Source: Neoechinorhynchus agilis (Eukaryota; Animalia; Acanthocephala). From it: DNA of 64,000 bases. The notes below the pieces were generated by a model that was not told the origin of the DNA, made no database searches, and was given only the letters and a program-made list of their open reading frames with translations. A program made the translations under genes and the position numbers. How positions within the stretch are numbered: position 1 is the first letter of the stretch; the number at the start of each line of letters is the position of its first letter. Location of the stretch: positions 12,415,480 through 12,479,479 of the forward strand of contig CM121342.1 in the NCBI GenBank assembly GCA_051530055.1. Reading direction: 5' to 3'. Below are positions 1 to 64,000 of the stretch, one piece after another.

Positions 1-563
1 GAATTCAAGGCCGAGTTAGTCGAGGTGGTTGCCTCTAATGTTGATCCTGCTGCTATCCTCAGTCCACCATGCTAGTTCAGGAGTAGATGAAAGTAGTTTA
101 GTCTTTAGTTTTTAGTATTAGATCTTTTACTTGCGAGTAAATCCTTAGTAGAGAGTATCTGAGCGAAGGGGAATGCAGGGTGAGATCAATCGATTAATTT
201 TTCTAAATAACGTGATAATAAGTTAATTACCTGGTACATTATTAAAAATCAATTTTTAGTTGCCATCGTTCCTCCCTAAGTTTCTCAAACATTCATTTCG
301 TGAACTCAAAGCATAATTTTCGCGCATGATGATAATGAGAATCCCAACGCATTGCTGAAAATATCTACATCTTTTCGTAGAGTAATATCGGGAACTTGTA
401 AAACAAAGTTTGCAACCGTCTGCCGTGTGCATTTTGCTAGCCCTCTGAGTTCTACTGTTTAAATATATCCAGAAAAAGGTCCCCAAACAACGTCGCTACG
501 TTTACAGTTAATTTTCATTTACATCAGCGGATTCAACGAATGGTTCACAATTTGAATCGCGTA

Positions 564-713
<150 letters not shown>

Positions 714-858
714 TCACGCCTCATACAACATACACACAATCAATCTCTTAATTCCTCTTTCTTGCTTGATCTAATGTCTCGGGCCCAAGATGGCTGTGAG
801 TTGTGGGACGATCTCTTAAATCCCCTCACAGCAGCCTCGAAAACCCTTCTTTTAATTC

Positions 859-3476
859 TTAAGTAATAATAATCCTTTTCTTGTCCTGATCCTGTAAAAA
901 AGAGAATAACATGAGATAATCACTTACCTCATTCCTGTTAAGTATATTAGTTTGATTAATGGGTAAAAAACTAGATGGTTTATTGAAAAAGATTCTAAGA
1001 ATTGAGGAGTTGTAATTAAAATATTTACAGCTAGAATAACAATAAGAATAAAACCAAATTTTAGACAAAAAATTCTTGTTAAAAAGGAAAAAAGGGGTTC
1101 CGTATCAATATTATTTTTAATAAGAATACTGCTAAGCTTATTCAGCATAGTAAGATAAAATGATAGTCTGTTTTCTGGGGGCCGGCATCGTGCGAAAAAG
1201 CATATTGAACCCCCTAGAAATATTTTTAACACTCTAGAAATAAAAGGTGGGGAAATTGATAACCTTTTGGCTCTTTTGATAAAAATATCTGTTTTTGTCA
1301 GAAGACTTTTAAAGGAAGAGTTTATAAAAATTCTGTGATTTTTACAGGGGAAATCAACACCTAAAATCTTGGAATGCGATCTAAAATTGATATTAGGGAA
1401 ATTGAAATTAGAAGATAATTCATTAATTAGAAGCTTCCTCGAAGCCAAAGTTTTAGTCAGTGGAATAAAGAAAGTTTTGTTATTGTTTGTAACTAAATTG
1501 GCTTTCCTAAGTTCCGACGACAAAGATTGCATAAAATTGGCTATATTATTCGTTAGAATAGAAGATGTTCTAGCTTTACAAAATAAGAATATGGAAGATG
1601 ATTTCTTTAAATTTTTGAAAATATATATAAGGGCAATTGAAAATAAGGTGGGCGAGAGGGGAGATCCTTGAGGAACACCATATCTAGAGAAAAATTTAGT
1701 GTGAGAAGGGTCCACCTCATAGTAAAAGGACTTGGATTCCATAAGATAGTTGGTTTTGTAGATAAGATTAAGAGGAACTTTAAGATTAACTAAAGCCTCA
1801 TAAAGAAAGCCACGATCCAAGGCATCAAAAGCCTTATTAATATCCAGCTGAATGAGAAGTTTTTGTACATTAATAGCTTCATTCATAGAATTAAGAGAGG
1901 ATAAAAGCGATGTGACACCTTTACCTCTAATGAAGCCATGGAAAAAGTCGGGGATTAGCTTTCTACATACTAAAAAGTCATACAGTTTCCCGTTCACCGC
2001 TCTTTCTAAGCAAGAGACGATTGGGTTCTGTATGGAAATTACTCTGATGTGGGATGCGTTAAATATACGTCCTTTCGTTTGGGGAATAAAAATTTTCTTA
2101 ACAATATTTATGTTAAGTAGATCATTAAAATCAATTTTCGATAAACGAAATCTACTAAAAAAGATAGATTTTACCTTATCAGAAATAGAACTAAAAATTA
2201 TGGGTGAAGTGCCATTTATATTATACGCTTTAGAGGGGTTAGATTTACAGGCCTTCAGAAAAACTTCAACTTCAAAATTCCACGAAAAGGACTTTTTATT
2301 AAAGATGGGAAGTGGAGGAGAAGAACATGCACTAAGAGTATGTGCCATCAAAATAGACTCAATTACTGCAGGATAAGATATAGACCCTATCCAGTTAGAT
2401 GCTTTTGCCTTCCAACAGACCGGTCTTCTTTTCAAAATACAGGACCAAAAGTCCTTACCAAAGGACTTAAGAGAGATCAGCTTCTTTTTGTCCAACGAAA
2501 CTTGATGATAAAACTTAGCTGTGTAAAATTTTTTCATAAATAAGTTTTTAAGGGGAGCGTTACCATACAAGTCAGCTATAACAGCATTTTTGTAAAATAT
2601 GCTGGCTTCATGACAAACAGGAGGTCGCTTGATCACAGACTTAGTAATTAAATTTTTATGTACAGAGGATAAAATGGCATTGTTAAAGTCAGATAAGGAG
2701 GATGAAGTGGAAGAGTTCATAAAAGAAAGGAGATCATTATTAAATTTTGAAAAGCTTTTAGGATTAAAAACGAAAGTGTCCTTAAGATCGATGCCATTAG
2801 ATTTAAAAAGGATAAAGTCATGCCCTAACAATCTCTGTGACTGAAGTTGGGAAGCAGGATAAAATAAAATAGGAATTGACTTTTTAATAATTGCACCATC
2901 CAAGAAGGTATGTCTATTAGATTTAACATTATGAAAAGAAGGAAATTTGGGGAGCAAAAAATTGTGAAACTTAAAAAAGGGCCTAAAAGCATTTAAAAAA
3001 TTACTATTGAAGTCGCCTACGGTAAAGTCAGGATTCTAGTAACGGAGGATATGCATAAAAGATTTAGTAAATATACCCACGTGTCTGGGTTGAATATACA
3101 AGTTGCAAAGGATAAGAGTAGGGGAGAAAAGGGATGAGGTTCCATATAAGGGATTATTAAAGGAAATAATTTGCATTGCAAAAGAAATATTTTTAGTTTG
3201 AAAGAGAAGTTTAGAAGAGTGAGATTTAAGAATAAATGTTTGAAGTCCTCCAGAAAATCCAATGTGCTGATTGGTTGATGTGGAGCTAGGGAGAAGAACA
3301 TGAGAATCATAATTATCGAAGAGAAGAATTTTAGAAAAGCCGGTTTCTTGAAAACACAGCATGTTAACATAGTTATCAACTACACAAGGAGTAATAAAAT
3401 TAGGAATACGAGAAGCCCTAGAGGCATTATATGTGATGAAAGAGAAAGGACATTCCTTATAATTGGAACAATTCAT
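859..3476 (-). pseudogene. LINE A ORF2, AP endonuclease plus reverse transcriptase, disrupted
   Basis: QET and GDFN APE motifs; LDINKAFD and GVPQGSPLSP RT motifs. One in-frame TAG at 3036-3038. A 1-nt homopolymer frameshift near 1070 is inferred from the 61770 copy. The YADD position reads FCKA. Confidence 0.85.
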
Positions 3477-4774
3477 TAAATGAATTTAGGACGTTTGGAA
3501 TCTATAGATTCCAAGTTACGCAAAGATGGGGAAATATCTCTTTTATAATTTTCACAATCGATCCAGTTATTAAAGTTAAATAATCTAGAAAAATTGTCGG
3601 AGGTAGAGTCTGGTGTAGAAAGATTTTCCAGTTTGTGAAGGATCAAAGTAAGGAAGTACTTAAGTAATGAAATTTCTTTATCGGGATAAAGTTGAGAAGT
3701 ATTAATGGAAGATTTTAAACTATCAAGAAAGGATTTTTCCGGAGGTTTGGGGGGAAGTTTAGGCTTGTGACCATCAGGGGAAGGTTGAGTCTTCGACTCC
3801 TTAGAGGAAAAACCGTCCGAAGAGAAAGGATTATGTTGTGGATAGAATTCTCTATAACTAGAATTATGGAATACTCGCTGCTTCGATGGTATGGAATCGT
3901 CAAAATATTTTTGCGCGAATTTGCAAGAACGTGCAAAGGCCGGATGATTCTTGCCACAGTTTGCACAGGTAGCAGCATCAGAATTGGAGCAAGATGATTT
4001 GTGATGAGGACCTGCACAAAAGATGCATCTGGAGGGGAAGACACAGTCAGATTCGTGGTGCCCCCATCTCGAACACCTCTGACATATCGTCAAATTATAA
4101 TCATAGATAGAGTCCCTGTATCGGTCAAAAGTGACCCAGTATGAGAAAAAAACCCTGCCGGAGTTAGCTAGACTCTCGGCGACATTGATAGTAGCTGAAC
4201 ATAGGATGGCGTAGGCTGAACTAGCGTTGGGTCTAAACAGATATTTGACCAGTTTTATACCTAACTCATCCTCAATTTTGCGAAAATCAGTAGTATCCAA
4301 GTCTTGAGGAGGATTCCTCATTAGAAAGGTGACTCTACGAGATAGGTCAACAGATTGGATGCTTAACTCCCCTAGCATCTTAGAAAAGAGGTCTTTACCG
4401 GCCGCATCGAAAAAAATAAAAAGGATGTGGAATTTGGTCACAGAGAACCTCTTTATCAAAAAATTCATATGTTTCTCACGACCATTCGGCAGTAAATACT
4501 TCTCGAAGAAATAACGCGAGAAATAGGAGGGGGAGTTAGTGCCCATGGCTTCTTTGGGAATTTTGATAACGAAATCCTCTTTCCTAACAGGACGCTTAAA
4601 CCTTGATGCGTCGATAGAATGTTCCATCTGATCCCCTATGGAAACTTGTGCACAATCATTCAAAACTTCACAATCACTCGGGGGGAGGGGGATAGTAGGA
4701 ACAAACCTTAATCTAGACATGTCGGAAATAGGGTTTACCTGATTGCTGATATTCGAAGCGCAATTTTGCATCAC
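3476..4774 (-). CDS. LINE A ORF1, gag-like nucleic-acid-binding protein (432 aa)
   Basis: CQRCSRWGHHESDC, CIFCAGPHHKSSC and CANCGKNHPAFARSC knuckles. Its stop overlaps the ORF2 ATG (TAATG). Confidence 0.9.
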   Translation of the reverse strand: MMQNCASNISNQVNPISDMSRLRFVPTIPLPPSDCEVLNDCAQVSIGDQMEHSIDASRFKRPVRKEDFVIKIPKEAMGTNSPSYFSRYFFEKYLLPNGREKHMNFLIKRFSVTKFHILFIFFDAAGKDLFSKMLGELSIQSVDLSRRVTFLMRNPPQDLDTTDFRKIEDELGIKLVKYLFRPNASSAYAILCSATINVAESLANSGRVFFSYWVTFDRYRDSIYDYNLTICQRCSRWGHHESDCVFPSRCIFCAGPHHKSSCSNSDAATCANCGKNHPAFARSCKFAQKYFDDSIPSKQRVFHNSSYREFYPQHNPFSSDGFSSKESKTQPSPDGHKPKLPPKPPEKSFLDSLKSSINTSQLYPDKEISLLKYFLTLILHKLENLSTPDSTSDNFSRLFNFNNWIDCENYKRDISPSLRNLESIDSKRPKFI

Positions 4775-7700
4775 GAAACAGCGCTTTTGTACGTTTTTTT
4801 TGTTTTTTTTTTGTTTTTTTTTCAGGGGTTATAATCAATACGGCGTTCGTTGCGAATATAGTAGAATACGCAATACTTTTAAATGGGTTTCGCGTCAACC
4901 AGTCAATGTTTTCGCAACCACCTAGTGTTGCGATGGAGAATGGCATACGGCAATCCAACTCACTGAAAATTAAGGTACCTCCGGACATACGGAGGCACCT
5001 TCTCAGTGATCGTTCAGAGGGTGACATACGGCCACCCACAAAGCTTCAAACTTCATCTTCAATAGGTGATACACACAAAATTATATACTTCGATCGGCCC
5101 GTTAAAAAGGGCGATTACGTAACCAAAATATCTGTGATTCCAATCGCATCAAAGGAAGCCACATGGGGATGTTTCCTCAAACCATGGCTGAACACAAAGA
5201 AGGATAGTATACTAAGAATCAGATCAACTTCATTCTGGAATGGTACTTTAAAAATTGTCTTCGTCAACAACACTGAAATGGACGACTTCGAATCCTTTGT
5301 GAAGGGTCGGCACGACGAAAAAAATTTCAACATTCAATCCTTCCGAAACAAAGCAACTTTCATTGCTCACAACATTGGGAATTTATCTTCGCCTGATAAG
5401 ATTCAAGACTTTGAGAAACAATTTCACCTGAAGTTTAAATTTTTCTTCAAATCCAGGAAGACGGGAAAGGCAATTCCAGTGGGAATAGTTGAAACCGACA
5501 TGGATCAAATGGAAACTCTTTGCTCCCGCACATTCACAAAATTCAAATACAGAATCAAATCTCGTGTAACCACAATGCAACATATGCCTACAGTGGGGAC
5601 ACTGGAATCAAAACTGTCCCAATAGAACCCAAAAATGTTGCTTCTGTGCTGAGGATCACCACATGTCCTCGTGCACAAATAAAACAAGCAAATGTGCCAA
5701 TTGTGGTGGATCGCACCGAAGTTATTATAAAGGATGCTCATGCTTTAAAGCTTACTTGGAGGCCTGGAAAGCGGGCTCCGAATTAAAAAGAAATTCGAAC
5801 AATATAAAGATCGCCCCATCAACACCCTCCTATCACACGAGCAAGATTACGGTTTCGGATAACGCCGGACCTCCATCCCAACCCGTCTGTAATGAAGAGG
5901 AGATATGCCAAAGAATCTTTGACAAAGTCCTACATGAAGTTACTCATCGGATATCAACACTTTTCAACAACCTGCAGAAACAAATCGCTCAACAAATACA
6001 AAATTTACTCGCCATCACGATTCCGATTATAAATCCCGACACCGAATAACAATAACCTAGCAGCACCAGATTCGAATAAGTTCAGCAGTAACCCACCTGC
6101 AACGGCCAATCCATACAGAGGAAAGAGACAACCGACTAAAGCTAGTAAAGCAGGTGGAAAAAACTTTCGTCGCTCGATAAATGAAGGAAAAAACAAATTC
6201 ATCACTAGCGACTCTGACGCTGTGATGGATGTTGTAGAATGACGATGAGTTGGTACTCGCCAACGCCGCTTAACCTGCACTGCTTACAATGTAATTCGGG
6301 TGGAGCCGCGGCTCTAAACAGGTTTGATATTTTTACTTACATCACAGAAGATGTTATCTGTATTCAAGAGGCCAAAAAGGCTGCAGTAGGATCCTATGTT
6401 TTACCACAAGCATTTTTACTAAAATACGATGTTTTCCCAACATTTCCGTTGAATCATTACAGTAGCGGTCTCTTAACAATCTTTAAAAAACATCTTTCAG
6501 CGTCGCTGATCCAAAATTACATTAGTGAAAATCTTTCCTTTGCCATTTTTAAAATTCACGCGAACGGAAAGGAGTGTATGCTGATTGGCAACATTTACGT
6601 ACGTCCTAAATTTATCCATAAGAAAGATACGAAGGATATCATTTGTAACCTTTTAAGCTTGGGCAACATCTCTTTATTTGGTGATTTTAAGGACCCTACA
6701 GGAAAATGGACGAAAGCTATAGCAAATGGAGAGGGGTTTCATGTATTTTTAACACCCACCCAACCCACATTTCACAGGATATCGAGTAATGTTCATTATT
6801 GGTTGGATGGATGCTATGTCCCATCCAACCGACAGGAAAGCATTACAGTTGCAAAACAATGCGATTTATCGGAAGCATGCTATCATGATCTGATAACATG
6901 GTACTTATCCAGCGACAAGTCTTTAAGCCGCAGATTCCGGTTTTCGCCCATTAACGTAGCTTTTTTCAATTTCGCCATTAAACGCTCCCTTCATGAATTT
7001 CTGAATCTCCCGGAATGGAATTCTTTACTTTTTAATCTCTCAAACAAGTTTTTATCTATTCCCAATCATTTTTCAAGAGGAGCAGTTACCTCAAGCTGTC
7101 TTAAGTACTGTGCATCCCAAATTAAAAAAGCTAACTTGCATCAGGATGCCCCCATGCAAAAGTGTGCGTCCAACAAATACTGGGCTTGCAATTATAATCT
7201 GCATTTGCAACAACATCGTAGAGTAATGAAGAATCTTTCCTATTCTACGAAATCCTTTTGGCGGGTTTTGAAGAATTCAAAGTTTATCAAATGGAAGGAC
7301 AAAGCTTCAAGATGGATCAGGTCTTCATCGTATAAGGTGGTATTGTACGACATTTTAGGCAAACTCTCCGTTGGAGCAACAAATGTTTCCCCTACTAATG
7401 ATTGGCTAACCTTCCCACTATTGCGATCATTAAATGAAGGAGATTTGCATATGGATGATATTTTAAAAGCACGGGGAAGTATGATAAAGTTGTCATCAAA
7501 TAATTTTTGTGCTTCTAGTAAATGCCTAAGGTATATAGAACCTTCAATCCGACCCATAATCGCCTCTTGTATGCTTAGAGCATCTAGAGAGGATTGGTTG
7601 AGCATTAACCTGACACGGAGAATTCTTATCGTAAAAGCCAAAAAGAAGGTGGTCAATTCCTCTTTAGAATGCACTACATGGTCCTTCTCAACTTCCCACA

Positions 7701-8073
7701 GGATATTGTAGTTCGTATCAGAGATATTCTAGCCACCAAGTCCTTTTATTTTGATGACGACGAGGATCATAAAATCTTCTATCCTAAAAAAGGTTTACCA
7801 CAGGGCTCCCCTCTATCCCCTATTTTATTTCTAATAGCTATGCAATTTGTAGCCAAATTTTATAAGGACGGTGTTAACATTTTTATATACGCTGACGATA
7901 TAAGTGCAGTTTTATTTACCAATAACCCCTGGGAATTACCTATATTACTGAAGGAATTGTTAGCTTTTATCAATAGGAATGCAGCACATATGGGCATCGG
8001 GCTGAACCCTAACAAAACCAATATTATGGCTGTAACTGGCATCAATTATGTAAATAAGAAACTTAATTTAATA

Positions 8074-8308
8074 GTGCGTTGGCGAATCCTGCCCCCGGTG
8101 CTTTCGCAGTCCTAAAAGGAGGATATGGACATCATGCACCCAGACGTGACCGGCTGTGCATGATGTCCATATCCTCCATTTTAGATATCGACTGAAGAGG
8201 CAAGGAAAACCTTGTGAAATATTTCGAATATAAATGAGTAACGAAAGCACCGGGGGCAGGATTCGCCAACGCACAATCAAATTCACCCCGAGGACAATGA
8301 TATATGAC
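8074..8308. mobile_element. 235-bp hairpin insertion in LINE B RT with a 12-bp TSD; Penelope-like pLTR derivative suspected
   Basis: CTTAATTTAATA at 8062-8073 and 8309-8320. Removing the insert plus one TSD rejoins ...NKKLNLI|IKNQFLR. It has a 33-bp perfect outer inverted repeat, a 22-bp inner inverted repeat and a 35-nt tail. Confidence 0.85.
8185..8231 (+). ncRNA. Minimal type-I hammerhead ribozyme-like motif
   Basis: ATATCGA-CTGAAGA-GGCAAGG-AAAA-CCTTGT-GAAA-TAT-T-TCGAATAT: stem I, catalytic core, stem II and a palindromic stem III. C11.1 is missing and the cleavage triplet is AUU. Confidence 0.5.
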
Positions 8309-8825
8309 CTTAATTTAATAATTAAAAATCAATTTTTACGTATTTTAGATCGAACCAACAACGTTGGTAATTTACATTTTAATAAAATTAAAATTTTAGG
8401 TTACAATTTTAACGCAAAATTGAATGAAAATTTAGACATGAAACATTTTAAAAGAATTTTAATAACTGCCAAACGTTACTGTACAAGAGCGTTGAGACTG
8501 CAACTGAGCTATAAAAAACAATATTTTATCTGGAAAACATGGGCAATATCTGCCGTAACCTTTTTTAGTCGCGGTCCTCCACCCGAACAGCGACCCATAT
8601 TCGGCGAGGTCCTGCTACAAAACGCGTCATTCGTAAGACAAAAAGAGAAGATGGAATTGGTAAAAAGGATAAATTACTGGCTACAACTATAAAAAATTAA
8701 CAAATAACTAAGTCTCCATAATTGATAAGTTGAACGCTATCACGTGTGTGTTTGTAATATATATTTATTTATTATTATTTAAATGGGTTTTTAAACTCTG
8801 CTGAGCATTCGGTTTACTTTGAGAT

Positions 8826-10495
8826 ATGTCCATTAAGCGCAACACAGAGGTAATTGAGAACGTATTTTGGAATGAGGAATCCGGTTATATCACATTTCTG
8901 GATGATAAGCTATTCTGGCAGTCAAATGATGGCGATTACTCCGAGGAGTTCGTTATTTCCGCTAACAACATGCTCAGTGTCAGGGTTACTTCGGATGATA
9001 AACTCGTGCAGCAGATAGCCATCAAACGGCGCAATGAAAACGACGAAGTATTCTTAAGAGTCGGTAGCGATGAACCGATCGGAGAGATAATAGAAAAAAG
9101 GAATCAAATCGTTAGTGGAATAAAGGCTGCCATAAAACGAAGATGCAGTTGTCCGTTAGCAGCTGCAAATCAAAAGATTCGAGCACGGTGAGCGTCCAAC
9201 TTTTCGAGCATCGAAAGTGTTTTTCTTTGTTTTTTCGAAATAGAATTCTCGCTACAAATAAGTCACTTGCGATTCTGTTCAATCAATTGGTCGTTGGTGG
9301 CATCATTAGTAACCAACAATTCTGGATGGAGTACATTGACGTGAGTCTGAAATTTGTTTTGTTTTGTATATTTGGAATTTAGAATCTCCTAGGAAACTTC
9401 AATTCAACTAATTAAGAATGTTCAGCAACAGACATTGCCAACTGGTCTTATTACACCTCTCAAGGTTTCGGTATCTAAAGACGGAAAGACGGTCGTTGAT
9501 TTACCTCCTGAGTTGATCACAACAATCTTTCATTTGAATCCGAGTGTCCGAGAAAAATACCTAGAATGTGTTCCAGGAAAGATGAGTGACAATCGTTTCT
9601 GGGCGGACTATATGAAATGTCTCCTTGCCGGCGACGCTGACCCTCATGATGCACTGCTATTTCAAATGGGAGATGCGAGAATGGCAATACTTGAAGCAAT
9701 TGAAGAAAACGAGGATGTAATTGAAGAAATTAGGCGGAAAATGCTTGGTCCAGAAGACCATCAAAAGGTAAGTTTTTGACTCGATTTAACTGAAATTTTA
9801 TTCGTTACACATTGTGATGTTTGACTGTTTAGACGACTGAGAAGAAAAAGGAGACATCCATATCTCAACTAATGAATCTTCATTCAATTAGGATGCTGCG
9901 AAATGTAGCCCCTTGCCCCAAGTATGTCGGGAAAACCCCGTCTAAAGAGTCTACTGAACTTGAGCCAAAACAAGAAAAAGTCGAATGGATTGCACATGTT
10001 TAACATATCCTTCCATCTTTTGAAAATCAAGATGATATCAGTGTTCACTTTGCGAGTACATGCTCTGCCCGAATCGATGAGGATTTCTTTGATTCTGGTG
10101 ACAGAGGGCACGGCATGAACACAGTTAAATCCGCCAGTACTACCGTTGCCAAATGGTACCGTCAGATGCAAGAGAAGAAGAGGAGCCACAAGGAGAAGAA
10201 TATCTTTGAACTGGATCCTCAAGTGAACCAAGCTGTCATATCGGCAAACGAGATGCTCTCGCATTTCTGGAAATGCTTTCCAGTGACCAACAGCGCATTG
10301 GGCAATAAGCTAGTGAGCTTTGGGATGCAGCTAAAGAAGTTTAGAGACAAGCGGGTGTCGGTTTTGTTGGCGAAAGTTAGCGAGGAATGTGACATTGCTG
10401 CCTTAACGCAATCCCGCGAAATGCTGGACTTCGGTATCGAGGCATTTAAACGCTATATGAGCACTATTGGACAGATTGGCGATTTTAGTCAATGA
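8826..10495 (+). CDS. GTF2H1: TFIIH p62 subunit-like, multi-exon
   Basis: N-terminal PH-like region, BSD-like NRILATNKSLAILFNQLVVGGIISNQQFW, second BSD-like MSDNRFWADY, C-terminal EMLSHFWKCFP. GT-AG introns at 9188-9243, from 9341, from about 9769, and probably 9922-10041. Confidence 0.8.
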
Positions 10496-11209
10496 CCTAA
10501 TCCATATTTCGTTCCCATTTACCTCTGTTAATAAATGAGGTCGCTGTAGAATGTTCAACCATTAAGATTCCACTTTTTTCTTTTTCCATTATTATCGACA
10601 ACATTTAAAATTGGGTTTGTTTATCATTTAAATTGATTGCATTACATGAGAACACTTTAAGAATCAATGTAGTCTTACCTTTAAAACTGAAATTAAAACT
10701 GTTGATTCCATTTCGGGGCATAACATGCTTTCCGCATTCTTTATTCCAGTCAATGATTTTCGTTTTTTACATCTTTTCTATTTTCTTAAATACGTTAAGT
10801 AAAATTTTTATTTTCTCGGTCATTGCGAACTCACTTTCAATTGAGTGGTACAAATTTAAAATACTAAGTAGAGAAAGCAATCACCTTTTAGAACTTTATT
10901 GTTTTTGGGCCTAGAGGAATTTTTTAATAAATTCTACAAAAAAAGTATATGTCATTTGCCATTAATTCTAAGCATTGCTCGGTCTTTTCGTGGCAGGAGG
11001 GCAAATGCCTTTTCTGGGACGCAACGTGTGTGGACACCCTCGCGAGCAGTTTGGATTTTATTCGCCGATTATGATCAAAAGACGACTTTTGTTTGTAATT
11101 ATAAGCAAATATGGCAGGCTAAAGCGTGTGTCTTAAATTCGTATTCAAGACACACGCTTTAGCCTGCCATATTTGCTTATAATTAGAAACGATACGAACA
11201 TATAGAGAT

Positions 11210-11440
11210 TTAGCGAGGGCCCACTATTTTGTCCCCTTCGGAGTATAGACGTATGGAGCGCTTGGCAGGTCGGCACTCACTCTGCTCTAGACCGGCGACA
11301 CACCAGCAGGTGTATTCCTGCGACAAAATATCTCGCTCCCAGTACAACGAGGCAATGCTGCTAGCGTGATAGCGACAACCGAGGAAGGAGAGAAGCTCCA
11401 ATTTTGCGGACGGTGGTGATTGCACGTTTTGTACTTTCTT
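11210..11440 (+). mobile_element. 5'-truncated 3' end of a CRE-type (RLE) LINE
   Basis: Translates FLRQNISLPVQRGNAASV, matching the C-terminus of the element at 19144-22185; near-identical to 26988-27116. Confidence 0.8.
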
Positions 11441-11805
11441 ATGTTATGATTAAATTTTTTTTGGAAAACTCGGGAATCGCACGTGAAATCGCCAATGGTT
11501 TTTTTCGAGTTCCAAAATCAGAAAGCATTATAATGCCCACGCAACCGAGATTTTCATGATGACCCAAAATGTCTTTTGCTTTATCTAATGTTTCGGTAAC
11601 TTAACTGAGATTGACGACCTCAGTTAATTTTTTCATTGAAATATTTCATTCGTTTGAATTTAACTGACCTGTAAATATATTTATCTTGAATATCACTTTA
11701 CGTTGGTCAATAATTTAGAATTTTCTAAAGTGAATAGTCACTTGCCATCAGTTCTTAAAAATCCATTGATTTTTTGGAAAACGTAAAGCTGAACTTTAAA
11801 ACTTT

Positions 11806-11872
11806 TGCTTTAGTACTGCGGTGAATGCTGCCACCTTTCAACGGAAATCGGGGTTCGATTCCCCTACACCGG
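11806..11872 (+). pseudogene. tRNA-like remnant (T-arm/B-box), possibly a tRNA-Glu-derived SINE head
   Basis: Perfect T-arm GGGG-TTCGATT-CCCC at 11850-11864 and a CTTTCAA loop; acceptor and anticodon stems pair poorly. Confidence 0.35.
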
Positions 11873-13181
11873 GGTCTGGCCTTTAAGAGAAGTTCATTAG
11901 TCGGCAGTTGTCTTCGATCTAAACATTGATTCAATTCCGCTTAGTAAATCTGTTGCACTTTTTACAAAGAAAAGTTTCAGATACAACATTTTTAGAGTAC
12001 GGAAAGTTTTTGATAGCGAATTATAATACTTCTTTCAAACAACAGATTGAAGAAGGCCTACACAAAGGCCGAAAATTATCAAATAACCAATTAAATTATT
12101 ATAATTCGCTATCAAAAAGTAAATGATGAACACCTTTACAGTACGGAAAGTTTTGTCAGCGTTGTGCAAATAATTTTATTGTTGATTTAGTGAAAAAAGA
12201 TCGAGTCAAGGTTTTATTATACATTTTAGCGGAATATATAACCCCAGAATATCTCTTACATTTTCGTTTAAAATTTTGGAAAATCGTCCGAAAAGGTATG
12301 GATCACTGGCAGCGAATTTTTGTGTTAAAACCGACTGACTGCTGCATTAGCTGGGAATCGTAACCGCGGGAAATGTACAATTGAAGCACCAATGCTTTGG
12401 AGTCGTCATCTCAGAGAAAATTACGCATTCACTATATTGTACTACATTTGAAATTATTGTTTAGGTCTACACCCGGTAAATGATTACTTATTAAAGACGT
12501 TTCGAACCTCGTCGGATTCATAATCAGTTTGTTTGTTTGTGCGTCTATTACTAACAAACATATTCGCGTGCTTAATGAAAATCATGGTAATTCAACGGAT
12601 GTCTGGGACTTTTTTCCAATCTTAGATTTATGATTTTAACTTTTTAATGCATGCAATGAAACCTTCGTTTTTAAGATATTATATTTTCTGCAGTCATTTG
12701 CTAATATAAAGTTTTAAAATTTCTGCGTACTTGCAAAAATTCATCATAGTGCAACGGATGTCTGAGGCTTTTTCCTTATCTTAAATGCTTTTTGCGCCAT
12801 TTTTCATACAAGGCTTAGAAAAATAGTTAGTTCCAAGAACTCAAGTTTTGTTTCCTAATATCGAAGTCGATGATGAATTTTAAGGATATTCGCGTTCTCG
12901 CTGAAAATGCATGATGCCGTACTAGATGTCTAAAGCATTTGAGCAGTCTTCAAAAAATTTTGCATATATTTCAAATTTACGTTCCTGGATTATAGATTTT
13001 ATTTTTAAGTCGAATTCAAAACCCATGTTTACTTGTATTCTCGTATCAATGTAATCATGTAAACGTTTCAAAATCTAACAACATTTTGTGCTCTATTTTG
13101 ATCGTGATGCGATCGCTATCTCTTCGAGCTCACTTGAACGACATCGTTTTCATCGTCTCCGTTCGACGTCGAAGAAATTCT

Positions 13182-13845
13182 TGTGGCGGCAACTTCTTTC
13201 ATGGGATTGACGTGTATCCGTAAGAAGTTTCCCTCAGCCGAAAGACGAGAGAACAACATACAGGTAACTCATGTATCACAGATTAATATACTTGGTTTTC
13301 TTTTCGTGACGCCGCCAAATTGGTGACCCCGACGAGACCGGCTTGGTCAGCGTCCTGATTAGGCCCAGCAGCCAGCAACACGCCGTCATCGCACCGAGGT
13401 TCAACTCGGTTGCTCGACATCAGGCCCAGCGCAGCGTCGTGACACGCGGACCTCCTTGCTCAACCCAACGAGCCAAGCAGCGTTCGCCAATGTCACCGAT
13501 GCCTCAGCACTGGCAGTCGGCGCAGCCCACAACAACGGACCAAAGACGGCACCTGGTAGTTCGATCCTCCCAGACGAGACCGGCCAGGTCAGCGTCCGGA
13601 CCAAGCCCAGCTACAAGCAACGCGCCGTTATCACACCGAGGTTAAACTCAAAAGACCGGCACGTTTCCAGGACGGAACGGATTAGTGCGGCGACACTGGA
13701 GGGGAGGTATGTGGCGGCAACTTCTTTCACGGGATTGACGTGTACCCGTAAGAAGTTTCCCTTAGCCGAAAGACGAGAGGACAACATACAGGTAACTCAT
13801 GTTTCACAGATTAATGTACTTGGTTTTCTTTTCGTAACGCCGCCA
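13182..13845 (+). mobile_element. TRIM / non-autonomous LTR retroelement, 664 bp
   Basis: 136-bp TG...CA LTRs at 13182-13317 and 13710-13845 with 7 mismatches. PBS TGGTGACCCCGACG (13321-13334) is complementary to the tRNA-Trp 3' end. PPT GGAGGGGAGG at 13698-13707. 6-bp TSD AATTCT. Confidence 0.93.
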
Positions 13846-13853
13846 AATTCTCA

Positions 13854-15052
13854 ATGATCGTTAATTTCATTGCATTCTTATCACTCGGAAATACTTACGG
13901 TTACAGGTGGTACTACGACCGAGCCAATTACACTCTCTTCCGTTCAAACAAAAGTGTAGATCTTACTAAGCCCAGATTTCAAGCTGTCAATTGTGACGAA
14001 GTTGAATTTGGTCGTAATCGAACTCTTGTAAGACTTATCAAATTTAGTGAATCGAACAAAACGTACCAGGGTTGCACTAAGAAAACTGGAAAGTGCAAGG
14101 AACATGCACATTTCGACGAAGAACTTAAACTAAGGATAAATACACCTCCTTGCTGTCGGCACAATCTTATTTTAACTTATTACGACGTGCTGGATGTTCT
14201 TGAAAATTTTAACTTTTCTTACAGTCTTTACGGTGGCAGTGTATTAGGTGCGTATCGAGACAACGGGCACATTACGATTGGTGATTTCTTCATATTTTTA
14301 TAACGTATGGGAATTGCCCTTAATTTAATCTCTTTTTTATAACTTTGTAATAATTTTCTTTTATAGGATCGGGTTCCGATGACAATTGCTGATTTTCTAG
14401 CAATTTGCATTACTTTTTATAGCAATCGTTAAACTAAAACCTGTATTTATCTTAAAAGCGTCTCCTGTCTTAAATGAAAGATTTTCGCTTTTTTCACATT
14501 TATTCGTATTTTCGGTCTAGCGAAAAAATATTACAGTGAACGCTGACATTTTGTTCATTCGTGCATTGTCATTGTATTAGCATTTTAATATTCCCACTTT
14601 AATTGATCGTTTGCCTTTATTATCTCAAAGCCAATGAAGAAATCATTTGTATTCCATACGACGACGATATAGATTTTATTGTGAACTCAACTGAATACGA
14701 TCGGTTCATGGCAGAAGCCAAACCAATTCTTGAGCAAGAAAAGAGTCGAAAACTTCAAGATGTAAGAGCAAGAAAGCAAACTCATATTCAAGTCAGCGAT
14801 AAGAATAAACTGTCAGTTGATATCTTTTGGTTCATCGACAATGGCACTTCAATTGATATTCAGTTCAATTTGCTTAAGTTCGACAAGAAGATGCTTTTTC
14901 CGACCAAACCGATTGTTTTTGAGAACAGGTCGCCACAAGGCCCATCAAAGGTGAAGGAACTTATGGGAAGACTTTATAAAAACTGGCAGTATCCTTTGGA
15001 TTGCAGTATTAGAAAAGGTCATAATTGCATTGGGAAACCCATGGCCTTTTGA
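13854..15052 (+). CDS. LicD/FKRP-family nucleotidyltransferase with a signal-peptide-like N-terminus, two exons
   Basis: GGSVLGAYRDNGH plus IPYDDDIDF reconstitutes the LicD motif; C-terminal LFPTKPIVFE...P...L...Y..W. The intron at 14274-14653 is non-canonical. Confidence 0.75.
14274..14653 (+). other. Putative non-canonical inverted-repeat-bounded intron (380 nt)
   Basis: 12-bp perfect inverted repeat TGATTTCTTCAT (14282-14293) / ATGAAGAAATCA (14634-14645); ATT direct repeat at the junctions. Confidence 0.65.
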
Positions 15053-16541
15053 TTATCAAATATTATGATTAAGCCGCTCTCTTTAATACGATGAACGTCA
15101 TGTGGCTTGTTCGCGGGTTTTTACAATTATTAAAACTTTTGCGAATTTTTCCTGAAACATGAATACTACAAAAACGTGCACTAATCGCACGTTTTGAAAA
15201 AGATCGATGTCAATATTGCCCTTTAAAAATTCGGTTTCTAATTTGATATTTTTAAGATAATTAAACTGTGAAAATGTATGTTTCCCGGTTACTTCCTAAT
15301 ATTTAGAAGCATTTAATTACAAATAGATGTATTAATCTGAAAAGGTCATTCAAAAACAATTTTTATCTCTGATTTTTCATTCACGAACTCCATTGATGCT
15401 GAGAGTATAAAACTGCAAAACACTTCGGAATTTTTCGGTTCGTCTAAGACTTTCAGGTTAATTTTTCAGCAAGTTGCAATATTTTCTTCTTCCTGTAAGA
15501 ATTGTTTTTATCGAGGAACCTAACCAATTTTAAGTTATTAGAAGTTTTTGTGTGCTCTGTAAAAATTCGCATGGGGGCTGAAGCCAATTATTTCTTTTCT
15601 ACTAATATTCCTATATTCGTCCCTGCGAAAAATCTTGTTGTGAACAGAAGAACTAAACCACTTTTAATTAAGTGATCTAAAAACGAGCCAATGAGACTTT
15701 TTGAACGAACTTTTTTGAGAAAATCTTGTTCAATTCGTGAACTTCTCTTTATTATGATAAAGTGAAATTGCGAAGATCTTCGCTCGAAATTCTTTGTGAA
15801 AATATTGAAATATTCGAATTTTTTATTGACAAGTAATAGACTGAGAGTACTAACGACAATATAAACATAAACTATTAATTGCTTTAAAAACTTGTTTTTA
15901 ATGGAATTTTATGTACATGTTTATGGTGATATCTATTTTCATCTTAATTTTTGGAAATCTATTTGTTGGGAAGTGTCGCTGTAAGCACAAATTGGATCTG
16001 ATGGTTTTAATATTGGTAGTAAATATATCACGCAGAATTGAAAAAATCGCAACTTTGAAATTATTAGTACAACGACAACAACTTGGGAGCGTTTAATTGT
16101 CTAGGAAACCACATAGCGGCTTAAATACCAAATAATTTGAATACCTAATAATTTTGTAGGGTTAGATAATTTATGGGTCAGAAATTATCATCTTCAGTAC
16201 TTGCTACGTTTCCATGTTTTATTTGGATCAAATTTCTTTAACGCAGAATATAAAAAAATAACTCACAAAGGCAACATGGGTCTGATAGATGTAATTAAAT
16301 TGGAACTGCAAAACAAACCTATGATATATAATTGGTTTAGATCCTTCAATTATTTTGACCGATCATCAAAAAATAGTTTTACTTGTCCGCTAATCCTTGA
16401 AGAACAATTACGGCAGAAGCGTCTTAAATGCTAAAAACCCAACATTAAAACGGGAATTTGCCGGTGTAAGAGTAAATCGTTTAAGTTTATGACCTTGGAT
16501 AAGCACTTAAAAGTGTCTGCAATATCTTCACGTGCATAAAT

Positions 16542-17156
16542 TTATTTAGACAAAGAATTGTGTGTGTTCACGGCATTATCGAAGTCGATTGAGAATCGTG
16601 TTCGCCCTTCATATTTTTTATACTCAACTCCAGCAAGACCAAAAATGATCCTGGCACCTTGACCAACAACCTTTGTCATGTATTTTTCCGAGTAATATAC
16701 AACTTTCCTAATTCCAGCCTGAACAATTAGTTTAGCACATTCATTACAAGGAAACATCGTGACATATATGGAAGTTGGAGCCACATTGGAGCTGATGGAT
16801 AATGCGTTTCGGTTCATAATTGCATTCATCTCGGCATGACACGCATAAGCGTACTTTGTTTGAAGATAATCTTCCATTTTGACACTTTCAAGTCCTTCTC
16901 CTCCATTCCATGGAAGCTTGTCATCCGAACATCCTACTGGGAATCCGTTATAGCCTATTCCAACAATATGGTTCGATGCCTCGTCCACTATACATGCCCC
17001 CACTTGAGTCCTTGGATCTTTACTTCTTTGAGAACTCAGGAAAGCAATGCACATGAAATACTCTTGCCATGACAAATAATCTTTACGCCCAAGATTATCG
17101 GGAATCACTTCTGGAAGAGGTGGCATCAAATCTGTCTCTTTTGAACTGTTTTCCAT
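16542..17156 (-). CDS. DCTD: Deoxycytidylate (dCMP) deaminase, intronless
   Basis: [35 protein letters not shown] and PCNEC motifs; first ATG at 17156. Confidence 0.95.
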
Positions 17157-17472
17157 TGAGACCTTTGTCCCAGATACCAAAGAATTATCTTAAATCATTT
17201 GGGGAAAAGTGTTAAAACCTGGCGACTGGTTAGAATGCAAGTCTACTATAAGTTTCTTTAGTCTTATAGAACATATTTCCTATATTATTTTTACATAATA
17301 TAAATTGGTTACAGTTGTATTTAAAGGAGCTACACATTTACGAATCAGTCATTAGACTGAAATGAGATTTACAAGCGGCTGAAAAACGAAAGCTATCCGC
17401 AATGAACACCCATTCGCTTCATTGGCATCAAAGGGACATTTATCTGAAGTAGAAGGGTGATTCGAATTTCAA

Positions 17473-18320
17473 TCACGCATTTGACTGTGTCCTTGCGGAC
17501 TTTGGTACCCAATCAAGATAATCGCTTTTTGCACAAGCCCTATACTCTTCAGCAAGTGTTGCTACGACTTCTTTGGCATCATCGAATTCGCTTAAGTTAT
17601 CAGCAAACATGGGTTCGCTTTTAAACCGTTCAAGAAAGGCTTCTCGTTTGATTAATTTCTCGTATTGTTTTATACATTTCTCAAACAAGCCAACAACACC
17701 CGTGTGATTGGCAAGCATAAGTCCATTAACTCGATGAGTGTGTTTTATATAAGGACTTCTTTGTGAAAGTGCCACCTGAATGGAAGCCGGTCCCCATGGA
17801 ATAAATTGAGCCAGGCGACGTTCCTTGATTCGAATAAGACTCTGGTGAACTTGTGGGATTTCAACCTGACCTTGAATGATATTAAGGATCGATATGTAGC
17901 AATGGGGAAAGTCCCTTTCTCTGGACATAGTGACCATGAAGTTTTTTGGTTGAAGAAGGCGTCGCATCACGTCCAGGACTGTAGTTCGTCGAACTTCACT
18001 TTCGTGCTGATCGCTAATGAGAGGAGTGTAACTTGAGATTAGGAAATGAGGATTTGGATTCGGAATCAGCGACGATACGAGTGTCGTCAAATCATTGTAC
18101 ATGTATCCAGGATATCGCAAGGTCGATGTACTCGCTGACATTATCGTGGAAATTAATTTATTAATCTCATCGAGGTCAGGGTTATCGATATGCAGACGCT
18201 CCGCTGCGATGTGGTTCAATGAATTGTTATCTAACACAATTACACAATCAGCGTTTTGAGTCAGTCGCTTTAGGGTCAGAAGTGCATTGTAGGGCTGTAC
18301 TATTATATCAGAAACGTCCT
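17473..18320 (-). CDS. TUBG: Gamma-tubulin, C-terminal part only (from about the SDIIVQPYN motif)
   Basis: [69 protein letters not shown]. No N-terminal exon was found in the window. Confidence 0.9.
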
Positions 18321-18659
18321 CTTGTACGGACGCAGTTCCAAGTTCAAGAAGGGGTCAAAAAGGCCGAAAATTCAAGATGAACAAAACACAGTGAACAGGA
18401 CATTGATTAAAAGAAAGTTTTAATCGATCATTGATTCTTCAGACCTTAGGGAGAACAAACAAAGGTACATAACTATATATCCTTCATCTTAGAACCAGCA
18501 AGTTAAAATGGTAACTTCTGTATGCGTCTTAGGACGAAATAAACGAGTTTCATAAAAAATTTTTTTTTTCAATCGCGTAGGAGTAAGCGAAAACACCCAT
18601 TACACGATTCAATTTTTATTGACGATCACGTGGATTGCCTCAGCAGTTGAGGTAGTCAT

Positions 18660-21600
18660 CTAATCCCAAGCTTTTGTGTCGCTATTGTCCTAGATGCAAT
18701 TGAACACTATTTGACAAGAAGCTTGCTTTTGAAGAAGTTTCAAGATGGAGGTTATCCATGGTGGGTCGCAGTTTGAGATTCTAATGAATTTCTTGGGAAT
18801 TGCCGAAGTTAAGGGATTTTTTATGATTGAGGTTAGGGAGAACATGGCCAAGGAAGGGTTATTTGTGTTGTCAGAGTGGAATGGGCGAATATTAGAGTTG
18901 AACAATTTTATAAAATTGTGGATGTGATGATCATGTTTATCCCAGACGGCTAAACGGAGAGATTTTATACGCTGAGGTGGGGTGCAGGAAGTAATAAGGG
19001 CAGAAGTGTGGTCAGAATACGCGGGGGGAGCTTAGAGGCGGATGAGTAGGCGTCGCTATTTGTGAACACGTTGTCAAGGTGAGCGTCGAGACGAGTTGGG
19101 AAGTCAATTAATTGACGCATGCCGCCTCCACCACCGACGACATTGATGGTGTCCCTAATCAAGGTTCCTCGCTTCGCTCGGAACCAGGATGCTAGTCGTC
19201 AATATGAAGACGGAACCTAACCCGCCCAAAACGAGCCAAATGAAAAGACCAAAGAAACGCCCAACGCTACCGGGACACCAGGTCTCTCCATAGGTATATG
19301 CCCCGTTTGTTTAGAATCTTTTTCAATCACGAAATTGGGGGGTTTTGCGCGTTCATGTTCCCGTCAAATCACGTTGTGGGGGATCTGATCGAATCCCGTG
19401 ATCGCTTCAACCGGTAACACCAGAAAATCCGTCGACGCTCCCCGATGACGCCGGGAGTCTTCCTTCCGCTGCTGATCTCGTGCGTGTTCTTCCCATGAAC
19501 ATTCTGAAACGGATCCCAAAGGGCGCACGATATCTAGTAGCTAAAGGATTATCCACACTTCTGCTGGACTGCTTCGAGCAAAATTCAGAGTCCTCTTGTA
19601 CACGGCTCTTTGCTTTCCCCAGACTAGTACTTTCCGCTGGCGACAGTTAGGAGGATTCCCTCACTGCGGTAATCAAAAGACGCCTCTCATCCTTGGAGTA
19701 AAGTTTCTTGAGCATTCGTCGTTTAGCAAAGGAGCATCCCAAACAACGTGCGAATGAGACTAACTTCCGTCGGACATCTACGAGACCGCTTGCTGAGCGC
19801 GTATCTTCAAAACTCGCTGATGGAGATGCTCGGGGAGCAGTCCATATTTTGTGCTCCTCTGATACATTTACAGGTGATTCGCCCTCCGCATTTCAGGGTT
19901 TAAAGTTGAAGCATCCGCAAAGTTCAACCCAAACAGAAATTCCTACATGTTCGGTCCCTCAAAGACACTTCACTTCGATAGTTGAACTGAGAATGGCCAT
20001 ATGCTCCTTCGCCAATGGCTCTAGCCATGACCTCCATGGGTTTCGTCCTCAGCACCTAAAGGATATGATGTCGTTCTCAGTTGGAGATGCAGACATCTCC
20101 CTTGCCACCCATCTTTGTCGACTAGTCGACCTTTCATCGAAGAAAATTTACATCCGCGGGCAATTGAGTTGTTTTTTTGGCGCATCTTTGTGCGCTTTGA
20201 ACAAAAAGACTGGTGGGATTCATCCCATCGCCGTTGGCTCTGCTCTACGTCGGCTCGCAGGTAAAATCCTTTGCAAGCGTATTGCAGAAAGGATAGGACA
20301 GCATTTTCGCCCAGCCCAACTGGGATGCTGCACACCCTGCCGGTCCGAAATCATTGTCCGCGTACTCCACAGGTTTATCACCAATAGTTCAACGCCGTGT
20401 GTGATTTTGAAGTGCGACTTTACAAATGCCTTCAATTCCATTCACCGTACCATTCTGTTTGAGGCACTAAAAATTCACGCACCAGAAGCTTTTCCTTATT
20501 TTCTCAACGCATACGGGACCCCGACTCCTTTGCTGTTCAACGACCACATCATTTGGTCCGAACGAGGAGTACAGCAGGGAGACCCTCTCGGTCCAATCGC
20601 TTTCTCCCTTGCAGTGAATCCAATAGCGCACTCTCTCCAGTACAACTTTAACGTTTGGTGCCTGGATGACGCTACGCTCGGAGGTAATCCCTCCGTAGTA
20701 CTGCGCGATCTGGAGACACGTGAGGGATACTGCGAGATTGGGCGTTGAGCTTAATGCAGGGAAATGCGAACTGTTTTTAACGAACATCGAAAACGAGTCA
20801 GCGCAGAGCAAAATCGTCAAAGGTTTCAGAAATCTGGCACCCGGTATAGAATTGATCACTCTAGACCGGCTGAGTCTTCTAGGGAGCTGCGTTTTTGATT
20901 CTAATGTGGAAAATGAAATCAACCAACTACTCCCGAACATCACGATGGTCCAAGAACTTTCGTCACACGAGGCTCTATTCCTGATCAAGAATACCCTCTT
21001 TATCCCGAAACTACTTTATAAACTGCGCGCGGCTTCCTTCTTCGAGCACGTCGATAAGTTAAAGAAGCTCGATGACATTGTGAAGGTGTTTCTCGAGCAC
21101 ATTTTAAATATCCAGCTATCAGACGAGGTCTGGCGACAAGCTTCATTGCCTGTAACGTACGGTGGCTTGGGTATTCGAAAAACGGTAGATGTGTCGTTGC
21201 CCGCGTTTTTAGGATCATTCGAAGGGAATCGGGATCTGGTAAAAAGTATATTGGGACCCCAGTTCTGTTAAGGGGACGAATTTCTAGTAACGGTACAGGA
21301 ATGGTGGGAGAAGACGGGTTACAACCAAGTTCCCGTGAATGGCCTAAAGCAGTCTATCTGGGATAAACCTTTAGTCGCCCGAGCTCATAGTTCTCTAATT
21401 TCAGGCTCTCGCGACGAAGTCGACCGGGCTAGATTGCTGGCAGTCTCTACAAGAGAATCGAGAGAATGGTTAGAAGCCCTACCCATTGCATCGTGGGAAC
21501 ACTCCTCGTAGACGAAGCAGTTCGGATCGGAGTGTCCTTCAGATTTGGTTTACAGATTTGTGTCGAACATCGTTGCCGATATGGAATGATCGTGGATCCA

Positions 21601-23800
21601 CTGGAGGGACATGGTCTTGTTTGCAAAAAATCAGGGCCTCGTTTCTCACGGCATGCTGAATTGAACGACGTAATTTCGCGGGCCCTAAATACGTTGAACG
21701 TCCCAAACATTTTAGAGCCAAGCAATCTGTGCAGGCTAGATGTCCATCGTTTGGATGGCGTCACCGTATTCCCCTCTGGCGAGAAGGCAAATGTCTTCTC
21801 TTGGACGCCACGTGTGTAGACACGTTTGCGGCAGGTAACGGGAGGTTTGTGGTGCAGTCCCCAGGGGGAGCGGTTACTGCTGCTGAGGATCGAGAGGTGG
21901 CGAAATATAGAGAATTAAGTAGGTCACCCTTTGGAGTGGAGACTCTTGGTGCGCTCTTTAGCTCGGCACTTAGATTTATAAAGGAGTTATCGAGTAGACT
22001 CCAGGCCAAGACAGGAAATACAAGAGCTGCTGCCTTCCTACGCCAAAACATTGGTCTCGCGATCCAAAGAGGAAACGCAGAGAGTGTAGTCGCGACCACT
22101 GAGGATAGAGCGATGCCTCTTCGTGGACGGTGGTGATTCTTGAAACGTTTTGTTGTTGTGTGTATAACCGGGGAATGTTAATAAAATGCTCGTCGTGCTC
22201 GGAGAAGGGTAGAAGAGGAAAAAGTTTATTGAATTCCCCTGCAATTAAGAAATGGTGTGAATTTGTGGAGCTTATGAGCTCCATTATAGAATCGGGTTGG
22301 CATAAAGAGGACTCCGGGCGAGAGGCAGGAGGGCGATGACGCCCGCAATGGTGAATTCTCTAAGGCCATTTCTGTGCGGTGAATTGAGAGATAAAGAGTA
22401 TGGTAGCGATTGCCGTACGTAAATTGAGACCTCCCTGGACGGTCCTCGCAGTATGTATAGAAGGAGGAGTGCCCGTGAAGTATTGCTGAATTGCTGTTGA
22501 AGGGGTAAGCCACTTTTCTGCTAGGATGACTACGTCGGCTTTTGAGGTAGAAGAAATGAGTGAAATTTCATCTAAAGGGAATTATGGATTTCGGCAACCC
22601 GGGACGGAAATGAGGGAAATTGGGGTTACGCTGCTCTTCGCGGGTGGTGGATTAAGGGAGAAACGTTACAAGTTGCCGATACGGAACGATTGATTATCCC
22701 AACGAGAGAAGTCTGGAAGCGAATTGAAAATTTGAGAAATGAGTTTAGAGTTGATACTTTGTAGAGATCAGCTACGGTTGGACGGGTCGATTTATGGTGT
22801 TTTAGAGTAGCGGTAGAGCGATAATTATTTACTTGATTTGGGAGAAAGAGAGTGTTTAATGCGGAAGGGGTGGGAAATTGATCTTTGTGGTAGTTGAACG
22901 TAATCAAAGAAACTGGGAAGTCGCTTACTCTTCGAGTTTTTTGGATGGGAGAGTTGTTCTCGGGTGTTTGCTAAAAGTGACGGGCTACATTGGGAAGATG
23001 AGTTCTGGGTTGAGTTTGGAGGGCATTAGGAAATATTTTGTGATGCATTCTTATGTGGATAGATACGAAAAGAAAATTGAGAAGTAAGGAGTTTGAATCT
23101 TCTGTTAAGAAAGAGGGAAGCTACGAATGGTGAAATAAAAGTTAGTTTGAGGAGACGTGGTCTCGGGTTAAAGGGATTTTTGGATGGAATGCGCATAACT
23201 GTTAATGGGGGAAGAATAGTAGAGTGAATGTCGGGGAAAATGAGTCGATCGATACGAAGAAATTGGTGGCGGTTGTGCGAATCAGCGGCGACAGGGGCTT
23301 CCGGCGTATCCCTGAGGGAGGAGTGCATGACACGATGCGTCGAATTCATAGTGGCGAGGGATGATGGGCAAGGTGGAGAAGGTGTATCATTTCAGAAATG
23401 AATCGGAGCGTTGATTGATTTTGATGGTGTTGGTGCACAATATCATACTGCTCCACAGTAATTTTAGAATCATAAAGTACTACAGGCTGAATATCATCTA
23501 AGGGTGGTACCAAATCAATAATAATTGTCGAAATATTCGCAGTCTTTTGAACACCATTTGTTTGCAACAAATCTTCGTTTGATTTTGGCGTGCTGATGGC
23601 ATCTACCAAAACCTTATTTTCCTTTGCGGCTGCGTCACTACCTGATTTCTGTAAAACGCTAGATAGTTTCTTAGAATCTCCCTTTGGAAGCTTTGCTTGC
23701 CTCTTTGAGCCCCTAGTTCTTCCCTTTGCACTTTTTGACTTCGATCGACTGTTCACTTTCAAGAGCTTCCATTTCGTACTGAATAGCCTCCGCTAATAAA
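18660..23800 (-). mobile_element. Decayed CR1/L2-like LINE (ORF1-like region plus APE), interrupted by the CRE insertion; RT half absent
   Basis: FLIAGEFN, QLIDFPTRLDAHLDNVFTN and DPPWITSILKLL fragments. The frame is rejoined across the 19144-22185 insertion. Confidence 0.7.
19144..22185 (+). mobile_element. Near full-length CRE-type (RT plus restriction-like endonuclease) non-LTR element, frameshifted
   Basis: CPVC...RVH zinc finger, GVQQGDPLGP and CLDD RT motifs, CEHRCRYG...HGLVC zinc knuckle, RLDG...DATCVDT RLE, QRGNA C-terminus. Ends in AATAAA; 2-bp AT duplication. Confidence 0.9.
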
Positions 23801-24059
23801 CCCTTAACTGTGCTCGTCGCTTCAATTAATGAAGCCTTTAGAGTTTCAGTAACTCGTTCAAAGCACTTCCTTAGTACAACACCAATACGAGTGGAATTTC
23901 ACTGTTCATTGATTTGTAGAGAGAGTAGACGTTGACGAGAGAGGACGTCGACGTAGAGAGGACGTTTGTATGTCTTTTTCTTGGATACACTACAAATAGG
24001 TCGATTTTTAATATTTTCATTGTGAATTACATCAAATTAATAAAAAAAGATCGCGGAAA

Positions 24060-26110
24060 AAGTAGGGATACTGCTTCGCCCTACTCGGTTTGGCTGCTGT
24101 ACACCTTGTGGCGTAGAGGCGATCGTTCATTCGCAACGCACTTTCATCACCGGAAACTCAAAGCCGTGCGTGATCTTGAAATGTGATTTCAAAAATGCAT
24201 TCAACACAGTTCACCGAGCAGATTTGTTCGACGTAGTTAGAGATCACGCACCAGAAGCATTTCGCTATTTCGTTAATGCCTATGGGACTCCAACACCCTT
24301 GTTGTTCAATAATCACGTTTTGTGGTCAGAAAGAGGATTTCAACAAGAGGATGCTTTTGGCCCAATAGCCTTCTCACTCTGTCAGTTCCGTCGCGCACTC
24401 CATCCAGTCCAGCTTTAACGACTGGTACCTGGATGATGCCACGCTCAGAGGTAAGCCCACTGTAGTACTGCGCGATTTGGAGATACTCGTGAAGGAGACG
24501 GTGAAAATTTGCATGGAATGCTGCGAAATGCGAGATTTTAGTGATGAACGTGGAAGACGAGGTGAAAAATGTTTGGAACCTGGCCTCCCGGGATAGAATT
24601 GATCACTCTAAACCGGTTGACTCTTCGTGCAAGCGGTATTTTTTACTTAAATGTGGAAGCAGATGTTGCCAACCTTCAACCGCAACCTACGATGCTGTGC
24701 AAACGAGTTTGTCCTAACACCTCGGCAAAACAACCAACGTCGTAAATAACTTACAAGTAAATATCTGATCCACATTAACATTCCCCCAACCAACTCAATC
24801 GCGCGCTGAAAATTATACAATTTACCAAATCAAATATCTATTGCTAGCTGAGCGTTACATGCTCTGAGGAAAATTGCCTAATTGCAACAGCAATTAAAGT
24901 ACCATCAACACTAAAGAAAGATTGCTCATCATGTGCTGCTGGTTTCTGGTAGCGAGCGGCAGTCTTTATTATCCCCCAATTGCTTCTGTGGGTACCCTTC
25001 TCTCCGACGAGACAGTAAGGATTGCAGTGTTCCTGAGACTTGGGGTATCGATGCGCACATCCCATCGCTGAATTTCCTTAAGAAACCATTTTAGTTTTTT
25101 AAAAGCGAGCCTGTATTTAATCTAAACATAATATTGGATGATTTGAATTTAAAACCCGAAAGGAAAATGGAAAACGTAATTGCTGAACTAAAATCAATAT
25201 TGATTGAATCATATTCATTTGTAAGCGAAATTCCACACTTTGGAAAGGTTTGATTTCTCGCTTTTTTTCGGCTCAAAGAAAAACCTAGCGTATCTGAGTA
25301 TTTGGTTCAAAGGAGGGCCTGGCGTATGTGAGTATCCGGCTCAAAGAAAAACCTAGCGTATCTGGGTATTTGGTTCAAAGGAGCACCTGGCATATCTGAG
25401 TATCCGGCTCAAAAGAGGACCTGGCGTAGCGGAGTATCCGGCTCAAAAGGAAGGAGTCATTGCTCAAAAATAAAAAGGGAGGAAACTGATTCGGTGTTGA
25501 GGAGACTCAATGAGTCACAAGCAAACACGAAGATGAGAAGAGTCACTTGCGGAGCGATCGTGGAACCATCGAGACGCCATGATCTCGTCTGTCGGCAATC
25601 AGGCGAAAGGATACTCACGACACGTAGAAGTGAACGACATTCTTATTCATGCCCTGAATTCTGTGAGTGCATCAAACATTTTAGATCCGAGCAATCTTTG
25701 ATGGCTCGATGGTACTAGAGTGGACGTTGTCACAGTATTCCCGTGGGGATTGAAGGCAAATGCCTCGTCTGGGACGCCATATGCAGCCAGCAACATAAAA
25801 TTCGGCGCTATTAAACCAGGGGAAGCAGCGACCGCCGCTGACGAACGCAAGACTAAAGAAATCATTTCGTTCCCTTTGGCATCGAGACACTGGGATCGTT
25901 TGGTAACGCGGCGGAGGATCTGGCCCGGGAATTGTAGAAGAGACTGAGATGAATCACTGACGATCCGAGATCAAGAGCATTTCTTCTGCAAAACTTCAGT
26001 CTGGATGTGCAACAGGGGACGCTGCATGCGTCCTTTCGACCTTTACACTAGGACGGAAGCTGAGTGATCCAGAGCGGTGGTGTAAAATGTTAATAAACTC
26101 TTTTGGTAAA
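24060..26110 (+). mobile_element. Fragmented second CRE-type copy or copies
   Basis: ILKCDFKNAFN and GFQQEDAFGP at 24060-24710, RIAVFLRLG at about 24940-25070, RLE and 3' end at 25540-26110. Confidence 0.8.
25270..25450. repeat. 34-bp minisatellite with alternating A/B units, about 5 units
   Basis: GGCTCAAAGAAAAACCTAGCGTATCTGAGTATTT alternates with GGTTCAAAGGAGGGCCTGGCGTATGTGAGTATCC. Confidence 0.85.
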
Positions 26111-26199
26111 AAATAAAGAATTACGGGTTTTTATTTGCCGGAAGTTTTTAAATGGCCGATAAATTCTTGACGTGAATTCATCATGATTCGCATTCACCT

Positions 26200-26685
26200 T
26201 TACAATAGTTGTAACTTTCCCGTCACTTGATTGATTAAAGCTTCATCGTCCGGACCTATGCCAAGCACAGTGAGTGACCCCTCTTCAATTTGAGTTCGAC
26301 CAGCATCGGAAATGAGAGTAGTAATCAAATTTAACTTTTTAGCGTTTTTGTTCAATTCAAAAAGTTCATTCTTACTTCCACACCTGAGAACGATTTTCGC
26401 CTGTCCATTTAAACTATTCCATGACTTTAGAACTTCTGGGTTTCGCATCTGGGTCTTAACGTAGCAACCAACTGCTGCATGAGCACACTGTGCTCCTATC
26501 TTTCCTCGTCCCATTCCAAGGTCCGTCCGGACTACCATGACCATTTTAAACCTATTTGCACTGCTTGGCCGCGCGATAGTCGGTAAAACTCGCCAAAATA
26601 AACGTTTTAGAGCACTAGACGATAGAAACCCGATAAATGACCCAGCCAATAGGCCAACTGTTAACGATTGGAAATCCAATTGCAT
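26200..26685 (-). CDS. PTRH2: Peptidyl-tRNA hydrolase 2 (Bit1), intronless
   Basis: N-terminal TM helix, KMVMVVRTDLGMGRGKIGAQCAHAAV, DAGRTQI, TVLGIGP, VTGKLQLL. Confidence 0.95.
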   Translation of the reverse strand: MQLDFQSLTVGLLAGSFIGFLSSSALKRLFWRVLPTIARPSSANRFKMVMVVRTDLGMGRGKIGAQCAHAAVGCYVKTQMRNPEVLKSWNSLNGQAKIVLRCGSKNELFELNKNAKKLNLITTLISDAGRTQIEEGSLTVLGIGPDDEALINQVTGKLQLL

Positions 26686-26987
26686 CAGCTCTGATAGAAC
26701 AAATCGATTTCTTCATCCTACGCAGACATTTCTTTCTTAGTTTTAAGAAAAACCGATTTTCGTACTTGATTTTGTTTATTACGAATGTTTGATAATCGAA
26801 CACTACAATGGAGCGCATATTGTGATCTCTTAAGAGGTATTGAATGACTTTCAATACTCTACAAGACATCATTTTTCACGGAATGGTCAAATGTTCACTT
26901 TGGTTCAATCGACTCAATTTAAAGACCGATTCTGGAAACTAAATTTTCGCTGGGAGTATATCTAAAAATTGAATAAAATTTTCGCGA

Positions 26988-27116
26988 TGTATTCCTGCGA
27001 CAAAATATCTCGCTCGCAGTACAACGAGGCAATGCTGCTAGCGTGATAGCGACGGTCGAGGAAGGAGAGAAGCTAAGATTTTGTGGACGGTGGTGATTGC
27101 ACGTTTTGTACTTTAT
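26988..27116 (+). mobile_element. CRE-type 3' end fragment
   Basis: FLRQNISLAVQRGNAASVIAT...GRW*; closely matches 11315-11440. Confidence 0.85.
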
Positions 27117-28508
27117 TATATTATCAAATTTAACCAAGTAAAATTGGTCCCTTGTAAAAAAACATATTAGAAAATTTAAACGAAAACTGGTGATGATGAA
27201 ACCCCGGTGAGGTTCGCAGAATGTTTTTAATCGAAAAATTGTTTACCGCGGGTACAGACTTCTAAACAATAATTCTCTAATCATATACTCCTCACATATC
27301 GACATTTTGATATTTAATTTTCAGATCTTTAGCGATGTCACTTGTTTTGAAATTTACAAACTATACATTTTTGAGCTTTTGAATATTTAAATCAGTCTTC
27401 TACATCAAGAGACGGCACTTCTAGTGATAGAATACAATTGAAGAAGGGTCAACGTCCTTATTTAGTAAATCGTTTTCTTTGAGTACGCTGAAATAATTGG
27501 CGTGTAACAAGTAGTATTTGTAACAGTTTTGTTACCGAATCTTTCTTTTATAAATAAACCTCGGTGTGTATGCTACTTTGATGACTGTCTTTAATGGCGC
27601 TTCTTTGATTAAAGTTTGCGATTGTTTGTGGTCGTTCTCGAATGAATAAAAGGAAGACGTGGACCTATAAAGGATAGTTGAGCTGTTTCTCCACTCGAAA
27701 CCATCCTATAAAAGAAATGTCAGATGAAATTCAATGTCCGCTTGTTCAACGATACGTACACGAAATCCAGAATGATGCTTTCCGAGCTCTTTGCTGCTGC
27801 CAGTGTTGTCCTCTGAGGGCAACACAATATAGAAAGAACAAAGCAGGATCCCGAATTAGAATAAGGGTAAGTCTTTGGTGTTTGTATGTGCTCTTGTAGC
27901 TGCTTTTAATCTACCATAATAGGTTAAATATAGCGGAGATCGTTATGCAGATCTCGAAGCGGAAATATTGACCGGTAAGGATAACAAAAGCACCGCCAAG
28001 TTCCATAGAATCTTGAACCGTTCAGTGCTTCCTACCAGTGAAATTCCAGAATTCTAGAGATTAGAGTTTTCATAGCAGGCTTAGTATCGTTAGAAACAAC
28101 AATAAATTACACTTAGCATCGATTGACAAGTTTCGCGTGATTGCCAAAGGTAATGGATGTAAGAGACGTGAAGATTTTTATCATTTACCAACACAACTTA
28201 ACTTTTTGTTGCAGAGTAAAATGTTCGATTATCATTACCAGTATTAGAACTACATTGGTTACCAGTAAATAGGAAGTTTCAATCAGCAAAGTTAAAGTAT
28301 AAAAGCAGTGATGAAATTGGGACTTGAGTATTTATTAGCAGACCCTACGATTTAGGCTCCGAGAATCACTTTATAACGAAAATAAGATTTTGTACTTTGC
28401 TTTATCATGTAATCTTCGATTGATAAAAATCTTTTTAAGATTACTGCTAAACATACTTTATTATTTCTCGTCAATAAAACTACCAGTAATTTTGATCCTT
28501 AATTCTTC

Positions 28509-30919
28509 TCATGTTATCACAGTTGGATCTCGTCTCTCTAAAAATCGTGGCAAGTCGCTTATTTGGAATGCCAGATCTACCAGTGGTCTAATTGCATCGT
28601 CGTGGCTCATCTGAGCGGCTTTCTTACAATCAGGTTCATTTGTCTCAAGATACATTCGAACAGTAGCTCCGCTGCTTCCTGTTCCACTAATTCTAAAAAT
28701 CATTCGAGCTCCGTTCTCGAATAAAATCCTAACACCTTGATTCTCAGCGCGAGATCCATCGACTGGATCAACATAGCAAAAGTTATCAATCTTTGTCAAT
28801 CGGTACTCATTTGATCCGCTTTTGTAGATTCTATTGAAGTTAGGATCCCCACTTTGAGATACGAGAGCATTCAAGTGTTTAAAAAGATCACTAGCTTTGT
28901 CACTTTCGCATTCCTCAAAATCATAGCGTGTGAAGAAATGTCGACCGAATTTAGTCCAATGTTCCTGCAAAAGTTCTTGTGTGGATTTTTGCGTACGGGC
29001 CATGATGGATAACCACGCAAGTACAGCCCACATTCCGTCCTTTTCTCTTATATGATTTGAACCAGTTCCGAAACTCTCTTCCCCACACAAACAAATTAGA
29101 TTGGCGTCCATTAAGTTACCAAAGTACTTCCAACCTGTTCGAGGATGTTAAGCGCTTTTGGAAGAAGCGGGCGGGACTAGAAAATACCAAGAGTAGAAAT
29201 GACTAGAAATTCGAATTTTGTTAAAAGTTAACCACATGAAGTTCAAAACATACTTTTAAACTAAGCCTAAGAGCTAATAAAGTAGTGGTATTTGACAGCA
29301 GTTTGATTTCTAAAAACGGTCAAGATTAGCTTTTGAAACCATACTACCGGTTACATTTCCATAAGCGCCAACTCCTCTTAGCAGTCTCATAACACTTTAC
29401 GTTCATCTTAACAGCCACGGCGTCGATTGCCTGTGAAGTAGGCATACTTCGGGCAAATCCAGTGACCTTATTCTTAAAATACGGGATGCAATCCAAATGA
29501 GCCGCAATTACTGCAAGTGAATCACACGGATTCACAAAGAAACCATTACGACCAACAATCATATTTCTATCCCCGTCACCATCAAAGGCAAATCCGAAAT
29601 CATGCCGACCATTGGCCATTAGATCCAGAAGCTCTCGTGCGTATGTTGTGTTCGGATCAGGATGCCCTCCACCAAAATCATCGAGACAGTTACATTTGAC
29701 TGCATCTTCATCTTCCATCCCAAGATCTTCAACAAGGATTTGCTTTATATATGGACCCATCACACCATGTAGAGCATTACCTGTCACTCTAAAACCTGTC
29801 AACAGTTTACGAATCGCATCAAAATCAAAGAGCTGTTTCATGTAACCGTGATAAGGGCTGACACAATCCACCACATTGATGATAAATGATCCCATATTCT
29901 CCACTTGCATTACGTACCGACCAACGGTGTGGAGATCGAATTCAATGTCTGCGCAAATTCGATACTCAGACAATGATTTCGAGACTTCATAGGCTGAATT
30001 CGTCCAGGTTTCCAAAGCCGGACCTCCGTTACTGCCGTTGAATTTTATTCCAAAGTCGCCATGTGGGCCGCCTGGATTGTGGCTGGCTGTTAGGGCTTCA
30101 ATGTCACAAGTAAAAGCTTCACCCAGCAATAGATTGAATCATCTCATTAAAGAAAATCTTAGTGGCAGCGCTGTTAAACCGTTTTTATGATTAACGGATG
30201 GTCATGGTAACAAAACGAACCGCACAAATATTTCATCTAGATTTAATTTTGATGCCTAAAAAATTTTAGATAGGAAATACAAGAGCTGGTGCCTTCCTGC
30301 GCTAAAACATTGGTCTCACGATCCAAAGAGGAAACGCAGCGAGTGTGGTTGCGACCACTGAGGGTAGAGCGATGCCTCTTCTTCGTGGACGGTGGTAATT
30401 CTTGAAACGTTTTGTTGTTATGTGTGTAAATGAAAGAGTTGCTTTCAAAAAAATCTTAAAAGAGGTTTTAAAATTTTTTAAGATTGGTATTTAGGAATAT
30501 AACCCATTTAACGAATTTTTCCTTTAATTCTAGATTGTGACATTGTGCGTTAAAATTAATCCTGCGTCAAGTTCCATTGAGCGGATCATATAAGAAGCGG
30601 CTGGCGTAGAACAAATTCCATCCAAAGCAACATTTACTTCTGCAACACCGTTAGCGGGTGCCATTTTAACAACGATAGCGATGCATTCCTTCACCAAATA
30701 TCGACCATCACCACCTACAAATAGTCTGAGGGGTTTTCCCTTGTTAGTCTCAGATCTCGGTTGTGATGGAAGTGTATTGAAGAAAGACTGAAGAAAGTTC
30801 TCCATGTAATGCTCCTGTTGGAAATGCGGGACCCTTTTACGAAGACCACTTGTTCCCGGTTTCTGGTCATCGTAAGGGACGGTTTTTACTGTTGTGATTG
30901 GTGCAGGAATCGCCGACAT
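28509..30919 (-). CDS. PGM1: Phosphoglucomutase, three exons with two non-canonical introns
   Basis: QKPGTSGLRK, TASHNPGG (phosphoserine), DGDGDRN, TGWKYFGNLMDA, CGEESFGTG, REKDG, FRISGTGSSGATVRMY, PTVIT. Confidence 0.95.
29142..29382 (-). other. PGM intron 2, putative non-canonical intron of about 241 nt (exact junction uncertain)
   Basis: Lies between YET and (x)TGWKYF. Imperfect inverted repeat GAGGA-GTTGGCGCTTATG versus GAGGATGTTAAGCGCTTTTG. Confidence 0.5.
30089..30548 (-). other. PGM intron 1, putative non-canonical intron (460 nt)
   Basis: Removal gives GLILTASHN. 11-bp inverted repeat CAATGTCACAA at 30099-30109 and 30535-30545; TAAC direct repeat; no GT-AG solution keeps the motif. 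Confidence 0.75.
30272..30430 (+). mobile_element. CRE-type 3' end fragment inside PGM intron 1
   Basis: Closely matches 22013-22170 (GGAAATACAAGAGCTG...TTCTTGAAACGTTTTGTTGTT). Confidence 0.9.
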
Positions 30920-31074
30920 CTAAAAACAATTCGTCAATTTGCGACTAAATGAACACTGAACCTAGCACAAGGGTTTGTAGTTACCGAAGCATAATTTTTG
31001 CGAGCGTCTCCATGGAAACAAGAATATATCTAATGAAACGACGGACCAGTTAACAAATTAAAAGGACACAGACG

Positions 31075-31737
31075 ATGATTAACGAGCGGAAGTATGAAGA
31101 ATGCAAGAATTTGGTAGATGCGGTTTTGAGTAGCAAAGCTAAGCAATCTAAGAAGACGGGACGTCAAAATACTCGATCGGCCAAGAAGACCGGGAAATCA
31201 AACTTGAAAAGAAAGGCAGGGGGCAAAACCGTCAAAGAGAGGAAACCGATCGGGTCGAAAAAGGACCAGTCATTCAAAAAGTGCCAGGAGATTTTGCGGT
31301 CAATGAGTGGCAAGAAGGTTAAGAAGGAAGTTCCGCGAAAAAAAAGAACGAGAAGTGTTGCTTCTAAAAGAACAATGCGATTGAGGGATAAATTGGCAAA
31401 TATGCCAAGGAAACCGTTGCTAAAAAATATCACTTTAACCGAAGATAATTTCGCTTATAGCCATATTTGCAATAGAGCCGTTGATGATTTACCGTCGATT
31501 AGTGTCAAGGACATCGTTAGACTAAAAGAGAATAAGATCGAGACGATTCAACAGCTCGTTGGAACGTATTTGATGACTGGCGATCAGACTAATTACGTTA
31601 ATTGGATAACGCAACAGGCTAAAATAAGTGAGGAGTATGCAATCAAGCTGTCGAATTTACTTAGTCAATGGAGTGATTACAATGTGAACGTTGGGAAAAA
31701 TAGTCGTGTGGAAGAAATTGTGCAAAGAAGGGTCTGA
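31075..31737 (+). CDS. Lys/Arg-rich N-terminus fused to a BAF (barrier-to-autointegration factor)-like domain
   Basis: C-terminal VDDLPSI...L.....QQLVGTYL...D...NWI......LSQW follows the BAF pattern by eye; about 100 aa of K/R-rich N-terminus. Confidence 0.6.
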   Translation: MINERKYEECKNLVDAVLSSKAKQSKKTGRQNTRSAKKTGKSNLKRKAGGKTVKERKPIGSKKDQSFKKCQEILRSMSGKKVKKEVPRKKRTRSVASKRTMRLRDKLANMPRKPLLKNITLTEDNFAYSHICNRAVDDLPSISVKDIVRLKENKIETIQQLVGTYLMTGDQTNYVNWITQQAKISEEYAIKLSNLLSQWSDYNVNVGKNSRVEEIVQRRV

Positions 31738-32137
31738 AATAATCTTGAGTTTCAGTAGCATATCTTTGTGCACGGTCGTGTAGGAAGATATGTCATGAGA
31801 AGAACGAGTTTGGGTGTAGGCAACATGAGTGCCAAAAATAAACGACATGGAGCACAAATGTTTCATAGTCGCATCCTACCTAAGAATAGTGGCAAGCTGC
31901 AACCACTTACAGATTGATCGATATGATCTATATCTATTCGATTTTAAAGATCGAAAATTTTTCGTTTCCACCTAAGACAATATCATAGCCATAAAATAAT
32001 TTCCATAGCACGCGTAATGCCATAGTAATTCAGTTTTTGGGTATCCACTTTTCAGATCCTAGACGATAATCTATAAAAACTTCTTCGGCTAAAAAGTAAG
32101 CAGTATTACTACGATCAAAGAGCTTGAAAACGTTCAT

Positions 32138-32314
32138 CGATATTTCCTGTGATAATTCCGACATTATTAAGGGTTGTCATTGTAAATTGTTCCAAGATAA
32201 AAGAGAAAGTTAACTCTCATTGCGAAAAATTGCTTTTTAACTTTCTCTTTTATCTCCAAACAACCTACAATGACAAACCTTGATAATATCAGAATTATCC
32301 GATGTGAAATATCG
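32138..32314. repeat. About 177-bp fold-back with about 75-bp imperfect arms; the right arm carries a hammerhead-like motif
   Basis: CGATATTTC...AAGAGAAAGTTAA / TTAACTTTCTCTT...GAAATATCG; TTGATAA...GAAATATC at 32279-32315. Confidence 0.8.
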
Positions 32315-32939
32315 GAAATAAAACAGTGAGGGTGGCATGTTTTTTATATGGCGGAAAATTAATCGAATTTATTAAATTCGATATGTTGACACAATCTCGT
32401 GCCTTTATCAAGGTACCCCGACGACAATAATCCAAGATATATAGGTTAAGTTGAGAAGTTGATAATCAAATCGAATAGCGAAAAGCTAAGAAAAATATGT
32501 TTAAGCAATTTGAGGAAATTGTGCCGCTATAACCGCATTCGCCTCAATCCAACACGAAATAATAAAATTGTTGATTTAAGCTATTAAATTCCGTAGGCAT
32601 ATGTATATTGTTGGTTTGATTTCAGACATCCCTATTAAGCAAAGCTTAAATTGTTCTTGTGCTTAATATACCAGCAAAAATATAGGCAATTAACAAGGTT
32701 ATAAGGGTAGATATAGATCTAAAAGTCGACTTTAATTGGTTTGCAGAAGATGAACGAAATTGAAAATATCAATGCATAGTCGTTTGAAGAGCTTAACAAA
32801 AGTCTATAAAATGTCAACGTAATTCTATCTTGGACAAGATTTCACACGTTTTCGTCTTTGATGCTCACTTACACTTCTTGACAGGTAAAGGCATTCGCTA
32901 TAAAATAGGCTACTAACAAAAGTTAAGCGAGTTAGCAAA

Positions 32940-33989
32940 ATGAAACTCTGTATTTTATCCCTAATGACAATAGTGATTGTCGTATCATCTGCATTAAAAT
33001 GTGTAGTGGACAGAAATGTCGATGGAAACAAAAGTAACCCGTTCGAACATTGTGACTTACTAACACGTGAAATGGTTATTGAAGGATTTACGTTCAATAA
33101 GTTGCCGAAATACTTTACGTCGCCGTTTAAACTAAAAAAACTAAGGCTAGAAAATGGAGGGAAATTTTTTGGGCAACGCGTTCTGACAGAAACCAAGGGT
33201 TTAATTGATCTGAGAATTGTTAACATGGGAGTTACCAAATTACGGTTTATTGGCAAACATGAAAATTTGGAATATCTTGATATATCCCGAAACGCAATTA
33301 GTGACGTTTTATTAGCGAAGAGAATCAAGGAAGTGAAACAAATATTCGCAAAGGACAATAACTTTACGAGTCTGGATGGATTTCGACGCCTAAGGAAGAT
33401 GAGAAGTTTAATTCTGTCAAAAAACATGATAAGCGAAGTAAAAATCGACTGCCCGAAGGATTTTCACGACCTAAGAATTATATCTCTATTTCACAACCCA
33501 ATCGAGCGACTAGAAATAAATAATCAGAAAAGGTGCAGGCATTTGAGAACAATGAAACTATCGTATGGCAGGGTAATAACCGATATTTTCGACCAAATAA
33601 AAGAATTACCTGAATTGAGTGAACTTTATGTGAGATCAGCAATAGTTTCACCGGGAACAACTCTAAAACCAGGAAATGTAAGACATCTTGTCATAACAAC
33701 GTCAAAAATGAAGCACTTTCCGAGCTTCGGTGAAAATCGACTCCACTCTCTAACCCTCGAAGAAGGACATATCAGTCAAATCGAACAAGGGGATCTCGTT
33801 CCTCTAAAAGATATCGAGGAACTAATTTTGAGAAATAATCGGATACGAGAAATAGAGCCAGACGCATTTTCGGGAAACTGCTTATTCCTAAAGCGCTTGG
33901 AACTGACAGGACAAAACGATTTGATTTCAACGGATGAATGGTTCAGAAGACTACCGAAAAAGATAGAGCTAGTGTGGAATCAAAATTGA
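32940..33989 (+). CDS. Secreted leucine-rich-repeat protein (349 aa), intronless
   Basis: Signal peptide MKLCILSLMTIVIVVSSA; LxxLxLxxN repeats such as LEYLDISRNAI, MRSLILSKNMI, IEELILRNNRIREIEPDAF. Confidence 0.85.
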   Translation: MKLCILSLMTIVIVVSSALKCVVDRNVDGNKSNPFEHCDLLTREMVIEGFTFNKLPKYFTSPFKLKKLRLENGGKFFGQRVLTETKGLIDLRIVNMGVTKLRFIGKHENLEYLDISRNAISDVLLAKRIKEVKQIFAKDNNFTSLDGFRRLRKMRSLILSKNMISEVKIDCPKDFHDLRIISLFHNPIERLEINNQKRCRHLRTMKLSYGRVITDIFDQIKELPELSELYVRSAIVSPGTTLKPGNVRHLVITTSKMKHFPSFGENRLHSLTLEEGHISQIEQGDLVPLKDIEELILRNNRIREIEPDAFSGNCLFLKRLELTGQNDLISTDEWFRRLPKKIELVWNQN

Positions 33990-34644
33990 AGAATACTCGT
34001 AGGAATGTGTTTAGAGATAAACACGATTCTGCAAGAATTTTAAACGAAAAGAGTATATATTGAGGGTTACATTCGGGTGGTGGTAAGGGATATGTTGTTA
34101 TTTAGGCCGCTTGTCGACATTCGAGGGCAGACACCTGAATTAAATCCATGGCGCTAAGAAGGGGTCATAAACTGATAAAACATATTCGTCTTTCAATTTT
34201 TAGACCAATAACCTTGATTATCCATATTAAAACATGGAGTCATTGTCATTTCAATGTTTTTCAGATGAAAATAAAAGTTAGGTAGATTTTTATATGAAGG
34301 CGAAACACATTTGATTCTTCGCTTAAGCAACATGATATATAAAAGCAACCCATATCGATGCCTGAATGCTTGAAGATTGAAATGCCCATGTTTGTTTATG
34401 GCGTAAAGATTCAAATATTTCGGCGCACAATCTATTTGAACGCGCTTATCAAAGTTGTAAATTTATCTAATCGACTAGCGTTGATAAAGTCGTACAAAAG
34501 GAATGTGCGCCGAAATATTGGAATTTTTACGCCAGATACAAACATTTTACTGGATCAAAAAAATGTTACATACCTACAAAGAAAAGCGTTAGAGCAATAA
34601 AAATATGATCGTATCTAATTTGCTCGTATGATTCCAATAGGTCC

Positions 34645-37600
34645 AAAAACGCATTTTATACATGAGAGAAATCGTTTGTCCAACGTTTGTTTTTGGTTTG
34701 GATCACCCGGCCACCAGGATAAAAGTATGAAACTAAATAAAGTGCCGTAAAACGAAAAATAAAGATTGCCTACGAAAGCTAAGATCTAACGCCGACAAAT
34801 GAAACGCTCAACAATGGCCATCGAAAACCATTTAAAGAAAAAGTAAACAATAACGAACGCAAAGTTGGCGATTGTTTAGAAAATGTTAAAAAAATGCCTC
34901 AGAAAACGCATTTTATACATGAGAGGAATCGTTTGTCCAAGGTTTGTTTTTAATTTGGATAACCCGGCCACCAGGATAAAAGTATGAAACTAAATAAAGT
35001 GCCGTAAAACGAAAAATAAAGATTGCCTACGAACGCTAAGATCTAACGACGACAAATAAAATGCTCAACAATGGCCACCGAATACCATTTAAAGAAATAG
35101 TAAATCATAACGAACGCAAAGTTGACGATTGTTGATAAAATGTTAAAAAAGTGCCTCAGAAAACGCATTTTATACATGAGAGAAATCGTTTGTCCAAGGT
35201 TTGTTTTTGGTTTGGATCACCCGGCCACAAGAATAAAAGTATGAAACTAAATAAAGTGCCGTAAAACGAAAAATAAAGATTTCCCACGAACGCTAAGATC
35301 TAACGCCGACAAATGAAATGCTCAACAATGGCCATCGAAAACCATTTAAAGAAATAGTAAACAATAATGAATGCAAAGTTGACGATTGTTTAGAAAATGT
35401 TAAAAAAGTGCCTCAGAAAACGAATTTTATACATGAGAGAAATCGTTTGTCCAAGGTTTGTTTTTGGTTTGGATAACCCGGCCACCAGGATAAAAGTATG
35501 AAACTAAATAAAGTGCCGTAAAACGAAAAATAAAGATTGCCTACGAACGCTAAGATCTAACGACGACAAATAAAATGCTCAACAATGGCCATCGAAAACC
35601 ATTTAAAGAAATAGTAAACAATAACGAACGCAAAGTTGACGATTGTTTAGAAAATGTAAAAAAGTGCCTCAGAAAACGCATTTTATACATGAGAGAAATC
35701 GTTTGTCCAAGGTTTGTTTTTGGTTTGGATCACCCGGCCACAGATAAAGTATGAAACTAAATAAGTGCCGTAAAACGAAAAATAAAGATTCACGAACGCT
35801 AAGATCTAACGCGACAAATGAAATGCTCAACAATGGCCATCGAACCATTTAAAGAAATAGTAAAATAAGAAGCAAAGTTGCGATGTTAAAATGTTAAAAA
35901 GTGCCTCAGAAAACGATTTTATACATGAGAGAAATCGTTTGTCCAAGGTTGTTTTTGGTTTGGATTAAAAGTATGAAACTAAATAAAGTGCCGTAAAACG
36001 AAAAATAAAGATTTCCCACGAACGCTAAGATCTAACGCCGACAAATGAAATGCTCAACCATGGCCATCGAAAACCATTTAAAGAAATAGTAAACAATAAT
36101 GAATGCAAAGTTGACGATTGTTGATAAAATGTTAAAAAAGTGCCTCAGAAAACGAATTTTATACATGAGAGAAATCGTTTGTCCAAAATTTGTTTTTGGT
36201 TTGGATAACCCGGCCACCAGGATAAAAGTATGAAACTAAATAAAGTGCCGTAAAACGAAAAATAAAGATTGTCAACGAACGCTATGATCTAACGCCGACA
36301 AATGAAATGCTCAACAATGGCCATCGAAAACCATTTAAAGAAAAAGCAAACAATAACGAACGCAAAGTTGGCGATTGTTCAAAAAATGTTTAAAAAGTGC
36401 CTAAGAAAACGCATTTTATATATGAGAGAAATCGTTTGTCCGAGGATTGTTTTAGGTTTGGATCACCCGGCCACCAGGATAAAAGTATGAAACTAAATAA
36501 AATGCTGTAAAACGAAAAATAAAGATTGCCTACGAACGCTAAGATCTTACGCCGACCAATGAAATGCTCAACAATGGCCATCGAAAAGCAATCAAAGAAA
36601 CAGTAAACAATAATGAATGCAAAGCAGGCGATGGTTTAGAAAATGTTAAAAAAAGTGCCTCAGAAAACGCATTTTATATATGAGAGAAATCGTTTGTTAA
36701 AGGAATGTTTTTGGCTTGGATAACCCGGCCACCAGGATAAAAGTATGAAACTAAATAAAGTGCCGTAAAACGAAAAATAAAGATTGCCTACGAACGCTAA
36801 GATCTAACGCCGACAAATGAAGTGCTCAACAATGGCCATCGATAACCATTTAAAGAAATAGTAAACAATAACGAACGCAAAGTTGGCGATTGTTTAGAAA
36901 ATGTTAAAAAGTGCCTCAGAAAACGAATTTTACACATGAGAGAAATCGTTTGTCCAAGGTTTGTTTTTTGTTTGGATAACCCGCCCACCAGGATAAAAGT
37001 ATGAAACTAAATAAAGTGCCGTAAAACGAGAAATAAAGATTGCCTACGAACGCTATGATCTAACGCCGAGAAATGAAATGCTCAACAATGGCCATCGAAA
37101 ACCATTTAAAGAAAAAGTAAACAATAATGAATGCAAAGCTGGCGATTGTTTAGAAAATGTTAAAAAAGTGCCTCAGAAAACGCATTTTATACATGACAGA
37201 AATCGTTTGTCCAAGGTTTGTTTTTGGTTTGAATCACCCGGCCACCAGGATAAAAGTATGAAACTAAATCAGGTGCCGTAAAACGAAAAATAAAGATTTC
37301 CTACGAATGCTAAGATCTAACGCCGACAAATGAAATGCTCAACAATGGCCATCGAAAACCATTTAAAGAAATAGTAAACAATAATGAATGCAAAGCTGGC
37401 GATTGTTTAGAAAATGTTAAAAAAAGTGCCTCAGAAAACGAATTTTATATATGAGAGAAATCGTTTGTCCGAGGATTGTTTTAGGTTTGGATAACCCGGC
37501 CACTAGGATAAAAGTATGAAACTAAATAAAATGCCGTAAAACGAAAAATAAAGATTGCCTACGTACGCTAAGATCTAACGCCGACAAATGAAATGCTCAA

Positions 37601-40600
37601 CAATGGCCATCGATAACCATTTAAAGAAATAGTAAACAATAACGAACGCAAAGTTGGGGATTGTTTAGAAAATGTTAAAAAGTTCCTCAGAAAACGAATT
37701 TTATACATGAGAGAAATCGTTTGTCCAAGGTTTGTTTTTGGTTTGGATAACCCGCCCACCAGGATAAAAGTATGAAACTAAATAAGGTGCCGTAAAACGA
37801 GAAATAAAGATTGCCTACGAACGCTATGATCTAACGCCGACAAATGAAATGCTCAACAATGGCCATCGAAAACCATTTAAAGAAAAAGTAAACAATAATG
37901 AATGCAAAGCTGGCGATTGTTTAGAAAATGTAAAAAAAGTGCCTCAGAAAACGCATTTTATATATGAGAGGAATCGTTTGTCCAAGGTTTGTTTTTGGTT
38001 TCGATCACCCGGCCACCAGGATAAAAGTATGAAACTAAATAAAGTGCCGTAAAACGAAAAATAAAGATTGCCTACGAACGCTAAGATCTAACGCCGACAA
38101 ATGAAATGCTCAACAATGGCCACCGACTACCACTTAAAGAAATAGTAAACAATAACGAACGCAAAGTTCGCGATTGTTTAGAAAATGTTAAAAAAGTGCC
38201 TCAGAAAACGAATTTTATACATGAGAGAAATCGTTTGTCCAAGGTTTGTTTTTGGTTTGGATCACCCGGCCACCAGGATAAAAGTATGAAACTAAATAAA
38301 GTGCCGTAAAACGAAAAATAAAGATTGCCTACGAACGCTAAGATCTAACACCGACAAATGAAATGCTCAACAATGGCCATCGATAACCATTTAAAGAAAT
38401 AGTAAACAATAACGAACGCAAAGTTGGCGATTGTTTAGAAAATGTTAAAAAGTGCCTCAGAAAACGAATTTTATACATGAGAGAAATCGTTTGTCCAAGG
38501 TTTGTTTTTGGTTTGGATAACCCGCCCACCAGGATAAAAGTATGAAACTAAATAAAGTGCCGTAAAACGAGAAATAAAGATTGCCTACGAACGCTATGAT
38601 CTAACGCCGACAAATGAAATGCTCAACAATGGCCATCGAAAACAATTTAAAGAAAAAGTAAACAATAATGAATGCAAAGCTGGCGATTGTTTAGAAAATG
38701 TTAAAAAAATGCCTCAGAAAACGAATTTTATATATGAGAGAAATCGTTTGTCCGAGGATTGTTTTAGGTTTGGATAACCCGGCCACTAGGATAAAAGTAT
38801 GAAACTAAATAAAATGCCGTAAAACGAAAAATAAAGATTGCCTACGTACGCTAAGATCTAACGCCGACAAATCAAATGCTCAACAATGGCCATCGATAAC
38901 CATTTAAAGAAATAGTAAACAATAACGAACGCAAAGTTGGGGATTGTTTAGAAAATGTTAAAAAGTGCCTCAGAAAACGAATTTTATACATGAAATCGTT
39001 TGTCCAAGGTTTGTTTTTTTGGTTTACTGACGGATAACCCGCCCACCAGGATAAAAGTGAAACTAAATAAGGTGCCGTAAAACGAGAAATAAAATTGCCT
39101 ACGAACGCTATGATCTAACGCCGACAAATGCTCAACAATGGCCATCGAAAACCATTTAAAGAAAAAGTAAACAATAATGAATGCAAAGCTGGCGATTGTT
39201 TAGAAAATGTAAAAAAAAGTGCCTCAGAAAACGCATTTTATATATGAGAGGAATCGTTTGTCCAAGGTTTGTTTTTGGTTTCGATCACCCGGCCACCAGG
39301 ATAAAAGTATGAAACTAAATAAAGTGCCGTAAAACGAAAAATAAGGATTTGCTACGAACGCTAAGATCTAACGCCGACCAATGAAATGCTCAACAATGGC
39401 CATCGAAAACCATTTAAAGAAATAGTAAACAATAACGAACGCAAAGTTCGCGATTGTTTAGAAAATGTTAAATAAGTGCCTCAGAAAACGAATTTTATAC
39501 ATGAGAGAAATCGTTTGTCCAAGGTTTGTTTTTGGTTTGAATCACCCGGCCACCAGGATAAAAGTATGAAACTAAATAAGGTGCCGTAAAACGAAAAATA
39601 AAGATTTCCTACGAATGCTAAGATCTAACGCCGACCAATGAAATGCTCAACAACGGCCATCGATAACCAATTAAAGAAATAGTAAACAATAATGAATGCA
39701 AAGCTGGCGATTGTTTAGAAAATGTTAAAAAAAGTGCCTCAGAAAACGCATTTTATATATGAGAGAAATCGTTTGTCCAAGGTTTGTTTTTGGTTTGGAT
39801 AACCCGGCCACCAGGATAAAAGCATGAAACTAAATAAAGTGCCGTAAAACGAAAAATAAAGATTGCCTACGAACACTAAGATCCAACGCCGACAAATGAA
39901 ATGCTCAACAATGGCCATCGATAACCATTTAAAGAAATAGTAAACAATAACGAACGCAAAGTTGGCGATTGTTTAGAAAATGTTAAAAAAGTGCCTCAGA
40001 AAACGCATTTTATATATGAGAGAAATCGTTTGTCCAAGGATTGTTTTAGGTTTGGATCACCCGGCCACCAGGATAAAAGTATGAAACTAAATAAAGTGCC
40101 GTAAAACGAAAAATAAAGATTGTCTACGAACGATAAGATCTAACGCCGACAAATGAAATGCTCAACAATGGCCATCGATAACCATTTAAAGAAATAGTAA
40201 ACAATAACGAACGCAAAGTTGGCGATTGTTTAGAAAATGTTAAAAAAGTGCCTCAGAAAACGCATTTTATATATGAGAGAAATCGTTTGTCCAAGGATTG
40301 TTTTAGGTTTGGATCACCCGGCCACCAGGATAAAAGTATGAAACTAAATAAAATGCTGTAAAACGAAAAATAAAGATTGTCTACGAACGCTATGACCTAA
40401 CGCCGACCAATGAAATGCTCAACAATGGCCATCGAAAACCATTTAAAGAAATAGTAAACAATAATGAATGCAAAGCAGGCAATTGTTTAGAAAATGTTAA
40501 AAAAAGTGCTTCAGAAAACGCATTTTATATATGAGAGAAATCGTTTGTTAAAGGAATGTTTTTGGTTTGGATCACCCGGCCACCATTATAAAAGTATGAA

Positions 40601-43600
40601 ACTAAATAAAGTGCCGTAAAACGAAAAATAAAGATTTCCTACGGACGCTAAGATCTAACGCCGACCAATGAAATGCTCAACAATGGCCATCGAAAACCAT
40701 TTAAAGAAAAAGTAAACAATAACGAACGCAAAGTTGGCGATTGTTTAGAAAATGTTAAAAAAAGTGCATCAGAAAACGAATTTTATACATGAAAAGGAGA
40801 AATCGTTTGTCGAAGGTTTGTTTGGTTTGGATAACCCGCCCACCAGGATAAAAGTATGAAACTAAATAAAGTGCCGTAAAACGAAAAATAAGGTCTACGA
40901 ACGCTATGATCTAACGCCGACAAATGAAATGCTCAACAATGGCCATCGATAACCATTTAAAGAAATAGTAAACAATAACGAACGCAAAGTTGGCGATTGT
41001 TTAGAAAATGTTAAAAAGTGCATCAGAAAACGAATTTTATACATGAGAGAAATCGTTTGTCGAAGGTTTGTTTTTGGTTTGGATAACCCGCCCACCAGGA
41101 TAAAAGTATGAAACTAAATAAAGTGCCGTAAAACGAAAAATAAAGATTGTCTACGAACGCTATGATCTAACGCCGACAAATGAAATGCTCAACAATGGCC
41201 ATCGAAAACCATTTAAAGAAATAGTAAACAATAATGAATGCAAAGCTGGCGATTGTTTAGAAAATGTTAAAAAAAGTGCCTCAGAAAAGGCATTTTATAT
41301 ATTAGAGAAATCGTTTGTATAAGGTTTGCTTTTGGTTTGGATCACCCGGCCACCAGGATAAAAGTATGAAACTAAATAAATTGCCGTAAAACGAGAAATA
41401 AAGATTGCCTACGAACGCTATGATCTAACGCCGACAAATGAAATGCTCAACAATGGCCATCGAAAACCATTTAAAGAAAAAGTAAACAATAACGAACGCA
41501 AAGTTGGCGATTGTTTATAAAATGTTAAAAAAGTGCCTCAGAAAACGAATTTTATATATGAGAGAAATCGTTTGTCCGAGGATTGTTTTAGGTTTGGATA
41601 ACCCGGCCACCAGGATAAAAGTATGAAACTAAATAAAATGCCGTAAAACGAAAAATAAAGATTGCCTACGAAGGCTAAGATCTAACGCCGACCAATGAAA
41701 TGCTACACAATGGCCATCGAAAACCATTTAAAGAAATAGTAAACAATAATGAATGCAAAGCAGGCGATTGTTTAGAAAATGTTAAAAAAAGTGCCTCAGA
41801 AAACGCATTTTATATATGAGAGAAATCGTTTGTTAAAGGAATGGGTTTGGCTTGGATAACCCGGCCACCAGGATAAAAGTATGAAACTAAATAAAGTGCC
41901 GTAAAACGAGAAATAAAGATTGCCTACGAACGCTATGATCTAACGCCGACAAATGAAATGCTCAACAATGGCCATCGAAAACCATTCAAAGAAAAAGTAA
42001 ACAATAATGAACGCAAAGTTGGCGATTGTTTAGAAAATGTAAAAAAAAGTGCCTCAGAAAACGCATTTTATATATGAGAGGAATCGTTTGTCCAAGGTTT
42101 GTTTTTGGTTTGGATAACCCGCCCACCAGGATAAAAGTATGAAACTAAATAAAGTGCCGTAAAACGAGAAATAAAGATTGCCTACGAACGCTATGATCTA
42201 ACGCCGACAAATGAAATGCTCAACAATGGCCATCGAAAACCATTTAAAGAAAAAGTAAACAATAATGAATGCAAAGCTGGCGATTGTTTAGAAAATGTAA
42301 AAAAAAGTGCCTCAGAAATCGCATTTTATATATGAGAGAAATCGTTTGTCCAAGGTTTGTTTTTGGTTTGGATAACCCGGCCACCAGGATAAATGTATGA
42401 AACTAAATAAAGTGCCGTAAAACGAAAAATAAAGATTGCCTACGAACGCTATGATCTAACGCCGACAAATGAAATGCTCAACAATGGCCATCGAAAACCA
42501 TTTAAAGAAATAGTAAACAATAACGAACGCAAAGTTGGCGATTGTTTAGAAAATGTTAAAAAGTGCCTCAGAAAACGAATTTTATACATGAGAGAAATCG
42601 CTTGTCCAAAGTTTGCTTTTGGTTTGGATAACCCGGCCACCAGGATAAAAGTATGAAACTAAATAAAGTGCCGTAAAACGAGAAATAAAGATTGCCTACG
42701 AACGCTATGATCTAACGCCGACAAATGAAATGCTCAACAATGGCCATCGAAAACCATTTAAAGAAAAAGGCAAACAATAACGAACGCAAAGTTGGCGATT
42801 GTTTAGAAAATGTTAAAAAGTGCCTCAGAAAACGAATTTTATACATGAGAGAAATCGTTTGTCCGAGGATTGTTTTAGGTTTGGATCACCCGGCCACCAG
42901 GATAAAAGTATGAAACTAAATAAAATGTCCTAAAACGAAAAATAAAGATTGCCTACGAAGGCTAAGATCTTACGCCGACCAATGAAATGCTCAACAATGG
43001 CCATCGAAAACCATTTAAAGAAATAGTAAACAATAATGAATGCAAAGCTGGCGATTGTTTAGAAAATGTTAAAAAAAGTGCCTCAGAAAACGCATTTTAT
43101 ATATGAGAGAAATCGTTTGTTAAAGGATTGTTTTTGGTTTGGATTACCCGGCCACCAAGATAAAAGTATGAAACTAAATAAAGTGCCGTAAAACGAAAAA
43201 TAAAGATTGCCTACGAACGCTAAGATCTAACGCCGACAAATGAAATGCTCAACAATGGCCACCGAATACCATTTAAAGAAATTGTAAACAATAACGAACG
43301 CAAAGTTGGCGATTGTTTAGAAAATGTTAAATAGTGCCTCAGAAAACGAATTTTATACATGAGAGAAATCGTTTGTTCAAGGTTTGTTTTTGGTTTGGAT
43401 AACCCGGCCACCAGGAAAAAAGCATGAAACTAAATAAAGTGCCGTAAAACGAAAAATAAAGATTGTCTACGAACGCTATGATCTAACGCCGACAAATGAA
43501 ATGCTCAACAATGGCCATCGAAAACCATTTAAAGAAAAAGTAAACAATAACGAACGCAAAGTTGGCGATTGTTTATAAAATGTTAAAAAAGTGCCTATGA

Positions 43601-44973
43601 AAACGCATTTTATATATGAAAGAAATCGTTTGTTAAAGGAATGTTTTTGGCTTGGATAACCCGGCCACCAGGATAAAAGTATTCAACTAAATAAAGTGTC
43701 GTAAAATGAAAAATAAAGATTTCCTGCGAACGCTAAGATCTAACGCCGACAAATGAAATGCTCAACAATGGCCATCGAAAACCATTTAAAGAAATAGTAA
43801 ACAATAATGAATGCAAAGTTGGCGATTGTTTAGAAAATGTTAAAAAAGTGCCTCAGAAAACGAATTTTATACATGAGAGAAATCGTTTGTCCAAGGTTTG
43901 TTTTTGGTTTGAATCACCCGGCCACCAGGATAAAAGTATGAAACTAAATAAGGTGCCGTAAAGCAAAACCACGAATGCTAATATCTAACGCCGACAAATG
44001 AAATGCTCAACAATGGCCATCGACAACCATTTAAAGAAATAGTAAACAATAATGAATGCAAAGTTGACGATTGTTGATAAAATGTTAAAAAAGTGCCTCA
44101 GAAAACGCATTTTATACATGAGAGAAATCGTTTGTCCAAGGTTTGTTTTTGGTATGGATCACCCGGCCACCAGGATAAAAGTATGACACCAGGATAAAAG
44201 TATGCAACTAAATAAAGTGCCGTAAAACGAAAAATAAAGATTGCCTACGAACACACTAAGATCAACGCCGACAAATGAAATGCTCAGCAATGGCCATCGA
44301 AAACCATTTAAAGAAAAAGTAAAAGCAATAACGATCCAAAGTTAGCGATTGATGAAAAATGTTAAAATGCCTCAAATATATGAAGGCGTTTGTCCAAGGA
44401 TTGTTTTAGGTTTGGATCACCCGGCCACCAGGATAAAAGTATGAAACTAAATAAAATGCCGTAAAACGAAAAATAAAGATTGCCTACGAACGCTAAGAAC
44501 TAACGCCGACCAATGAAATGCTCAACAATGGCCATCGAAAACCATTTAAAGAAATAGTAAACAATAATGAATGCAAAGCTGGCGATTGTTTAGAAAATGT
44601 TAAAAAAAGTGCCTCAGAAAAGGCATTTTATATATTAGAGAAATCGTTTGTCCAAGGTTTGTTTTTGGTTTCGATCACCCGGCCACCAGGATAAAAGTAT
44701 GAAACTAAATAAAGTGCCGTAAAACGAAAAATAAAGATTGTCTACGAACGCTAAGATCTAACGCCGACAAATGAAATGCTAAACAATGGCCACCGACAAC
44801 CACTTAAAGAAATAGTAAACAATAACGAACGCAAAGTTCGCGATTGTTTAGAAAATGTTAAAAAAGTGCCTCAGAAAACGCATTTTATACATGACAGAAA
44901 TCGTTTGTCCAAGGTTTGTTTTTGGTTCGGATCACCCGGCCACCAGGATAAAAGTATGAGTAAATAAAGTGCC
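34645..44973. repeat. Tandem satellite array, 257-bp monomer, about 40 copies (10.3 kb)
   Basis: AGTGCCGTAA recurs at 34741, 34998 and 35255 (period 257). Monomer variants recur at about 770 and 1283 bp spacing. Confidence 0.98.
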
Positions 44974-45033
44974 ACCTTAAATCTAACTTCCCACAATTTA
45001 AATTTTTTGTTCTTATACGTCATGAAATCACCC

Positions 45034-45312
45034 TCACAAATGTTGCTCTTCTCTTAGTCGTTTGATGGAGCTCCTTACGGTTATAGCCGACGGCGTGGTT
45101 AACGAATAAGCTCCACCGGCCATAACTTTTTTGCATGCTTTGCATTTCCATATTCCGACACAAGTCCTACGCATCTGGTTCTTCCCACAAAAGACGCAAG
45201 CGTACCGAGTCCGTTGACTAATCTCGATTTTCTTAATGGCCTTTCTTAGTGACGCACCATAGCGGGTCCCGTATTTGCCGACAATTCCAACTTTGCGGGT
45301 CCTCTTTGCCAT
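45034..45312 (-). CDS. RPL37A: 60S ribosomal protein eL43/L37a, intronless
   Basis: [25 protein letters not shown]4 zinc finger CVFCGK...[14 protein letters not shown]. Confidence 0.97.
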
Positions 45313-45759
45313 TTGAACGCAAAATCGGTGTTTTTGTATGGCCCGCGAAGGGAACTAGATGAAGATTTTCGTTTCGTTAAAACACGGAAGAATTTTGTGT
45401 TTGTCATCCTTTACAGTGAAAGGTTCGGGAAGCGTAGTGATTTGCTTTATTAGTGGTTGCATTTCAACTCTCATTTTCTTGAATAATTTTTGTGCTGAAA
45501 TGATTGGTATCAGTTTTTAGAATTTCTGTAACCAATCTTTAATTGCGCTAGTCATACGGTTATGTTTTAGGAAAATCGTGAACATTTTTTGCTTATGATA
45601 ATTAAACTGGTTATTTTTTGTTAGCTTATAAGTTTGTTTTTATATTATTCCGGTCCACCTAATGCCGACAAATCATTTTTTAACAATATGTAGCTAAGAT
45701 GTGCTATTTTAAGTTTTGCTTTACGTTGTGGTTTTTCATTATTCAATTGCATTTAGAAA

Positions 45760-50345
<4,586 letters not shown>

Positions 50346-51247
50346 TATGCTCAAATGGTCAAATGGTGTATGATAAAGCTTGTTATCTCCTTTTCGCCTG
50401 AATTCACATAATGCAGCCAATATGTTCAGCAGATAGCTCGGGATGCTCTAGTTGTGCAGATTAAAAAGTCAATAATCATTCCCAGCGATCTTTTGACCCC
50501 AATCGTTATTGTAATTTCTGTTTGCATTTTGGAAATTTTTTTCTTTTGACAACTTATGCTTTAGGGTGATATTTGGAAATTCGTTCTCAATTCTTCGAAA
50601 TCCTGTGATTTTATTCTTGGTAGAATTTCCACTGCAATGCATTTCGCTGACCTCCTCCGCTAAAACGTTCAAAGTAAATCGTCACTCCGAGGCAAAAGTA
50701 GCTCGCTCAATTTCACATCCTTACAGATGAAGTCATGGCCCAAACAACTTCGAATTCATCAAATAGTCGTTCTATGTTTCGACCATAAACTCGGACCCAC
50801 AGTGAGCATTTTTATATGTGCTTAAATCCCTCGCTTTCATATATCTCAATATAGATCGAGTATATATATCCAGCGTCTTGTTCTTTAAGCGACCAAATAA
50901 AGAATGAATTACTTAGTCTCTCGATACCCGACGGATCCCATAAATTCGAGTCTGGTTTGTGTACCCCACAGCGTGGCGAAATATATTCGTCTTTTTGATA
51001 GATTTTGTCTATTTCACCTGTGCAAACAGTAAATCAAAACCAATATTCTGTGTTGCGTGTTATCACCAGCAACGTTTAAATGTAACTATTCGAGAAAACC
51101 TTTTATAATTTCACCCCGAGGAAAATTTGTTTAGGTTGAGCAAAAAGATAGGCACCCGTCTTTGACCCGTAATAGTATCCAAAAAAGCATTGTACTCTTG
51201 ATGTCACTAGTAAGTGCTTTCTTGTATCTAACTATCAACGCAATTAC

Positions 51248-54072
51248 ATGTACTCATGTAACTTCCAGCCATTGTTTGAATATGTGAGACAAAAACTTGA
51301 TATTCTTGTCTCTGATTTTATAAAGAGTGACTGTATGACCGATTTTACGGTAATCGATCGTGCTTTCGATCACCTACAACAAACTACGATTCATAGTCCA
51401 ATATACAGAATGCATTTTGATATTGGTAATTAAATATATCGATGTTTTTCCAACCTTAAGATCTTTGCCGTTCAGGTGTTAGTCCATCGGGAATTGTCCA
51501 CAAATTCAAATATCGTCTTTTGACCGTATTCAAACTACTTTTGCTTTCAAAGAAGGTTTGTTTCATCGGAGTCGGCCAAAGAACAACAGTACAAAATCGC
51601 AATGAATCTTTGTCCTCGTAAACATGGGTTTTTTCTCAATAGCAATGTTCTACTCGCAGTCCCGTGCTTTTTTACCAAACAAAATAATCAACCGATCCTC
51701 GGGCCAAACTTGTGAAGGTTTTTATTCCAGCTTGTTACCTCATTAGCAAACAAAGCTCAATGCTGGGTCGTCATTTATATCAGTCAGCAAAAACAGAATC
51801 AGTTTTGTTTTTGTCACAATTTCTCGACCTAAGAGATTATTTAACATTTGCTCCGGATTCTCTTTCTGTAGACGAATGCGCACAAAGCCTTCTTTAGACT
51901 CTTTTTCGCACATTGTGTCGGCTTTTATGCAATCCACGCAACTCAGCCTTCGCGCAGGTTGTCATATTGTCAAGTCCGTGTGAGCTTCTGGGATCGACAA
52001 TTCTGTCACTCGTGTCCTTATTTCCAAGTAAGTCTAAGTTAGATCCTTAAGGGAAAATTCCTGATAAACCTACGCTCCTAGATGCCCTCATCGCAGAACA
52101 ATCATATAAACTGTTTATTGGTCCAGATAAATCTAAATCGCAGCCAAAACAGCGGCGTTCTCTTCCAATCACCGAAAGTTTTCTAAGGCATAAAATGAGC
52201 GTCAGATCCCGTTCATTAGAGATGAAAAAGGAAATAAACAAATCGACAAAGCGGTATGTTATCAATCACACGAGTCAGTCGGCGTACCGTATTTCGACGA
52301 ACGATTGTCGATTCATGGAGCGATTTCTATCAAATTTCCATTTATTCGGAAAGGTAAAAACACTTGTGTTTGTGCTTGAGTAGATTGTCGTTGTGATTAG
52401 GCTTGCTTATTATACCCATACGCCACTATGGATATCTTTGATGTTTTAAGGAACCAGAGTAATATGACAGAGATCAGGCAAGGGGAAAGTTAGAAACCAT
52501 ATTCATTACAGGAACGGTTGAAGGATATTCATATTTGAGCGTCTAATAATCTGTAGTACACATCTAAGCACAGGTGCTTTTGGTGCTTGAGAAATTATGG
52601 TATTTTAAGTATCGGTAGTAGTTCGAGCAAAAACCTCTTTTTCCGTCTACAAGCTAAATCTGATCTCTGAACAATAAAGGATGCTTAGCCGGAGTTTCCA
52701 ATTCACTTATCACGGACTACGATTATGTCGATTGTGTAATCTCGGTCAGTACATCATTGTTCTTCGACGAAGTAAATTTTTCTTAGTACGATGGAACCAA
52801 CATCTTCAAATGCCGTCCTCATTTAAAAGATTTGATACGTCCTTCCTCTGCTGATATTAAATTTATGGATTTAATTATTCGTTCAAGCTTGAAGCACAAC
52901 GAAACAGCATCGGTAGATGATCCATTAGATGTATCAGTAAAGCAAATGTTTTCTATCTATCTTGCTTCTCTTATCAGTACATGTATCGAAAACGGTTTGA
53001 CTTTAGTCTCTTTAATTCATAGATTTGATATTGCCGGTGATCAGCTTAGATGAGAAGAATTTCGCGGACTTCAATCGAGAATTCGTTGAAGCCTTTATGC
53101 TTACAGGAACATTCATGGAATTCATTAACTGTTACGATGGGTTCATAAAGGACTCCTTTTGTCGGTAAGCTAAATTGTTTTGGTTAAAACCTTGATGTCT
53201 TCAAGCGACTGATAATAGGCATCCGTGTTCATTAAAGAATAGCGCTATAAGAAGTAGAATTGACAGGTACTGTTGGATATGATTTGTGATTTACAAAGTG
53301 CTTCTCTACCTTCAGAATAATCGAGGACTTAAGAAGAGATAGATTAGCGGATATTGGATCAAATGTGGGACGAGTAGTTGGTATGTGAGTGTGTTCTCCT
53401 AATTCGTACTGGTGTCAACCGTTTTTTTGCAAACAAAATTGCAAAGGCCTAGATTTTTTGCATGAACCGTTACTCTTCTTTATGAAGTGTTCACGAACGC
53501 GGCTGCGGAGACATGATCTTTTACTACATTTGTTAATCCCAATCAATCAAATTGAAATAGACTGCTTCTTTTATATTTTCAACATTATCCACGAAAGGCC
53601 ACTCATAATCGGTCCTCGATCAATTAGACTAATTGGACGGATTTTTACCTTAAAAAAACAAGCATTTCGTTTGGGATTAGAGTTACGACGTGACCTAAGC
53701 TTCCATCTCAAACTTGATTTTAGACTCAATGCGTGTTTATTGTTTAGATTCCGCACTTGGAAATATTCGCAACAGGATCACGTCCGTGAGATCAAAGCTA
53801 AAGAAAATGTGATTATTGTTTTCACCTGTGAAAATGTTCAAATAGATAAATTTAGTATGCTAGTGCATGGTTCTACTTTGATGAGGTTCTATGAATGTTT
53901 TGTCGACCAGCATTACACTTTGTTTTCACTGAACATGACGTTCTTCAATCAGTTTGTCCTTTTATCCCTCGTTGGTTCCGACCACTTTTTGAGCCTATGT
54001 TCAAAAATATTCTCTAATTTTTGCGCTCAACTACTTTATAGCCCCATCGCATATAAACGCCTTGAAGATTGA
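51248..54072 (+). CDS. Probable multi-exon gene of unknown product; exon structure unresolved
   Basis: Series of + strand ORF segments (51248, 51712, 52832, 53389-54072) with GT-AG intron-like gaps such as gtaatt...ccttaag at about 51426-51460. No family recognised. Confidence 0.4.
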
Positions 54073-54149
54073 CCACAAAGAGGTTGTAAAATCTTTAGCG
54101 TTCCCAACAAACCTATTTCTTGGTCCTTAAAAAGACTCCTTTAAAGACA

Positions 54150-56475
54150 ATGAAAAGGCAAACTTCTGAAACGATTTCAACTGAATCAGAGGTGAAGGAA
54201 GCAAAAGTTCTACAAATCGATGACAAGTTACCAACGGCTCCATATTATCGTCAGAGTTTCATGCATCGCGACACTGTAACTCATGTGCTGGTAGTTCGTC
54301 GAGCTGATTTTGTGTTCACTGGAAGCGTGGACGGTCATGTTAAGCTGTGGAAAGTGAATGGTTATCATCAACGAAACGAACGCGATATCCGAGATCCGGT
54401 TGAGTTTGTAAAAGATTTCCACGCCCATTTAGGCCCGATCAGTCAGATGTGTCAGAGTCGAAGTAAAACCCTAGTTGCTTCTTTGTCAGCGGAAGATCGT
54501 TCATTTAAAGTCTTTGACGTTCATACGTTCGATATGATTTGTATGCAGAAGCTTTTGTTTGTACCACAATCGATGGAGTTTGTCGACGCAGAGACGACCA
54601 ATGGGGTTCTTTTATTATCAGATGCAGCCTCAGAGCGGATTGCTGTCTATGACTCTTCTGATTTTTCTCTGGTCGGAACATTGCCAAATATGCCTCACAA
54701 ACATCCGGTAAACCACATTCGATCTCATCCGTATCTTAATGTGTTTGTATCCACGGACACGATGGGAATGATTGAACTTTCCTATGGAGGCCGAGAAAGC
54801 GACGCTGATGGTCATCAACCTGGCACGGCCGTTCAATCACCGTTCGTAACTTTCCGGTCAAAGTGCACAACAGACATGTTTGTTCTTTGCATGCAAAAGA
54901 CACGAGCCCTCGATTTACAAATTAGTGAGGATGGGATGAAACTCGTAATCCTTGCCGAAAATAGATGCATTTACGTTTTTGATATCGAAACATTTAAACT
55001 CATACGGTCGTTTGATCAAAGGAGAGACAGTGAGGCTTCTAAAAGATGGTGGATCGTAGATCAAAAGAAAATGAATGATATGGATATTGGTAGAAAAATG
55101 GCTATTGAAGAAGATATCGACAAAGATGCGTTCTAATCGAAAATCAATTGTTGCTCGATAACAAATTTTCTTAAAACGTAGTCTTTAAACAGAATTTTTG
55201 GGATTTTGCAATTCACTTGAAAAAAGTGCTATTGTAGAATCGTATCTTTACATTTCGATTCAATTTTCACATTTTGCGTTTCGTCTTCTTCAAATCACAA
55301 CAAATTTAGAATTCTATTTCGAGCCTAATTTAAACCTTAAAAATTGACGCAAACTTTTCTCGTCTTAAAGCTTTAAACGATTTCACTCCCGCCTTGCCTT
55401 CAAATTCATTGCTCCCTTCTTGACTCCCATCGGACCCTTTGAAGAACTCTTTTGAACTTGGGAGCAACAATCGATTTCCATCCTCATCGCCGCTCTACAA
55501 GCATTCTGTACAATTCGATCCGACAAATCCAGACCGAATCTTGATCGGATCAGCAGTAGGTATTCGTATTTTAAGCATTAAAATAGGCGATGAACGTGAT
55601 ATTTCAATAGGCCAAGGTGAAAATATCCGTCCTCTTTGTTTCGATATTTGGCCAGAATCTGGTCAGCCGGCTCGCTTTGCTTCAGTTGAGGCAGCTGCGG
55701 CCGCAAGTTTGACTGGTGGTTCGTTCCGAACTACAGCTATTATATTCTCGACAGCTTACAAATCGAATCGATTTTTCGTTCTTGAAGGCCATATCGACGA
55801 TCCATCAGTCATTGATCTTCCCGAAAGTGAAGATCGTGATATTATGAACGAGCGTCCATACCACGACGCTCTAAGTCTCGGTCAAGAAGCAAGGAACCGA
55901 TTAGGTCAAGCTGATGCAATTAAAACCGGTTGTGGTGGGGTTAGGGCATCGAATGCTGTGATCCATACAACGCTGGGTGACATTGCTGTTCTCTTGTATC
56001 CAGAGCAATGCCCTAAAACAGTAGAGAATTTTTGTAGTCTTGCCCAGACTAATTACTATATCGACGGGCGTAAACAGAGAAAAGTCTTGAAGGTTTACGC
56101 TTCGTCTTGCTTAACGGGCACATCTTTCACCGGGTGATCCGTCAGTTCATGATACAAACCGGAGATCCACTTGGAACCGGTGTAGGTGGTCAGTCTATTT
56201 GGGGACATGATTTCGAAGACGAATTCCATCCGTCGCTTAAACATGATAAACCGTACACGCTGTCAATGGCAAATGCCGGACCAAACTCAAATGGATCTCA
56301 GTTCTTTATTACCGTTGTTCCTTGTCCATGGTTGGACCAAAAGCACACTTTGTTCGGACGAGTGATTTCCGGAATGGACGTTGTTCATAAAATCAATAAT
56401 CTAAAGGTTAACAAGAATGACAAGCCTGAAGAAGACGTCAAAATTATGTGTATCTCTCTTAAAAGAACGGTTTAA
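54150..56475 (+). CDS. PPWD1: WD40-repeat plus cyclophilin protein, three exons with two non-canonical introns
   Basis: [109 protein letters not shown]. Confidence 0.95.
55136..55497 (+). other. PPWD1 intron 1, putative non-canonical intron (3' junction uncertain)
   Basis: 16/18 inverted repeat GAAAATCAATTGTTGCTC (55139-55156) / GAGCAACAATCGATTTCC (55462-55479); TCTA direct repeat. Confidence 0.55.
56060..56112 (+). other. PPWD1 intron 2, 53-nt non-canonical hairpin intron
   Basis: Removal gives TNYY|[21 protein letters not shown] pairs with GTTTACGCTTCGTC; TA direct repeat. Confidence 0.75.
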
Positions 56476-56495
56476 TGTTCGATATGCGAGTCCCA

Positions 56496-57377
56496 TTAGA
56501 ACTTTGCGCTCAACAGGGTGTATATAGCCGGATCGTTTTTGCATTTTTCAACTAAATCTTCTTCGGTTACTTCAGTGGACAATCCAAATAGCTCGTGCAC
56601 CGTCTGTTGACTTATAAGTAGACAATCCTTGTTTTCTGCCATGACCATGGTTCTGGTGGTCATTTTTGTACATTTCTAGTTCACAATATAAGTATAGTCT
56701 TATAATTGATTTCTAATATTCGGGCATAAAAAAGCGGGTTGAAGAATTTTAGTCTTGAAGGACTCGCGGAGAAATTGGCACTCAGAAAACTACAATGGAG
56801 CGAATAATCTCCTCCGAGCGTCAATTAAGATCTTTAAAGAAATTTCTTTTTCCCGTACTCTTGCGAATCAGAACCACAGTCGTTCATGGTCCCATGCAGC
56901 GGGTCTGAAAATACAAGCAATCAAACTCAGAATATACCGAGCATCATCACGATTCAATGTGCTTTTTTGTGCAACACTTTTGTTTTGTTTGCTTAACAAA
57001 TAGAATCCAATCGAAACCCGGAGTCTGTCGAGAGGAAGTCCATACAACATGTTCAATGTAAACATATAATCCAGGAAATCGAATGTTTCCTTCTTTAATG
57101 CGTTAGTTACATTTCTTTGAAGTAAATTAGCTTTACGCTCGTTGTAGAACGATGAAAAAACTCCATTGAAAACTGACTTTGACAGTAATCCATCCGGACA
57201 GTCAATCAGAAATTTTCGGTACCAATTTTCTATTTGTACGGGGTCAGTCATGAATTTTCCTCGTTTTAAGACATTCAGCCATTCTGGATTTATGGTCGCA
57301 GAAGGACTAAGTGTTTTTTGGTCAGGTGAAATGAATCCATCAGACGGGTGATCGTAATCTTCAGTGCTTTGTCTCAT
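56496..57377 (-). CDS. Divergent neuronal calcium sensor (NCS/frequenin/KChIP-like) protein
   Basis: IENWYRKFLIDCPDGLLSKSVF matches the NCS N-lobe. An unannotated last exon (about 56496-56636) reads TEEDLVEKCKNDPAIYTLL*, like the NCS C-terminus. EF loops are degenerate. Confidence 0.6.
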
Positions 57378-58780
57378 TAGCAATAAGAATCTATAATGTG
57401 GCGAGATTGTATCTTGATCGAGCTTCAAAGGAAAAAATATTTTAAAGTCCTTCAAATCGCTCTCAGTTTACAATGAGTAAGGACCTAATCAAACGCCTAA
57501 AATATTCTACATTTGGAGCAGGCTGTTAAAAGAGTCGAAATATTGCAGCATGTCTTACTCGTCGCCGTCTATTAGGTCAATTGAGACTTCATTATGTGAG
57601 AATATCGATTATGACCAACAAGACTTCAGTGACTATATTGGCTTTTATTAGGAATGCGACCAGAACAAATTTAAGAGTCAGTTCCGATTTAAAATTTCTC
57701 TTATTCATACAAAGGCAATTCACCGATATTTGCCTTCGCGAAGGTTCAACGAATCTATAGAAGAAATTAAGCAAACCTCAAAGGCATTCAATCCACAAGA
57801 AACGATTTTGAAAAAGTTTGAATGCGGAATCCAGTGACGTTCTCTAGTTTTCAAACCAACTGCTCCAATGACATCCAGGTTCAACTCGCTTCACAAACGA
57901 AAGTTAAATAGACTAAAAAAAACCCGGCACTCGTTCAAAGTGTAAAAAAAACCGCGAAATAGTTAAACCTTTCAACAGTCTCTGACACATCTTTTTCCTT
58001 ACCAAAAATCGGAGATTGATTACTAAAGTAAAAAAGCGACTTCGATCAATTACTTCCATGGCTAAAAAATGAAATAATTTTATCGAATCCGATTGTTTTT
58101 CGGATTCACAAACTTGTGCTTTTATCAAGGTAGTAATCGGGATAAAGGCTCAATTTTTTCGGCTATAAAAAACATGAACAATTCAAACTTAAATTATAGC
58201 TTTGAATACTTAAATGTCACCGGCAAGTCGGGTTTTTTTTGTTCAGGTTAATACATCCCTTCTTCGGCTTTTTGGCATGGGGACGAAATACTGCTGAAGC
58301 GAAGAGGAAACTCGCTGAGCCCCATCTGAAAATCCGGAGAGATTCGTACAAACTCATGACCATGTGTTTTTGAGCGAGTCTGAGTTATTCAATCACTTCT
58401 CTGATTTAAGAGATCGATGTGACTTTATGCCAAAAAGTAGAGGAAGGGATGTAATAAACTTAAGTTATAGAATACAAAAATCTCCTATTTCCGCATAATC
58501 CGGGAGTATATACACATCAAATCGAGTGTGAATTCCGACGTTCCGATTGCGATGTTAAAACATCAAAAACGGGATGTTTTCACGTAGAACTCACATCTTT
58601 TCATCCAATAAAAAATGGTTCACCCGAGTAAGCGGGTGGAGCGATAGACTGGCATTATTGTATACATTACGTCACCACCTTTTAAGTAAGCGCTAAAAAT
58701 ACGAAAGACATTAATGCTATTTCTGAAAGCATCATTAGTCTGTTTTCTCTTGTGTGCGTTCTCTCGCTCGATATCGCACA

Positions 58781-60598
58781 ATGTCTACTAGCTCTCCGAC
58801 TTCTACGACGACGCTGCCAGTCCCGTCCACCGAGTTGCCGTCGACTACACCGCCGGGGGTTCCAGAGTTGTTTGATTGCCCAGATTTGGACCAGGTATTT
58901 ATTGATCGAGTTAATGACCAAATTAGGCAAAATCGTTTGTATTCGTCCGATTTCGACGAAGCCAATGTAAAAGCGCTTCTTCAGCTCACACCGCAAGCTC
59001 GAATGTCAATGATAGAGGAGTATGAGTCGCTTCGCAACACGACTTGGATTCCTGATCGGGCTGCCTACATTTCCAATCTTATTCAGAAACATAACGGTGA
59101 GCAATGTTGTTGCGTTGAGCAGTCTAATCTCCCAAAGCAAGACGAGCCCTTGGCTGAAACTACCACTAGTTCTTCATTAGCGCCCGTCGTCGCTACTGGT
59201 AATGTACCTGACTCAGAAGTAATGAAATCGATTGTAGAAAGAACCAAATACCCTTATGAGGTGACGAGTACGCAACGTAGATACGGTCCAGCTCCCGATG
59301 CCGACGTATCTGATCGCACTGAACTTTATGTAGGTCGTCTTCCTAAGACATTGAGTGAGGATCGCCTGATTCCACTGTTCGAAGAGTTCGGGAAGTTGTG
59401 GGATTTACGGTACCTTGTAAACCCCTATGATGGTCTCGGACGCGGTTTCTGTTTTGTTAACTATTGTCGAAAGGAAGACGCTCAACGAGCAATCGATCGC
59501 CTTGATGGCTATGAAGTTGTCCCCGGCACCCGGATATCTGTCAGTAAAAGCGACACCCAAAACGTTCTCTATGTCAGAGGGATTCCGAGGTCAAAGAGGG
59601 GTGAGGATGTCCGAACTGAACTATCTCGTTGTGTTGATGGAATTATTCGTGTTGATGTTACTCCCGGAAAAGACACCCCCAATCGTGGGTTTTGTTTTGT
59701 CCATTTCGAAAGTCAGCGGACTGCTGCTATTGCCAAAAAGAAAATCACGGGTGGTAGATATAGATTCTTCGATCGAGATCTTCTCGCTGATTGGTCAGAA
59801 AGTCAAGTCGACCCAGCCGCCGCATCCCGTGTCAAGGCACTTTTTGTAGCGAAACTGGGTTCTGATGCCAGTGAAGAAGACCTTAAAGAAGTTTTTGTAC
59901 CTTATGGGTCTATTGAACGCGTCAAGAAATTCGATACCTACGGTTTTGTGCACTTTGTTAACCGAGAAGATGCTGAGAAAGCGTTAGAAGCATTCCGAAG
60001 TGGCAAATTTCAAGCTGTAAAGGGAAAAAATGTTGACGTTGAATTCGCAAAGCCCCTTGCTGACGTACCTAAGAGAAAACCACGGGAACAAGGATCGAGA
60101 GGAGGTTCAGCACAACCTAGTGGCCAACCTCCATTCCCAATCCCTTTCATGATGGAAAATAGTGCCTTTTTTGGTCATTCAAGCCCTAATCATCCCATGC
60201 CGCCATCACCTTATGACCACCACATGATGCGTCAATCGATGCCACTGGGGCCACCGCCGTATGCCACTGGTGGATACCCAATGCTCCCCCCGTTGCCACC
60301 ACCGCCACCGCCGCCAATGGATACCTACGGCCCGCCGTCGAACAAAAGGCGATATCGCTCGAACCCACATCTGGGAGGTGGTTCTATGGGCGCACCGCCC
60401 ATGCCACCACCACCGCCCCAAGACCACCACTATGGTCACCATCAGCACTACCAACATTCTCCCTTCCAATCTTTATATTCAACACCTCCACCGCAATGGA
60501 GACCACAAGGCCCAAAACGATATAGAAGCGCCAATAACAGAAACGGTGGCGGCGGAGGGGGAAGATCCTCGTTTGGAGGAAGACGAGGAGCGTGGTGA
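58781..60598 (+). CDS. hnRNP R/Q (SYNCRIP)-like RNA-binding protein with 3 RRMs, intronless
   Basis: RAAYISNLI N-terminal domain, YEVTSTQRRYGP, LYVGRLP...GRGFCFVNY, LYVRGIP...NRGFCFVHF, LFVAKL...YGFVHF; Pro/His/Gly-rich tail. Confidence 0.85.
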   Translation: MSTSSPTSTTTLPVPSTELPSTTPPGVPELFDCPDLDQVFIDRVNDQIRQNRLYSSDFDEANVKALLQLTPQARMSMIEEYESLRNTTWIPDRAAYISNLIQKHNGEQCCCVEQSNLPKQDEPLAETTTSSSLAPVVATGNVPDSEVMKSIVERTKYPYEVTSTQRRYGPAPDADVSDRTELYVGRLPKTLSEDRLIPLFEEFGKLWDLRYLVNPYDGLGRGFCFVNYCRKEDAQRAIDRLDGYEVVPGTRISVSKSDTQNVLYVRGIPRSKRGEDVRTELSRCVDGIIRVDVTPGKDTPNRGFCFVHFESQRTAAIAKKKITGGRYRFFDRDLLADWSESQVDPAAASRVKALFVAKLGSDASEEDLKEVFVPYGSIERVKKFDTYGFVHFVNREDAEKALEAFRSGKFQAVKGKNVDVEFAKPLADVPKRKPREQGSRGGSAQPSGQPPFPIPFMMENSAFFGHSSPNHPMPPSPYDHHMMRQSMPLGPPPYATGGYPMLPPLPPPPPPPMDTYGPPSNKRRYRSNPHLGGGSMGAPPMPPPPPQDHHYGHHQHYQHSPFQSLYSTPPPQWRPQGPKRYRSANNRNGGGGGGRSSFGGRRGAW

Positions 60599-61769
60599 GA
60601 TTGCTCTAATAAAACGAAATACCTTGCGCGTAATCGATTGCTCGCATAGATGAATGAAATTTTCACCGATTTGGGGTTTTTTAAGGGAAGGGTTTGCTTA
60701 GCGGGCGGGACGGTCGTCAAATGAAGTTGCGATGAATTAAAAGTTCTCTTGAATCGTCTATAATACCTTTGTGAACAATGGACTCAATGAAACCGCTTGT
60801 GCTGAGATAAAAGTGCAGGTTGTATTTAGAATGATTCCGTAATGTTCAAAAAATGATATGTCTTTTATGATCGGTTCTTGTTATAAAGGTGCGTCTTTTG
60901 CAGAGTACGACAACATTACACATTCGAGATGGCATAGGATCATAATTTGTTGTGGTAAAAGAGATGAGCTGCGATCATAACAAGTGCATTAATATTCTTG
61001 CGCTTAGTTTAGAAGCGAATCCTCGTCTTGATTAATCGAAAAACCCAAAACCTAATTGTTTTATAAACGAAGAAAAACCCATCATTGGACGACTATCTCT
61101 CAGGCCGACATTTTTTGTGGACTAACGCCAGAAACGGGTATAACCCGGATTACACACTTGCAGTGCTACAATTTTAGCAAAAAAACAAATTATAAACATT
61201 AGAAACCTATCCTCATCTGTCATCTAAAAACGTTTAGTTGTTGTGTATTGGATGGCTTGCCCGACAACCACACTACTTCCAAAAAGCTTTTCTGATCTCA
61301 TCTACTCGATTTGTGATGCGAATGGAAATGGAAAGGATCGTCGAAGAATTAAAAGGGATATCCTCGCTCAATCCAAAGATGTGATTACCGGTCACGCAAC
61401 ACAAATTAGCCTTTAGATTCTGTTACCTTCGAAAGATAGAACTTGATCAAAGATAAAACTTATTGGTCGATCCACTCGCTATTGAAGACGAAGACTGGAG
61501 TTCTGTTGTACCACAATAAATTAATCACAATCGGAAACACTCCCGGGGCATCAAGAAGAGAATCGCCCAACATAAGCAAACCAATGTCGATTTGAACTCA
61601 CCGCCGCAATATACAATCGCCAAGATACTCTACAACATCGCGCAGATTTTAATGGCACGTATTTTGTAGCGAGAGAGCAAAACCTCAAAAGACGTTTTAC
61701 ACTTGAGACCTTAACTATATCTCAGCGCCCACAACACCACGAAAGGTACCAAAACTTTAGTTTAAAACT

Positions 61770-62356
61770 TTATTATTATTCATACGCCTCATTCAAACAC
61801 ACACAAATCAGTTCCTTAATTCTTTAGTTTATGTGTTCCAGCATATCCCGGACCTAAGACAACTGTGAGTTGAAGGACGATCTCTTAAATCCCTCACAGC
61901 AGCCTTGAGTACCCTTTTTATTGTCTATTAATAAGTATCCTTTTCCTATCCTGGGCCTGTAAAAGAGAGATGAGCGTAAAGAAATCACTTACCTCTTTCC
62001 TGTTTAATAGATTAGTGGAATTAATGGGTAAAAAACTAGAAGAGTTATTGTAAAAGATTGTAAGAATTGAAGAGTTGTATTTAAAATATTTACAGTTAGA
62101 ATTAAGATTAGAAAAAAACCAGATTTTAGACAAGAAAAGTCTTGTTAAAAAAGAAAAAAAGGTTCCGTATCTATATTATTTCTAAAGAGAATACTATTAA
62201 GCTTATTTAGCAAGATACGAAAAAAGGAAAGCCTATTTTCAGGAGGCCGGCCTCGTGCGAAAAAACAAATGGAACCCCCTAAAAAGATTTTTAAAACTTT
62301 GGAGATAAAAGGAGAAGAGATGGAGAGCCTGTTTGCTCTTTTGATGAAGATAACTG
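61770..62356 (-). mobile_element. 5'-truncated copy of the LINE A family with a 12-bp TSD
   Basis: TAGTTTAAAACT at 61758-61769 and 62357-62368; (TTA)3 tail; homologous to 714-1290. Confidence 0.92.
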
Positions 62357-62539
62357 TAGTTTAAAACTACCGATCAGCGACGTGTTTAACAACATTTGGA
62401 AGATGCGTGGTTTTCGCAATAACGAAAATTGCGCCCGAACGGAAAACGATAGTTTCGAGTATCCGAGACCTCCAGATCCTCCTTACGACCGTGGAGGAGT
62501 TGAAGCTATAGATGTGGATCAGGCACAAGCTGAAACAGG

Positions 62540-64000
62540 TCAGTATTTTCAGGTTCTTATATCCCGGTTTTAAGGGTCGCTTTTATGGCAAAGTTATGGA
62601 TGAGGCGGGTCCGGGCATTCGCAAAGGATAGATAATAGGCATATCTCGTTTACCCAGGAAAGAGGATGATTTTGGGATTAGGGTGAGGATATAGGATATG
62701 GCGGAGTTTTCCCTCGATGATCTTACTATTATCTATTATAGGGATGATCTAGCTGTTAAGAAATTGGAGGGGGTAGAAAATATCTAATTAAAATAGCCTT
62801 TCTGGCGAAGTGGTCCGCCCTGCTAATCTTCATGGAAGTAGAAGGTAAAAACCTGTTTTAGTAACTGCTAAAATCAAAATATAAAATATACGGATATTTC
62901 AAGAAGAGTTACAGCGATGGTGTTTAATCCACCCCTATTATGTCGGAGGAAGACTCTAAGAACTTTGAAAAGGTGTTTGGCCTCATTCCTATTAGATATT
63001 TACGCAAAAATCAGGGACATGAGACTTATGCTTTACTGGTTACAGGAACCCAAGATCGGCTTGATACAGTTCGAGGCAGGAAGTTTGGATTTATGGCATA
63101 CTGGATGAAGTCTGGTTCTTATCAGATTGAATCTATTCAGAATTTTGTGCTAAGACAATGCTCAAAGTGTTGCGAATGGAGCCATACCGGATTTCAGTGT
63201 AGAAGGGGGAGGTGATTGACATGAGTAACCTTTATTCGTAAACCTTCGAACAAAACACAAACACACCTTGGATTTTTGTTCACTAAATGAGGCTGTTTCC
63301 GAAGCAGCGAACCGCCACTTGGTGACGAATTATTTTATAAAGAACCAAGAAGGTCCCCTCCGACATTGTTCAATGGTGGAGGTCGAGGAACGAGACCTCG
63401 GACAACGGCTCTTCAATTTGCTTGAAAGCCACTAACGTTCTGAATAAGGATAATATGATCGGAATTGCTAAGGCTATGATCTATGCCCTCCCTGAGGAAT
63501 GGACGCGCATTAACCTTTTGAAACGAATTTTCCTTATTAAAAAGAGGGGAAAAAAGGTTACAGCCGGAGGAGATGTTCGCCCGATATCTATACAAAACTC
63601 ATTGGTTTCCATTTATGAAAGGGCCCTAGCCAAGTCTCTTTTACAGTTTGCCTTGGACAATGACTGCATCGATCGGAGATGCCATGGATTTCTACCTCAT
63701 AAATCTGTACATACGGCAATGACTGAAATTATAGCTAACTTTAATTTAAATCCGAAAGCAATGAATATTTTAATATCTTTTGACTTATAATCTCATCGCG
63801 AGGGTACACAATACCATGAAATCTAAAAAGTTCCTTTTCCAAGACGACACTTCCCAACAAATCTATAACCAGACGAGAGGAGTGCCGCAAGAGTCGCCGC
63901 TCTCACCCATACTTTTCTGCTTGGCCTCCCAATTCCTTATTAAGAACTGCACTGTCTGCAATGATTTGACCTTATATGCAGACGAGTTCACTGCGGTAAT
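62540..64000 (+). mobile_element. Third I/Jockey-like LINE (LINE C), internally deleted, running off the window end
   Basis: ORF1 pieces LPRKEDDFGIRV and QCSKCCEWSHTGFQC; RT pieces VRPISIQN, CHGFLP, GVPQESPLSP, LYAD. Confidence 0.8.

Follow-up and report, generated by a model that had tools for sequence, protein, structure and literature searches.

Candidate nonconventional introns with short direct repeats and mostly paired ends in conserved genes of the acanthocephalan Neoechinorhynchus agilis

The window, a 64 kb stretch of chromosome CM121342.1, comes from Neoechinorhynchus agilis (Acanthocephala), and the first-pass annotation was thus correct in taking the host for an animal. Five of its genes carry eight interruptions (Table 1), and two more, in NAXD and gamma-tubulin, lie at a neighbouring locus outside the window, making ten in total. 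Junctions were set by aligning the joined proteins to solved structures. Excision of the element together with one copy of its direct repeat recovers the reading frame at every site. The ten inserts span 53–520 bp; seven of the eight in the window measure 241–460 nt and the remaining one 53 nt. Many stop codons occur in all frames inside the elements, and the exons beside all ten retain long open frames and conserved residues. The six interruptions that the first-pass annotation listed in the LicD, PGM, POLR1B and PPWD1 genes are real, their coordinates being accurate to within a few nucleotides and their removal restoring conserved protein. The "likely seventh", in the NCS gene, is also real: the joined protein (IAC^TKMTTRTMVMAE) aligns without gaps across the junction with GCAP2 and hippocalcin (AIYKMVSSVMKMPE).

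Table 1 Interruptions and ordinary introns in the window. The caret marks the junction in the joined protein.
Feature	Position	Strand	Length (nt)	Boundary	Joined protein	Remark
LicD-family	14274..14653	+	380	ATT/ATT	GH^IPYDDD	
LicD-family, alternative register	14275..14651	+	377	TA/TA	GHI^IPYDDD	
PGM-1	30091..30550	-	460	direct repeat TAAC	GLILT^ASHNPGG	
PGM-2	29138..29378	-	241	5' TA, 3' AA	YETA^TGWKYF	
POLR1B-46574	46574..47003	+	430	TA/TA	GNR^YYVPL	absent from the first-pass list
Same site, GT-AG reading	46571..46997	+	427	GT-AG	GNRQYYVPL	
POLR1B-48655	48655..49009	+	355	TA/TA	NAIVAV^MSYTGYD	
PPWD1-1	55136..55497	+	362	direct repeat TCTA	DKDAF^YKHSVQFD	
PPWD1-2	56061..56113	+	53	TA/TA	TNYY^NGHIFHR	minimal hairpin
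NCS family (EF-hand)	56669..56911	-	243	direct repeat TGTA	IAC^TKMTTRTMVMAE	
POLR1B ordinary introns	47443..47490, 47570..47611, 49400..49451, 49609..49650	+				
GTF2H1 ordinary introns	9188..9243, 9341..9382, 9768..9832					

The TA/TA join of POLR1B-46574 yields a protein that aligns without gaps with the human one (PDB alignment). The perfect inverted repeat of this element, 11 bp long (CGTCGTGGAAT/ATTCCACGACG), begins 2 nt inside the 5' end, and its 3' arm lies 16–19 nt inside the junction, as in PPWD1-1; a nested foldback occupies 46709–46856. The RNA-seq-guided BRAKER annotation breaks POLR1B into three genes and leaves POLR1B-46574 unspliced, with a 267-residue model that stops at a stop codon within the element. 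The junction of POLR1B-48655 was placed by PDB alignment to human RPA2, and a rotifer-like POLR1B orthologue has no interruption at this site. The end duplex of POLR1B-48655 has an energy of -25.6 kcal/mol (p = 0.0013), and the annotated protein P0001 reads into the element and terminates with ...AVYIPERIF. In the LicD-family gene, alignment with FKRP places the junction at RDNGH(I)^IPYDDD, the ATT/ATT register fitting slightly better than TA/TA. The Pfam LicD score is 57.3 bits (380 nt) or 52.0 bits (377 nt) versus 36.4 or 32.9 bits for the GT-AG alternatives, which remove GAYRDNGH. A perfect inverted repeat of 12 bp (TGATTTCTTCAT/ATGAAGAAATCA) reaches the terminal TA:TA pair, and a second genomic copy of the gene (L006) carries an identical element.

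Owing to its TAAC repeat, PGM-1 gives the same protein from eight registers, with LT encoded on both sides of the element (PDB alignment). It has a perfect inverted repeat of 11 bp and an internal 154-nt repeat with 92% identity to window positions 22013–22163. With the join, Pfam PGM_PMM_I reaches 94.7 bits, whereas the BRAKER model scores 54.9, and the canonical pair in PGM deletes CSTPAASYMIRSMELDAGLILT, which lies N-terminal of the phosphoserine loop TASHNPGG. For PGM-2, PGM_PMM_III scores 80.1 bits versus 63.3 (GTTGG/GT-AG alternative) and 57.4 (BRAKER model), and the end duplex is the strongest of the set (-30.7 kcal/mol; matched by 0 of 1500 random intervals). The TA/TA join of PPWD1-1 exactly closes a 5-residue gap relative to human PPWD1, and the BRAKER model drops a conserved 23-residue stretch there; the inverted repeat spans 16 nt with 94% complementarity. 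This junction falls in a weakly conserved loop, so that its placement is less certain than the others. PPWD1-2, positioned by PDB alignment, forms a stem of 13 pairs (p = 0.0027). Its Pfam Pro_isomerase score is 185.9 bits versus 171.7 with a 23-nt GT-AG alternative and 163.1 in the BRAKER model, which removes a catalytic 11-residue stretch of the cyclophilin. BRAKER also divides NAXD into two genes, and its NCS model enters the element and stops, leaving a truncated protein.

At the motif-restoring length, none of the eight in-window elements has GT..AG, GC..AG or AT..AC ends in registers -8 to +8, and no U12-like 5' motif occurs in the elements. The earlier claim that canonical ends are absent thus stands for that length within ±8 nt. 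In-frame canonical pairs of other lengths exist at five sites (LicD, both PGM and both PPWD1), and the alternative at POLR1B-46571 has good GT-AG ends (GTACGT...CATTAG). Ordinary splicing at such nearby cryptic pairs, some of which the public BRAKER models adopt, would produce proteins with odd indels, and acanthocephalan proteins evolve fast. This reading is nonetheless quite unlikely. The canonical alternatives cost 14–40 Pfam bits and either delete catalytic or conserved residues (PGM, cyclophilin, LicD) or insert 8–10 residues into core motifs, and they leave unexplained why the flanking codons, which such splicing would remove, are conserved in frame. Moreover, there is no usable canonical pair in NCS or at POLR1B-48655, where the sequence reads without an in-frame GT-AG pair and with stop codons flanking both sides. 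The cryptic sites also differ in consensus and length from the real introns: the elements do occur beside normal GT-AG introns, as had been proposed, and the seven found in POLR1B and GTF2H1 are 42–65 nt long, start with a GTRAGT-like motif and finish with TTAG or AAAG. End-pairing is absent from all seven, 0.39–0.81 of random intervals pairing equally well or better. An example of an exon-exon junction predicted on removal of an element is CTAATGCTATTGTGGCTGTA^ATGTCATACACTGGATATGA.

The interrupted copies might instead not be expressed, being artefacts of assembly, pseudogenes or recent, deleterious insertion alleles whose functional counterparts were collapsed or purged. The region is transposon-rich, the block at 13.8–18.7 kb is present twice at ~99.9% identity, the gamma-tubulin of the window is a truncated duplicate, and the assembly was made from pooled whole worms with purge_dups applied (PMC12690905). 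However, a search of 5.8 billion proteins returned one N. agilis protein each for POLR1B, PGM and PPWD1, all in single-member clusters; these host genes appear to be single-copy, and no intact paralogue, which the first-pass annotation had named as a possible refutation, turned up in that search, in which none of the N. agilis proteins is derived from transcripts. The open frames and conserved residues around all ten elements also speak against dead copies, as does the identity of the LicD element in its two copies. A deleterious allele at 7/7 essential-gene sites in a pooled consensus is implausible, and inserts of 53–520 bp with defined repeats are not an error mode of long reads. Non-functional copies are therefore a very unlikely explanation.

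The boundaries of the elements are short direct repeats of 1–6 nt, mostly TA. A TA-element-TA arrangement fits seven of the eight in-window elements, PGM-2 being the exception; a random interval offers a TA/TA register with a frequency of 0.01–0.044. The earlier description of 2–4 nt repeats containing TA in four cases was right about short repeats and too low for TA. In five of the eight elements a CG is found no more than 4 nt from the 5' TA, on both gene strands, but no 3' end bounded by TA has one; this post hoc observation possibly reflects a polarity of the elements. Measured against 1500 random window intervals per element, end-pairing is significant for the set (Fisher combined p = 2.5e-8), with empirical p values of 0.000–0.059 for individual elements and weak pairing in NCS, which 0.75 of random intervals equal or beat. 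Pairing is weak or asymmetric in three of the ten, gamma-tubulin being weak as well. Perfect inverted-repeat runs extend over 10–13 bp and imperfect stems over 13–28 pairs, against the 11–26 bp first proposed, and the elements are mostly end-paired. Sequence comparison bore out that the inverted repeats are unrelated, no sequence being common to the elements; the supposedly unpaired interiors contain nested repeats in two of them.

The end-duplex energies of the ten elements split 5:5 between sense and antisense, and thus carry no G.U signature of selection on RNA structure. The hairpin may be a relic of insertion and not a recognition signal, because pairing is weak in NCS and gamma-tubulin and the 3' arms of POLR1B-46574 and PPWD1-1 are set inside the junction. 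An unbiased scan of the window for TA-hairpin-TA arrangements gave no enrichment over an AT-hairpin-AT control. The direct repeats and terminal inverted repeats suggest a transposon-like insertion origin; the 64 kb showed no further copy of the outer elements, so mobility is deduced from form alone.

It is rather likely that the elements are nonconventional introns, originally transposon-like hairpin insertions, that are removed from RNA. We infer the RNA level of removal, the need for a hairpin and the machinery alike. Of the three mechanistic options that had been proposed, we favour removal at the RNA level, whether by the spliceosome or otherwise. Small elements resembling transposons, with inverted repeats at their ends, would have inserted into coding exons, each duplicating or using a short target of 1–6 nt, most often TA. 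The transcript would lose exactly the element and one direct-repeat copy, and the gene would stay functional. Pairing of the near-terminal arms would bring the exon ends together, GT/AG not marking the ends, and joining would be the work of a spliceosome that recognizes intron ends less strictly or, with lower probability, of a non-spliceosomal cut-and-ligate activity. The 42–65 nt GT-AG introns of the same genes would be processed in parallel. The original interpretation as structure-guided introns is thus upheld in part: the interruptions are real, mostly end-paired and without canonical ends at the motif-restoring length, and the mechanism is presumptive.

The combination of direct and inverted repeats, and the transposon-like origin to which it points, is as compatible with DNA excision as with RNA splicing; DNA-level excision in ciliates, with its IES pointers, employs such a pattern too. 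Programmed, IES-like excision in somatic nuclei that keeps one pointer, the assembly representing germline-type DNA, would explain why removal of the element and one direct repeat restores the frame everywhere, why boundaries are TA/TA at seven of eight in-window sites, why the variable 1–6 nt repeats look like pointers and why the terminal inverted repeats show no strand bias in pairing energy, as a DNA signal predicts. Transcriptome BUSCO values (54.9% metazoan, 71.0% eukaryotic) exceed those of the genome (47.1% and 58.4%; PMC12690905), as would follow if the transcripts are free of interruptions over which gene finders fail. This excess suits DNA excision as well as it suits RNA-level removal. 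Nonetheless, DNA excision is unlikely. To our knowledge, no animal carries out precise intragenic IES excision. The element is present at all ten sites of the pooled-worm assembly, including both LicD copies, which counts slightly against excision from the bulk of the somatic DNA. The 3' AA of PGM-2 and the non-TA direct repeats of NAXD and gamma-tubulin indicate that TA is not obligatory, unlike in Paramecium, and on a reading of the sequence the element ends deviate from the consensus TAYAGYNR. Translational bypassing, in which the ribosome takes off at one codon and lands at a matching one beyond the element, is known from phage T4 gene 60 and from byp elements of Magnusiomyces mitochondria. 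The direct repeats and 5' hairpin resemble take-off and landing sites and one element is just 53 nt, but bypassing is extremely improbable here: the other seven in-window elements are far longer than known hops, stop codons are numerous in every frame, and the codon TAT before the 53-nt gap is not matched by a landing codon ahead of AAC. Removal of the elements would take an unconventional route in this animal, one overlooked by the public annotation; no report of such introns in Acanthocephala was found in the literature.

Among known systems, the elements probably most resemble the introner elements of Amoebophrya, the nonconventional introns of Euglena and the MITE-derived introns of Fritillaria. 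Amoebophrya introns have non-canonical ends, an 8–20 nt inverted repeat and a 3–5 nt direct repeat (PMC7789003); RNA-seq established their removal from RNA, and U1 was not detected (Farhat et al. 2021, PMC7789003). Both organisms are parasites with compact genomes and disturbed gene prediction, and both have non-GT-AG ends without a preferred dinucleotide, an inverted repeat between the ends, direct repeats that overlap the exon/intron borders and make them ambiguous, splice positions that shift with respect to the hairpin, no inverted repeat characteristic of a family, and some canonical introns with the same layout. However, Amoebophrya is a dinoflagellate, and thus an alveolate, with varied 3–5 nt repeats whereas N. 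agilis is an animal with mostly TA repeats (1–6 nt), lacks repeated element families in the 64 kb and has its removal deduced from the genome. The nonconventional introns of Euglena are end-paired; those of Euglena gracilis have a weak end consensus, ~10-nt terminal pairing and detected excised circles (PMC11170887, PMC12501133). Shared with N. agilis are the lack of GT/AG, terminal pairing that brings the ends together, borders often blurred by repeated bases, host genes that also contain conventional introns, and a suspected transposon origin. The N. agilis elements, known from genomic sequence, differ in their longer stems (10–13 perfect bp, up to 28 pairs) and in a consensus of TA alone.

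The larvacean Fritillaria borealis is the only animal precedent: more than 90% of its introns are non-canonical, and the favoured ends, AG/AC and AG/AT, come from families of elements (Henriet et al. 2019; bioRxiv 10.1101/2025.08.15.670264), and introns arise from transposon terminal repeats (bioRxiv 10.1101/2025.08.15.670264). In contrast, N. agilis has no AG/AC or AG/AT ends, its inverted repeats are unique, and its canonical introns keep a tight consensus. The TA-IESs of Paramecium and Euplotes and the pointer IESs of spirotrichs are likewise short, intragenic, sequence-unique inserts flanked by TA or by a short direct repeat, one copy staying behind after exact removal. Ciliate IESs, however, are cut out of the DNA of a separate somatic nucleus, need no long hairpin and have TAYAGYNR ends, which the N. 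agilis elements lack. Finally, Stowaway-like MITEs of the Tc1/mariner type share the TA duplication, terminal inverted repeats of 10–30 bp, small size and lack of coding sequence. MITE families have a common terminal-repeat sequence and many copies, and exonic copies normally destroy the gene, whereas the ten N. agilis elements share no sequence and have no extra copies in the window.

Junctions were mapped by translating the stop-to-stop open reading frames (ORFs) that flank each interruption, joining them with X and aligning the product to solved structures. Exon ends were set by homology in these ORF-X-ORF alignments, and no junction was picked in advance. The alignments, together with the Pfam model in the case of LicD, establish as real the six interruptions that the first-pass annotation had listed in LicD, PGM, POLR1B and PPWD1, at the coordinates proposed there to within a few bases, and likewise the seventh that it had suspected in the NCS gene. 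Relative to rabbit and human PGM1, homology at PGM-1 extends up to GLILT and resumes at LTASHNPGG, with LT coded on both sides, and at PGM-2 it extends up to YETA and resumes at TGWKYF, 15 non-homologous residues being looped out. Alignment of POLR1B-48655 with human RPA2 loops out 15 residues after NAIVAV, and homology resumes with (M). In the alignment to human PPWD1, IDKDA ends at residue 355 and VQFDPTN starts at residue 361 (PPWD1-1), and in the cyclophilin domain TNYY, residue 528, is directly followed by NGHIFHR (PPWD1-2). The LicD junction, placed against FKRP and the Pfam LicD model, reads GGSVLGAYRDNGH(I) and then IPYDDDIDF. The NCS-family junction falls at a TGTA direct repeat, YILSLIAC/TKMTTRTMVMAENK, and the joined protein gives a gap-free alignment with hippocalcin (AIYKMVSSVMKMPEDE) and with GCAP2.

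An additional POLR1B interruption of 427 or 430 nt, POLR1B-46574, was left unspliced by BRAKER. Its GT-AG reading from 46571 (GTACGT...CATTAG) yields GNRQYYVPL, one residue more than the human protein, whereas the TA/TA reading from 46574 yields GNRYYVPL, gap-free relative to human. The exon-exon joins predicted for POLR1B (CTAATGCTATTGTGGCTGTA/ATGTCATACACTGGATATGA), PPWD1 (TGCCCAGACTAATTACTATA/ACGGGCACATCTTTCACCGG) and PGM (TTGACGCAGGATTAATTTTA/ACAGCCAGCCACAATCCAGG) are part of a set of 40-mers.

Two further elements occur in L006, a second GTF2H1/LicD/dCMP-deaminase/gamma-tubulin block on the same contig. NAXD (Carb_kinase) contains a 520-nt insert between NTILT and PNAMEY, and the full-length gamma-tubulin (478-aa model) a 274-nt insert after SVFPLQE whose ends pair weakly. 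The gamma-tubulin of the window begins at about residue 175, and no part of the window encodes its first 174 residues; the truncation point falls within the gamma-tubulin non-canonical element, directly next to retroelement sequence. From ~13846 to at least 15300 the window differs from L006 by one mismatch in ~1450 aligned bp, and the LicD element shows no difference between the two copies. The duplicated LicD/dCMP-deaminase/gamma-tubulin(3') block, with copies ~39 kb apart, reflects a very recent segmental duplication or else two uncollapsed haplotypes scaffolded in tandem. One duplication boundary is located just upstream of the LicD ATG, adjoining a GC-rich repeat.

Positions of the interrupting elements and of other features (window coordinates unless a contig or L006 is named; p, fraction of random intervals with an equal or stronger end duplex; for the in-window elements, 1500 same-length window intervals)
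Feature	Position	TA-element-TA writable (direct repeat)	5' end with nearby CpG	p
LicD element	14274-14653	yes	14275	0.038
PGM-2	29138-29378	no (A)		0.000
PGM-1	30091-30550	yes (TAAC)	30550	0.056
POLR1B-46574	46571/46574-46997/47003	yes (GTA)	46574	0.059
POLR1B-48655	starts 48655	yes		0.0013
PPWD1-1	55136-55497	yes (TCTA)	55136	0.047
PPWD1-2	56061-56113	yes	56061	0.0027
NCS element	56669-56911	yes (TGTA)		
L006 block	CM121342.1:12,382,932-12,403,546		L006 ~590 (CGAACG)	
NAXD gene and element	L006 107-1538 (gene)	no (AC(T/G)C)		0.066
Gamma-tubulin element	L006	(CAAGAG, 6 nt)		
Duplicated block	~13846-18700			
Window gamma-tubulin	17476-18354 (-)			
POLR1B exon	47647-48654			
Ordinary introns, POLR1B and GTF2H1	47443-47490, 47570-47611, 49400-49451, 49609-49650, 9188-9243, 9341-9382, 9768-9832			
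154-nt repeat	30272-30425 (in PGM-1), 22013-22163			
Foldback/MITE family	46709-46856 (in POLR1B-46574), 34388-34545			
Further large unique foldbacks	11091-11190, 12007-12118, 32151-32299, 58242-58463			
Insert in retroelement ORF	8074-8320			
Its 42-nt-arm and nested 26-nt-arm hairpins	8065-8283, 8114-8181			
Its flanking 12-nt repeats	8062-8073, 8309-8320			
RT and gag-like ORFs	927-8700, 19400-25900, 62900-64000			
703-aa RT ORF	927-3035 (-)			
257-bp satellite	34646-44973			
(TTA)x50 microsatellite	565-713			
Avl9/DENND11-like gene	50727-52493 (+)			

That the interrupted copies are dead alleles or assembly artefacts is very improbable, given that the genes are essential and single-copy and that the frames flanking the elements are intact. 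The POLR1B exon between its two elements is 100% identical to ACOME3_007591 of N. agilis, an eoacanthocephalan parasite of fish, the next-best match being a bdelloid rotifer protein at 47%, and the clusters of the deposited BRAKER proteins of POLR1B, PGM and PPWD1 (P0001, P0121 and P0122) have one member each. The POLR1B-48655 site is uninterrupted in the orthologue on a rotifer-like Logan contig (L003), and this POLR1B element is therefore a lineage-specific insertion.

To compare the ends of the elements, the stretch taken out was kept at the length that restores homology and shifted by -8 to +8 nt, and its terminal dinucleotides and the peptide obtained were recorded for each register. Owing to the direct repeats, 3–8 registers per element yield an identical protein. 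The earlier statement that canonical ends are lacking stands, as GT..AG, GC..AG or AT..AC termini occur in none of the eight in-window elements in any of these registers. In a U2-type test none of the eight had GT/GC..AG in a register up to 8 nt to either side of the junction that restores homology, POLR1B-46571 alone having an alternative GT-AG reading at a different length. The species' own intron pattern (42–65 nt, GTRAGT...T-rich TTAG) is unmatched by the elements, which are 53–460 nt long and have unrelated ends. U12-type introns were rejected on the lack of an AT..AC register and of a 5' end reading ATATCC or GTATCC (motif sought, (A/G)TATCC). Normal GT-AG introns do coexist with the elements, as the first-pass annotation had it; seven were located in POLR1B and GTF2H1, 42–65 nt in length, with 5' ends of GTGAGT, GTAAGT, GTAATT or GTATGC and 3' ends of TTAG, AAAG, ATAG or TAAG. 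PGM and PPWD1 contain none, and the neighbouring dCMP deaminase, PTH2, BAF-like, LRR protein and hnRNP-R/Q-like genes are single-exon. By these counts the elements (7–8) are about as numerous as ordinary introns (7–8) in the well-conserved genes of the window.

In-frame canonical pairs of other lengths are present, and some are used by the deposited BRAKER models. Splicing at such cryptic GT-AG pairs is nonetheless quite unlikely, with homology against it. The deposited PGM model loses CSTPAASYMIRSMELDAGLILT and gains AKRSWRLWKC, the PPWD1 model loses a 23-residue segment and a catalytic 11-residue segment, and the LicD model loses GAYRDNGH. Pfam scores of the non-canonical joins compared with the canonical alternatives are 57.3 or 52.0 bits versus 36.4 and 32.9 for LicD, 185.9 versus 171.7 and 163.1 for Pro_isomerase, 94.7 versus 54.9 for PGM_PMM_I, and 80.1 versus 63.3 and 57.4 for PGM_PMM_III. 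Cryptic splicing is impossible for NCS and for POLR1B-48655, which has no in-frame canonical pair because stop codons lie just inside both of its ends. Exhaustive reconstruction of the 608-aa BRAKER model of PPWD1 from GT-AG pairs returned 2368 solutions and was uninformative.

The deposited annotation is damaged in every affected gene. The annotated POLR1B protein reads through the junction into POLR1B-48655 and then terminates; through such read-through POLR1B is deposited as three genes (267, 504 and 413 aa) and the NCS model is cut short. NAXD is deposited as two genes (181 and 142 aa), and PGM, PPWD1 and LicD are joined via spurious GT-AG pairs, PGM and PPWD1 without core motifs. Pooled worms were sequenced by ONT, HiFi and Illumina, and MaSuRCA assembled the reads into the 46.2-Mb genome, which was processed with purge_dups and Hi-C scaffolding and annotated by BRAKER with RNA-seq (PMC12690905). 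The gene counts, protein sets and BUSCO figures of this species inherit these errors, and acanthocephalan gene-loss claims based on BUSCO, as well as drug-target work on fish parasites, depend on such models. By BUSCO the transcriptome is more complete than the genome, at 54.9% versus 47.1% with the metazoan set and 71.0% versus 58.4% with the eukaryotic set (PMC12690905), as expected if transcripts are without the elements. Part of the acanthocephalan 'missing' or 'fragmented' BUSCO fraction may be an artefact of the elements; if the elements are confirmed as non-canonical introns, acanthocephalan genomes would need re-annotation and the BUSCO-based gene-loss claims re-examination.

The direct repeats at the borders of the ten elements are TA, ATT, GTA, TAAC, TCTA, TGTA, AC-C and CAAGAG. 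TA had initially been seen in four cases; the form TA-element-TA can in fact be written for seven of the eight in-window elements, and removal of the element plus one TA then gives the homology-restoring protein. In LicD the ATT/ATT register scores 5 bits above TA/TA, and PGM-2 combines a 5' TA with a 3' AA. The chance of a TA/TA register in a random interval is 0.010 (±1 nt), 0.023 (±3) or 0.044 (±6), so that P for at least 6 of 7 is < 5e-8, a result that holds after 16-fold correction for the post hoc choice of TA. Overall, 7/10 elements are TA-bounded, ~8/10 are clearly end-paired and 10/10 have a 1–6 nt direct repeat and non-canonical ends. Helitron or piggyBac-type targets were rejected, as no A/T or TTAA pattern is present. 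A CG dinucleotide occurs within 4 nt of the 5' TA in five of eight elements, in sense orientation on both gene strands (TACG, TAACG, TACG, TAATCG and TATCG). By reading of the ends, none of the TA-bounded 3' ends has such a CG and almost none of the 3' ends overall, and CpG is scarce in the window (4.3% of dinucleotides). The 5'-end CpG, a post hoc observation on a small sample, may be a strand-specific polarity signal.

End-pairing was measured as the RNAduplex energy of each element's 5'-terminal 40 nt with its 3'-terminal 40 nt. Folding the ends against shuffled controls, a check that the first-pass annotation had proposed, showed pairing beyond mononucleotide shuffles for the window elements (z = -2.7 to -5.0). 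The second control, 1500 random same-length intervals from the window itself, is harsher, foldbacks being abundant in the region; the individual values for seven in-window elements combine to a Fisher p of 2.5e-8. The NAXD end duplex has an energy of -20.7 kcal/mol. The seven canonical introns show no end-pairing in this comparison, 0.39–0.81 of random intervals being equal or stronger. An inverted repeat had been described at or near the ends of every element; it is present in 7/8 in-window elements, with perfect runs of 10–13 bp, and weak in NCS. The further description of the repeats as sharing no sequence agrees with all-against-window BLAST, which found no similarity among elements. The inverted repeat starts 0–5 nt from the 5' TA, and the imperfect stems comprise 13–28 pairs. 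Four elements close symmetrically, 0–5 nt from both junctions, and in LicD the terminal TAs pair with each other. The 3' arm is inset by 8 nt in PPWD1-2 and by 16–19 nt in POLR1B-46574 and PPWD1-1. The perfect 11-bp repeat of POLR1B-46574 (CGTCGTGGAAT/ATTCCACGACG) begins 2 nt inside the 5' end.

A window-wide scan for TA-hairpin-TA gave 45 matches versus 54 for the AT control, mostly long foldbacks, and no new intragenic cases. The tRNA-endonuclease bulge-helix-bulge design, defined by an exon-exon helix and a 4-bp helix of the intron 5' end with exon 2, flanked by 3-nt bulges, was excluded because both pairings are at background: 0.11–0.96 of random intervals have an equal or stronger exon1:exon2 duplex, and intron-5'-end:exon-2 energies are ~0 to -3 kcal/mol. 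Translational bypass over the elements can be given almost no weight, since 7/8 in-window elements measure 241–460 nt against a gap of ~55 nt or less and the 53-nt element has no matching landing codon.

In a G.U-asymmetry test the end-duplex energies of the ten elements split 5:5 between sense and antisense, which is uninformative as a test, gives no backing for selection on the RNA fold itself and is consistent with young DNA-level inverted repeats. The lack of strand bias in pairing would also fit excision at the DNA level, as would the TA/pointer design; intragenic, TA/pointer-bounded elements would then be excised exactly from DNA in nuclei that are somatic or transcriptionally active, and the assembly would represent germline-type DNA. 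If true, this would amount to gene unscrambling of the ciliate kind in an animal. However, the whole-worm assembly carries every element and TA is not obligatory, and DNA-level excision seems unlikely.

Two elements contain nested insertions. PGM-1 holds a 154-nt repeat that is 92% identical to a copy adjoining a retroelement 3' end; the repeat, for which there is no tRNA or Rfam match, is possibly a SINE-like tail. Inside POLR1B-46574 lies a 148-bp foldback belonging to a foldback/MITE family with common ends (A)TGTTTGTTTATGGCGTAAA, 49–65-nt arms and no TA flank, whose other copy sits at the edge of a satellite. The elements thus tolerate added sequence, which is intron-like. A retroelement ORF is interrupted by a ~247-bp hairpin insert flanked by the 12-nt direct repeat CTTAATTTAATA, a class distinct from the TA-bounded elements. 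The reverse-transcriptase and gag-like ORFs of the window are of non-LTR type and seemingly unannotated in the deposited genome; the 703-aa reverse-transcriptase ORF matched none of 5.8 billion proteins at E <= 1e-20. The satellite, ~40 tandem copies (90% matches) that fill the 10 kb separating the LRR gene from RPL37A, explains the strong AT skew of that stretch, and the microsatellite is perfect. The Avl9/DENND11-like gene (333-aa model) consists of many short, poorly conserved ORF pieces, too diverged for junction placement, and could conceal additional non-canonical elements. Scans of the window for Rfam families and tRNAs gave zero matches, and rightward extension via the hnRNP-R/Q-like gene reached unannotatable genes only.

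The combination of non-canonical ends, border direct repeats, element-unique near-terminal inverted repeats, normal introns alongside and disturbed gene prediction matches that of Amoebophrya and euglenid introns. For this reason the elements are probably transposon-like hairpin insertions, mostly at a Tc1/mariner-like TA target, kept in essential genes through exact removal from the transcript. Insertion would leave the element persisting in an essential gene, and its exact removal from the transcript would keep the gene functional. If true, N. agilis would be only the second animal lineage with a sizeable class of non-GT-AG, end-paired, insertion-derived introns, and the first among protostomes and among parasitic animals. 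It would be an independent replay of Fritillaria, Amoebophrya and the euglenids, and a natural experiment on intron birth and splicing tolerance. The word 'intron' does not occur in the genome paper, the supplement of which holds no transcript or splice data (PMC12690905), splice sites are undiscussed in the Seison, Pomphorhynchus and rotiferan-reduction papers, and no report of introners in Acanthocephala was found in the searchable literature. Their presence in this phylum is thus unreported there and unrecognised by the genome's own annotation.

Judged by sequence features, the elements appear to match the introner elements of Amoebophrya (PMC7789003) almost feature for feature. Shared features are the non-canonical terminal dinucleotides, the 8–20 nt end-to-end inverted repeat (7/8 in-window elements; weak in NCS and gamma-tubulin) and the short direct repeat across both borders, reduced to A in PGM-2. 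Some canonical introns of Amoebophrya have the same layout of direct and inverted repeats, comparable to the GT-AG reading of POLR1B-46571. A repeated-family search found no outer element with a second copy in the 64-kb window. Tc1/mariner-type MITEs share the TA duplication and terminal inverted repeats (TA/TA in 7/8 in-window elements, 7/10 overall), whereas their family-wide terminal repeats and multiple copies were unseen by BLAST of the 64 kb. The MITE-derived introns of Fritillaria (bioRxiv 10.1101/2025.08.15.670264) favour AG/AC or AG/AT termini from transposon families, whereas the termini in N. agilis differ element by element. Ciliate IESs share the flanking TA/pointer with one copy retained, but the end consensus of Paramecium and Euplotes, TAYAGYNR, is not matched by the element ends. 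The elements would also fit the definition of euglenid nonconventional introns (PMC11170887), a class whose removal does not depend on GT/AG and releases circular RNA. Elements of this kind are already known in protists and one tunicate lineage; if confirmed, the particular flavour in N. agilis, TA-bounded and family-less, would extend end-paired non-canonical introns to a new lineage of animals.
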